A program made the position numbers and the translations under genes. A stretch of DNA of 64,000 bases, from positions 124,001 through 188,000 of the forward strand of contig JAPDFW010000109.1 in assembly GCA_028826165.1 (NCBI GenBank). Reading direction: 5' to 3'. Shown in pieces: positions 1 through 64,000 of this stretch. Origin of the DNA: Anaeramoeba ignava BMAN (taxonomy: Eukaryota > Protista > Anaeramoebae). The notes under the pieces are model-generated. The model worked only from the letters and a program-made list of their open reading frames with translations, was not told where the DNA came from and did no database searches. Position 1 is the stretch's first letter, and each line of letters begins with the position of its first letter.

Positions 1-2618
1 TTGAATTTGAATTCATACACATTTTTAAATCCTTTTTTGGAACTTGAAACAACTTCAGATTGAATAATAATTTTCTTATAAATGTGATTAACAAGAATAT
101 TTGTCACAAATGAATTAATAAATTCGGAAATATTTTGGATGTTTTTGTTGTTAAAAAAGCACCAAAATTTTGAGGGAATGTTTTTGTTGGATTATAAGAA
201 AGAAAATTATTAATAAATTGATCGAAATTTCTTTTTTTTCTTGTTGGTTTTTTCTTAGAATTAATTTTTAAAAAGTAACAAGAATTAGGACCAAAAGTAT
301 GTTTCATTAACTGGAATATTTGTTTTGCTCTTTTTGTTTCATTCAAATTTAATAAATAATTTTGAATTTTATTTTGAATTTAATTTGAATTTATTTTGAA
401 TTTATTTTGAATTTAATTTTAAATTTAATTTTGAATTTAAAATTAAATTTATTTTTAATTTATTTTTAATTTATTTTGAATTTAATTTTAATTTATTTTG
501 AATTTATTTTGAATTGAATTTATTTTGAATTCATTTTGAATTTAAATATTTTGAATTTGAATTTATTTTGAATTTATTTTGAATTTATTTTAAATTTAAA
601 TTTATTTTGAATTAAATCTAAATTTTAAATTGAATTTATTGCAAATGTACTTTGCATCAGGAGTTGAAGAATCATGAACCAAAACATAATATCTAAGAAT
701 ATCTAAATCCATTATATTTTCTATCATAAATCTAGGTGGATTTGAAGGGTCAAATTGTTTAGTTAAAATTCTAACAGCTTCAACTGCTGTTGAAACTTCT
801 GAACTAACAACAGAAATACAAGCAATTGGTTGATCAATAGATCTTTGTTCAGATCCAATTAATAATTTAAAGAATTCTCTTCTGTAAATATCAAACCATG
901 GTGTTAAATTTTGGTTTTGAGTATCTTTTCAAAATTATAATTAAAATTAAAATTAAAATTAAAATTTAAATTAAAATTAAAATTAAAATTAAAATTAAAA
1001 TTAAAATTAAAATTAAAATTCATTTATAAAATTAAAATTAAAATTAAAATTAAAATTTAAAATTAATTTTAAAATTAAATTTAAAAATTTAATTTTAAAA
1101 TTAAAATTAAAATTAAAATTAAAATTAAAATTAAATTTAAAATTAAAATTAAAAATTAAAATTAAAATTTTAAAATTAAAATTAAAATTAAAATTATTAA
1201 AAATTAAAATTTAAAATTAAAAATTAAAGTTAAAATTAAAATTAAAATTAAAATTAAAATTCATTTAAAATTAAAATTTTAAAATTGAATTTAATTTAAA
1301 ATTAAAATTTAAATTGAAAATTAAAATTTATTAAAATTAAAATTTAAATTTAAAATTAAAATTAAAATTAAAATTAAAATTAAATTAAAATTAAAATTAA
1401 ATTAAATTTAATTTTAAAATTTTAAAATTAAATTTATAATTTATTTTAAAATTTTAAAATTAAAAATTTATAAAATTTATTTTAAAATTAAATTTATTTT
1501 TAAATTTATTTTTAAAATTTATTTTTAAAATTAATTTTAAAAAAATTAATTTTAAAATTTATTTTTAAAATTAATATTAAATTTTAAAATTAAATTTATA
1601 ATTAAAATTAAAATTAAAATTAAAATTAAAATTAAATTAAAATTAAAATTATAATAAAATTATAATTAAAATTAAAATTAAAATTAAATATTTTAAAATA
1701 AAAATCAAAAATAAAATTTGAAATTTAAAAATTAAAATTAAAATTAAAATTAAAATTAAAATTAAAATTGAAAATTAAAAAAAATTAAAATTAAAATTAT
1801 AATTAAAATTAAAATTAAAATTAAAATTAAAATTAAAATTAAAAATTCATTTATATTAAAATTAAAATTAAAATTAAAATTAAATTCAAAATTTAAAATT
1901 AAAATTAAAATTAAAATTAAAATTAAATTAAAATTAAAATTAAAATTAAAATTAAAATTATAATTAAAATTAAAATTAAAATTAAAATTAAAATTAAAAT
2001 TAAAATTAAAATTAAAATTAAAATTAAAAATTAAAATTAAAATTAAAATTAAATTAAAATTAAAATTAAAATTAAAATTAAAATTAAAATTAAAATTAAA
2101 ATTAAAATTAAAATTAAAATTAAAATTAAAATTAAAATTAAAATTAAAATTAAAATTAAAATTAAAATTTAAATTAAAATTAAAATTAAAATAAAAATGT
2201 TACATTGAAAAAAATTAATAGCATCTCTTTGAGAATTAATTCCTTGAATTTTATTAATTTTTTCAGATTTAAAATTATTTTTAATAATTGAATTAAGAAT
2301 TTTATGTTTTTTTTTTGAATTAGGTTTTTGAGCTTGTTTAAGAGAAAGAAATCTAACAAAAAAATCATCAATTTGTTTTATTGATTCAGAAGAATTAGTT
2401 TGTGAATTTTTTTTTGAAAGTTCTGGTGTTTTAATTATAAATTTTTGACTTGAAAAACATCTTAAAAGATTAATAAAAGAAACTCCATTTTTTTTTGCTA
2501 TTTTTTCTACTTCAGAATTTGTTATTATAAGTACAACTGGTGAATAAAATTGTGTAATCCATGAAATATATTCTTGTTGTGTTAATAATGTTTTTGATGG
2601 TGGAAGTAAAAGTGTCAT
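1..2618 (-). CDS. TRAPPC8: TRAPPC8/Trs85 (TRAPPIII subunit), 5' part; gene continues past the left edge
   Basis: Spliced reading gives SPVVLIITNSEVEKIAKKNGVSFINLLRCFS...TPWFDIYRREFL...PIACISVVSS...YVLVHDSS...IFQLMKHTFGPNSCYFLKINS...GAFLT, the TRAPPC8 N-terminal motif series. GT-AG introns at 925-2203 and 330-650. One-base A-run deletion near 141-147. Confidence 0.88.
940..2195. repeat. (AAAATT)n microsatellite filling TRAPPC8 intron 1
   Basis: About 1.25 kb of near-pure hexamer between the acceptor (925) and donor (2203). Confidence 0.95.
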
Positions 2619-2748
2619 TTTTAATAATTTTTATTTTTATGAAAAGAAAAAAATGAAAAATGAAAAAATGAAAAAATGAAAAAAAATCAAAATAAAAATC
2701 AAAATCAAAATCAAAATCAAAATTAAAATAAAAATCAAAATCAAAAAT

Positions 2749-3167
2749 TGTTTTAAAATTTGTTTTAAAATTTGTTTTAAAATTTGTTTTAAAATTTGTT
2801 TTGAAATTTGTTTTAAAATTTGTTTTAAAATTTGTTTTAAAATTTGTTTTAAAATTTGTTTTAAAATTTGTTTTAAAATTTGTTTTAAAATTTGTTTTAA
2901 AATTTGTTTTAAAATTTGTTTTAAAATTTGTTTTAAAATTTGTTTTAAAATTTGTTTTAAAATTTGTTTTAAAATTTGTTTTGAAATTTGTTTTAAAATT
3001 TGTTTTGAAATTTGTTTTAAAATTTGTTTTAAAATTTGTTTTGAAATTTGTTTTGAAATTTGTTTTGAAATTTGTTTTAAAATTTGTTTTAAAATTTGTT
3101 TTGAAATTTGTTTTAAAATTTGTTTTAAAATTTGTTTTAAAATTTGTTTTGAAATTTGTTTTGAAAT
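2749..3167. repeat. 12-bp tandem repeat (TTTGTTTTAAAA / TTTGTTTTGAAA), about 35 copies, intergenic
   Basis: Visible directly; it produces the spurious (KFVL)n ORF. Confidence 0.95.
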
Positions 3168-6100
3168 TTAATTATATTTTGCAAATTTTTTTGCTTCTTT
3201 TTCATCACGATGATTCAAAACATAATAAATATTAAGTTTTGTAAAAGGTTGAATTTCTTCAAGATCATAAGATAAAGCATAAAAAGTTTGAATTAAATCA
3301 TTAGTTCTTATTGGAAATAAAGAGAGAATAATTTGCTTCAAATTTTCAAAAGCAATTTTTGCTTTTTGTTCCGAAATTCCTTGACAAACACCATCATCAT
3401 CTTTTCCCAAAAAGAATTCAATAGAATCCTCAATATCCTCAATTAAAATTCCTGCATCTTCACGTGAAAAAAACCGATTTTTTCCATCAAAAATAACTTT
3501 TTCATAACATTTAACATAATTCAAAAATATTTTATCAAGAATATTTTGTCTTGCAATTTCATCATCAACTAAATCAATCATTTCACAAATAATTTGATCC
3601 AATGCTTTCAATAAAATTTCCAAAGTTGATTTTTGGGTTTTTTCATAAAGTGAATCCAAAAACACATTTTTGAGCTCGAAAAAAATAACATGAGCTCCAA
3701 TATAATCGACAATTTTGGGAACGCAAGAATCATGAATGAAATTTTTCAAATCAACAAGATATGTTGTTATTGTTGAAACATCAATATTATTAATTTCTCC
3801 AATTTCTTCAAATTGATAAATTTTGTTATTTTTTTCGTGAATTTGTTGTAAAAAATTTTCAAAATCATCCTGAATTTCAAATGCTTTTTTTTCACAAACA
3901 AAAAGATTATTCAATCTTAAACAAAGTTTTTGGAATGTGTATTTTTTAAAGAGTGGATCTTCAGGAATGGGAATTGGATCATGCCATTCTCTATGTTTTT
4001 TCTTTTTCAATCCAACTTTTTTTGCAATCATTCCACTTTTTTTGCGGAATTTATAATATTTCTTCTTCTTTTTCTTTTCTTGTGGTTGAATATTTGTTTT
4101 TATTTGTTCTTTTTTTTCTGGTAAACTAATTGTGATTTTTTCGCAGTATTTTTTTATTGTTTCCATAACAACTTTTGAAGCTTTTGTGCACATTGTTTGG
4201 GATGTTTCTTTTGTTGCAATTTGATTTAATACTGGGATTACTGTTTCCAGCATTGAGAATAGGTCGTGGATAGATGTTGAATAGAATCTTTAATTTTGAT
4301 TTTGAATTTAATTTGATTAATTTTAATTTGAATTTTAATTTTAATTTTAATTTTGAATTTTAATTTGAATTTTAATTTTCAAATTGATTTGATTTGATTT
4401 AAATTTTCAAATTGGTTTGATTTAAATTTTCAAATTGATTTGAATTTTAATTTGAATTTTAATTTGAATTTTAATTTAATTTTAATTTTAATTTTAATTT
4501 TTGAATTTAATTTTGAATTTTAATTTTGATTTGATTTTTAATTTGATTTGATTTAAATTTGAATTTTCAAATTGATTTGAATTTTAATTTGATTTGATTT
4601 GATTTGATTTGATTTGATTTAAATTTTCAAATTGATTTGAATTGATTTGATTTAATTTGATTTAATTTAAATTTTCAAATTGATTTGATTTGATTTAAAT
4701 TTTCAAATTGATTTGATTTAAATTTGATTTTTAATTTGATTTAATTTGATTTGATTTGATTTGATTTGATTTAAATTTTCAGATTGATTTGATTTGATTT
4801 GATTTGATTTAAATTTTCAAATTGATTTGATTTTAATTTTAATTTGATTTGATTTAATTTTAAATTTTCAAATTGATTTGATTTGATTTTATTTAAATTT
4901 TCAAATTGATTTAAATTTTCAAATTGATTTGATTTAATTTAAATTTTCAAATAGATTTAAATTTTCAAATTGATTTTGATTTGAATTTACTCTTTTTCTG
5001 TCTCCCAAGCATCTAAAATTATTGCTCTTTCAACCCAAATCGTAAATTTTTTATCAATTGATTCAATCCATTGCAAAAAAGGTGCCATTATTAATTCAGT
5101 TAAATCAGGTAAATGTTCTTTTGAAATTCCATGACTTAAAAAAAATTTTTCCATTGATAAAATTTCATTCCAAATTTTTGTTGCTTCTAAATTAATATCA
5201 TTAAGTGAACAAAAAAAAGATAAAATATCTTTTGAATATAACTTCGAATATGATGTTAAAATGAAGGTTTTTGCTTCAGAATCAAATTGTTCAAAAATTG
5301 GAACAAAATTCTATTTTCCAAAAAATTTAAATATTAATATTCAATTTTAAATTATAAATTTTAAATTGCAAATTCTCTACTTCAATTTCTTTCAAAAGTT
5401 CTTCTTTTAAAGTTGTCAAAAGTTGATAAAATTGAATTGATTCAGATTGTTGGGAAAATTCTTGTTTAACAGTTTGATAGAAAAATCTTGTATAAGAAGA
5501 AATAATATTTTTCAATAAAGCATTTCCTGATTTACTTTTTGGATTCAAAACATCTTTTGTAATTTTTAATACTTGATAAAAAATTGAAATATATTGAGAA
5601 TTCTCCCAAAAAAATTTTCGTGAATTTTCTAAATAAGGTCGAATTATAATTGAAATTTCTTTTAAAATGTTGATTGGATCATTTTTCTGAATTCCTTGTT
5701 TTTCAATTTCTTTTAAAGGCTCTAAAAATAATTGAATAATTTTAAAACTTTCATTTAAAACTTCCAAACTTTCATCAACAATTGATTTCTTAAAAAATTC
5801 AACCAAAATTTCTAATCGAATAAAATTTTGGTAATAATTTGGAATTTGATAACATCCAAGAAAAATTTCAATTTCTTTCATCAATTCTTTTGATTCTGAA
5901 ATTAATTCAACAGATAAAATTGTTTTTTGAGTTTCATTTTCTTCAATTAAATGATGGATCATAAATTCTTTTTGGATTTCTTTTTCTTCAATATCAAAAA
6001 TTGTACTTAAAAGTGATTTATAAAGTTTATATATAATTTCATTTGAATAAAATATCAAGCTTGATTCTTCAACTATTATATTTATTTATTTATTATTTAT

Positions 6101-7392
6101 TTTTATTTTTACTTTTTTTGCTATTTTTCTTTTACTTGAATTTGGAATTTTTTCTTTTGGATAAATTTGATTAATTAATTCAATAATTAAAACTTCTGTT
6201 TCTTTGATACTTTCTAAAAAAAATTGATTTTTTTCTTGATCTAAAAAAGAAATTTGATTTTTCAATTCAATAAAAGTTTTTTAAAAGTTTTTTAAAAGTT
6301 TTTTTACTTTCTTGATCTTGAAATTGAACTAATTTTTGGAATTGATTTGAAATTTCTAAAATTAATTTTCTTTTTTGAATTTTTGAATCTTTCATGATCC
6401 ATTTATCATTTATAGGATTTGATGTTTCAAGAAATTCAATAAATTGATTAGCAAATAATAACAACTTTTTTTTTTTTTTAAATTTTATAAAATGATTAAA
6501 ATTTTAATTTTCATCTCAATTTTCTATTTTTTTTTTACTTGTCTTTTTCTCCATCTTTGATAATAATTTTGAGAAACAAAATTATTTTGATTAATTTTTT
6601 TAAGTAAATAAAATCTAAAATTAATAGATAAAACAAATTCTAAAGGAAAACTTTTTGCAAGCTAAATTTTTAAATGAAATTTTTAATTTAAATTTTTAAA
6701 TGAAATTTTTAATTTAATTTACTTGCAAAATTCCAATTAATTGATTATGATGAGAATTATTAATATGAAGTTGAGGACGAATTATATCAGTTATAATTTG
6801 ATTAATCTACAAAAATTTAATTTAAATTGAATTTAATCTAAAATTAATTTAAAATGAATTTTTACATCTTCAAATTTTTGGCAATGAATCCATAATAATT
6901 GTTCATAAGAAGCAATCTAAAAATAAATATAAAATAAATATAAAATAAATTTTAAATAAAAAGAACAAACATCTAAATCTTCTTTTTCTAATTGAAAATT
7001 ATTAATAAATAAATTTGATTTTTGAATAGATTGAGTTCTAGAATCACTTCTAATTAAATTTAAATTTAAATTTTCATTTAGATTTTCATTTTCATTTAAA
7101 TTTTCATTTCTAATTAAATCGTTTTGAAAAGATCTTAAATCAAATTTTTCATTTTTTTGTAGACTTTCTAATAATTGATCAATCGGAACATTTTCCCATT
7201 GAATATTATCAATTGATTTTTTATTATCTAAAATGAAATTTTGTCTTTCTAAATTAAAAATAAGTTTAACTAATTGTAATGTCTCTAAATTTTGTTGATT
7301 GCTTTTTTTTTTTTATTTAAAATTTAAAATTTAAAATTTATAATTTATAATTGTTTTAAAAAATCTAAATTTAAAACGAAATTATACTTCAT
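3168..7392 (-). CDS. PATROL1/DUF810-type Munc13-like (MUN domain) protein, 10 exons
   Basis: Frame-consistent GT-AG introns at 7302-7387, 6917-6970, 6807-6865, 6662-6722, 6465-6538, 6241-6307, 6073-6135, 5311-5380 and 4288-4990. Motifs LEKEDLDIASYEQL, YQRWRKRQLLLF, STSIHDLF, KLCLRLNNL and DGKNRFFSREDAGILIEDIEDSIEFF resemble plant PATROL1/unc-13 homologs. Confidence 0.75.
4290..4985. repeat. Mixed (GATTT)n / AAATTTTCAAATT low-complexity repeat filling an intron
   Basis: Visible directly between splice sites 4288 and 4990. Confidence 0.9.
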
Positions 7393-7478
7393 TTCTAAAA
7401 AAAAGGAAAAAAAGAAAATGAGAAAAAATGAAAAAAAAATTTTAAAAATTTTTTCATTTTTTTTTTCTTTTTTAAAAA
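7393..7478. promoter_or_regulatory. 86-bp bidirectional promoter-like interval with opposed TCATTTTTT elements
   Basis: Divergent ATGs at 7392 (-) and 7479 (+). AAAAAATGA on the left half and TCATTTTTT on the right half. Confidence 0.55.
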
Positions 7479-9823
7479 ATGAAAAATTATAATTTAAAAA
7501 GAACTAAAGATATAATCATTTTATTAATTGGATTTATTATAATTCTTTATTTTACTTTCAATTACAAACAATCAATAAATTTAAAACCTTCATTTTTTAT
7601 TGAAATTGATCCAATTTTATATAGAAATCATAAATATCCAAGTTTTGGAGAAGATTTGCCTAAACCAATTATAGAAGATATAGATGGAGATGGATTAAAT
7701 GAAATAATAATATCAACTCGAGAACCAAAACTTAAAATATATAAATTAAATTCTGAAGTAAAAAAACGAAAAATAAAAAAGAAAGAAATTTTCAAGTTGA
7801 AAATTTTAACTGAAAAAAAATTTTTTAAATTTTCCAAAAAAAAAAAAAAAAAAAGACACAAAAATGTCTTGATAAAATTCATGGAAGTTTAGAATACAAA
7901 AATTTTTGCGAAATAAAACCAATTAAAGAAGTTTCACTTCTTTCTAAAACAAAATCAATTGCATTTTCAAAAGGAAGAAATCCAATTGCAACTCAAATAG
8001 GATTTATTGAAGAAGGAAAGCAATCAAGTTTAATTATTATTGTAGTAACTGAATCATGGAATATAATTTGTTTAGATAGAAATTTAAATATTATATGGGA
8101 AACCTCACCAACACTTAATTTACAAACAAAATATTATCATTCAGAAATATCCATTTTAATTACGCATCATAAATTATATAAAGATGATATTGGAATGATT
8201 ATTATTGGAGGAAAAATGAAAACGAAACAAAATCAAGATGAAAGCAATAATAATAATAAAAATAATGATAATGATAATAATGATGATGATGATTATTTTA
8301 ATGGAAAAGAAAGCTATTCAAAAGAAAATCAACATAAATATTCAGAATCTATTGGTGATTTATTAGATTTAATTGATTATAATGATATTGATAATTATAA
8401 TGACAACCAAAATGAAAAAAAACCCAAGAAAATCAAAAATGCTAAAAATTTTTGTTATTATGCTTTGGAGGGAAGAACTGGTGATTTGAGATGGAGTCAA
8501 GAAATTGTTGATTCAGATTATAACGAATTTAATTTTGTTGATGAAATTTTCCAGAATATCAAGGGATTCAAAAACTTTGATCAATCAAACAACCCCAAGA
8601 ATATTAACTGGAGGAAATTTCGACAATCCTTTATTAATTGCTTGCCACATAAATGGGAATCGAGAGATGATACCAAATTTGAAGTCAAACATTTTGCGGA
8701 AGATCGACACACTCAAACAATGAAAAAAAGAGAGAATTTATTAATGGATACAAAATCGCCAAATGTATTTGTGAGTCACACAGAAAATGGGATTTATGTG
8801 ATGAATTTATACACAGGCCAAATTATAACACAGATGGCCTTGGAAAATGATGGGGTATATGCTGACATCAATAACGATAATGCTATCGAACATGTTTTCA
8901 CGTTGGACAATAAAAATCCGAAACAATCCCAAAAACAATATGCTTATCAAAATGGATTTTCCACAAACGCAAATATTGATAATCGAATATCTCAATTTGA
9001 TGCAGTTTCCACAACAGGATTTCCTTTGACGGATTTGTTATGGAAAGAAAAATTGCCAATCTCGGATGATTATATTGAGTATTCTAATAATCCCGAAGAT
9101 TTATTAAAACCAAATGGAAACGAGGTCAAAAAATCACAAGAAGTTTTCCCACTAAATCCATTATTAATTCAGCCGATTGGAAAAACAAGAAGTACTCCAG
9201 TTATTGAATCCAAAAACGGAGAAGATGATATTGATATTTTCGGGATTCAAGAACAGAATGCTATGCATGATTCGATATTCGCTTTGAATACAGGAGAAGT
9301 GTTCTCTTATGACTCTTATGGCTTTTTAAATTGGAAACAAAACACTGAATCCATTTGGCTAAGTTCGAAATTTACAAAAGAAAAATCAAAAGATTTCATT
9401 TCATACTCAAAACCTTTGATTTCTGGGTTTTCTCACGAAATACTCTTTATTGGAGCTGATAAAATGAGCATTTTGTCTGCAAAAAACGGCAAAATTTTAT
9501 CAACTTATTCAATACCTGATTTCCAAAACTCGCCTTTTTCAGGTAGAATCATTCAAGGTGATTTTAATAATGATGGGTTAGTGGATTTGATTTTGGAAAC
9601 ACGAACTGGATATTTAGGTTTTTCTCAACCTAAATCTAGTGTTTTTATTTATCAGAATTTTTTCCGATTTTTGTTTGTTCTATTCGCTGTTTTGGTTGTT
9701 ATTATTTTATTATGTTTTTCTTCAAGATCTTTTTCCAAATATGAAATTTATGGAGGAAGAAAATCAAAAAGATTAATTCCTAAAAAGAAAAAAATGAAAG
9801 AATCAACAAGATTTCATTTATAA
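7479..9823 (+). CDS. FG-GAP repeat membrane protein (plant NERD1-like), 2 exons
   Basis: Phase-0 intron 7758-7855 joins the two ORFs. N-terminal hydrophobic anchor, LPKPIIEDIDGDGLNEIII, YYALEGRTGDLRWS, FRQSFINCLPHKWESRDDT, GDFNNDGLVDLI and a C-terminal TM helix. Confidence 0.8.
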
Positions 9824-9945
9824 AAAATAATAATAAATTAAAAAACCGAAATATATAAAAGAAAAGAAAGAAATTTTTTTTTTTTGAAATAAAAAATTTT
9901 TCATTTTTTTTCTTTCATTGAAAATTGGAAAATTAAAAATAAAAA

Positions 9946-10493
9946 ATGAATTCTTTATCACAAAAAATAATTGAAATTAAAATTAAACAAATTCTTGAAA
10001 AAAAGTAAACAAAAATTTTTTATAATCTTTAATTTTAAAATTTTCTAATTTTTTTAAATTTTTTTTAAAAAAAAAAAAAAGACCAACAACTTCAAAAAGA
10101 AAAATAAGAAAAAAAATAGAAATTAGTTTTAATCTTGGAAAAGGGAAGTTAAAACCTTTTAAAAGAGAGTTATATGAACTTATAAAAAAATATAAAAAAG
10201 AAATTACAAATTCTAAGAAATTAGAAAAAAACAAAAAACGGAAAGAATCAACAGAAAATGAAGAACAAGAAAAAAAGGGAGTTTCAAACCAAGAATTTTT
10301 AGTTGATATTGGGGAAAGTTTTAAAGTTTCTTTTCACACATTTGGAAATAAACCACATTTAAATATTAGAAAATATTTTATTAGAGATGGTCAATATTTT
10401 CCATCAACTGGAGTATTTTTATCGTTTGAACAATGGGAAGAATTAAAAGAAGTTGAAGATGGGGTTAAAGATGCATACGAGAAAATGAAATGA
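9946..10493 (+). CDS. PC4/Sub1-domain transcriptional coactivator with N-terminal DEK_C-like segment (KELP-like), 2 exons; absent from the ORF track
   Basis: ATG 9946, phase-2 intron 10005-10081, TGA 10491-10493. C-terminus FKVSFHTFGNKPHLNIRKYFIRDGQYFPSTGVFLSFEQWEELK is a PC4 ssDNA-binding domain pattern. Confidence 0.82.
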
Positions 10494-10691
10494 AATGATT
10501 TTCTTTTTTTTTTTAATTAAAATATTCTCTCAAATTTTTTATCAAATATTGAATTTGGATTGAAATTGAAACTTTTACAAACTATTTACTTTCAAATTAA
10601 TTGAAAAATTTTTACAAACTATTTACTTCCAAATTAATTAAAATTTATTCAAAATATTATTTACTTCCAAATTCTTTCTTTTTATAAATTT

Positions 10692-12107
10692 TCAAATCAA
10701 ATTTAAATTTATATTATTAATCAATTTCTCTTCAATTCTAATTCTTGTTTTGTTAAAATTTGTTTGTATTTCTGGAAATTGCTCTTCAGGAAAAATTATA
10801 TTCAAACATTCTTTTCGAAAAGAGAAATCAAAGGAACGAGAAATTATTCTTGTGAATGAAAATGAGACTGTTGATGAAATTTCTCGAATTTTTTGTGTTT
10901 TTTTGCTTCCATTGATCCTTTTTTTTGTAACAACAATCTTCTTTTCTTTGAATAATTTTCCTAAACTTTGAGAAATGGAATTATCCAAAATGGGAATAAA
11001 TTCAGTTTTTTGGTTTTGTAAATTTTGGAAAGGAAGTTGATTTTCTATTTGAATATTTAGGAAACATATTAGATTAGAGTTGGCAGAATTAAAAGGAGAT
11101 GAAATTGGAAATGAAATTGGAGACAAATACAATTCGTTGAAATATTGTGGGAAACACTTTTTTGGATTGAGTAAACTTATTCCAAATTTCCACCAACTAA
11201 AATGAGTTTCGAGAAAATCCTGAAAAAATTCAGAAATGGTTGATTCGTTATTTTGAAAAAAAGGGAATGGTTGATTATTGATATAAATTTGGATAATTAA
11301 ATTTTGGTGATTTGATCCATTTTTAAAAAGAAAACAATAAGATTGACAAGTAATTTTTTCTGATGAAGAGATTGAATGGAAAATTTTTGGTTTTTTGGAT
11401 AAGTTTTGCTGTTCAACTTCAAAAAGATCTAAAATTCCTTTTTTCCAAAAGAGTGGAACATTTTGAGAATTTTGATTTTTAGATTTTTGAGTTATTTTTT
11501 CGAATTGGAAAAGGGAATCAAAGAATTCAATCTGGAAAATGGTTTTTGGATTAGGAATTTTGAACAAAAGAAGAATTTTTTTAATATTCTGGATTAATAA
11601 AGGAAGATTTTTATCTTTTGGATTTGAAATTCTAAAGGAAATTGAATTTGAATTTGAATTTGAATTTGAATTTGAATTTAAGAATCTTTTTGAAATTAAT
11701 TTAAAATCATTTGAATCTTTTAAAAATTGATAAGAATTTTGAATTTTTTTTCCTTTAAAAATGGAAATGATTTGAAAAATTTTTTCTTGATTAATTGATT
11801 TTTGATAAATTTCTTTCATTAATATTTTTAAATTTTCTTCATTAAAAATTTGGGAATTATTTGTAATTTTTGTTTTAACTTTAAATTGGATTGAATCTTC
11901 TAAGTTTATTAAAGAAATTTTAATTAATTTGAATTTAATTTTGAAAGGGTTTGAATTTTCTTGTTTTTTTTGAAATAAAAAAGAAAGAATTTTTTCAATT
12001 AAAAAGAAAATGAATGATTGAAAATTGATTTTATATTTCCAAATAAAAAAAGGGTTTTTGAATTGATTTTGATGAAACAATGAATTATTAGAATTTTTTC
12101 CAAACAT
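10692..12107 (-). CDS. Probable meiotic topoisomerase VIB-like protein (TOPOVIBL/MTOPVIB family)
   Basis: 471 aa. FSWWKFGISL resembles the WKxYG transducer motif. C-terminal VSFSFTRIISRSFDFSFRKECLNII resembles the conserved 'I/L-x-x-S-x-D-x-x-F-R/Q-x-x-C' helix of MTOPVIB/TOP6BL. Recognised by eye only. Confidence 0.6.
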   Translation of the reverse strand: MFGKNSNNSLFHQNQFKNPFFIWKYKINFQSFIFFLIEKILSFLFQKKQENSNPFKIKFKLIKISLINLEDSIQFKVKTKITNNSQIFNEENLKILMKEIYQKSINQEKIFQIISIFKGKKIQNSYQFLKDSNDFKLISKRFLNSNSNSNSNSNSISFRISNPKDKNLPLLIQNIKKILLLFKIPNPKTIFQIEFFDSLFQFEKITQKSKNQNSQNVPLFWKKGILDLFEVEQQNLSKKPKIFHSISSSEKITCQSYCFLFKNGSNHQNLIIQIYINNQPFPFFQNNESTISEFFQDFLETHFSWWKFGISLLNPKKCFPQYFNELYLSPISFPISSPFNSANSNLICFLNIQIENQLPFQNLQNQKTEFIPILDNSISQSLGKLFKEKKIVVTKKRINGSKKTQKIREISSTVSFSFTRIISRSFDFSFRKECLNIIFPEEQFPEIQTNFNKTRIRIEEKLINNINLNLI

Positions 12108-12149
12108 TTTTTTTTTAAGAAGAAAACAAAAAAAATGAAATAAAAAAAT

Positions 12150-13409
12150 AAAGAAAAATTTGAAATTTTATTTGAAACAAAAACAATTGAAATTGAAATT
12201 AAAACAACATTTGAAATTGAAATCAAAATAAATAAATAAAAGTGGAATGAAAATTTTAATCAAAAATAAAATAATCAAAAACAAAAACAAAAACATTTGA
12301 AATTGAATTTGAAATTGAATTTGAAATTAAATTTGAAATTGAATTTGAATTTAAAATTAAATTTGAATTTGAAATTGAATTTGAATTTGAAATTAAAATA
12401 AATAAAAGTGGAATGAAAATTTTAATCAAAAATAAAATAATCAAAAACAAAAACATTTGAAATTGAATTTGAAATTGAAATTGAATTTGAAATTAAAATA
12501 AATAAAAGTGGAATGAAAATTTTAATCAAAAATAAAATAATCAAAAACAAAAACAAAAACATTTGAAATTGAAATTAAATTTGAAATTGAAATTGAAATT
12601 AAATTTGAAATTGAATTTGAATTTGAAATTGAATTTGAATTTGAAACTGAATTTGAAATTGAAATTGAATTTGAATTTGAATTTGAATTTGAATTTGATT
12701 TTGAAATTAAATTTGAAATTAAATTTGAAATTGAATTTGAATTTGAAATTGAAATTGAATTTGAAATTGAAATCAAAATAAATAAATAAATAAAAGTGGA
12801 ATGAAAATTTTGATCAAAAATAAAATAATCAAAAACAAAAACATTTGAAATTGAAATTTGAAATTGAATTTGAATTTGAAATTGAATTTGAATTTGAAAT
12901 TGAAATTGAAATTAAAACAACATTTGAAATTGAAATTGAAATTGAAATTGAAATCAAAATAAATAAATAAATAAAAGTGGAATGAAAATTTTGATCAAAA
13001 ATAAAATAATCAAAAACAAAAACATTTTAAATTAAATTTGAAATTGAAATTGAAATTTGAAATTGAAATTGAAATTGAAATTAAAACAACATTTGAAATT
13101 GAAATCAAAATAAATAAATAAAAGTGGAATGAAAATTTTAATCAAAAATAAAATAATCAAAAACAAAAACATTTGAAATTGAAATTTGAAATTGAAATTA
13201 AATTTGAAATTGAAATTAAATTTGAAATTGAATTTGAAATTGAAATTGAATTTAAAATTGAAATTGAATTTGAAATTGAAATTGAATTTAAAATTGAAAT
13301 TGAATTTGAAATCAAAATAAATAAATAAATAAAAGTGGAATGAAAATTTTAATCAAAAATAAAATAATCAAAAACAAAAACATTTGAAATTAAATTTGAA
13401 ATTGAATTT

Positions 13410-13444
<35 letters not shown>

Positions 13445-13755
13445 TTTGAAATTGAAATTGAAATTGAATTTGAATTTGATTTTGAATTTGAATTTGAATT
13501 TGAATTTGATTTTGAAATTTGATTTTGAAATTGAAATTAAATTTGAAATTGAATTTGAATTTGAAATTGAATTTGAATTTGAAATTGAATTTGAAACTTG
13601 AATTTGAAATTGAAATTGAAATTGAATTTGAATTTGAATTTGATTTTGAAATTAAATTTGAAATTAAATTTGAAATTGAAATTGAATTTGAAATTAAAAC
13701 GACATTTGAAATTGAAATTGAATTTGAAATTAAAAGAAAAGTGGAATGAAAATAA
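12150..13755. repeat. Composite intergenic minisatellite: about 8 copies of AAATAAAAGTGGAATGAAAATTTT(A/G)ATCAAAAATAAAATAATCAAAAAC separated by variable (GAAATT/GAATTT)n tracts
   Basis: AAAGTGGAATG cores near 12241, 12408, 12508, 12796, 12977, 13123, 13334 and 13741. Confidence 0.9.
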
Positions 13756-13958
13756 AAAAAAAATAAAATTTCTCCTTTTTGTTTTTTTAAATTTTTTTTT
13801 TTCTCCTTTTTTTTTCTTAAATTCCATTTTTTTTTAATTAAATTTTTTTTTTTCATTTTTTTCATTTTTTTTTAATTAAAAAAAACAAAAGCAAAAAAAA
13901 AAAAAAATTTAAATTAAAAAAGGAAAAAAAAAAATTTAATAAACAAAAACACAAAAAA

Positions 13959-16347
13959 ATGACTGATGAGAGTTCAGATCTTAATACTTCTAGCGATGAA
14001 GATGAAGGTATAAATAGAACAAAAAAAGACAAAATCAAACTTGAAACGCATAAAGAAGGAAAAACAAAAGAATTAATTGATTATTTAGCCAAATTACAAA
14101 CAATATTTAAGGAACAAAAAGAAATAAAAAACCGACAAAAAGAAATTCCAAATGAAATAAAGGATTTTGATTTAACAAAACAAAAGGAATTCCAGCATTT
14201 GAAAGACTTTTTGGGAATTTTGTCAAATGAAAAAATACTGGAAAACGAATCAATGAATTTATTTGTTAATTCAATTGATAGTGACTTGATTTATTGGATC
14301 CAAAAAATAAATGAATACCAAGAATTTCTTGAAGAAAAAAAAGACAAAAAAAAAGATGAAAAAACTAAAGCTGAGCAAAAAAAACTCCGTCAAATCAAAA
14401 AGGATATTGAAAAGCTCAAAAAATATTCGGCAAGTTACAAAAAATCAACTCATCCATTTATTCAACTTGAACAGGCAAATTCTTTAATGGATGAAGTGCG
14501 AAAATTTAAGGAATTGAATGACATGTTTTCAAAGCAAAGTGAATCTTGCTTTGAAAATTTATTTGGTTTTTATTTATTAAAGGAGTTGCAACAAATTATG
14601 AAAGAAAAACATTCTTGGTCGCAGTTCTTTTACAATTCAATCCAAAAAAAAATTTTAGCGTTGATATCAAAAGGCAAACAAAAACAAGAACCAAAAATCA
14701 AAGACGAGCAAAAGACTTTAATTCGTGATTACAATATGAATTTAACAAAATGTCAAATCAACAAATCTTTAATGAAAAACAATATCAAGCTGGGAATTGA
14801 AAATGAAACAGTTTCTTTGAAACTTTCTAAAGAAATTGACAAAAAAAAAAGCAGTTATGATAAAATCAGTTTGTCAAGCGGTGATATTTCATTGTTCAAA
14901 TCATTTAAGAATTTAGATTTAAAAAATGACAAGCCAAAATTTAATTATTCAAAGGAAATGCCCAGTAATTTAGAAAATCACAGAAAATTTTCAAATTTAC
15001 CAAAAGACATTAAAAATCTGAAAGCACTTCCAGAGGATATAGAAGCACAATTTAATAAAGAATTCCAACAACTTTCTAGGAATGATGAAACCGATCTTGT
15101 TCGTTCTACTAGCTTAACTGATCTGAATTTTACTAAAAAGCTTCTCCCACATTTAATTTTTTCACATCCAGTTTTGTTAGACTTGAACATGTTTGGATAT
15201 TCTCAAAAAAGCAAGAAAAAACTATTTATCAGCTATCCATTCTATCAAAAAACATTCAAACTCTTAATTGAATCAGAAAAGTATTCGGATTTTTCAATGA
15301 TTTTATATGTTCGTCAGATTCTCTCTTTTCTGGAGTATTTGAACTCAAAGGATTGCTTCCTAAATGTGGATCCATCTCATTTTGTAATTGATGAAGAACA
15401 TCAATCAATCTATCTTTATGATTTAACCAACTTAACATTTTTAGAAGAAAAACAACAAGAACAAGAACAACAAGATAAAAAAGGAAAAAAAGGAAAAAAA
15501 GGAAAAAAAGGAAAAAAAGATAAGAGTAAAGATAAGAATAATGAACAAGAGGATCAAAAAGCTGTCAAAGAAAAACTGGAAGAAGAACAAGAAGAGTCTC
15601 TGAAAAAACTTTTTGAAATCATCCCACTTTTTAAACAGCCAGAATTCCAAATTATTAAAGAAAAAATTTCATCGCCATCTTCTCTTCTCAAGTTGGATTT
15701 CTTTAACAATTTTTTACCTTTCCCATATCTTCCTGTTAACGACACAGATTTATGGAAACCAAAAGAACTTTTACCACCAAATCCTTTATATTATCAAATC
15801 AAAGACATGGTTTATTCTTCTGCTTTATCTTTTGAAGGCAATTTATCACTTAATCCTTTTTTTAAGATCATTTCAGTTAAAATGATTGGAAATCCAAAAA
15901 CTTGGAATGATTATTTCATTTATAAAATCCAGAACAAAAAAGAACTAGAAGAAAGCAAAAACAATGAAAACAAAAAGAAAAAGAAAGAAAAAGAAATTGA
16001 TTCTGCTTTTAAAATTAATGATTTTGGAGAGTTTTATTTATTTCATGGGAGCTTTATTTGATGATTTACGTTTGTTTTCTTCTTTTGCTAATCAAACTTT
16101 AAAAAATTCCATTTCAATTCCTTCTGGTTTTCAATTTTCGGATAATTTTTCTTTTATTACAAAACAAGCTGTTTCTAATTTTGATTCAAAAGTTTTTTAT
16201 GTTCAATTATGTCGTGTTGTTTTGGGTCAAGATTATTTATCTCAAGTTAAAGAACAAAGAATTTGGGAAATTTATCATTCTAATCAATTTTATCCTGAAT
16301 TTGAAATTGCTTATCAGATTCATATTCCTGAAAAACACAAGAAATAA
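13959..16347 (+). CDS. Coiled-coil + degenerate protein-kinase-like domain + PARP-like ADP-ribosyltransferase domain; one frameshift near 16047-16049
   Basis: Kinase-like HPVLLDL...RQILSFLEYLNSK...VDPSHFVI...YLYDL lacks HRD and DFG. PARP-like GNPKTWNDY...EFYLFHG, then in the next frame LCRVVLG and IYHSNQFYPEFEIAY. Removing one G from CATGGGA joins the two ORFs. Confidence 0.65.
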
Positions 16348-17153
16348 TTCTTTTTTTTTCTTTTCTTTTCTTTTCTTTTCTTTTTCTTTTCTTTTCAATT
16401 CAATTCAATTTTTTTCAATTCAATTTTCAATTCAATTTTCAATTCAATTTTCAAAATTTTAAAAAAAAAATAAAAATAAAAATAAAAAGATTAAAATTAA
16501 ATTATTTATTCCACTTTTTTTTGAATTAAATTTATTTTATTTTTGAATAAGTTTTAAATTAATATTAATAAAAAAAAGAATAAATTTAAATCATTTTGAA
16601 TAAGTTTTAAATAAATTAATAAATAAAAATAAAAATTAAAAAAAATTAAAATTAAATTATTTAATCTAATTTTTGAATAATAAAAAGAATTAAATTAAAT
16701 TTACTTTTTGAATAAATTTATTTTATTTTTGAATAAGTTTTAAATTAATATTAATAAAAAAAAGAATAAATTTAATTCATTTTGAATAAGTTTTAAATAA
16801 ATTAATAAATAAAAATAAAAAGATTAAAATTAAATTATTTATTCCACTTTTTTTTGAATTAAATTTATTTTATTTTTGAATAAAAAGATTAAAATTTTAT
16901 AAATTACTTTTTGAATTAAAAATTAATTTTTGAATAAGTTTTAAATTAATTTAATAAAAAGAATTTTTAAATTAATTTGAATAATTTTTGAATAAAAATA
17001 AAAAGATTAAAATTAAATTATTTATTCCACTTTTTTTTTTGAATTAAATTTAATTTATTTTTAAATAAGTTTTAAATTAATATTAATAAAAAAAAGAATA
17101 AATTTAAATCATTTTAAATAAGTTTTAAATAAAAAAAAAAAGAAAAAAAGAAT

Positions 17154-17162
17154 AAAAAAAAA
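17154..17162 (-). terminator. Pol III oligo-T terminator of tRNA-Leu
   Basis: T9 immediately 3' of the discriminator base on the minus strand. Confidence 0.7.
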
Positions 17163-17242
17163 TGACAGCAATGGGATTCGAACCCACGTCCTTACGGAAT
17201 AGCGCCTTAAGCTACCGCCTTAGACCACTCGGCCATACTGTC
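17163..17242 (-). tRNA. tRNA-Leu (anticodon AAG), class II with long variable arm, no intron
   Basis: Reverse complement GACAGTATGGCCGAGTGGTCTAAGGCGGTAGCTTAAGGCGCTATTCCGTAAGGACGTGGGTTCGAATCCCATTGCTGTCA. Acceptor stem GACAGTA/TGCTGTC, anticodon loop TTAAGGC, GTTCGAATC T-arm, discriminator A. Confidence 0.96.
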
Positions 17243-20200
17243 TTTATTTTATTTAAATTTTTTTTTTAAAATTTTATCTATTTATTCTATTCTTTTTATT
17301 TTTTATTTATTTTAATTATAAAAATATAAATGAAATTAAATATAATTAAATTAAATAGTATTTATAATTATTTATTAAATTATCTGAATAAAATAAATTT
17401 ATTATTAAAATAGATTAAATTATATTTTATTCAATTTAAATTATTTATTCCACTTTTTTTCAATTTAATAATAAAAATATAAATCAAATTAAATATAATT
17501 AAATTAAATATTATTTATAATTATTTATTAAATTATCTGAATAAAATAAATTTATTATTAAAATAGGTTAAAATTATATTTTATTCAATTTAAATTATTT
17601 ATTCCACTTTTTTTCAATTTAATTATAAAAATATAATCCGAAATTAAATATAATTAAATTAAATAGTATTTATAATTATTTATTAAATTATCTAAATAAA
17701 ATAAATTTATTATTAAAATATATTAAATTATATTTTATTCAATTTAAATTATTTATTCCACTTTTTTCAATTTAATAATAAAAATATAAATCAAATTAAA
17801 TATAATTAAATTAAATATTATTTATAATTATTTATTAAATTATCTAAATAAAATAAATTTATTATTAAAATAGATTAAAATTATATTTTATTCAATTTAA
17901 ATTATTTATTCCACTTTTTTTTAAATTTAATAATAAAAATATAAATGAAATTAAATATAATTGAATTAAATAGTATTTATAATTATTTATTAAATTATCT
18001 AAATAAAATAAATTTATTATTAAAATAGATTAAATTATATTTTATTTTAATTTAAATTATTTATTCCACTTTTTTTCAATTTAATAATAAAAATATAAAT
18101 TAAATTAAATATAATTAAATTAAATATTATTTATAACTATTTATTAAATTATTTAAATAAAATAAATTTATTATTAAAATAAGATTAAAATTATATTTTA
18201 TTCAATTTAAATTATTTATTCCACTTTTTTTTGAATTAAATTTAATTAATTTTAAAATAAGTTTTAAATTAAATTAAATTATTTATTCCACTTTTTGAAT
18301 TAAATTTAATTAATTTTAAAAATAAAAAGATTTTTAAATTAATATTAATAAAAAGAATAAATTTAAATCATTTTAAATAAGTTTTAAATAATAAAAAAAA
18401 GAATAAATTTAATTCATTTTGAATAAGTTTTAAATAAATTAATACCGTAAAATAAAAGATTAAAATTAAATTATTTATTCCCTTTTTGAATTAAATTTAT
18501 TTTTTTAATTTTTAAAATTTTAAATCTATTTATTAAAAATTTTAATTTTAATTTATTTTAATAAGTTAAAAATAAAATGAAAAATTAAATAAAATTGAAT
18601 TAAATAGTATTTATAATTATTTATTAAATTATCTAAATAAAATAAATTTATTATTAAAATTTTATTAAAATTTATTTTATTCAATTTATTTCTTTATTTT
18701 ATTTTTTCAATTTTAATAATAAAAATATAATCCAAATTAAATATAATTAAATTAAATATTATTTATAATTATTTATTAAATTATCTAAATAAAATAAATT
18801 TATTATTAAAATAGGTTAAATTATATTTTATTCAATTTAAATTATTTATTCCACTTTTTTTCAATTTAATAATAAAAATATAAATCGAAATTAAATATAA
18901 TTGAATTAAATATTATTTATAATTATTTATTAAATTATCTGAATAAAATAAATTTATTATTAAAATAGATTAAATTATATTTTATTCAATTTAAATTATT
19001 TATTCCATTTTTTTTCAATTTAATAATAAAAATATAAATGAAATTAAATATAATTGAATTAAATATTATTTATAATTATTTATTAAATTATCTAAATAAA
19101 ATAAATTTATTATTAAAATATATTAAATTATATTTTATTTTAATTTAAATTATTTATTCCATTTTTTTTTTATTTATTTTAATAATAAAAATATAAATCA
19201 AATTAAATATAATTGAATTAAATATTATTTATAATTATTTATTAAATTATCTGAATAAAATAAATTTATTATTAAAATAAGATTAAATTATATTTTATTC
19301 AATTTAAATTATTTATTCCACTTTTTTTCAATTTAATAATAAAAATATAATCCAAATTAAATATAATTAAATTAAATATTATTTATAATTATTTATTAAA
19401 TTATTTAAATAAAATAAATTTATTATTAAAATAGATTAAAATATATATTTTATTTAATTTAAATTATTTATTCCACTTTTTCAATTTAATAATAAAAATA
19501 TAAATCAAATTAAATATAATTAAAATTTTTAAATAAATATTTATAAAATTATTTAAATAAAATAATTTTTGAATAAGTTTTAAAAATAAATTAATAAATA
19601 AAAATTTTATTTAAATTTAAATTATTTATTCCACTTTTTTTTAATTAATAAAAATATAATTTTAAATAAAATATTTAAATTAAAAGTATTAATAAATTTA
19701 ATAAATTTAAATAATTTAAAATAATTTTAAATAAAAAGATTAAAAAATATTTTATTCAAAAAAATTATTTATTCACTTTTTCAATTTAATAATAAAAATA
19801 TAATCCAAATTAAATATAATTAAATTAAATATTATTTATAATTATTTATTAAATTATTGAATTTAAATTTATTTTTAAAATTATATCTAAATTATATTTT
19901 TTATAAATTTAAATTTTTATTTAATAATAAAAAATATAAATGAAATTAAATATAATTGAATTAAACATTATTTATAATTATTTATTAAATTATCTAAATA
20001 AAATAAATTTATTATTAAAAATAAGATTAAAATTATATTTTATTCAATTTAAATTATTTATTCCACTTTTTTTAAATTTAATAATAAAAATATAAACCAA
20101 ATTAAATATAATTGAATTAAATATTATTTATAATTATTTATTAAATTATCTAAATAAAATAAATTTATTATTAAAATATATTAAATTATATTTTATTCAA

Positions 20201-20954
20201 TTTAAATTATTTATTCCACTTTTTTTGAATTAAATTTAATTAATTTTTGAATAAGTTTTAAATTAATAATAAAAAGAATAAATTTAAATCATTTTAAATA
20301 AGTTTTAAATAAAAAAAGAATAAAAATTATTTATTAAATTATCTAAATAAAATAAATTTATTATTAAAATAGATTAAAATATATTTTATTTAAATTTTTA
20401 AAATTTTATCTATTTATTCTATTCTTTTTATTTTTATTTATTTTAATTATAAAAATATAAATCAAATTAAATATAATTAAATTAAATATTATTTATAATT
20501 ATTTATTAAATTATTTAAATAAAATAAATTTATTATTAAAATAGATTAAAAATATATTTTATTTTAATTTAAATTATTTATTCCATTTTTTTCAATTTAA
20601 TAATAAAAATATAATTCAAATTAAATATAATTAAATTAAATATTATTTATAATTATTTATTAAATTATCTAAATAAAATAAATTTATTATTAAAATAGAT
20701 TAAATTATATTTTATTTAATTTAAATTATTTATTCCACTTTTTTTTGAATTTAATAATAAAAATATAATTCAAATTAAATATAATTAAATTAAATATTAT
20801 TAATAATTATTTATTAAATTATCTAAATAAAATAAATTTATTATTAAAATAATATTAAAATGCTCCTTTTTTTTTATTTTGGTTTGTTGTTGATCTTTTG
20901 AAAATAAAATAAATTGAAAAAATAAAAATAAAAAAATAAAAAAAAAGATTTGAA

Positions 20955-23900
20955 TTAATTTTTGGATTTGACTTTTGATTTAATCGCAAATAATTCTTCA
21001 ATTTTCTCTGCAGTTTTAATACCCAGTCTTCCATCAGGAAAAATATTTGAAGAGACTTGGAAATGCTTAATCAATTCAACAAGAAAAGAAGGTTCTTTAA
21101 TAACATTATGATCAGTTGAAAAACCAAGATTTGATAATTTGGAACAAATATTTTGAAGAGTGTTTTTAATTTGAGAAAATAAATTAAAATTCAATTCTTG
21201 ATCGATTCTTTTATTCAAATAAGAAATTTTATTTTGAGTTTGTTTCCCTTTATTTTTAAGAAATCGTGTTTTAAATCCTTGAATTCCTAATAAAGTAACA
21301 TCATTCAAAACACCATCAATTTTTGAAATTGAGGGAAATAAATCCAAATGTTGAAGAGAAACTTGCAGTTCCAAAACTAAATCATTTACAGCTTGATTAA
21401 TTGGAATATTTTTTGATATTTGATAATCTTTTCGAAATTTTTCTTCAAGATCTTCAATTTTTTCAATTTTTCGAATTAAATTTTTTTCCGAATTTCCAAC
21501 TAATCTGATAAGATTTAAATTGAGATTAATCAATGGTTGATCTTGTTCAAAATCACCAGATGGAATAAGAAATAATGTTTGATTGTCACTAGTGAAGGAA
21601 GTTGAATTAGAAATTAAAATGTTTCCTTCTGGTAATTCTGCTAAATAAAGTTCAGGAATATCAAATGAAAAAAACATTTTGTTGATTAACGCTTGTTGTG
21701 ATTCTGTTGTGTTTGAGTCAAAATTGATAATGCATGCTTTTACTTTATCTTCTTTGTTTCCTGTATGATATACGAATGTGGAAAAGAATTTTATAACATT
21801 TACATTCCTAATTTTAAATTTTAAATTTGAATTTTAATTTTAATTTGAATTTAAATTTTGAAATGAATTTAAATTTCAATATGAATTTAAATTTTAAAAT
21901 GAATTTAAATTTCAATATGGATTTAAATTTTAAAATGAATTTTAATTTGAATTTAAATTTTAATTTTAAAATGAATTTAAATTTTAATTTGGATTTAAAT
22001 TTTAATTTAAATTTTAATTTTAAAATGAATTTAAATTTTAATTTGGATTTAAATTTTAAAATGAATTTTAATTTTAAAATAAATTTAAATTTTAAAATGA
22101 ATTTAAATTTTAAAATGAATTTAAATTTTAAAATGGATTTTAATTTCAATATGAATTTAAATTTTAAATTTAAATTTTGAAATGAATTTTAATTTTAAAA
22201 TGAATTTTAATTTTAAAATGGATTTTAATTTCAAAATGGATTTAAATTTTAAAATGGATTTAAATTTTAAAATGAATTTAAATTTTAATACCATTCCGCT
22301 ATACTATAAAGTTGATATCCTTCAAGAATAAATGTTTCAGTTTGAATTTTCATATAAGGTGTTTTTGAAGCTAATTCTTTAAATTTTGTTGGTTCAAAAA
22401 CTATTAAATTTCGATTAATAACATTAAGAGAACATTTTTGAAGTTTGTCTGCTGATAAATTTTCAATAAAATTTGCTGATAAATCAACAGAAACAAGATA
22501 ATAGCCAAGTTCTGTATTAAGGAAATCTTCATCACAAAATTCGTTTATGAATGAAATTGTTCTAAAATTTATTTAAATTTTTTTTTGATTTGAATTTGAT
22601 TTTTATTTTGAGTTTTTTTGATATAATACGTTCTTAAATTTGAAATCCCAGCTTTTATTATAACAAAATTTAAAACATCAACAAAATCATCAGCTCCTAC
22701 AGTTATATTTGGACTACGAGAAGAGATCTTTTGATAATTAAATATAGTTTAATATTAATTTTATATTTAATTTTATATTTAATTTTATATCTAATTTTAT
22801 ATTTAATTTTATATTTAATTTCGTATTTAATTTTATATTTAATTTTATATCTATTTTTATATCTAATTTTAATATTTAATTTTATATTTAATTTTATATT
22901 TAATTTTATATTTAATTTTATATTTAATTTTATATTTAATTTTATATCTAATTTTATATTTAATTTTATATTTAATTTTATATCTATTTTTATATCTATT
23001 TTTATATTTAATTTTATATTTAATTTTATATTCAATTTTATATCTATTTTTATATCTATATTTTATATTTAATTTTATATCTAATTTTATATTTAATTTA
23101 ATATCCAATTTAATATTTAATTTTATATTCAATTTTATATTCAATTTTATATTCAATTTTATATTCAATTTTATATCTATTTTTATATTTATTTTATAAA
23201 CCTGATTATAAATAGCTTGTGATGCATTTAAAATTGTGTATAATTTATCTGTTGGTGTTGATGAGAATGGTAATGTTTTCATAAAAGAAATTGCATCTAT
23301 AAATGGGATCAATTCTGATGATTGTATTTTTGGACTTATATGTAATTGTTCTTGGACAATATTAGCAAATGAACAACATTTTTTGAATATAATATCATCT
23401 TTTTCTTTTGTTAAAACTTGTTCAAGACAAGTTTTATAAATTTTTGGAAAAATATAATTTTCTAAAGCAATTTTAACATCATCTTCTTGATTTTCAGTAT
23501 CATCTTGTAATTCAAGATATTCGCTGGTGATTTGATTAATAAAATCCTAATAATTTTGAATTTAATAATTTGAATTTTGAATTTTGAATTTTGAATTTAA
23601 TAATTTGAATTTTGATTTTAATAATTTGAATTTTGAATTTAATAATTTGAATTTTGAATTTTGAATTTAATAATTTGAATTTTGATTTTGATTTTGAATT
23701 TTGAATTTTGAATTTTGAATTTTGAATTTTGATAATTTGAATTTTGATTTAATAATTTGAATTTTGAATTTAATAATTTGAATTTTGAATTTAATAATTT
23801 GAATTTTGATTTTGATAATTTGAATTTTGATTTAATAATTTGAATTTTGAATTTTGATTTTTGAATTTTAAATTTCCTTGTTTATACTCTAACAGGAGGA

Positions 23901-25589
23901 ATATTAAGATTTTTTTGATTAAAATTTTGGATATAATCATCAATAATTAATTTAGTTTTTCCTTGATTAAAACTCAAAATTAAATCGATTAATTTTTTTT
24001 CTTGAATTTTTTTAAGAGAAGAAGCAATTTTATTCCTAATAACAATAAGTTGAGAAATCTAAAAGAAAAAATAAAATTGATTTAAATTAAATTGATTTAA
24101 ATTAAATTTATTTGAATTAAATTGATTTGAATTAAAATTATTTGAATTAATTTTATTTGAATTAAATTATTTGAATTAAAATTATTTGAATTAAATTGAT
24201 TTGAATTAAATTGATTAGTAAATTAAATTGATTTGAATTAAATTGATTTGAATTAAATTGATTTGAATTAAATTGATTTGAATTAAATTGATTTAAATTT
24301 AAATTGATTTGAATTAAATTGATTTAAATTAAATTGATTTGAATTAAATTGATTTTGAATTAAAATTTTCGGATTTGAATTAAATTGATTTTTATTTAAA
24401 TTAAATTGATTTGAATTAAATTGATTTGAATTAAAATTGATTTGAATTAAATTTGGATTTGAATTAAATTGATTTGAATTAAATTTGAATTAAAATTGAT
24501 TTGAATTTGATTTATTTGAATTAAATTATTTTTAAAATTGAATTATTTTGAATTAAAATTGATTTTTATTTTGAATTTAAATTGATTTTGATTTAAATGA
24601 TTTGAATTTGATTTGAATTAAATTGATTTGAATTAAATTGATTTGAATTAAATTGATTTGAATTTGAAATTGAATTGATTTGAATTTGAATTAAAATTGA
24701 TTTGAATTTTGATTTGAATTAAAATTGATTTGAATTTGAATTTATTTGAATTAAAATTATTTGAATTAAATTGATTTGAATTAAATTGATTTGAATTAAA
24801 TTGATTTGAATTAAATTGATTTGAATTAAAATTTATTTAAATTAAAATTTATTTTAAATTAAATTGATTTGAATTAAATTGATTTGAATTAAATTAAATT
24901 TATTTTTAAAATTTTAAAATTGATTTAAAATTGATTTAAAAATTATTTAAATTAAAATTGATTTGGAATTAAATTTTATTTAAATTAATTTAAATTATTT
25001 AAATTGAATTAATTTGAATTAAAATTGATTTGAATTGAAATTTATTTGGATTAAATTGATTTGAATTAAATTGATTTGAATTAATTTTATTTGAATTAAA
25101 TTGAATTAAAATTTTATTTGAATTACTTTTTTATCTTTCAAAAGATTTGGATCATCATTTTTTTTTGATAATTCAAGTAGTTCTCCTTCTAATCTTAAAA
25201 TTTTTGCTTGAGTAAAAATAACATCACGATTTGTATTTAATTGTCTTAAAAATTCTTGAACATCAAATTTTTTTTCAACTTGATTCTTTTGGATTATTTG
25301 AATTTTTTGAACAACTCGATTTAAACGAAATTTTTCTTTTTCAATTTTTAATTCTATTATATCTTTTTTCAAATTATAAATTTGATCCTGATTTATTTTG
25401 AATTATTGATTAATTTCTAATTTATTAATCCAAAATTATTTTTTTTTTGATAGAATTCGTTTTTTTTTTTACTTTTTTTTTTTGTTTTTCAAGTTTTTTT
25501 AAATCATCTTTAAGTGATTCAATAATTGATTCTGAATTTCCTTTAAAAGCGAACAATGATTTGTATTCAACTTTTTCTTGTTGACTCAT
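20955..25589 (-). CDS. Coiled-coil + VPS9 (Rab5-family GEF) + STB2/STB6-like domain protein, 7 exons
   Basis: Introns 25388-25472, 24059-25126, 23547-23887 (donor uncertain by 6 nt), 22728-23201, 22562-22629 and 21808-22291. VPS9 motifs TPTDKL, VGADDFVDVLNFVIIKA, ELGYYL. STB6-like GYQLYSIAEW, YHTGN, ISNSTSF...LIPSGDF...NLNLIRL, LVLELQVSL...DGVLNDVT. Confidence 0.8.
24075..25120. repeat. 15-bp (ATTGATTTGAATTAA)n repeat filling an intron of the VPS9 gene; introns 21808-22291, 22728-23201 and 23547-23887 carry different 18-, 12- and ~7-bp-based repeats
   Basis: Visible directly. Confidence 0.9.
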
Positions 25590-25684
25590 TTTATTTTTGT
25601 TTAGAAAAAAATGAAAAAAAAATAAAAAAATAAAGAAGAAAAATTTCTATTTTGTTTTTTTTCTCCTTTTTAATTTAAATTTAT

Positions 25685-25875
25685 TTAATTAATTTATTAA
25701 CTTTTGTTCCACTTTTTTTATAAATTTATTTATAATTTATTTAATTTATTAACTTTTGTTCCACTTTTTTTATAAATTTATTTATTCTATTCAATTTAAA
25801 TTTATTTATTCTATTCAATTAATTTAAATTTATTTTCAATTTATTAACTTTTGTTCCACTTTTTTTATAAATTTA
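25685..25875. repeat. Three copies of TTATTAACTTTTGTTCCACTTTTTTTATAAATTTATT
   Basis: Copies near 25695, 25747 and 25841. Confidence 0.85.
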
Positions 25876-26006
25876 TTTTATTCAATTAATTTAAATTTTT
25901 TTATAAATTTATTTCTTTTTTTATAAATTTATTTCTTTTTTTATAAATTTATTTCTTTCATATTATTTTATATTCTTTATAAAATTCGTTTATAATCTTA
26001 TATTAA

Positions 26007-28894
26007 TTAAACTAAAATAAGAAGTGTTTTTTGAAGAAGTTTAATCCTTTTCTTAATTAAAATCCGTATTTCATTTAATTTCTCTTTTTCAGGAAATAAT
26101 ATCGAAACAAGTTCATGTTCATGTTTGATCTCAGATTCTAAAAAAATAAATAAAGATTGCTTGAGATTAATTAATTGAGGAACAGAAGAAACTCTTTGAA
26201 AAGCAACCATAATTGACTTTAGATCTGATGAAGATAAGATCAAAATAAAAAGCAATTTGAAAAAAACAATTCCTTTTTCTTTAAGTTGTGAAAAATCAAC
26301 AACTTTCAAAATCACAAGTGATAGAGAATTCATTAAGATAAGATTAGCTAATAATTTTGCAGAGTTGATAACTCGTCGAATTTCTAATTCATCAAGTTGC
26401 TTAAATTGATCCCAAAAAGAAAACTGGAAAGTTTGTTTGAAATTATGATCATATTCACATAATTTTGATGATAAATAAGCATAGTAAGGGTTATAACCTT
26501 TTTCTTGAGCACAACACTCAATAATAACACGAACAATCTCGCGTTCTTGTTTTCCTTTCAATCCCAATTTCACTAATTTTTCAAATGAATCCAAATAATC
26601 TTCGGATGTAACTACAACTGTAAAAATTGCTCTTCGAATATCTGTGTTCATTCTTTGGTTTTTCATAAGCAATTCCAAATCCTTTCCATTCAAAGTTGTT
26701 TCTGAATTTTTAATATTTGGATTTAAATCTGAATTTTTAATATCTGAATTTTTAATATTTGAATTTGAATCTGAATTTGGATTTTGATTTGATTCGTTTT
26801 TCCATGCTGTTCCTGTAATCCACCATCTTCCATTCGTTTTTGATTCCATAAAATCTTTATATGGAATACCCATTGGTTGGTCATATTTGGAAAAGTTTTG
26901 ATTTTTTGTTTCAAGTGAAGAAATTGTTGATTTAATTGTTGATTGAAGCAATTTGATTTCTGCTTGTTCTGCGTAATTAAATTTGTTTTGTTTATTTTTA
27001 AGATCATAAATAGTATCAAGCATAAAATCAACGCGATGAGAAAAAATAGATTCATCTTCACTATCATTTTCACTATCATTTTCATTATCATCTTTTTTAT
27101 TGTCTTTTTCTTCATTCTTTTTCTCAATTACTTTCTGTTGAATACTTAAAACAATTTCTTTTAATGCTGTTGGATCTTCTCCTCTTAAATTTGGCCCACA
27201 ACTTCGAATCAATGCAAGTAATAATTCAATATCAATTGGAGAAAATTTCTCAATCAAATTGCGAATAATATCATAAATCAATTTGCAATCCATAATCCCG
27301 AAAATATACGAATTTGCAATTAATAACACTAAATTTTTTGCTGTTTTCTTTTCTTGTTCTTTCCATTTTTTATCAAATTTTCTGACAATTTTCTCCAAAA
27401 TAAAAGAGCTCACTTGAGTTCCCATTTGGGAGTGTAATATCGCAATTAAAGCTGCATATATTGCAATAAAATGACTTAACAAAGCAGAATTTATTCCAAT
27501 TTGTGATAAAATTAAACTTGAAAGTGATCTATTAACATAATTTTTGGGATTTTCTTGATATAAACGAAGTATTTCTTGCGAAATTAATTGTAAATTTGCA
27601 TTTGTTAATTTGTTAAATGCTCTTCTTGTGAGTTTTAATACTTCTTCATATAATTCATCCTTCACAAATTTCTTAGATTTAGTGATATTTGTTTGAATGT
27701 CTTGGTCTTGTTGATTTTGAGTCGAAAAATTATCTCCATAAATTTTGGATTTTTGAGTTGATTCAATTTCAATGAAAATTGGTTTCTTTTGTGAAATTTG
27801 TTTTGGAATTGGTATAACTTCTTCTTCGTTTTGAAATTTGACTGATTTAGTGATTTCCTTTTTCTTTTTCTTTTTCTTTTTCTTTTGTTTTTCTTTTGAT
27901 TTTGATTTTGATTTTGATTTTGATTTTGATTTTGATTTTGATTTTGATTTTGATTTTCGTTTTCATTTTCATTTTCATTTTGAATTTGATTTTGATTTTG
28001 ATTTTGATTTTTATTTTGAAAAACTGATAAATCTTTAAGAAGAAAATCAAGTCCATCTTTTTCTAATTCTTGCATAATTTTATCATCATCATCATCATCT
28101 GTAAATCCAAGATTTTTTTCCATTTCTTGAATTACTTTTTCATCAGGATCAAATGAAATTAAATTTTGTTTATTTTGTTTATATTTTGGATTTTTACTTA
28201 AAATTCCTTTTGTTTGATTTTGATTTTTATTTTTGATTTTGATTTTGATTTTGATTTTGATTTTGATTTTGATTTTGATTTTGATTTTGATTTTGATTTT
28301 GATTTTGATTTTGATTTTGATTTTGATTTTGATTTTGATTTTGATTTTGATTTTGATTTTGATTTTGATTTTGATTTTGATTTTGATTTTGATTTTTATT
28401 TTGAAAAACTGATAAATCTTTAAGAAGAAAATCAAGTCCATCTTTTTCTAATTCTTGCATAATTTTATCATCATCTCCATCTGTAAATCCAAGATTTTTT
28501 TCCATTTCTTGAATTACTTTTTCATCAGGATCAAATGAAATTAAATTTTGTTTATTTTGTTTATATTTTGGGTTTTTACTTAAAATTCCTTTTGTTTGAT
28601 TTTTATTTTGATTTTGATTTTGAGTTTGATTTTGATTTTGATTTTGATTTTCATTTTCAATTTGATTTTGATTTTGATTTTGATTTTGATTTTTATTTTT
28701 TTATTTTGATTTTTATTTTTGTTAATTTTTGATTTTGACTTTTTTGATTGATGATTTTGAAGCCAAATTTGATGTTTTCGTTTTTTTTTGGTTAATCTTT
28801 GATGTTTTCTTTGAAATTTTCTACTTTTTGTATTTGGTTTTTTTTTATTGAAATTTCTTGAAATTTTATTAAAATTTTTTTGATAAAAATTCAT
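26007..28894 (-). CDS. NOM1: Nucleolar MIF4G + MA3 domain protein (NOM1/Sgd1); N-terminal part interrupted by indels in microsatellites
   Basis: FNKLTNANLQLI...DIELLLALIRSCGPNLRGEDPTALKEIV...RVDFMLDTIYDLKN, GRWWITGTAW, QRMNTDIRRAIF...SEDYLDSFEKL...QEREIVRVIIECCAQEKGYNPYYA. Basic N-terminus from ATG 28894. Confidence 0.9.
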
Positions 28895-28971
28895 TAAATT
28901 TTATTTTTTTTTAATTATTTTTTTGAAAAAGAAAAAAATGAAAAAAAATGAAAATAAAAAAATTTTTTTTT

Positions 28972-30179
28972 TTAATTTTTCGTTTTAAATTCTTCATAAA
29001 TTCTTAATAAAGATAAAATTTTTTGAGATAAATCAATTCTTTTAATTTCTAATTCTGTACATTCAGCTTTTAAACTTTCAAAATTTCTTTGAGAATCAGA
29101 AATTTGATAATTCATTTCTTTTGATAAATTTTGAGAATAATTTTGATATTCTTGAATTTTAATTTTTCTTTGATTTGTTAATAAAAAAATATCATTTTCA
29201 ATTTCTTCAATTGATTTTTTTTGAAATTGATTTTGGTTTTGGAATTGATTTTGAAATTGATTTTGGTTTTGATTTTGAGATTGAAATTGATTTTGATATT
29301 GATTTTCATTTTCATTTTCATTTTCATCTTCATCTTTCAATTCATTTTCGAATTCAATTTGATTTAAATTTTGAAATTGATTTTGATTTTGAAATTGATT
29401 TTCATTTTCATTTTCATTTTCATTTTGATATTGATTTTGATTTTGAAATTGATTTTGAAATTGATTTTGGAATTGATTTTGAAATTGATTTTGAAATTGA
29501 TTTAAATTTTCATTTTCATTTTCATCTTCATTTTCATTTTCATTTTCATTTTGATATTCATTTTGAAATTGATTTTCATTTTGGAATTGATTTAAATTTT
29601 GAAATTGATTTTGAAATTGATTTTGATTTTGAAATTCAATTGATTTAAATTTTGATATTGATTTAAATTTTGATATTGATTTAAATTTTGATTTTGATTT
29701 AAATTTTCATTTTGATATTGATTTAAATTTTCATTTTCATTTTCATTTTCATTTTCATCTTTCAATTCATTTTCAAATTCAATTTGATTTAAATTTTGAA
29801 ATTGATTTTCATTTTCATCTTCATTTTGATATTCATTTTGAAATTGATTTTCATTTTGGAATTGATTTACATTTTGAAATTGATTTTGAATTTGATTTTG
29901 AAATTGATTTTGAAATTGATTTTCATTTTGAAATTGATTTTGATTTAAATTTTGAAATTGATTTTGAAATTGATTTTGATTTTGGAATTGATTTAAATTT
30001 TGAAATTCATTTTCATTTTGATATTGATTTTGTTTTAAATTTTGAAATTGATTTTGATTTTGAAATTGATTTTGATTTTGATTTTGATTTTGATTTTGAA
30101 ATTGATTTTCTTTTAAATTTTGAATTGGAGTTTGATTTGATTTGAGATTTGATTTAAGATTTGATTTAAATTTAAACAT
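28972..30179 (-). CDS. N/Q/E-rich low-complexity protein with C-terminal coiled coil (frameshifted within the repeat)
   Basis: ATG 30179 preceded by the TCATTTTTT element seen before other genes. Non-repetitive C-terminus SIEEIENDIFLLTNQRK...ELEIKRIDLSQKILSLL. Confidence 0.55.
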
Positions 30180-30429
30180 TTTAATTATTTTTGGAAAGAA
30201 AAAAAATGATTTTAATTTATTGAAAATTTTTTTTTATTTTTTTTTTTGGTTTTATTTGATAAAAAATCAAAAATCAAAAATCAATTTGAAAACAAAATTT
30301 CTTTTTTTTGAGTAAAGAAAAAAAAATAACAAATCAAATCAATTCAAATCAAATCTGCAAATAAAATGAACTAAAATATTCCATTTTGAAATTAATTTTA
30401 ATTTTGAGTAAAAAAGAAGAATAAAAATT

Positions 30430-30718
30430 TCAATCATCATCATAATCTTCATCATCTTCATCATCAGGAAAAATACTTTTATCTTTATTTATACTTTTAC
30501 TTTTATTTTTATCTTTATTTTTATCTTTATCTTTATCTTTATCTTTATCTTTATTTTTATCTTTATCTAAACTACTTTCATCACTAAAAGAAGAGTTTTG
30601 AAAATTTTTACGAATAAAATCTGAATCTTGTAAATCATCATTTTCATTAATGCTTTCATGTTTTTGATCTTTTTCTTTTTCTTTTTCATTTTCATTATTA
30701 TCATTATTATCATTATTA

Positions 30719-30756
<38 letters not shown>

Positions 30757-33700
30757 GTTATTGTTATTTTGATTCTTATTCTTTTTTTGATTCTTATTCT
30801 TTTCAAAATGCTATTTAATTAATTTAATAAAAAAAATATAAATTTTTAAATTGAAAAAAAAAAGGGTTTTTGTTTGAATTGAATTTAAATTGTTTTGAAA
30901 AAAAAAATACACTATTTAAGATATCAAAAACAACTTCAGATAAAGGAACATTAACACCTCCTCTATTATAATATTGGATTATTTGAGAAATTTCATCAAA
31001 ATTTTGTTGAGAATTTCCAAATGATATTTTCTTTTGTAAATGTTCTTTTGATTTTTTCATAAGTGATTTTTTCATAAGTGATTTTTTCATAAGTGATTTT
31101 TTCAGAATTGATTTTTTCATTTGCGAATCTTTTGATAAAATAATTGAATTTGAATTTTTATCATAATCCTGAATACTAATTTTGCCCTTTTGATTAGTAA
31201 GACCTAAATTTTGGAATAAAAGAAGAACTCCAGTTGATTCATTTGGAATCCATTTTGGATGATTTGCTTTGAAATTAACAATTGCTTTTTCAAGTTTCCC
31301 GTCAGGCGGTGCTAAATCAATTTGGGAACCATGTTGAGGCGCTCCATAAAGAGCATTTCCATGTAAAGTTAAGTCGAAAAGTGACCAAGAACAAACTTCA
31401 CCAAGTTTTGGGTCAAAAGTGGTAATTTTTTGAAATTTCGATAAGAAATGTTCTGCTTGATCTGGAAAATACCAAATAAAAAAAACAGGCGCATAAAAAG
31501 CTGATAAAATTTCCCAAAACAAGGACAAGACAGTTGGAACAAATAGAGATTCAAGTTCGTTTTTGACTTCTGGTGTGTGCTCTTTATTTCTCCATGCTTC
31601 CGGTCGATAATGTGTGTAAGTTGTTACTTTTTGCATTGCCTTAAGTGGATCGTATACTGTTGTGCTATTTGGAACCATTTGTTGTGATACTGAATATATT
31701 ATTGTTAATATTCCAATAAACCATGCTAAACTTTTATCTCCAAAAATATTGATTTCGAGCAAGAATTCAATATCAAAAAGAATACTAAGAATTGCGAAGA
31801 TGATTAAAACTGATCCTGTAATAAAAACGATAAGTCTATTCAAAAAGATTTTATTAATTAATTAATTAATTAATATTTTTTTTTTTTTGGAAATTGATTT
31901 GAAATTTATTTCCATTTCATGTATTTTCAATTTTTGTTGTAATTTTTTTATTTTTGATTTTTTATTTTTTAACATGAAATTTTCTTTAATTTACTTTGCT
32001 ATTGGAACTATAGTTGGTTGTGGGAATTGTTTTAAATAATTATCAGTTGGTTCATATGATAATCTAAGTCTTTTTTCGAAAATATGAGGAAGCTCATTTG
32101 GTTCTCTAATTTTCCATTTAGCTTGAGGAGACCATTGTCGAAAAAATAAAGCAGAAACATTTGAGCGAATCTAAATTAAAAGAGAAGTATTTTTTTTTAA
32201 ATTATTGAAAAATTATTTTTTTTTATAAATTACTTCTTGTCCATATTTTAAAAACCAATAAATGAACATAAAAAAAGCAACAAAAGGAGAAATGATTAAA
32301 AAAATTATTCCATAATATTTAGAACGTTTTTGGATCCTAAAGAATTGATTGAAAAAAGATTTCAAAATGAATTTTAATTTCAAATTTTAATTTTAAATTT
32401 TTTACGTTTGAAGTTTTAATTTTCCATTAAGATAAACCCTTTTAACTGAACCATAATAATCAAATAAAGGATCAAAAGCAATTAAATTTTGTAAGTATTC
32501 AAATGTTCTTGTTAAAGGAAAACGAAATTGAAATAATTTTTTATCATTCAATAAAACAATTTTATAATTATCTTTTTTCATAATTTTAGAAGCAATTGTT
32601 AATTCATCAATTTGACTCTGAAAAATGATTTTCTTTTGATAATTTATTAATTCTGTTACGACTTCTTGCCAATAAATTGTTTTTAATTTATCCTAATTTA
32701 ATTTATTTTTATTTTAATTTAATATTTTGATTTAATTTGATTTAATATTTTGATTTAATTTGATTTAATATTTTAATTTAATATTTTGATTTAATATTTT
32801 GATTTAATTTAATTTATTATTTTGATTTAATATTTATTTTGATTTATTATTTTGATTTAATATTTTAATTTATTTTGATTTAATATTTTGATTTAATATT
32901 TTAATTTATTTTGATGTATTATTTTAATTTATTTTGATGTATTATTTTGATTTATTTTGATTTAATTTGATTTAATATTTTGATTTAATATTTTAATTTA
33001 ATATTTTGATTTAATATTTTGATTTAATATTTTGATTTAATATTTTAATTTATTTTGATTTATTTTGATTTATTTTGATTTAATATTTATTTTGATTTAA
33101 TATTTTGATTTAATATTTTGATTTAATATTTTAATTTATTTTGATTTAATTTATTATTTTGATTTAATATTTATTTTGATTTATTATTTTGATTTAATAT
33201 TTTTAATTTATTTTGATTTAATATTTTGATTTAATATTTTAATTTATTTTGATGTATTATTTTAATTTATTTTGATGTATTATTTTGATTTATTTTGATT
33301 TAATTTGATTTAATATTTTGATTTAATATTTTAATTTAATATTTTGATTTATTTTGATGTATTATTTTGATTTAATTTGATTTATTTTGATTTAATATTT
33401 TGATTTAATATTTTAATTTAATATTTTGATTTAATATTTTGATTTAATATTTTAATTTAATATTTTGATTTATTATTTTGATTTAATATTTTGATTTATT
33501 TTGATTTATTTTGATTTAATATTTATTTTGATTTAATATTTATTTTGATTTAATATTTTAATTTATTTTGATTTATTTTGATTTATTTTGATTTAATATT
33601 TTGATTTATTTTGATTTATTTTGATTTAATATTTTAATTTAATATTTTTAATTTAATATTTTAATTTATTTTGATGTATTATTTTGATTTAATTTGATTT

Positions 33701-36023
33701 AATTTGATTTAATATTTTTGATTTAATATTTTAATTTAATATTTTGATTTATTTTGATATTTTGATTTAATATTTTGATTTAATTTAATATTTTAATTTA
33801 ATATTTTGATTTATTATTTTTAATTTATTATTTTATTTTGATTTAATATTTTGATTTATTTTGATATTTTGATTTATTATTTTGATTTATTTTGATTTAT
33901 TATTTTAATTTAATATTTTGATTTAATATTTTAATTTAATATTTTGATTTAATTTGATTTAATTTATTTTGATTTATTTTGATTTAATATTTTGATTTAA
34001 TATTTTTAATTTATTATTTTGATTTAATATTTTGATTTAATATTTTGATTTAATATTTTGATTTAATATTTTGATTTAATATTTTAATTTAATATTTTGA
34101 TTTAATATTTTAATTTATTTTGATTTAATATTTTGATTTAATATTTTGATTTAATATTTTGATTTAATATTTTAATTTATTATTTTAATTTAATATTTTG
34201 ATTTAATATTTTGATTTAATATTTTGATTTAATATTTTTAATTTAATATTTTTGATTTAATATTTTATTTTTATTTTGATTTAATATTTTGATTTAATAT
34301 TTTGATTTAATATTTTGATTTAATATTTTGATTTAATATTTTGATTTAATATTTTGATTTAATATTTTAATTTATTTTGATTTATTTTAATTTATTATTT
34401 TGATTTATTTTGATTTATTTTGATTTAATATTTTGATTTAATATTTTAATTTATTTTGATTTAATATTTTGATTTTATTTTGATTTATTTTGATTTAATA
34501 TTTATTTTGATTTAATATTTTAATTTATTTTGATTTATTTTGATTTATTTTTGATTTATTTTGATTTAATATTTTGATTTATTTTGATTTAATATTTTGA
34601 TTTATTATTTATTTTGATTTAATATTTTGATTTATTTTGATTTAATATTTTGATTTAATATTTTAATTTAATATTTTAATTTAATATTTTAATTTAATAT
34701 TTGATTTATTTTGATTTAATATTTTGATTTATTTTGATTTAATATTTTGATTTATTATTTTGATTTATTATTTTGATTTATTATTTTAATTTATTTTGAT
34801 TTAATATTTTGATTTAATATTTTGATTTAATATTTTGATTTAATATTTTGATTTAATATTTATTTTGATTTAATATTTTAATTTATTTTGATTTAATATT
34901 TTGATTTAATATTTATTTTGATTTAATATTTTGATTTATTTTGATTTATTTTGATTTAATATTTATTTTGATTTAATATTTTAATTTATTTTGATTTATT
35001 TTGATTTATTTGATTTATTTTGATTTAATATTTTGATTTATTTTGATTTAATATTTTGATTTATTATTTTGATTTATTTTGATTTAATATTTTGATTTAT
35101 TTTGATTTAATTTGATTTAATATTTTTATGTATTATTTTATTTTATTTGGTAAAAATAAAAACCTCTGTAATATGAAGACTGTTGTTATAAAATTTCTTC
35201 ATTTTATATAAAGAAGGAATAGAAATAAAAAATGTAACCAATTTAAAAATAAAAAGAATTGCAACTCCAAGTAAAAAAATCAATAAAAATAAAGAAAGAC
35301 TATCCAAAAAAATAAATTAAATTAAATTAAATTAAAATAAATTAAAATAAAATAAATTAAAATAAATTAAAATAAAATGAATTAAATAAAATAAAATAAA
35401 TTAAATTAAATTAAATTAAAATAAATAAAATAAAATGAATTAAATAAAATAAAATTTTCAATTTGATTTTCAATTTGATATTCAATTTGAATAGGCTTTT
35501 AAATTTTAAATAGACAAACTTTCTAACAGCTTCTTTAAAAGGTCTCATTGCAGAATTAAATTCTTGGTTATGAACTTTTTTCCAATCAATGGATGCGCCA
35601 AAAAAGAAAACAAAAACTAATAAAAATAGAAAGTTTCTGAAAAAGGAAATTAATTAGAATCACAATTTAAAATTTTCTCAAAATGATTTGCTTACAAACA
35701 ATCAATGAACTTTGCAATAATTGTTCTTGTAAATCCTTGATAATAAAAATAATCATAAATGTAAAGAATTGTCAAGAAAAACAAAAAAAACAAAAAAAGA
35801 AATGAATAAAAAAAGAATGAGAAAATTTTTCATATATAAAAAGTTATATTGATTTTTTAAAGGATATTTTATAATAGAGGTTTTTGCTAAAGATGTGTGA
35901 ATCAGTTTCTGTTGAAAAGTCGAAATTCGGAATTTTTTGTATTAAATCGCTATCATTTAAACTTGAATCATCTTTTGATTTATGATCAAGATTTGGTTCA
36001 AAATCTTGTAATTCAAAATCCAT
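30430..36023 (-). CDS. ATG9: Autophagy-related protein 9 (lipid scramblase), 9 exons
   Basis: Introns 35761-35867 (AT-AC), 35637-35695, 35300-35519, 32693-35163, 32337-32405, 32171-32233, 31836-31994 and 30811-30910 keep one frame. Motifs IYDYFYYQGF, WQEVV, KIMKKDNY, RQWSPQAKWKIREPNELPHIFEKRL, YLKQFP, THYRPEAW, LGEVCSWSLFD, HGNALYG, GKLEKAIVNFKANHPKW. Confidence 0.95.
32710..35140. repeat. (TTTTGATTTAATAT)/(TTTTGATTTA) mosaic repeat filling the 2.47-kb ATG9 intron
   Basis: Visible directly between acceptor 32693 and donor 35163. Confidence 0.93.
35761..35867 (-). other. U12-type (minor spliceosome) AT-AC intron, 107 nt, ATG9 intron 1
   Basis: 5' splice site ATATCCTTT, branch site TTTTCTTGAC with A at -12, 3' splice site TTTAC. 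Removal gives in-frame SKNLYYK|IYDYFYYQGF. No usable GT donor nearby. Confidence 0.9.
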
Positions 36024-36146
36024 TTAAAAGAAAAAGAATAAAAAGGAAAAAAAAAATGAAAGAAAAAAAATGAAAAAATTAAATTAAAAAATTAAATTGA
36101 GAAAAATTTTTTTTTCATTTTTTTCTTCTTTTTTTTTTTTTTAATT

Positions 36147-37985
36147 ATGAATTTATTTGAAAAAAATAAAAATGATAAAAATGATTGTTTATTTTTCGGT
36201 TCAAATGAAAATCCAAAGCTTTTAAAATTGAAAGCAGAAATAATAAAAAATCCAATTCAATTTAAATTTGAAAATGAAAATGAAAATGAAAATGAAAAAC
36301 AAATTAAACAAATTAAACAAATTAAACAAATTGCATCAAGTTATTTTGGAACAATTTTCCTTTTTGAAAATGGAAAAGCAATAGAATATTTAAAAGATTC
36401 AAAACAAAATCCTGAAAAAATTCCAATTGAAAATATCAAGAAAGTAACTGTTGGTGGAAAAATTGAAGGTTTTTTAACTTCAGAAGGAATTGCATTTAAA
36501 AAAGAAAAAACAATTGAATCACAAAAAATAAAGGGTTATATCAATTTATCAGAATTAATTGAAGATCCAAATGATAGAGTAATTCAAGATATTGTTTGCG
36601 GTTCAAGATCAATTTACTTATTAACTTCAAATCAAAATGCTTATGGATTTGGATATAATGATTGTGGTCAACTTGGTTTTGATTCTGAAAAACTTCCAAA
36701 AGCAGAAAAACCAATTTTAATGATGAAAAATGTTTACAGAATCTTTTCAGGAATTTCTTCAGTTCATGTTTTTCTTTTGAATTCAAATCAAGAATTATTT
36801 GGATGTGGATTTAACGGTCGTGGTCAACTTGGATTAGGCAAAAATCAATTAAAATCAAATGAATTAATCCAAATCCAAAATATTCCAAAAGGAAATATAA
36901 TAGATATTCAATGTTCCAATTATTCTTCATTGATGCTGATTGAAGAAGATGATGATAGAAGAAAATTTTATTTATCGGGAAGCAAAGGTGAATTCTCAAA
37001 GATGATATCTGATGATGGCAAAGAAAACTCAATGGTGTTTAATGAGTTCAGATTAACTTTAGGAGAAAATGAGACAGAAAGATATTTGGATGACGAATTG
37101 GGAAATGATAATATTCTTGATTTTTCCGTTGGATATAATCATACTTTGGTTTTAACATATGGCGGAAAATTGTTTGGTTTTGGTGGAAACACTTCAGGTC
37201 AATTAGGAAGTGAGAAAACAAATGTATATAAGTTCATCACAAACGAAATCAAACTTCCTAAATTAAGATTTAATGAAGATACTTCTAATTATCATGTTTC
37301 TTGTGGATTTAACAAATCATTTCTTTATTATTCTCGTTATTTTTCCAATCTTGAAGAAGATCTGATAAAATTATTTCAAAGAAAAGAATTTTGTGATATT
37401 TCATTTAAAACAATCAATGGAGAAATAATTGAAGCTCATAAATTAATATTGAAATATAGATTAAAACATTATGAAGATGGAATTGAAAAACTTCAAGAAA
37501 TTATTTCAAAAAAAACAACCAAAGAATCAAATCAAATATTTGAAATGATTTATTCAAACAGAATAATAAATCCAAAATTATATTCTGAAATTAAAGAAAT
37601 TATAAATTCCAATGAAAAAATTGAAGAAACAATGAAAAGAATTTATTATTTAAATGAAAATGAAAATGATTTTATTATTGAAAGAAAAGAAAAACAATAT
37701 AAATTTCCTAAATTAATATTAATAATGAGAAGTGAATTATATCGAGGAATGTTTTTATCTGTAACAGAAGATAAATCTAATAAAGTTACAGATTATAGTG
37801 AATTAAGTAATAAATCATTTCAAATATTTGAATATTGGATTTATTCAAATCAAATTAAAGAAGGAATTCAAATTACACAAGAAATTATTGATGAAATTCA
37901 AATAGGAATTGATTATTTTCAATTAAATCAAACAAATCCAAATTTATTTGATTTATTAATTAATAAATTTAATAATCAAAATTAA
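36147..37985 (+). CDS. RCC1-repeat propeller + tandem BTB protein, copy 1 (most divergent)
   Basis: RCC1 motifs FGYNDCGQLG, CGFNGRGQLG, VGYNHTL. BTB motifs FCDISF...IEAHKLIL and DFII...PKLILIMRSELYRGMF. Confidence 0.88.
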   Translation: MNLFEKNKNDKNDCLFFGSNENPKLLKLKAEIIKNPIQFKFENENENENEKQIKQIKQIKQIASSYFGTIFLFENGKAIEYLKDSKQNPEKIPIENIKKVTVGGKIEGFLTSEGIAFKKEKTIESQKIKGYINLSELIEDPNDRVIQDIVCGSRSIYLLTSNQNAYGFGYNDCGQLGFDSEKLPKAEKPILMMKNVYRIFSGISSVHVFLLNSNQELFGCGFNGRGQLGLGKNQLKSNELIQIQNIPKGNIIDIQCSNYSSLMLIEEDDDRRKFYLSGSKGEFSKMISDDGKENSMVFNEFRLTLGENETERYLDDELGNDNILDFSVGYNHTLVLTYGGKLFGFGGNTSGQLGSEKTNVYKFITNEIKLPKLRFNEDTSNYHVSCGFNKSFLYYSRYFSNLEEDLIKLFQRKEFCDISFKTINGEIIEAHKLILKYRLKHYEDGIEKLQEIISKKTTKESNQIFEMIYSNRIINPKLYSEIKEIINSNEKIEETMKRIYYLNENENDFIIERKEKQYKFPKLILIMRSELYRGMFLSVTEDKSNKVTDYSELSNKSFQIFEYWIYSNQIKEGIQITQEIIDEIQIGIDYFQLNQTNPNLFDLLINKFNNQN

Positions 37986-38426
37986 AATTAAAATTAAAAT
38001 TAAAATTAAAATTAAAATTAAAATTAAAATTAAAATTAAAATTAGAATAAATATTAAAATCAAAATCAAAATCAAAATTAAAATTAAAATTAAAATTCAT
38101 TTATAAAATTAAAAATCAAAATTAAAATTAAAATTAAAATCGAAATTAAAATTAAAATTAAAATTAAAATTAAAATTAAAATTAAAATTAAAATTAAAAT
38201 TAAAATTAAAATTAAAATTAAAATTAAAATTAAAATTAAAATTAAAATTAAAATTAGAATAAATATTTAAATCAAAATCAAAATCAAAATCAAAATTAAA
38301 ATTAAAATTCATTTATAAAATTAAAATTAAAATTCAAAATTAAAATTAAAATTAAAATTAAAATTAAAATTAAAATTAAAATATTTTTTTCATTTTTTCA
38401 TTTTTTTCATTTTTTTCTTTTCAAAA

Positions 38427-40205
38427 ATGAATGATTGTTTATTTTTTGGTTTAAATCAAGATCCAAAACTTATCAAAAATAAACCAGAAAAAATAACAAA
38501 ACCAATTCAATTTAAATTTGAAAATGAAAATGAAAATGAAAATGAAAATGAAAAACAAATTAAACAAATTTCATCAAGTTATTTTTCAACAATTTTCCTT
38601 TTTAAAAATGGAAAAGCAATAGAATATTTAAATGAAGAAGATTCAAATCAAAATCCTCATAAAATTGAAATTGAAAATATTCAAAAAGTATCTGTTGGTT
38701 TTCAAAATGAAGCTATTTTAACATTAGAAGGAAATGTATTTGCCAAAGGAAAAGATATTAATCCAAATAATTCAAATCAATTTATCAATATTTCATCATT
38801 AATTGAAGATAAAAATGATAGAATAATTCAAGATATTGTTTCTGGTTATCAATCAATTTACTTATTAACTTCAAATCAAAATGTTTATGGAATTGGTTCA
38901 AATGATTATGGTCAACTTGGTTTTGATTCTGAAACACTTAAAAAAACAGAAAAACCAATTTTAATAATGAAAAATGTTTCTAAAATATTTTCAGGAAGTT
39001 CTTCAGATTATGTTTTTCTTTTAAATTCAAATCAAGAATTATTTGGATGCGGAAATAATGATTTAGGTCAACTTGGATTAGGAGAATCAAGAAAAGAAGA
39101 AACCAAAATCAAAGAATTAACCCGAATCCAAAATATTCCAAAAGGCAAAATAATTGATATTCATTGTGGCTTTGGTCATTCAATAATGTTGATTGAAAAT
39201 GAAAATGAAAATCCAAAAAGAAAAATTTATTCATGTGGATATTCTGGATATAATGGGCTTGGCGAAAATCAAGATACTTATAAATTTACTGAAATCAAAC
39301 CATCTTTATTCGAAAATGATGATAATATTCTTGATTTTTCTTGTGGAGATAACCATACTTTGATTTTAACTTCTAATTCAAAAATGATAGGATTTGGAAA
39401 TAATTGGTTTGGCCAATTAGGAACTGGAAATACAAATAATCAATTTATTCCAATTCAAATTGAACTTCCTAAATTAAGATTTAATGAAAATATTTCTAAT
39501 TATCATATTTCTTGTGGATGCTACAAATCATTTCTTTATTATTCTCCTCCTTCTTTTTCCAATCTTGAAGAAGATTTGATAAAACTATTTAGAAGAAAAC
39601 AATTTTGTGATATTTCATTTAAAACAGAAAATGGAGAAATAATTGAAGCTCATAAATTAATATTGAAATATAGATTAAATCAAAATGAAAATCAAATTGA
39701 AAAACTTAAAGAAATTATTTCAAAAAAATCAATTAAAGAATCAAATCAAATATTTGAAATGATTTATTCAAACAATTCCAATATAAATCCAATATTATAT
39801 TCTGAAATTAAAGAAATTATAAATTCAAATGAAAAAATTGAAGAAACAATGAAAAGAATTTATTTAAATGAAAATGAAAATGAAAAAGATTTTATAATTG
39901 AAAGAAAAGAAAAACAATATAAATTTCCTAAATTAATATTAATAATGAGAAGTGAATTATATCGAGGAATGTTTTTATCTGTAACAGAAGATAAATCTAA
40001 TAAAGTTACAGATTATAGTGAATTAAGTAATAAATCATTTCAAATATTTGAATATTGGATTTATTCAAATCAAATTAAAGAAGGAATTCAAATTACAAAA
40101 AAAATAATTGATGAATTAGAAAGAGGAATTGATTATTTTCAATTAAATCAAACAAATCCAAATTTATTTGATTTATTAATTAATAAATTTAATAATCAAA
40201 ATTAA
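38427..40205 (+). CDS. RCC1-repeat + tandem BTB protein, copy 2
   Basis: Intact 592-aa ORF with the same architecture. Confidence 0.9.
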   Translation: MNDCLFFGLNQDPKLIKNKPEKITKPIQFKFENENENENENEKQIKQISSSYFSTIFLFKNGKAIEYLNEEDSNQNPHKIEIENIQKVSVGFQNEAILTLEGNVFAKGKDINPNNSNQFINISSLIEDKNDRIIQDIVSGYQSIYLLTSNQNVYGIGSNDYGQLGFDSETLKKTEKPILIMKNVSKIFSGSSSDYVFLLNSNQELFGCGNNDLGQLGLGESRKEETKIKELTRIQNIPKGKIIDIHCGFGHSIMLIENENENPKRKIYSCGYSGYNGLGENQDTYKFTEIKPSLFENDDNILDFSCGDNHTLILTSNSKMIGFGNNWFGQLGTGNTNNQFIPIQIELPKLRFNENISNYHISCGCYKSFLYYSPPSFSNLEEDLIKLFRRKQFCDISFKTENGEIIEAHKLILKYRLNQNENQIEKLKEIISKKSIKESNQIFEMIYSNNSNINPILYSEIKEIINSNEKIEETMKRIYLNENENEKDFIIERKEKQYKFPKLILIMRSELYRGMFLSVTEDKSNKVTDYSELSNKSFQIFEYWIYSNQIKEGIQITKKIIDELERGIDYFQLNQTNPNLFDLLINKFNNQN

Positions 40206-40561
40206 TAATTAAAATTAAAATTAAAATTAAAAATTAAAATCAAAATCAAAATTAAAATTAAAATTAAAATTAAAATTAAAATAAAAATAAATTTAAAATT
40301 AAAAATCAAAATCAAAATTAAAATTAAAATTAAAATTAAAATCAAAATTAAAATTTAAAATTAAAATCAAAATTAAAATTAAAATTAAAATTAAAATTAA
40401 AATTAAAATTAAAATCAAAATTAAAATTAAAATCAAATTTAAAATTAAAATCAAAATTGAAATTAAAATTAAAATCAAAATTAAAATTAAAATTAAAATT
40501 AAAATTAAAATTAAAATCCAAAAAATCATTTTTCATTTTTTCATTTTTTTTCTTTTCAAAA

Positions 40562-42354
40562 ATGAATGATTGTTTATTTTTTGGTTTAAATCAAGATCCA
40601 AAACTTATCAAAAATGAATCAATTAAAATAACAAAACCAATTCAATTTAAATTTGAAAATGAAAATGAAAATGAAAATGAAAATGAAAATGAAAATGAAA
40701 AACAAATTAAACAAATTTCATCAAGTAATTTTTCAACAATTTTCCTTTTTGAAAATGGAAAAGCAATAGAATATTTAAATAAAAAAGATTCAAATCAAAA
40801 TCCTGAAAAAATCCAAATTGAAATTGAAAATATTCAAAAAGTAACTGTTGGTTTTCAAAATGAAGCTATTTTAACAATAGAAGGAAAAGTATTTGCAAAA
40901 GGAAAAGATATTAATCCAAATAATTCAAATGAATTTATCAATATTTCATCATTAATTGAAGATAAAAATGATAGAATAATTCAAGATGTTGTTTCTGGAT
41001 ACCAATCAATTTATTTATTAACTTCAAATCAAAATGCTTATGGAATTGGCTCAAATTTTTTTGGTCAACTTGGTTTTGATTCTGAAAGACTTAAAAAAAC
41101 AGAAAAACCAATTTTAATGATGAAAAATGTTTCTAAAATATTTTCAGGAGATTCTTCATATTCTGTTTTTCTTTTAAATTCAAATCAAGAATTATTTGGA
41201 TGCGGAAATAATTATTCTGGTCAACTTGGATTAGGAGAATCAGGAGAAGAAACAAAAATCAAAGAATTAACCAAAATACAAAATATTCCAAAAGGCAAAA
41301 TAATTGATATTCAATGTGGCAATGCTCATTCAATAATGTTGATTGAAAATGAAAATCAAAATCAAAATGAAAAAGAAAACTTTATTCATGTGGATATTAT
41401 GAATATAATGGACTTGGCAAAAATGAAAATACTTATGAATTTACTGAAATCAAATCATCTTTATTTGAAAATGATAATATTCTTGATTTTTCTTGTGGAG
41501 ATAGCCATACTTTGATTTTAACTTCCAATTCAAAAATGATAGGATTTGGACATAATTGGTTTGGTCAATTAGGAACTGGAAATACAAATAATCAATTAAT
41601 TCCAATTCAAATTGAACTTCCTAAATTAAGATTTAATGAAAATATTTCTAATTATCATATTTCTTGTGGAAATGACAGATCATTTCTTTATTATTCTCCT
41701 TCTTTTTCCAATCTTGAAGAAGATTTGATAAAATTATTTGAAAGAAAAGAATTTTGTGATATTTCATTTAAAACCGAAAATGGAGAAATAATTGAAGCTC
41801 ATAAATTAATATTGAAATATAGATTAAATCAAAATCAAAATCAAAATGGAATTGAAAAACTTCAAGAAATTATTTCAAAAAAATCAATTAAAGAATCAAA
41901 TCAAATATTTGAAATGATTTATTCAAACAATTCTAAAATAAATCCAAAATTATATTCTGAAATTAAAGAAATTATAAATTCAAATGAAAAAATTGAAGAA
42001 ACAATGAAAAGAATTTATTTAAATGAAAATGAAAATGATTTTATAATTGAAAGAAAAGAAAAACAATATAAATTTCCAAAATTAATATTAATAATGAGAA
42101 GTGAATTATATCGAGGAATGTTTTTATCTGTAACTGAAGATAAATCTAATAAAGTTACAGATTATAGTGAATTAAGTAATAAATCATTTCAAATATTTGA
42201 ATATTGGATTTATTCAAATCAAATTAAAGATGAAATTCAAATTACACAAGAAATAATTGATGAAATTCAAATTGGAATTGATTATTTTCAATTAAATCAA
42301 ACAAATCCAAATTTATTTGATTTATTAATTAATAAATTTAATAATCAAAATTAA
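40562..42354 (+). CDS. RCC1-repeat + tandem BTB protein, copy 3 (one A missing at about 41370-41374)
   Basis: ATG 40562 by paralogy. The two ORFs join if one A is restored in an A run. Confidence 0.85.
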
Positions 42355-42642
42355 AATTAATAATTAAAATTAAAATTAAAATTAAAATCAAAATTAAAAT
42401 TAAAATTTAAATCAAAATCAAAATTAAAATTAAAATTAAAATCAAAATCAAAATTAAAATTAAAATTTAAATTAAAATTAAAATTAAAATTAAAATTAAA
42501 ATTAAAATTAAAATTAAAATTAAAATTAAAATTAAAATTAAAATTAAAATCAAAATTAAAATCAAAATCAAAATTAAAATTAAAATTAAAATTAAAATTA
42601 AAATTCCAAAAAAATTTTTTTTCATTTTTTTTCTTTTCAAAA

Positions 42643-44417
42643 ATGAATGATTGTTTATTTTTTGGTTCAAATCAAGATCCAATTCTTTTGGAAAATGAAT
42701 CAAATATAATAACAAAACCAATTCAATTTAAATTTGAAAATGAAAATGAAAATGAAAATGAAAATGAAAAACAAATTAAACAAATTTCAACAGGTTTCTT
42801 TTCAACAGTTTTCCTTTTTGAAAATGGGAAAGCAATAGAATACTTCAAATATTCAAATCAAAATCCTCATAAAATTGAAATTGAAAATATTCAAAAAGTA
42901 ACTGTTGGTTATGCAAATGAAGCTATTTTAACAAAAGAAGGAAATGTATTTGCCAAAGGAAAAGATATTAATCTAAATAATTCAAATGAATTTATCAATA
43001 TTTCATCATTAATTGAAAATAAAAATGATAGAATAATTGAAGATGTTGTTTCTGGAGCTTTTTCAATTTACTTATTAACTTCAAATCAAAATGCTTATGG
43101 AATTGGTTCAAATGATTTTGGTCAAATTGGTTTTGATTCTGAAACACTTTATGAAACAGAAAAACCAATTTTAATGATGAAAAATGTTTCTAAAATATTT
43201 TCAGGAAATTCTTCAGCTCATGTTTTTCTTTTAAATTCAAATCAAGAATTATTTGGATGCGGAAATAATGATTTAGGTCAACTTGGATTAGGAGAATCAA
43301 GAAAAGAAGAATCAAAAATCCAAAATTAACCAAAATCCAAAATATTCCAAAAGGCAAAATAATTGATATTCAATGTGGATATGGTCATTCAATAATGTTG
43401 ATTGAAGATGAAAATGAAAATGAAAATCCAAAAAGAAAACTTTATTCATGTGGAGATTATCAATATAATGGACTTGGCAAAAATGAAGATACTTATGAAT
43501 TTACTGAAATCAAATCATCTTTATTTGAAAATGATGATGATATTCTTGATATTTCTTGTGGAAATGTTCATACTTTGATTTTAACTTCCAATTCAATATT
43601 AATTGGATTTGGAAATAATTGGTTTGATCAATTAGCAACTGGAGATACAGTTGAACAATCAATTCCAATTCAAATTGAACTTCCTAAATTAAGATTTAAT
43701 GAAAATATTTCTAATTATCATATTTCTTGTGGTGATGATAAATCATTTCTTTATTATTCTCCTCTTCCTTTTTCTAATCTTGAAGAAGATTTGATAAAAT
43801 TATTTAGAAGAAAAGAATTTTGCAACATTTCATTTAAAACAGAAAATGGAGAAATAATTGAAGCTCATAAATTAATATTGAAATATAGATTAAATCAAAA
43901 TGAAAATCAAATTGAAAAACTTCAAGAAATTATTTCAAAAAAATCAATTAAAGAATCAAATCAAATATTTGAAATGATTTATTCAAACAGAATAATAAAT
44001 CCAATATTATATTCTGAAATTAAAGAAATTATAAATTCAAATGAAAAAATTGAAGAAACAATGAAAAGAATTTATTTAAATGAAAATGAAAATGAAAATG
44101 ATTTTATAATTGAAAGAAAAGAAAAACAATATAAATTTCCTAAATTAATATTAATAATGAGAAGTGAATTATATCGAGGAATGTTTTTATCTGTAACTGA
44201 AGATACTTCAAATAAAGTTACAGATTATAGTGAATTAAGTAATAAATCATTTCAAATATTTGAATATTGGATTTATTCAAATCAAATCAAAGATGAAATT
44301 CAAATTACACAAGAAATGATTGATGAAATTCAAATTGGAATTGATTATTTTCAATTAAATCAAACAAATCCAAATTTATTTGATTTATTAATTAATAAAT
44401 TTAATAATCAAAATTAA
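42643..44417 (+). CDS. RCC1-repeat + tandem BTB protein, copy 4 (one A missing at about 43322-43325)
   Basis: CAAAATTA here versus CAAAAATTA in paralogs. Confidence 0.85.
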
Positions 44418-44859
44418 AATCAAAATTAAAATTAAAATTAAAATCAAAATTAAAATTAAAATTAAAATTAAAATTAAAATTAAAATCAAAATTAAAATTA
44501 AAATTAAAATTAAAATTAAAATCAAAATTAAAATTAAAATTAAAATTAAAATTAAAATTAAAATTAAAATTAAAATTAAAATTAAAATTAAAATTAAAAT
44601 TAAAATTAAAATTAAAATTAAAATTAAAATTAAAAATTAAAATTAAAATTAAAATTAAAATTAAAATTAAAATTAAAATCAAAATTAAAAATTAAAATTA
44701 AAATTAAAATTAAAATTAAAATTAAAATTAAAATTAAAATTAAAATTAATAATCAAAATCAGAATTAAAATTAAAAAGAAAAAAAGGAAATTTTGATTGA
44801 TTTTTTGTTTTTGAATTGAAAAAAAGGAAAAGAAAAAAAAGTAAAGAAAAGAAAAGAAG

Positions 44860-45978
44860 TTATTTTTTTTTATGGACAACACTCGGCCCAACTTCGATAT
44901 ATTGATCCTTTGAGATCCAGAGGTTTTCAGAAGTAAAAACTGAATTAAAAAGGGATCCACCAATCCATGAGAAGATTTTTCTGTTTGGGGAAGCATTTAC
45001 AGAAATCCTTAGTTTACCCGAAAATAAAGAATCAAGTTCTTTCTGAAGTCTTTGTTGGAAATTAGGGAAAAAAGTAGTTCCACCTACTAAAACAATATTT
45101 GCAGCAAGATCTTTTCGAACATCAACAGGAGTTTCCATAATTGAATTGTAAATCAATTGGTGAATTCCTTCAAAATCAAGACCCATTAATCTTGGATCAA
45201 ATAAACCTTCACAACACTTGATTCTTTCATCTGAAAAAGTAATGATATCACCATTTTTGAGTTCGAATTCCTTTTCCAATTGTGATTTATTATTTTCTTT
45301 GATTTCTTCTTGATAATTCAAAGAACAATAACAAAATTTTTCTTTGATTTCCCTTGCAATTTCAATTTCAGCTGAAGTTTTGAATGAATATCCTTTTTCT
45401 CCAAGTAAATTGATTAAATAATTGGTTATATCAGTGCCTGAGAAGTTGTATTGATGAATAGCTTGAGGGATTCCAAATCCTTGATAAAAAGGATGAGTAC
45501 TTAAAATTCCATGTCCAATATCAACTATCATTTTTGTATCTCTTCCATGTGAAATTAATATCAAAGGCCCAGGATTTGTGATATGAAATGAACGGAAACC
45601 AAATGTTTCAAACATAATTTGCGCCGTTTTTTCTCGAGATGCGTTTGGATTCATTAACGGCTCAGTTATCAAAATTGAATGATCTTTTGGATCAATTTTT
45701 AATTGGTTCAAAAAAATGTCATTCCAAATTTTTTCGATATTTCCCCAATCTTTGATAATTCCCCTTTCAATCGGATATGTTAAATTGAGTAATTCTCGTT
45801 GTTTTTGTGCTTCGTTTCCAATATATTCAGTTTCTTTTAATTCAGTTGTTTGTGTTGGATTTATTAAAGTTCCAATAATTGTTGATGAAAAGATTTTCGG
45901 TTTTACTTCTTGTTCAAATCCTGCTTTGATTTCAAATGTTCCGTTATCAAGAACAATTGCTTGAGTGATATTTTCCAT
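44860..45978 (-). CDS. Divergent intronless actin-like protein (372 aa)
   Basis: AIVLDNGT..IKAGF, YPIERGII.DW, ILITEPLMNPNASREKTAQIMFETF, EIAREIKEKFCY, DVRKDLAANIVLVGGTTFFP, WIGGS, WISKDQY.EVGPSVVH. Many conserved actin residues are substituted. Confidence 0.92.
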   Translation of the reverse strand: MENITQAIVLDNGTFEIKAGFEQEVKPKIFSSTIIGTLINPTQTTELKETEYIGNEAQKQRELLNLTYPIERGIIKDWGNIEKIWNDIFLNQLKIDPKDHSILITEPLMNPNASREKTAQIMFETFGFRSFHITNPGPLILISHGRDTKMIVDIGHGILSTHPFYQGFGIPQAIHQYNFSGTDITNYLINLLGEKGYSFKTSAEIEIAREIKEKFCYCSLNYQEEIKENNKSQLEKEFELKNGDIITFSDERIKCCEGLFDPRLMGLDFEGIHQLIYNSIMETPVDVRKDLAANIVLVGGTTFFPNFQQRLQKELDSLFSGKLRISVNASPNRKIFSWIGGSLFNSVFTSENLWISKDQYIEVGPSVVHKKK

Positions 45979-46711
45979 GTAAAAAAAATGAAAAAAATGA
46001 AAAAAAATTTGTTTCTTTTTTTTTTGTTTCTTTTTAATTTTAATTTTAATTTTTTATCCGATTTTAATTTTAATTTTTGATTTGAATTTTAATTTTTAAT
46101 TTTAATTTTAATTTTGATTTTAATTTTAATTTTGATTTTAATTTTAATTTTGATTTTGATTTTAAATTTAATTTTGATTTTAATTTTAATTATAATTTTA
46201 ATTTTAATTTTAATTTTAATTTTAATTTTAATTTTAATTTTAATTTTAATTTTGATTTTAATTTTAATTTTAATTTTAATTTTAATTTTAATTTTGATTT
46301 TAATTTTAATTTTAATTTTAATTTTAATTTTAATTTTAATTTTAATTTTAATTTTAATTTTAATTTTTAATTTTAATTTTAATTTTAATTTTAATTTTAA
46401 TTTTAATTTTAATTTTAATTTTAATTTTAATTTTAATTTTGATTTTGATTTTAATTTTAATTTTGATTTTAATTTTGATTTTAATTTTAATTTTAATTTT
46501 AAATTTAATTTTGATTTTAATTTTAATTATAATTTTAATTTTAATTTTAATTTTAATTTTAATTTTAATTTTAATTCTGATTTTGATTATTAATTTTAAT
46601 TTTAATTTTAATTTTGATATTAATTTGAATTTTAATTTTATAAATGAATTTTAATTTTTAATTTTAATTTTAATTTTAATTTTAATTTTAATTTTGATTT
46701 AAATTTTAATT

Positions 46712-48499
46712 TTAATTTTGATTATTAAATTTGTTAATTAATAAATCGAATAAATTTGGATTTGTTTGATTTAATTGAAAATAATCAATTCCTGTTTCAA
46801 TTTCATTAATTATTTCTTTTGTAATTTGAATTTCATCTTTAATTTGATTTGAATAAATCCAATATTCAAATATTTGAAATGATTTATTACTTAATTCACT
46901 ATAATCTCTAACTTTATTTGATTTATCTTCAGTTACAGATAAAAACATTCCTCGATATAATTCACTTCTCATTATTAATATTAATTTTGGAAATTTATAT
47001 TGTTTTTCTTTTCTTTCAATTATAAAATCTTTTTCATTTTCATTTTCATTTAAATAAATTCTTTTAATTGTTTCTTCAATTTTTTCATTTGAATTTATAA
47101 TTTCTTTAATTTCAGAATATAATATTGGATTTATTATTCTGTTTGAATAAATCATTTCAAATATTTGATTTGATTCTTTAATTGATTTTTTTGAAATAAT
47201 TTCTTTAAGTTTTTCAATTTGATTTTGATTTTGATTTTGATTTAATCTATATTTCAATATTAATTTATGAGCTTCAATTATTTCTCCATTTTTGGTTTTA
47301 AATGAAATATCACAAAATTCTTTTCTTCGAGATAGTTTTATCAAATCTTCTTCAAGATTGGAAAAAGAAGGAGAATAATAAAGAAAAGATCTATCATTTC
47401 CACAAGAAATATGATAATTAGAAATATTTTCATTAAATCTTAATTTAGGAAGTTTAATTTGAATTGGAATTAATTGATCTTCTGTATCTCCAGTTGCTAA
47501 TTGATCAGAAAAATTATCTCCAAATCCAATCAATTTTGAATTAGAAGTTAAAATCAAAGTATGAGCATTTCCAACAGAAAAATCAAGAATATTATCATCA
47601 TTTTCAAATAAAGATGATTTGATTTCAGTAAATTCATAAATATTTTCATATCTTCCAAGTCCATTATATTCATAAACTCCACACGAATAAAGTTTTCTTT
47701 TTGGATTTTCATTTTGATTTTCATTTTCAATCAACATTATTGAATGATTAAATCCACATTGAATATCAATTATTTTGCCTTTTGGAATATTTTGTATTTT
47801 GGTTAGTTCTTTGATTTTTGTTTCTTTTCTTGATTCTCCTAATCCAAGTTGACCTGAATAATTATTTCCGCATCCAAATAATTCTTGATTTGAATTTAAA
47901 AGAAAAACATGAGCTGAAGAATCTCCTGAAAATATTTTAGAAACATTTTTCATCATTAAAATTGGTTTTTCTGTTTTTGGAAGTGTTTCAGAATCAAAAC
48001 CAAGTTGACCATGTTCATTTGAACCAAATCCATAAGCATTTTGATTTGAAGTTAATAAGTAAATTGAATTTAATCCAGAAACAATATCTTGAATTATTCT
48101 ATCATTTGTATCTTCAATTAATGATGAAATATTGATAAATTCTTTTGGATTTTTTGGATTAATATATTTTCCTTTGGCAAATACTTTTCCTTCTATTGTT
48201 AAAATAGTTTCATTTTGATCACCAACAGTTACTTTTTGAATATTTTCAATTTGGATTTTTTCAGGATTTTGATTTGAATCATTTTCATTTAAGTATTCTA
48301 TTGCTTTTCCATTTTTAAAAAGGAAAATTGTTGAAAAATAACTTGTTGAAATTTGTTTAATTTGTTTTTCATTTTCATTTTCATTTTCATTTTCATTTTC
48401 ATTTTCAAATTTAAATTGAATTGGTTTTGTTATTTTAATTGATTCATTTTTGATAAGTTTTGGAAATGAATTTGAACCAAAAAATAAACAATCATTCAT
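46712..48499 (-). CDS. RCC1-repeat + tandem BTB protein, copy 5
   Basis: Intact 595-aa ORF. Confidence 0.9.
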   Translation of the reverse strand: MNDCLFFGSNSFPKLIKNESIKITKPIQFKFENENENENENENEKQIKQISTSYFSTIFLFKNGKAIEYLNENDSNQNPEKIQIENIQKVTVGDQNETILTIEGKVFAKGKYINPKNPKEFINISSLIEDTNDRIIQDIVSGLNSIYLLTSNQNAYGFGSNEHGQLGFDSETLPKTEKPILMMKNVSKIFSGDSSAHVFLLNSNQELFGCGNNYSGQLGLGESRKETKIKELTKIQNIPKGKIIDIQCGFNHSIMLIENENQNENPKRKLYSCGVYEYNGLGRYENIYEFTEIKSSLFENDDNILDFSVGNAHTLILTSNSKLIGFGDNFSDQLATGDTEDQLIPIQIKLPKLRFNENISNYHISCGNDRSFLYYSPSFSNLEEDLIKLSRRKEFCDISFKTKNGEIIEAHKLILKYRLNQNQNQNQIEKLKEIISKKSIKESNQIFEMIYSNRIINPILYSEIKEIINSNEKIEETIKRIYLNENENEKDFIIERKEKQYKFPKLILIMRSELYRGMFLSVTEDKSNKVRDYSELSNKSFQIFEYWIYSNQIKDEIQITKEIINEIETGIDYFQLNQTNPNLFDLLINKFNNQN

Positions 48500-48976
48500 T
48501 TTTAAAAAGAAAAAAATGAAAAAATGAAAAATGAAAAAATGAAAAAAAATATTTGGATTTTAATTTTGATTTTGATTTTAATTTTAATTTTAATTTTAAT
48601 TTTAATTTTGATTTTAATTTTGATTTTAATTTTAATTTTAATTTTAATTTTAATTTTAATTTTAATTTTAATTTTAATTTTAATTTTAATTTTAATTTTA
48701 ATTTTAATTTTAATTTTAATTTTAATTTTAATTTTGATTTTAATTTTAATTTTAATTTTAATTTTAATTTTAATTTTAATTTTAATTTTAATTTTAATTT
48801 TAATTTTAATTTTAATTTTTAATTTTAATTTTAATTTTAATTTTAATTTTAATTTTAATTTTAATTTTAATTTTAATTTTAATTTTTAATTTTAATTTTA
48901 ATTTTAATTTTAATTTTAATTTTAATTTTAATTTTAATTTTAATTTTAATTTTAATTTTGATTTTAAATTTTGATT

Positions 48977-50768
48977 TTAATTTTGATTATTAAATTTTTT
49001 AATTAATAAATCAAATAAATTTGGATTTGTTTGATTTAATTGAAAATAATCAATTCCAATTTTAATTTCTTCAATGATTTCTTGTGTAATTTGAATTTCA
49101 TCTTTAATTTGATTTGAATAAATCCAATATTCAAATATTTGAAATGATTTATTACTTAATTCACTATAATCTGTAACTTTATTAGAAGTATCATTTGTAA
49201 CAGATAAAAACATTCCTCGATATAATTCACTTCTCATTATTAATATTAATTTTGGAAATTTATATTTCTTTTCTTTTCTTTCAATTATAAAATCTTTTTC
49301 ATTTTCATTTTCATTTAAATAAATTCTTTTAATTGTTTCTTCAATTTTTTCATTTGGAATTTATAATTTCTTTAATTTCAGAATATAATATTGAATTTAT
49401 AATTCTATTTGAATAAATCATTTCAAATATTTGATTTGATTCTTTAATTGATTTTTTTGAAATAATTTCTTGAAGTTTTTCAATTTCATTTTGATTTTGA
49501 TTTAATCTATATTTCAATATTAATTTATGAGCTTCAATTATTTCTCCATTTTCTGTTTTAAATGAAATATCACAAAATTCTTTTCTTTCAAATAATTTTA
49601 TCAAATCTTCTTCAAGATTGGAAAAAGAAGGAGAATAATAAAGAAATGATTTGTTAGTTCCACAAGAAATATGATAATTAGAAATATTTTCATTAAATCT
49701 TAATTTAGGAAGTTTAATTTGAATTGGAATTAAATGCCATTCTGTATCTCCAGTTCCTAATTGACCAAATTCATTATCTCCAAATCCAATTAATTTTCGT
49801 TTGGAAGTTAAAATCAAAGTATGAGCATTTCCAACAGAAAAATCAAGAATATTATTATCATTTTCAAATAAAGATGATTTGATTTCAGTAAATTCATAAG
49901 TATCTTCTTCATATTTGCCAAGTCCATTATAATCATAATTTCCACATGAATAAAGTTTTCTTTTTGGATTTTCATTTTCATTTTCATTTTCAATCAACAT
50001 TATTGAATAAGCACTTCCACATTGAATATCAATTATTTTGCCTTTTGGAATATTTTGGATTTTGGTTAATTCTTTGATTTTGGTTTCTTCTTTTCTTGAT
50101 TCTCCTAATCCAAGTTGACCATCACCATTAAATCCGCATCCAAATAATTCTTGATTTGAATTTAAAAGAAAAACGTGTTTTGAAGAATTTCCTGAAAATA
50201 TTTTAGAAACATTTTTCATCATTAAAATTGGTTTTTCTGTTTTTTTAAGTCTTTCAGAATCAAAACCAAGTTGACCAAATAAATTGTCACCAAATCCATA
50301 AGCATTTTGATTTGAAGTTAATAAGTAAATTGAATCATCTCCAGAAACAATATCTTGAATTATTCTATCATTTTTATCTTCAATTAATGATGAAATATTG
50401 ATAAATTTTTTTGGATTATTTGGATTAATATCTTTTCCTTTGGCAAATACATTTCCTTCTATTGTTAAAATAGCTTCATTTTGAACACCAACAGTTACTT
50501 TTTGAATATTTTCTTCAATTTGGATTTTTTCAATATTTTGATTTGAATCATTTTCATTTAAATATTCTATTGCTTTTCCATTTTTAAAAAGGAAAATTGT
50601 TGAATAATTTCCTGTTGAAATTTGTTTAATTTGTTTTTCATTTTCATTTTCATTTTCATTTTCATTTTCATTTTCAAATTTAAATTGAATTGGTTTTGTT
50701 ATTTCGTATGATTTATTTTTGATAAGTTTTGGATATTGATTTAAACCAAAAAATATAATTTCATTCAT
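48977..50768 (-). CDS. RCC1-repeat + tandem BTB protein, copy 6 (one extra base at about 49353-49357)
   Basis: TCCAAATGAA here is a hybrid of paralog variants TCCAATGAA and TCAAATGAA. Confidence 0.85.
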
Positions 50769-51329
50769 TTTTGAAAAGAAAAAAAATGAAAAAATGAAAA
50801 ATGAATTTTAATTTTAATTTTGATTTTAATTTTAATTTTAATTTTAATTTTGATTTTAATTTTAATTTTAATTTTAATTTTGATTTTAATTTTAATTTTA
50901 ATTTTAATTTTAATTTTAATTTTAATTTTGATTTTGATTTTAATTTTGATTTTGATTTTAATTTTAATTTTAATTTTAATTTTAATTTTAATTTTGATTT
51001 TAATTTTAATTTTAATTTTAATTTTGATTTTAATTTTGATTTTAATTTTAATTTTGATTTTAATTTTAATTTTAATTTTAATTTTAATTTTAATTTTAAT
51101 TTTAATTTTAATTTTAATTTTAATTTTAATTTTAATTTTAATTTTAATTTTAATTTTAATTTTAATTTTAATTTTAATTTTAATTTTAATTTTAATTTTA
51201 ATTTTAATTTTAATTTTAATTTTAATTTTAATTTTAATTTTAATTTTAATTTTAATTTTAATTTTAATTTTAATTTTAATTTTAATTTTAATTTTAATTT
51301 TGATTTTAATTTTAATTTTAATTTTAATT

Positions 51330-53116
51330 TTGATTATTAAATTTTAATTAATAAATCAAATAAATTTGGATTTGTTTGATTTAATTGAAAATAATCAATT
51401 CCAATTTGAATTTCTTCAATTATTTCTTGTGTAATTTGAATTTCATCTTTAATTTGATTTGAATAAATCCAATATTCAAATATTTGAAATGATTTATTAC
51501 TTAATTCACTATAATCTGTAACTTTATTAGATTTATCTTCAGTTACAGATAAAAACATTCCTCGATATAATTCACTTCTCATTATTAATATTAATTTTGG
51601 AAATTTATATTTCTTTTCTTTTCTTTCAATTATAAAATCTTTTTCATTTTCATTTTCATTTTCATTTAAATAAATTCTTTTAATTGTTTCTTCAATTTTT
51701 TCATTGGAATTTATAATTTCTTTAATTTCAGAATATAATATTGGATTTATTATTCTGTTTGAATAAATCATTTCAAATATTTGATTTGATTCTTTAATTG
51801 ATTTTTTTGAAATAATTTCTTGAAGTTTTTCAATTTGATTTTGATTTTGATTTAATCTATATTTCAATATTAATTTATGAGCTTCAATTATTTCTCCATT
51901 TTCTGTTTTAAATGAAATATCACAAAATTCTTTTCTTTCAAATAATTTTATCAAATCTTCTTCAAGATTGGAAAAAGGAGGAGAATAATAAAGAAATGAT
52001 TTGTTAGTTCCACAAGAAATATGATAATTAGAAATATTTTCATTAAATCTTAATTTAGGAAGTTTAATTTGAATTGGAATTAAATGCCATTCTGTATCTC
52101 CAGTTCCTAATTGACCAAATAAATTATGTCCAAATCCAATTAATTTTGAATTAGAAGTTAAAATCAAAGTATGAACATTTCCAACAGAAAAATCAAGAAT
52201 ATTATCATCATTTTCAAATAAAGATGATTTGATTTCAGTAAATTCATAAGTATCTTCTCGATATTTGCCAAGTCCATTATATCGATAATCTCCACATGAA
52301 TAAAGTTTTCTTTTTGGATTTTGATTTTGATGTTCAATTTCAATCAACATTATTGAATAAGCACTTCCACATTGAATATCAATTATTTTGCCTTTTGGAA
52401 TATTTTGGATTTTGGTTAATTCTTTGATTTTGGTTTCTTCTTTTCTTGATTCTCCTAATCCAAGTTGACCATCACCATTAAATCCGCATCCAAATAATTC
52501 TTGATTTGAATTTAAAAGAAAAACATGATAAGATGAAATTCCTGAAAATATTTTAGAAACATTTTTCATCATTAAAATTGGTTTTTTTGTTTCTTTAAGT
52601 GTTTCAGAATCAAAACCAAGTTGACCAAATAAATTGTCACCAAATCCATAAACATTTTGATTTGAAGTTAATAAGTAAATTGAATTATATCCAGAAACAA
52701 CATCTTGAATTACTCTATCATTTGTATCTTTAATTAATGATGAAATATTGATAAATTCATCTGGATTATTTGGATTAATATATTTTCCTTTTGGCAAATA
52801 CATTTCCTTCTTTTGTTAAAATAGCTTCATTTTGATCACTAACAGTTACTTTTTGAATATTTTCAATTTGGATTTTTGAAGGATTTTGATATGAATCATT
52901 TTCATTTAAATATTCTATTGCTTTTCCATTTTCAAAAAGGAAAATTGTTGCAAATATTCTTGTTGAAATTTGTTTAATTTGTTTTTCATTTTCATTTTCA
53001 TTTTCATTTTCATTTTCATTTTCAAATTTAAATTGAATTGGTTTTGTTATTTCGTATGATTTATTTTTGATAAGTTTTGGAAATGAATTTAAACCAAAAA
53101 ATATAATTTCATTCAT
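51330..53116 (-). CDS. RCC1-repeat + tandem BTB protein, copy 7 (extra A at about 52790; small deletion at the extreme 3' end)
   Basis: ORFs 52775-53116 and 51337-52803 are consecutive parts of one paralog. Confidence 0.85.
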
Positions 53117-53411
53117 TTTTGAAAAGAAAAAAAATGAAAAATGAAAAAATGAATTTTGGAATTTTAATTTTGATTTTAATTTTAATTTTAATTTTAATTT
53201 TAATTTTAATTTTAATTTTAATTTTAATTTTAAATTTAATTTTAATTTTAATTTTAATTTTAATTTTAATTTTAATTTTAATTTTGATTTTGAATTTTAA
53301 TTTTAATTTTAATTTTAATTTTGATTTTAATTTTAATTTTAATTTTAATTTTAATTTTAATTTTAATTTTAAATTTTAATTTTAATTTTAATTTTAATTT
53401 TAATTTTGATT

Positions 53412-55181
53412 TTAATTTTGATTATTAAATTTTTTAGTTAATAAATCAAATAAATTTGGATTTGTTTGATTTAATTGAAAATAATCAATTCCTGTTTCAA
53501 TTTCATTAATTATTTCTTGTGTAATTTCAATTTCATCTTTAATTTGATTTGAATAAATCCAATATTCAAATATTTGAAATGATTTATTACTTAATTCACT
53601 ATAATCTGTAACTTTATTAGATTTATCTTCAGTTACAGATAAAAACATTCCTCGATATAATTCACTTCTCATTATTAATATTAATTTAGGAAATTTATAT
53701 TGTTTTTCTTTTCTTTCAATAATAAAATCTTTTTCATTTTCATTTTCATTTAAATAAATTCTTTTCATTGTTTCTTCAATTTTTTCATTTGAATTTATAA
53801 TTTCTTTAATTTCAGAATATAATTTTGGATTTATTTTGGAATTATTTGAATAAATCATTTCAAATATTTGATTTGATTCTTTAATTGATTTTTTTGAAAT
53901 AATTTCTTTGAAGTTTTTCAATTTCATTTTGATTTTGATTTTTTAATCTATATTTCAATATTAATTTATGAGCTTCAATTATTTCTCCATTTTGTTTTTA
54001 AATGAAATATCACAAAATTCTTTTCTTCTAAATAATTTTATCAAATCTTCTTCAAGATTGGAAAAAGAAGGAGGAGAATAATAAAGAAATGATCTGTCAT
54101 TTCCACAAGAAATATGATAATTAGAAATATTTTCATTAAATCTTAATTTAGGAAGTTTAATTTGAATTGGAATTAATTGATCTTCTGTATTTTCAGTTCC
54201 TAATTGACCTGAAAAATTTTTTCCAAATCCAATTAATTTTGAATTGGAAGTTAAAATCAAAGTATGATCTGCGCCACAAGAAAAATCAAGAATATTATCA
54301 TCATTTTCAAATAAAGATGATTTGATTTCAGTAAATTTATAAGTATTTTCATATTTTCCAAGTCCATTTAATCGATAATCACCACATGAATAAAGTTTTC
54401 TTTTTGGATTTTCATTTTCATTTTCATTTTCAATCAACATTATTGAATACATATATCCAGATTGAATATCAATTATTTTGCCTTTTGGAATATTTTGGAT
54501 TTTGGTTAATTTTTGGATTTTTGATTCTTCTTTTCTTGATTCTCCTAATCCAAGTTGACCTGAATAATTATTTCCGCATCCAAATAATTCTTGATTTGAA
54601 TTTAGAAGAAAAACATGTTTTGAAATATTTCCTGAAAATATTTTAGAAACATTTTTCATCATTAAAATTGGTTTTTGTGTTATTAGAAGTGTTTCAGAAT
54701 CGAAACCAAGTTGACCAAATAAATTGTCACCAAATCCATAAGCATTTTGATTTGAAGTTAATAAGTAAATTGAACTTAATCCAGAAACAATATCTTGAAT
54801 TACTCTATCATTTGTATCTTCAATTAATAATGAAATATTGATAAATTCTTTTATATTTTTTAGATTAACATTTTTTCCTTTGGCAAATACATTTCCTTCT
54901 ATTGTTAAAATAGCTTCATTTTGAAAACTGTTAAGAACTTTTTGAATATTTTCTTCAATTTGGATTTTTTCAGGATTTTGATTTGAATCATTTAAATATT
55001 CTATTGCTTTTCCATTTTCAAAAAGGAAAATTGTTGAAAAATAACCTCCTGATGAAATTTGTTTAATTTGTTTTTCATTTTCATTTTCAAATTTAAATTG
55101 AATTGGCTTTATTATTTTTTCTGGTTCATTTTTGAAAAGTTTTGGATATTGATCTCTTCCAAAAAATATAATTTCATTCAT
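53412..55181 (-). CDS. RCC1-repeat + tandem BTB protein, copy 8 (compensating indels at about 53995 and 53908)
   Basis: Both ORF parts are in the same frame and colinear with paralogs. Confidence 0.85.
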
Positions 55182-55241
55182 TTTTGAAAAGAAAAAAAAT
55201 GAAAAAAATATTTTTTAAAATTTTTTAAAATTTTTAAAATT

Positions 55242-58200
55242 TTAATCTAAATCCTTTAAAATTAAATCAATTATTGAATTTTGATTTAATTGATAATAAT
55301 CTTTTAAATCAATAAATTCTTCAATAATAGATTGAGTAACTTTTGTATCATCAAATTTATCATGATAAAAGAAATAGATTAATTGATTTATTGTCTCAAA
55401 TGATTTTCGTGAATAATCATGAACTTTATTGGAAGAATCTTGAACATTTAATTGAAACATTCCTTTAAATAATTCACTTCTTATGATTAATATTAATTTA
55501 TGAACTTTAATCTCTTTTTTTTCGCAAATTATTGTAAAATCTTTTGTTTCGTTTTGTTCGTATAATTTTTCAAAATCTTTGATTATTCCTTCTCTTCCTT
55601 TTTTTGAGTCAATCCAATTTGAATCAAATCCAAGTTCTTTAAAAAGTTGTGAAATAATTTCTTTTTCTTTTTCTTGTTCTTTTTCTTTTCTTCTTCTTCT
55701 TTGACTGAATCGCTTGAATCGTTATCAGAATCTAGTTTCGGGAACATTTTTTCAAAATTTGTAAATCCTGTATAAAGAAAATCCAAAGCAATTCCGACTT
55801 CTTCTTTTGGCTTTTGGAAACAAATGCGAGCAAATCTCTGTAGAACGGATTCATCGTTGTTAAATCTTGTCAAAAGAATCAATTTATGAGCTTTGAATTT
55901 GAAAGAATCAATTGATTGAATTTGGTAATCTGAAAAATTATCAGTTGATTTTAATAAATTGTTTAAATCTTGATTAAATGAATAAAGTTGGGAAAATAAA
56001 TGGATAAATTGCTTTGTAATTTGCTTTCTTTCCAATTTGAAAATATTCGCATTGTTATCTAATAAGCATTTGATGACATTTTCGTTTGCGTTATGAATTG
56101 CTATTGAAAGAGCTGTTTCACTAGTATGTGTTACTGCATTAACATCAACTCCATTTCTAACCAAATATTGGATAATAGATAATGATACATTATTCCAACA
56201 AGCAAAATGTAAAGGTGTTTGATTTCCATCAGCTCTCATATCAATATCAGCTCCTTTTGAAACTAAATACTGAATAACATCAAATGAATTTTTTTGACAA
56301 GCAAGATGTAAGGCTGTTTCATTCCTATTATTTTTCTCATTGACATCAACCCCTTTTGAAATCAAATACTCGATAATTTCAATCGATAAATGTCTCTGAC
56401 AAGCTAAATGCAAAACCGTTTGATTTTGATAAGTTTTGGCATTTAGATCAACTCCTTTTTCCACAAGAAATTTGATGATTCCAAAAGATGAATCATTTTG
56501 ACAGGTAAAATGTAAAGCTGTTTGATTCCTATTGGTTACCACATTGATATCCGCTCCCTTTGAAATTAGGTATTGGATCGAGTCTATCGAGTTGTTTTGT
56601 AGAGCAAAATGAAGTGGTGTTTGGTTTTCATTTGTTTTTGCGTTTATATCAAGTCCCTTTTCAACAAGAAACTTAATAGTTTCAAAAGATGAATTATTTC
56701 GACAAGCAAAATGCAAAGCTGTTTCATTTGAGTTCGTTTTTTCGTGGATATCAACTCCTTTTTCAACTAAATACTCAATAACTTCGAGCGAATTACTTTC
56801 ACAAGCAAAATGTAAAGCTGTTTTGCCGAAATCTGTTTTTGCATTGATATAAAGTTCCTTTTCAACAAGATATTTCACAATTTCAATTGAGGAACTACTT
56901 CGACAAGCAAAATGCAAAGCTGTTTCGTTGCGATTTGCTTTTGCATTGATATCAAGTCCTTTTGCAACCAAATATTGGATAATTTCAAGTGAACTATTTT
57001 CGCAAATATAATGCAAAATCGTGTGATTTCTGTTTGTTTTTGCATTGATATCAGCTCCTTTTTCAACCAAATATTGAATTGTTTCTAATCTTCCGCCATC
57101 CCAACAGCCAAAATGCAAAGGTGTTTCGTTGTGAATCGTTTTTGCGTTGATATCAAACCCTCCTTCAACTAAATACTGGGTAATTTCAAATGAATTAAAT
57201 TGCAAAGAATAATGCAAAGCTGTTTCATTCTGGTGATTTTTGGCATTTAGATCAACTCCTTTTTCGACAAGAAATTCGATGATTTCAAGTGAATTTGTTT
57301 GGCAGGCATAATGGAAAATTGTTTCGTTTTCATTTGTTTTTGCATTTATATCAAGTCCTTTTTCAATGAGAAATTTAACTGCATCTAGAGATCTATTTCT
57401 GCAAGCCAAATGCAAAGCCGTTTCATTCTGGTTGTTTTTTGTATTAATATCAGCTCCTTTTTCAACAAGAAATTTGATAACTCCAAATGTATTGTATTCA
57501 CAAGCTAAATGGAAGGCAGTTTTCTTTCCGCCTGTTTTTTGATCAATTTCAACATCGTTTTCAATCAAATACTGAATAATTGAGATGGATGCGCTATTTT
57601 GGCATGCCAGATGCAAAGATGTTTCATTATAGTTTGTTTTTGCATTGATATCAACTCCTTTTTCAACCAGATATTGGATAACTTCAAGTGAAAGGCTACT
57701 TTGAGAAGCATAATGCAAAACTGTTTCATTATAACTTGTTTTTTCGTTAATATCAAGTCCCTTTTCCACCAAATATTGAATGACATCAAGCGAGTTTTTT
57801 GGGGAAGCAAGATGCAAACTTGTCTCTCCCCATCTTGTTTTTGTATATATATCAACTCCCTTTTCAACAAGAAATTTGATCACAGCAAGTGAGTTTTTTT
57901 GGCAAGCAATATTCGAAGCTGTTTTCCCAAAATTGGTTCTTGCATGTAGATCAACTCCCTTTTCAACAAGAAATTTGATCACTTCAAGCGAGTTTTTTCC
58001 ACATGCAAAATGCAAAGTGGTTTCATTTTTATTGGTTTTTGCTTTTATATCAAGTCCCTTCTCAACTAAATATTGGATCACTTCAAGCGAGTTTTTTTCA
58101 CATGCAAAATGCAAAGCTGTTTTTCCAAAACTAGCCTTTTGATGTATATCAAATCCCTTTTCAACAAAAAATTTGATAACTTCAAGCGAATTACTTTTGC

Positions 58201-59146
58201 AAGCCAAATGTAAGACTGATTCATCTTGAGTTGTTCTTGGTTTTAAATCAGCTCCTTTTTGAATTAAATATTGGATAACTTCAAGTGAGTTTTTTCGACA
58301 AGCAGAATGCAAAAGTGATTTCCCAAGAGTTGTTTTTGAGTTTGCATCAAATCCCTTTTCAAAAAGAAAATTGATAACTTCAAGCGAATTACTTTTGCAA
58401 GCAAAATGAAAGGGTGATTTGTTTTTGTTTGTTTTTGTTTTTAAATCAGCTCCTTTTTGAATTAAATATTGGATAACTTCAAGTGAGTTTTTTCGACAAG
58501 CAAAATGCAAAACTGATTCATGCAAATTTGTTTTTTGATTTACATCAAATTTTTTTTCAATCAAATATTGGACAACTTCAAGCGAGTTGTTTTTGCAAGC
58601 CAAATGCAAATTTGACATCACACTTTTCTCAAAAATTAATGAAGGAGTTGTTTTTTGATGAATATTCAATCCTTTCCCAATAAGAAATTCAATAATTTGA
58701 ATTGAATTGTATTGACAAGCATAATTTAAAAGTGTTCTTCCTTTTCTGTCTTTTGAATGAATATCCATCCCTTTTTCAACCAAAATTTCGATAATTTTCA
58801 TTAAATCTTGATTATTTTTCGTATATTTTATTGCAAGATGCAAAATTGTTTTCCCTTTTCTATCGTTTGAATTCATGTTAATTCCTTTTCCAATCAATAA
58901 TTCAATCATTTCAATTCCTGAATTATTTATAATTGCAATATGTAATTCATTTCTTCCTTTTTTATCAAATGAATTTGTTTTTATTCCTTTTGAAATTAAT
59001 TCTTCAATAAAATCTTTGGAAACTTTTTTTTCAATTGCAAAATGTAAAATTGGTTTTTCTTCTTTTTCTAATTCTGTTTTTGGTATTGATTTTGTTTGCT
59101 TTAATAATTCAATGTTATTTTTTTCAATAATTTTGCGAATTTCCAT
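55242..59146 (-). CDS. Long ankyrin-repeat (about 30 repeats) + tandem BTB protein; one A missing near 55688
   Basis: 33-aa repeats ETALHFACxxNSLEVIxYLVEKGxDINAKT, then FSDYQI...KAHKLILLTRF and, after frame repair, KKGREGIIKDFEKLY...KDFTII...VHKLILIIRSELFKGMF...SNKVHDYS...DYYQLN. ATG at 59146 (MEIRKII). Confidence 0.9.
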
Positions 59147-59206
59147 TTTTGAGAAGAAAAAAAATGAAAAACGAAAATTCAAAAATCATTTTTTTTCTTT
59201 TCTAAA
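59147..59206. promoter_or_regulatory. 60-bp bidirectional promoter-like interval with opposed TCATTTTTTT elements
   Basis: Divergent ATGs at 59146 (-) and 59207 (+). Each is preceded on its own strand by TCATTTTTTT...TTCT/C-AAAA-ATG. Confidence 0.6.
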
Positions 59207-60970
59207 ATGAATGAAATTTTATTTTTTGGTTCAAATTACAAACCAACAATAATAAAAAATGAAACAAATTTAATAACAAAGCCAATTCAATTTAAATTTG
59301 AAAATGAAAATGAAAATGAAAATGAAAAACAAATTAAACAAATTTCAACAAGTAATTTTTCAACAATTTTCCTTTTTGAAAATGGAAAAGCAATAGAATA
59401 TTTAAATAAACCTGAAAAAATCCAAATTGAAAATATTCAAAAAGTATCTGTTGGTGATCAAAATGAAACTATTTTAACAATAGAAGGAAATGTATTTGCC
59501 AAAGGAAAAGATATTAATCCAAATTATCCAAAACAATTTATCAATATTTCATCATTAATTGAAGATACAAATGATAGAATAATTCAAGATATTGTTTCTG
59601 GAGCATATCAATCAATTTACTTATTAACTTCAAATCAAAATGTTTATGGAATTGGTTCAAATTATTTTGGTCAACTTGGTTTTGATTCTGAAACACTTAA
59701 AGAAACAAAAAAACCAATTTTAATGATGAAAAATGTTTCTAAAATATTTTTAGGAGATTCTTCAGCTCATATTTTTCTTTTAAATTTAAATCAAGAATTA
59801 TTTGGATGCGGATTAAATATATATGGTCAACTTGGATTAGGAGAATCAAGAAAAGAAGAATCAAAAATCCAAAAATTAACCAAAATCCAAAATATTCCAA
59901 AAGGCAAAATAATTGATATTCAATGTGGATATTTTCATTCAATAATGTTAATTGAAAATGAAGATGAAAATCAAAATCCAAAAAGAAAACTTTGTTCATG
60001 TGGAAATTCTCAATATAATGGACCCGGCAAATATGAAGATACTTATGAATTTACTGAAATCAAATCATCTTTATTTGAAAATGATGATGATATTCTTGAT
60101 TTTTCTGTTGGATATAATCATACTTTGATTTTAACTTCCAATTCAAAATTAATTGGATTTGGAAATAATTATAATGGTCAATTAGGAACTGGAAATATAT
60201 ATGATCAAAGAATTCCAATTCAAATTGAACTTCCTAAATTAAGATTTAATGAAAATATTTCTAATTATCATATTTCTTGTGGAAATGATAGATCATTTCT
60301 TTATTATTCTTCTCCTCCTTCTTTTTCCAATCTTGAAGAAGATTTGATAAAACTATTTAAAAGAAAAGAATTTTGTGATATTTCATTTAAAACCAAAAAT
60401 GGAGAAATAATCAAAGCTCATAAATTAATATTGAAATATAGATTAAATCAAAACCAAAATGGAATTGAAAAACTTCAAGAAATTATTTCAAAAAAATCAA
60501 TTAAAGAATCAAATCAAATATTTGAAATGATTTATTCAAACAGAATAATAAATCCAATATTATATTCTGAAATTAAAGAAATTATAAATTCAAATGAAAA
60601 AATTGAAGAAACAATGAAAAGAATTTATTTAAATGAAAATGAAAATGAAAAAGATTTTATAATTGAAAGAAAAGAAAAACAATATAAATTTCCTAAATTA
60701 ATATTAATAATGAGAAGTGAATTATATCGAGGAATGTTTTTATCTGTAACTGAAGATAAATCAAATAAAGTTACAGATTATAGTGAATTAAGTAATAAAT
60801 CATTTCAAATATTTGAATATTGGATTTATTCAAATCAAATTAAAGAAGGAATTCAAATTACACAAGAAATAATTAATGAAATTCAAATTGGAATTGATTA
60901 TTTTCAATTAAATCAAACAAATCCAAATTTATTTGATTTATTAATTAATAAATTTAATAATCAAAATTAA
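59207..60970 (+). CDS. RCC1-repeat + tandem BTB protein, copy 9
   Basis: Intact 587-aa ORF. Confidence 0.9.
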   Translation: MNEILFFGSNYKPTIIKNETNLITKPIQFKFENENENENEKQIKQISTSNFSTIFLFENGKAIEYLNKPEKIQIENIQKVSVGDQNETILTIEGNVFAKGKDINPNYPKQFINISSLIEDTNDRIIQDIVSGAYQSIYLLTSNQNVYGIGSNYFGQLGFDSETLKETKKPILMMKNVSKIFLGDSSAHIFLLNLNQELFGCGLNIYGQLGLGESRKEESKIQKLTKIQNIPKGKIIDIQCGYFHSIMLIENEDENQNPKRKLCSCGNSQYNGPGKYEDTYEFTEIKSSLFENDDDILDFSVGYNHTLILTSNSKLIGFGNNYNGQLGTGNIYDQRIPIQIELPKLRFNENISNYHISCGNDRSFLYYSSPPSFSNLEEDLIKLFKRKEFCDISFKTKNGEIIKAHKLILKYRLNQNQNGIEKLQEIISKKSIKESNQIFEMIYSNRIINPILYSEIKEIINSNEKIEETMKRIYLNENENEKDFIIERKEKQYKFPKLILIMRSELYRGMFLSVTEDKSNKVTDYSELSNKSFQIFEYWIYSNQIKEGIQITQEIINEIQIGIDYFQLNQTNPNLFDLLINKFNNQN

Positions 60971-61770
60971 AATTAAAATTAAAATTAAATTAAAATTAAA
61001 ATTAAAATTAAAATTAAAATTAAAATTAAAATTAAAATTCAAAATTAAAATTAAAATCAAAATTAAAATTCAAAATTAAAATTCAAAATTAAAATTAAAA
61101 TTAAAATTAAAAATTAAAATCAAAAATCAAAATTAATATTAAAATTAAAATTAAAATTAAAATTAAAATCAAAATTAAAATTAAAATTAAAAAATTAAAA
61201 TTAAAATTAAAATTAAAATTAAAATTAAATTTAAAATTAAAATTAAAATTAAAATTAAAATTAAAAATTAAATTTAAAATCAAAATCAAAATTAAAATTA
61301 AAATTAAAATTAAATTTAAAATCAAAATTAAAATTAAAATTAAAATCAAAATTAAAATTAAAATTAAAATTAAAATTAAAATTAAAATTAAAATTAAAAT
61401 TAAAATTAAAATTAAAATTAAAATTAAATTTAAAATCAAAATCAAAATTTAAAATTAAAACCAAAATCAAAATTAAAATTAAAATTAAAATTAAAATCAA
61501 AATTAAAATTAAAATTAAAATTAAAATTAAAATTAAAATTAAAATTAAAATTAAAATTAAAATCAAAATCAAAATTTAAAATTAAAATTGAAATCAAAAT
61601 TAAAATCAAAATAAAAATTAAAATTAAAAATTAAAATTAAAATCAAAATCAAAATTAAAATTAAAATTAAAATTAAAATTAAAATTAAAATTAAAATCAA
61701 AATAAAAATAAAAATAATATTAAAATTAAAAATTCAAAAATCATTTTTTTTCATTTTTTTCTTTTCTAAA

Positions 61771-63525
61771 ATGAATGAAATTTTATTTTTTGGTTCAAAT
61801 TACAAACCAACAATAATAAAAAATGAAACAGAAATAATAAAAAAACCAATTCAATTTAAATTTGAAAATGAAAATGAAAATGAAAATGAAAAACAAATTA
61901 AACAAATTTCAACAAGTTATTTTTCAACAATTTTCCTTTTTGAAAATGGAAAAGCAATAGAATATTTAAATAAACCTGAAAAAATCCAAATTGAAGAAAA
62001 TATTCAAAAAGTAACTGTTGGTTTTCAAAATGAAGCTATTTTAACAATAGAAGGAAATGTATTTGCCAAAGGAGAAGATATTAATCCAAATAACCTAAAA
62101 GAATTTAACAATATTTCATCATTAATTAAAGGTACAAATGATAGAATAATTGAAGATATTGTTTCTGGATACAATTCAATTTACTTATTAACTTCAAATC
62201 AAAATGTTTACGGAATTGGTTCAAATTATTTTGGTCAACTTGGTTTTGATTCTGAAACACTTCAAAAAACAAAAAAACCAATTTTAATGATGAAAAATGT
62301 TTCTAAAATATTTTCAGGAAATTCTTCAATTTCTCTTTTTCTTTTAAATTCAAATCAAGAATTATTTGGATGCGGATTAAATAGATATGGTCAACTTGGA
62401 TTAGGAGAATCAAGAAAAGAAGAATCAAAAATCCAAAAATTAACCAAAATCCAAAATATTCCAAAAGGCAAAATAATTGATATTCAATGTGGATATTTTC
62501 ATTCAATAATGTTGATTGAAAATGAAGATGAAAATCAAAATCAAAAAAGAAAACTTTATTCATGTGGATTTTCTGGAAATAATGGACTTGACAAATATGA
62601 AAATACTTATGAATTTACTGAAATCAAATCATCTTTATTTGAAAATGATAATATTCTTGATTTTTCTGTTGGATATAATCATACTTTGATTTTAACTTCC
62701 AATTCAAAATTAATTGGATTTGGAAATAATTATAATGGTCAATTAGGAGGTGGAAATATATATGATCAAAGAATTCCAATTCAAATTGAACTTCCTAAAT
62801 TAAGATTTAATGAAAATATTTCTAATTATCATATTTCTTGTGGAAATGATAGATCATTTCTTTATTATTCTTCTCCTCCTTCTTTTTCCAATCTTGAAGA
62901 AGATTTGATAAAATTATTTGAAAGAAAAGAATTTTGTGATATTTCATTTAAAACAGAAAATGGTGAAATAATTGAAGCTCATAAATTAATATTAAAATAT
63001 AGATTAAATCAAAATCAAAATCAAATTGAAAAACTTCAAGAAATTATTTCAAAAAAATCAATTAAAGAATCAAATCAAATATTTGAAATGATTTATTCAA
63101 ACAAAATAATAAATCTAAAATTATATTCTGAAATTAAAGAAATTATAAATTCCAATGAAAAAATTGAAGAAACAATGAAAAGAATTTATTTAAATGAAAA
63201 TGAAAATGAAAAAGATTTTATAATTGAAAGAAAAGAAAAACAATATAAATTTCCTAAATTAATATTAATAATGAGAAGTGAATTATATCGAGGAATGTTT
63301 TTATCTGTAACAAATGATACTTCTAATAAAGTTACAGATTATAGTGAATTAAGTAATAAATCATTTCAAATATTTGAATATTGGATTTATTCAAATCAAA
63401 TTAAAGAAGAAATTCAAATTACACAAGAAATAATTGATGAAATGGAAAGAGGAATTGATTATTTTCAATTAAATCAAACAAATCCAAATTTATTTGATTT
63501 ATTAATTAGGAAATTTAATAATTAA
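61771..63525 (+). CDS. RCC1-repeat + tandem BTB protein, copy 10
   Basis: Intact 584-aa ORF. Confidence 0.9.
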   Translation: MNEILFFGSNYKPTIIKNETEIIKKPIQFKFENENENENEKQIKQISTSYFSTIFLFENGKAIEYLNKPEKIQIEENIQKVTVGFQNEAILTIEGNVFAKGEDINPNNLKEFNNISSLIKGTNDRIIEDIVSGYNSIYLLTSNQNVYGIGSNYFGQLGFDSETLQKTKKPILMMKNVSKIFSGNSSISLFLLNSNQELFGCGLNRYGQLGLGESRKEESKIQKLTKIQNIPKGKIIDIQCGYFHSIMLIENEDENQNQKRKLYSCGFSGNNGLDKYENTYEFTEIKSSLFENDNILDFSVGYNHTLILTSNSKLIGFGNNYNGQLGGGNIYDQRIPIQIELPKLRFNENISNYHISCGNDRSFLYYSSPPSFSNLEEDLIKLFERKEFCDISFKTENGEIIEAHKLILKYRLNQNQNQIEKLQEIISKKSIKESNQIFEMIYSNKIINLKLYSEIKEIINSNEKIEETMKRIYLNENENEKDFIIERKEKQYKFPKLILIMRSELYRGMFLSVTNDTSNKVTDYSELSNKSFQIFEYWIYSNQIKEEIQITQEIIDEMERGIDYFQLNQTNPNLFDLLIRKFNN

Positions 63526-63596
63526 AATTAAAATTAAAATTAAAATTAAAAATTTATTTTTTCATTTTTCATTTTTTCATTTTTTTCTTTTCAAAA

Positions 63597-64000
63597 ATGA
63601 ATGATTGTTTATTTTTTGGTTACAATAACAATCCAAAACTAATCAAAAATAAATCATTAATAATAACAAAACCAATTCAATTTAAATTTAAATTTGAAAA
63701 TGAAAATGAAAATGAAAAACAAATTAAACAAATTAAACAAATTTCAACAGGTTATTCTGGAACAATTTTCCTTTTTAAAAATGGAAAAGCAATAGAATAT
63801 TTAAGAGATTCAAAACAAAATCCATCAAAAATCCAAATTGAAGAAAATATTCAAAAAGTAACTTTTGGTGATGAAAATGAAGCTATTTTAACAAAAGAAG
63901 GAAAAGTATTTGCCAAAGGAGAAAATATTAATCCAAAAAATTCAAATGAATTTATCAATATTTCATCATTAATTGAAGATAAAAATGATAGAATAATTCA
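63597..64000 (+). CDS. RCC1-repeat (+BTB) protein, copy 11, truncated by the window edge
   Basis: ATG 63597 MNDCLFFGYNNNPKLIKNK...KPIQFKFKFENENENEKQIKQ..., open to the edge. Confidence 0.85.
   Translation, partial: MNDCLFFGYNNNPKLIKNKSLIITKPIQFKFKFENENENEKQIKQIKQISTGYSGTIFLFKNGKAIEYLRDSKQNPSKIQIEENIQKVTFGDENEAILTKEGKVFAKGENINPKNSNEFINISSLIEDKNDRII

Follow-up and report, generated by a model that had tools for sequence, protein, structure and literature searches.

The window, a 64,000-nt stretch of the genome of Anaeramoeba ignava, an anaerobic amoeba with symbionts, contains 11 copies of one intronless gene, of which 10 are whole (spanning 36147-63525) and the eleventh, beginning at 63597, is clipped at the window end. 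A sequence-only reading of this DNA had counted 10 complete copies; all 10 are indeed present at full length, but only five are uninterrupted ORFs in the assembly used, and the other five (c3, c4, c6, c7 and c8) carry one or two small frameshifting indels each. Copy c1 has 73% identity to our reference copy c2 and a short N-terminal extension. The cluster also includes an ankyrin-repeat gene that has the same leader as the RCC1-BTB copies and whose C-terminus aligns with the BTB1 half of their tail only. Genes and c2 domains are as follows:

36147..37985, forward strand: copy c1, intact ORF of 612 aa, divergent member
38427..40205, forward strand: copy c2 (reference copy), intact ORF of 592 aa
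38427..39557, forward strand: c2 propeller, residues 1-377 (Pfam RCC1)
39558..39869, forward strand: c2 BTB1, residues 378-481 (Pfam BTB)
39870..40202, forward strand: c2 BTB2, residues 482-592 (Pfam BTB)
40562..42354, forward strand: copy c3, one frameshift from a 5-nt insertion (c2 as reference) near 41371-41512
42643..44417, forward strand: copy c4, frameshifted by a 1-nt deletion near 43272-43326
46712..48499, reverse strand: copy c5, intact ORF of 595 aa
48977..50768, reverse strand: copy c6, frameshifted by a 1-nt insertion near 49353-49360
51337..53116, reverse strand: copy c7, 1-nt insertion near 52778-52815 and 2-nt deletion in the final codons
53412..55181, reverse strand: copy c8, a pair of 1-nt indels within 53942-53982
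55583..59146, reverse strand: ankyrin-repeat gene
59207..60970, forward strand: copy c9, intact ORF of 587 aa
61771..63525, forward strand: copy c10, intact ORF of 584 aa
63597..64000, forward strand: copy c11, 134 codons open to the window end

Pfam profiles identify RCC1 repeats in c2 (PF00415, 108 bits against a cut-off of 21.7; PF13540, 75 bits), and the AF2 model of the full-length protein (pLDDT 87.8) has seven sets of four strands, that is, a seven-bladed beta-propeller. Foldseek matched the propeller to RCC1, the RLDs of HERC1/2 and RPGR at TM 0.72-0.82. The remainder had been described as a BTB-BTB tail, and each half alone clears the Pfam BTB cut-off of 20.5 (25.8 and 26.7 bits). A model of the tail (pLDDT 91.9) matches the SPOP BTB at TM 0.74 and rmsd 2.5, and its best Foldseek matches are the tethered BTB heterodimers 4U2M and 4U2N (TM 0.57-0.61 over about 250 columns). 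From these models we infer that BTB1 and BTB2 probably form an intramolecular (single-chain) BTB pseudo-dimer.

A 35-nt motif from the tail is matched 1,248 times genome-wide, its reversed control 0 times. Searching with the 3' 306 nt gave 1,295 first-look candidates, and the 40 that were scored, c2 itself among them, are 97-100% identical to the query. The RCC1-BTB family has about 1,250 copies and makes up roughly 5% of the A. ignava genome. The paralog set first noticed in the window is real, but the cluster is a sample of this family and no local array. The nearest proteins to the window copies are all from A. ignava, the nearest A. flamelloides relative found being a 1,590-aa protein with 36% identity, and the expansion is specific to A. 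ignava; the family goes unmentioned in the main text of the genome paper. Each copy has (TAAAAT)n spacers on both sides and a conserved, promoter-like 22-nt leader (TTCATTTTTTTTCTTTTCAAAA) ahead of its ATG, and 30 loci elsewhere in the genome have the same flanks as the window copies. Exact matches to RCC1-BTB copies were not found in transcript assemblies.

60949..61731, no strand: (TAAAAT)n spacer, example
37964-38382: (TAAAAT)n spacer
40184-40517: (TAAAAT)n spacer
42333-42605: (TAAAAT)n spacer
44396-44776: (TAAAAT)n spacer
46032-46732: (TAAAAT)n spacer
48551-48997: (TAAAAT)n spacer
50804-51349: (TAAAAT)n spacer
53160-53432: (TAAAAT)n spacer
40540..40561, forward strand: 22-nt leader, example, directly adjoining the ATG

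Features of this kind could arise by selfish or drift-driven amplification, in which a microsatellite-bracketed unit spreads by unequal or ectopic recombination and most copies are dead or dying, with no collective function. The species-specific expansion, the spacers around every unit, a star-like paralog tree whose terminal branches make up 87% of its length and the interruption of about half of the copies in the assembly (5/10 in the window, 11/20 in an unbiased set) are all in line with such a process, for which the 'genomic drift' proposed for plant F-box families offers a precedent (PMC3030570). However, the 16 interrupted copies have one to four small indels each and not a single nonsense substitution, compared to about 36 expected under neutral drift, which speaks for assembly errors or else for very recent breaks. 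Considering also that the leader is kept in every copy and that, across 70 paralogs, the tail has a maximum-likelihood (ML) omega of 0.12 and the framework one of 0.27, we regard amplification without function as highly improbable.

The last ~215 residues had been reported as near-identical between copies, and among 71 intact paralogs drawn from across the genome the final 215 residues are nearly invariant. In the same set, columns with entropy as high as 2.8-3.5 bits are those of c2 residues 9/11/12, 52, 92-93, 141-142, 160-161, 194, 210/212/213, 226, 249-250, 272-275, 308-309, 325/327/328, 338 and 365-366. The hypervariable motifs listed earlier are present where they had been placed, namely in the hairpin that follows the blade Gly and at the x positions of GxNxxGQLG. 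Nine extra copies, chosen solely by a tail motif, repeat this pattern: compared in pairs, they are 21% identical at the 39 hypervariable sites, 81% elsewhere in the propeller and 92% over the tail. In c2, the hypervariable segments are located as follows:

38700..38705, forward strand: a-b hairpin, example, residues 92-93 (entropy 2.8-3.4 bits)
38847-38852, forward strand: a-b hairpin, residues 141-142
39000-39011, forward strand: a-b hairpin, residues 192-195
39171-39176, forward strand: a-b hairpin, residues 249-250
39348-39353, forward strand: a-b hairpin, residues 308-309
39519-39527, forward strand: a-b hairpin, residues 365-367
39054..39065, forward strand: c-d loop start (GxNxxGQLG), example, residues 210-213
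38904-38909, forward strand: c-d loop start, residues 160-161
39240-39251, forward strand: c-d loop start, residues 272-275
39399-39410, forward strand: c-d loop start, residues 325-328
39102-39113, forward strand: c-d loop end, residues 226-229
39435-39446, forward strand: c-d loop end, residues 337-340

The variable sites had been predicted to lie on one face of the propeller, and this is what we observe: all 39 hypervariable positions (70 paralogs) are in a-b and c-d loops (30) or at the adjoining strand ends (9), while none of the 95 positions in the b-c and d-a loops of the opposite face is hypervariable (Fisher p 1.3e-9). Tyr accounts for 20% of the hypervariable residues, a 5.7-fold enrichment, and Trp is enriched 8.6-fold, with Ile, Leu, Gly and Met depleted (Ile 2% versus 13.6% elsewhere); the genome is 80% A+T. 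Across 10 patches, 38-67 nucleotide haplotypes per patch were counted among 70 copies, and 88% of pairs have no haplotype in common. Cassette or templated diversification, from gene-conversion donors or in a DGR-like manner, would swap entire patches as units; instead, codons within patches differ independently (patches with none, some or all codons differing number 61/319/180 versus 59/331/170 expected). The PHI recombination test was not significant.

Held-out pairwise estimates give a dN of 0.75 at hypervariable codons versus a framework dS of 0.106, and ML omega for the hypervariable class is 1.57. By ML, dS is equal in framework and tail (8.05 and 8.14), so the low omega of the tail indicates conservation by selection. 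For the suggested diversifying selection on the loops, the signal is large when measured against the framework, with hypervariable dN exceeding framework dS by a factor of 5.8 (ML) and of at least 11 in the closest pairs, but modest relative to the hypervariable codons' own dS (omega 1.27-1.99, 2dlnL 1.5-15.7), above 1 in all held-out splits and significant in two of three. This own dS is 3.7 times the framework value, and the flanking one or two codons show 2-4-fold higher synonymous diversity, even within a single amino acid, which together make a local mutational component possible.

Taken further, these rates could mean that loop codons are mutational hot spots under relaxed constraint, mutating faster by a local or multi-nucleotide process and tolerating most changes. 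The excess of multi-nucleotide codon differences among similar pairs and the one held-out split lacking significance agree with this explanation, which nonetheless we judge to be very unlikely. The residue composition is far from neutral for a genome so rich in A+T, omega exceeds 1 in every split with 2dlnL up to 15.7, and variation is confined to one face codon by codon while the opposite loops, equally exposed, do not vary. In the explanation that we favour, the hypervariable sites are probably under diversifying selection, and framework and tail under purifying selection.

For the constant tail, the proposed partner is available in the same genome: a Cullin-3 ortholog was identified at locus C58, with human Cul3 as best match (401 bits versus 343 for Cul4B), and is annotated as P0269 (736 aa). 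The check by complex prediction proposed along with the sequence-only reading was carried out in silico: the tail with its own Cullin-3 scored 0.74, compared to 0.00 for the best of three controls, although this score may reflect solved BTB-Cul3 structures already known to the model. In calibration, 0.74 was reached by 51/78 solved complexes and 2/108 mismatched pairs. Across three runs, at least 85% of contacts coincide and the partner pLDDT is at least 87; BTB2 residues 510-530 and 566-572 are placed against Cul3 residues 42-59 and 110-121. The predicted docking surface on Cullin-3 consists of helices H2/H5, canonical for BTB domains, and BTB2 would most likely bind the Cullin-3 N-terminal region there.

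39954..40142, forward strand: BTB2 residues 510-572 of c2, spanning the contacts with Cullin-3 helices H2 and H5 in the complex prediction (predicted contacts at 510-511, 514-515, 517-522, 527-528, 530, 566, 569-570 and 572)

The same propellers could instead form a binding repertoire without Cul3-dependent degradation, as regulators or exchange factors for the much enlarged small-GTPase (Rab) complement of Anaeramoeba, or as scaffolds or sequestering proteins, the BTB pair being a folding or oligomerisation module. A Pfam scan finds no BACK or 3-box domain in the protein, in which BTB2 ends about 20 residues ahead of the stop; one of these domains follows the BTB in many, but not all, Cul3 adaptors. 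Small GTPases are the classical targets of RCC1-like domains, and the source annotations call many paralogs 'claret', which we take to be a fly Rab exchange-factor candidate. In addition, a subset of paralogs has a C-terminal polybasic stretch and CaaX-like box in the fashion of small GTPases, and the Anaeramoeba genome paper describes large expansions of Rab and TBC (PMC11550330). Set against these points are the canonical H2/H5 docking predicted for BTB2, which scored above its controls, the tail omega of 0.12, and the poor fit of conserved host GTPases to some 1,250 surfaces that are mostly unique and saturated at a framework dS of about 0.1. We consider a repertoire acting without Cullin-3 unlikely.

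The best reading, which we hold to be probable, is that the family is a repertoire of Cul3 substrate receptors. The intronless, microsatellite-bracketed genes would encode cytosolic proteins with a seven-bladed RCC1-like propeller and two BTB domains. About 39 residues from all seven a-b hairpins and all seven c-d loops make up one propeller face that differs in nearly every copy, which would give each paralog a binding surface of its own. With BTB2 docked on the cell's Cullin-3, each paralog would serve as a CRL3 substrate receptor, and jointly the paralogs would direct ubiquitin tagging of a wide and shifting set of targets. Of the sequence-only proposal of diversified substrate receptors on a constant ligase adaptor, the architecture and the one-face variation have held up, a Cul3 ortholog is present and docking on it is predicted, while omega against own dS is modest; receptor function is what we infer. 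The family looks like a germline-encoded recognition repertoire in a protist.

As to the targets, we can only speculate that they are foreign (symbiont, prey or viruses), and we hypothesise a role in cell-autonomous immunity or symbiont control. A fuller scheme, a protist 'intracellular antibody' system, would comprise 600 to 1,250 germline-encoded receptors, each with a Tyr/Trp-rich surface of its own; a BTB dimer within one chain that would stop cross-dimerising; prenylation that would anchor some receptors to membrane; capture by each receptor of a different foreign protein, whether of the sulfate-reducing symbiont, of prey bacteria or of viruses, and its delivery to Cullin-3 ubiquitination; and loop-codon diversity aided by a locally raised mutation process. 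That all of these apply jointly is doubtful. Alternatively, the same mechanism might act on conspecific targets, in allorecognition or kin discrimination or as toxin-antidote or hybrid-incompatibility elements. With over 1,000 genes, the repertoire far exceeds known allorecognition systems, and conspecific targets appear a remote prospect. Models for them do exist in fungal het NLRs, whose propellers show a similar evolutionary signature (PMC4986451, PMC12222747), and in young nematode F-box genes, ubiquitin-ligase adaptor families driving incompatibility in Caenorhabditis (PMC11573670, PMC12951971).

By architecture, the receptor repertoire that we favour compares with vertebrate RCBTB1/RCBTB2 and IBTK, which likewise have BTB domains behind an RCC1-like propeller; a role as Cul3 substrate adaptor is reported for RCBTB1 and for IBTK-alpha (PMC4974088, PMC4447969). 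Those genes are conserved in single or two copies, whereas A. ignava has about 1,250 with hypervariable loops. The nematode and plant F-box and MATH-BTB families, which are under positive selection, resemble the receptor repertoire proposed for A. ignava in being large lineage-specific adaptor sets with a conserved ligase-docking module and a fast-evolving substrate module, and foreign proteins have been suggested as their targets (cited in PMC4334554, PMC8665587, PMC3030570). The A. ignava family differs in its RCC1 propeller scaffold, its larger size and its more uniform framework (dS ~0.1, star-like tree) with about 39 saturated codons.

Among fungal NLRs with highly conserved WD40/ANK/TPR repeats, the Podospora het-d/het-e/nwd family has a beta-propeller with a conserved framework and, on the interaction face, a few hypervariable positions per blade under diversifying selection (PMC4986451, PMC12222747); the A. 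ignava propeller shows the same layout of conserved framework and hypervariable face. They diversify by shuffling near-identical repeats within a gene and signal through a NOD domain; in A. ignava, by contrast, the blades are not near-identical, diversity lies between paralogs, cassette-like patch replacement was not found and the output would be a BTB pair. UVR8, also a seven-bladed RLD, is a conserved photoreceptor without BTB whose face residues are invariant, in contrast to the hypervariable face in A. ignava; the W/R of its GWRHT motifs, which make up its interaction face and are located at the UVR8 dimer interface (PMC4501546), align to hypervariable hairpin residues 249-250 and 308-309 of c2. 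Set beside these systems, the A. ignava RCC1-BTB repertoire would be a germline-encoded one in which the binding loops vary by copy and the ligase-docking tail is constant.

The interval 36147-64000 holds 11 copies of one intronless gene coding for an RCC1-BTB protein. The sequence-only reading had counted 10 complete copies; ten do span the full length of the gene, but only 5 of the 10 are uninterrupted ORFs. Arrays of (TAAAAT)n, 45-129 units long, flank each copy on both sides, and a conserved 22-nt leader, TTCATTTTTTTTCTTTTCAAAA, abuts the ATG of every family copy and of an ankyrin-repeat gene lying within the cluster.

Family copies, leader matches and neighbouring genes in the window (forward strand unless marked -)
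c1, c2, c5, c9, c10: uninterrupted ORFs of 584-612 aa (c2, at 38427-40205, is the reference copy)
c3, c4, c6, c7, c8: one or two small frameshifting indels each
c11: starts at 63597, cut by the window end
38406-38427, 40540-40561, 42621-42642, 48499-48520 (-), 50769-50790 (-), 53117-53138 (-): leader
55182-55203 (-), 59147-59168 (-), 59185-59206, 61750-61771, 63576-63597: leader (continued)
30189-30210 (-): leader outside the family, abutting an unrelated ORF, 29592-30179 (-), at its start codon
28921-28942 (-): second leader match outside the family
55583-59146 (-): giant ankyrin-repeat gene, about 30 repeats, within the cluster
44860-45978 (-): intact actin-family gene, 372 aa (Pfam Actin, 322 bits), between c4 and c5

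The same flanks, repeat arrays and leader alike, surround copies elsewhere in the genome. We rejected both as family-specific elements because each is also found elsewhere in the window. The leader, which contains TCA, may serve A. ignava more generally as an initiator-like core promoter. A 210-unit (AAAATT)n array at 931-2198 is distant from all family copies, which shows that the spacer repeat is not confined to the family. Intergenic DNA in the window is largely A+T microsatellite, and G+C content ranges from 10 to 30%; a satellite array of about 3.5 kb with 154/307-bp periods lies at 17311-20853 in DNA with about 5% G+C. The C-terminus of the ankyrin protein aligns to the family tail over its BTB1 half alone (hhalign probability 74%, E 2.9e-5); the BTB2 half, which is predicted to bind Cullin-3 (Cul3), is missing from the protein.

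The extent of the family was assessed in the 42.8-Mb, 147-contig A. ignava assembly, where the window is C110:124001-188000. Searched at the protein level, the genome yielded 2,819 first-look candidates; the 74 that were scored all share 83-87% identity with c2, and most are open. A 35-nt tail motif, sought on both strands with at most 2 mismatches, returned 1,248 matches genome-wide, often about 2 kb apart (reversed control, 0). Taking about 1.8 kb per gene, the family amounts to about 2.2 Mb, or about 5% of the genome; selfish amplification is one rival explanation for the family. In every case the nearest relatives of the window's RCC1-BTB proteins are annotated A. ignava proteins. Since the more distant full-length relatives looked up (32-59% identity) are also all from A. 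ignava, and the nearest A. flamelloides protein found, of 1,590 aa, is only 36% identical, the expansion appears from these comparisons to be specific to A. ignava. Exact matches to family proteins were not found in public assemblies, and short proteins of 70-90% identity were rejected as transcripts, those looked up being genome-annotation fragments. Apart from automatic gene names, the family appears to be undescribed in the main text of the genome paper, where RCC1, BTB and ubiquitin have no occurrences (PMC11550330). In the parts of its supplement available to us, related PANTHER labels stand only in a list of lateral-transfer candidates in the text, and no family-specific entry was found in the tables (PMC11550330).

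Of 20 copies sampled without bias, 9 were open. The 11 interrupted copies of this sample (L079-L082, L084-L087, L092, L095 and L097) and the five of the window (c3, c4, c6, c7 and c8) were read in the reference frame by alignment. Each of the 16 carries only 1-4 small indels and none carries a nonsense substitution, against about 36 expected in total under neutral drift since divergence, which suggests homopolymer indel errors of the assembly or very recent breaks. Introns were rejected as the source of the split ORFs, since the gaps are indels of 1-5 nt in an otherwise colinear alignment.

Variation was then located on a codon alignment of 71 intact coding sequences, drawn from the window and from 66 further loci. 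Entropy exceeds 2 bits, with a maximum of 3.5 bits, at 39 propeller positions, and the tail is almost invariant. Strands a to d of each blade were assigned from an AlphaFold2 (AF2) model, and the one-face test combined strand topology with an alignment to UVR8. All 39 hypervariable sites lie in a-b hairpins (13), c-d loops (17) or adjoining strand ends (9), compared with none among the 95 positions of the opposite b-c and d-a loops (Fisher 1.3e-9). Because successive loops of a beta-meander alternate between faces, the model places every hypervariable site on one face of the propeller, as had been proposed from the sequence. In the alignment to UVR8 the hairpin sites match, one to one, the W/R of its GWRHT motifs, the residues of which build the UVR8 dimer interface (PMC4501546), and an interface Trp of UVR8 lies opposite the first x of GxNxxGQLG. 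The proposed near-invariant tail and conserved framework were likewise borne out by 9 further intact copies picked by the tail motif alone, among which identity is 21% at the 39 sites, 81% elsewhere in the propeller and 92% over the tail.

Evolutionary rates separate the three compartments. In held-out pairwise comparisons, with one half of the sequences used to define the sites and the other half to measure them, dN is 0.75 at hypervariable sites; dS and dN are 0.106 and 0.053 in the framework and 0.089 and 0.035 in the tail. With the topology fixed, maximum-likelihood codon models put omega at 1.57 for hypervariable sites, 0.27 for the propeller framework and 0.12 for the tail, with hypervariable dN 5.8 times framework dS. 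Tree dS is equal in framework (8.05) and tail (8.14), so the constancy of the tail reflects purifying selection rather than extra homogenisation, and stronger gene conversion was rejected as the source of its uniformity. Among the least diverged pairs, hypervariable pN is already 0.33-0.42 at a framework pS of 0.03-0.04, a ratio of at least 11; pN plateaus near 0.5, which indicates that the sites are saturated. Tyr makes up 20% of hypervariable residues (5.7-fold enriched), Trp is enriched 8.6-fold and Asp 2-fold, and Ile, Leu, Gly and Met are depleted. Such a composition would not result from neutral drift in an 80% A+T genome and resembles that of a binding surface.

Mutational hot spots combined with tolerance are a rival source of the loop diversity, and several observations bear on it. 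The own dS of hypervariable codons is 3.7 times that of the framework, and conserved codons within 1-2 codons of them show 2-4 times the synonymous diversity of those farther away. This halo persists within a single amino acid (Gly, 0.197 vs 0.08-0.09; examples of adjoining codons are Gly 91, 140, 209, 248, 271, 307 and 364 of c2, window 38697-39518). Differences of several nucleotides within a codon are over-represented between similar pairs. Together, these signals make a local mutational contribution to loop diversity possible. Measured against the hypervariable codons' own dS, held-out omega is 1.27-1.99 (2dlnL 1.5, 6.3 and 15.7), which lies above 1 in every split but is not uniformly significant.

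Whole-patch swapping was also considered. Ten patches show 38-67 nucleotide haplotypes each among 70 copies, and 88% of pairs have none in common; cassette-like exchange was rejected, as the patches do not change over as whole blocks. Terminal branches account for 87% of the length of the tree, which is star-like. A PHI-type test gave no significant sign of recombination (z -0.8), site incompatibility stays near 57% whatever the distance, and the sole recombination-type signal seen is that patch co-sharing falls with distance, from an odds ratio of 10.8 to about 3. These data do not separate burst amplification from pervasive short exchange.

Pfam recognizes RCC1 repeats and BTB in the family protein, each half of the tail separately exceeding the BTB threshold. 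In the AF2 model of c2 (pLDDT 87.8) residues 1-377 form a 7-bladed propeller that matches RCC1, the HERC1/2 RLDs and RPGR at TM 0.72-0.82. A separate model of the tail (pLDDT 91.9) matches single BTB domains such as SPOP at TM 0.74, and its best matches are 4U2M and 4U2N, engineered single-chain BTB heterodimers (TM 0.57-0.61 over about 250 columns). These models lead us to infer an intramolecular pseudo-dimer of BTB1 and BTB2, which, if true, would keep about 1,250 near-identical tails from cross-dimerising. Beyond the usual stop, 15 of 120 annotated paralogs (about 12%; P0009, P0021, P0023-P0025, P0036, P0057, P0081, P0087, P0092, P0099, P0108, P0116, P0118 and P0120) end in a CaaX-like C[LSF]IF after a Lys-rich stretch, as do loci L007, L021, L024, L026, L027, L090, L096 and L098; none of the window's copies has such a box. 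This putative prenylation box means that a subset of paralogs may be membrane-anchored.

Cullin loci of the genome include at least four Cul4-like (L071, L072, L075 and L076), one Cul1/2-like (L074), two further loci on C57 (L077 and L078) and one on C58 whose best match is Cul3 (L073). The Cul3 gene is spliced, and its annotated protein of 736 aa, P0269, served as the Cul3 sequence. Complex prediction with c2 tail residues 375-592 and Cul3 residues 1-380 scored 0.74 in all three runs (best control, 0.00), a mark that 51 of 78 solved complexes reach, as do 2 of 108 mismatched pairs; passing it shows likeness to solved complexes, not binding by c2. The runs share at least 85% of contacts, with partner pLDDT of at least 87, and the predicted interface joins BTB2 510-530 and 566-572 to Cul3 42-59 and 110-121; these Cul3 segments are helices H2 and H5, where BTB domains canonically dock. 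Two proteins with the same types of domain, RCBTB1 and IBTK, have been reported to act as Cul3 adaptors (PMC4974088, PMC4447969).

The sequence-only reading had proposed diversified receptors on a constant ubiquitin-ligase adaptor. One-face variability, the two BTB domains, a Cul3 gene and the predicted docking lend it partial support; the incomplete significance of loop omega against the codons' own dS limits that support. The role in immunity or symbiont control that the same reading put forward is hypothetical. In silico docking and evolutionary signatures best support a mechanism in which diversified substrate receptors share a constant module that docks on Cul3, and we judge it somewhat more likely than not. 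Other rival readings are a binding role without degradation, for example in pairing with GTPases, and conspecific recognition. A. ignava, a marine amoeba with an anaerobic way of life, maintains sulfate-reducing bacteria inside a symbiosome (PMC11550330). If the receptor mechanism is true, about 5% of the genome of a free-living protist would be one ubiquitin-ligase receptor family with antibody-like surface diversity; among repertoires of this kind built on RCC1 scaffolds it would be the largest, and it would be a candidate for the policing of cell contents by a single cell housing bacterial symbionts. It would also offer a tractable case for studying the origin of extreme codon-focused diversification in a multigene family, a possible role of cullin-RING adaptor expansions as cell-autonomous immunity beyond animals and plants, and the possible function of tandem BTB domains as a single-chain dimer. 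The F-box and MATH-BTB families of nematodes and plants are likewise lineage-specific expansions of cullin adaptors, and fungal NLRs likewise carry hypervariable propellers; the A. ignava family differs from these in its scaffold, in its much larger size and in loops that stand out unusually sharply from the framework.
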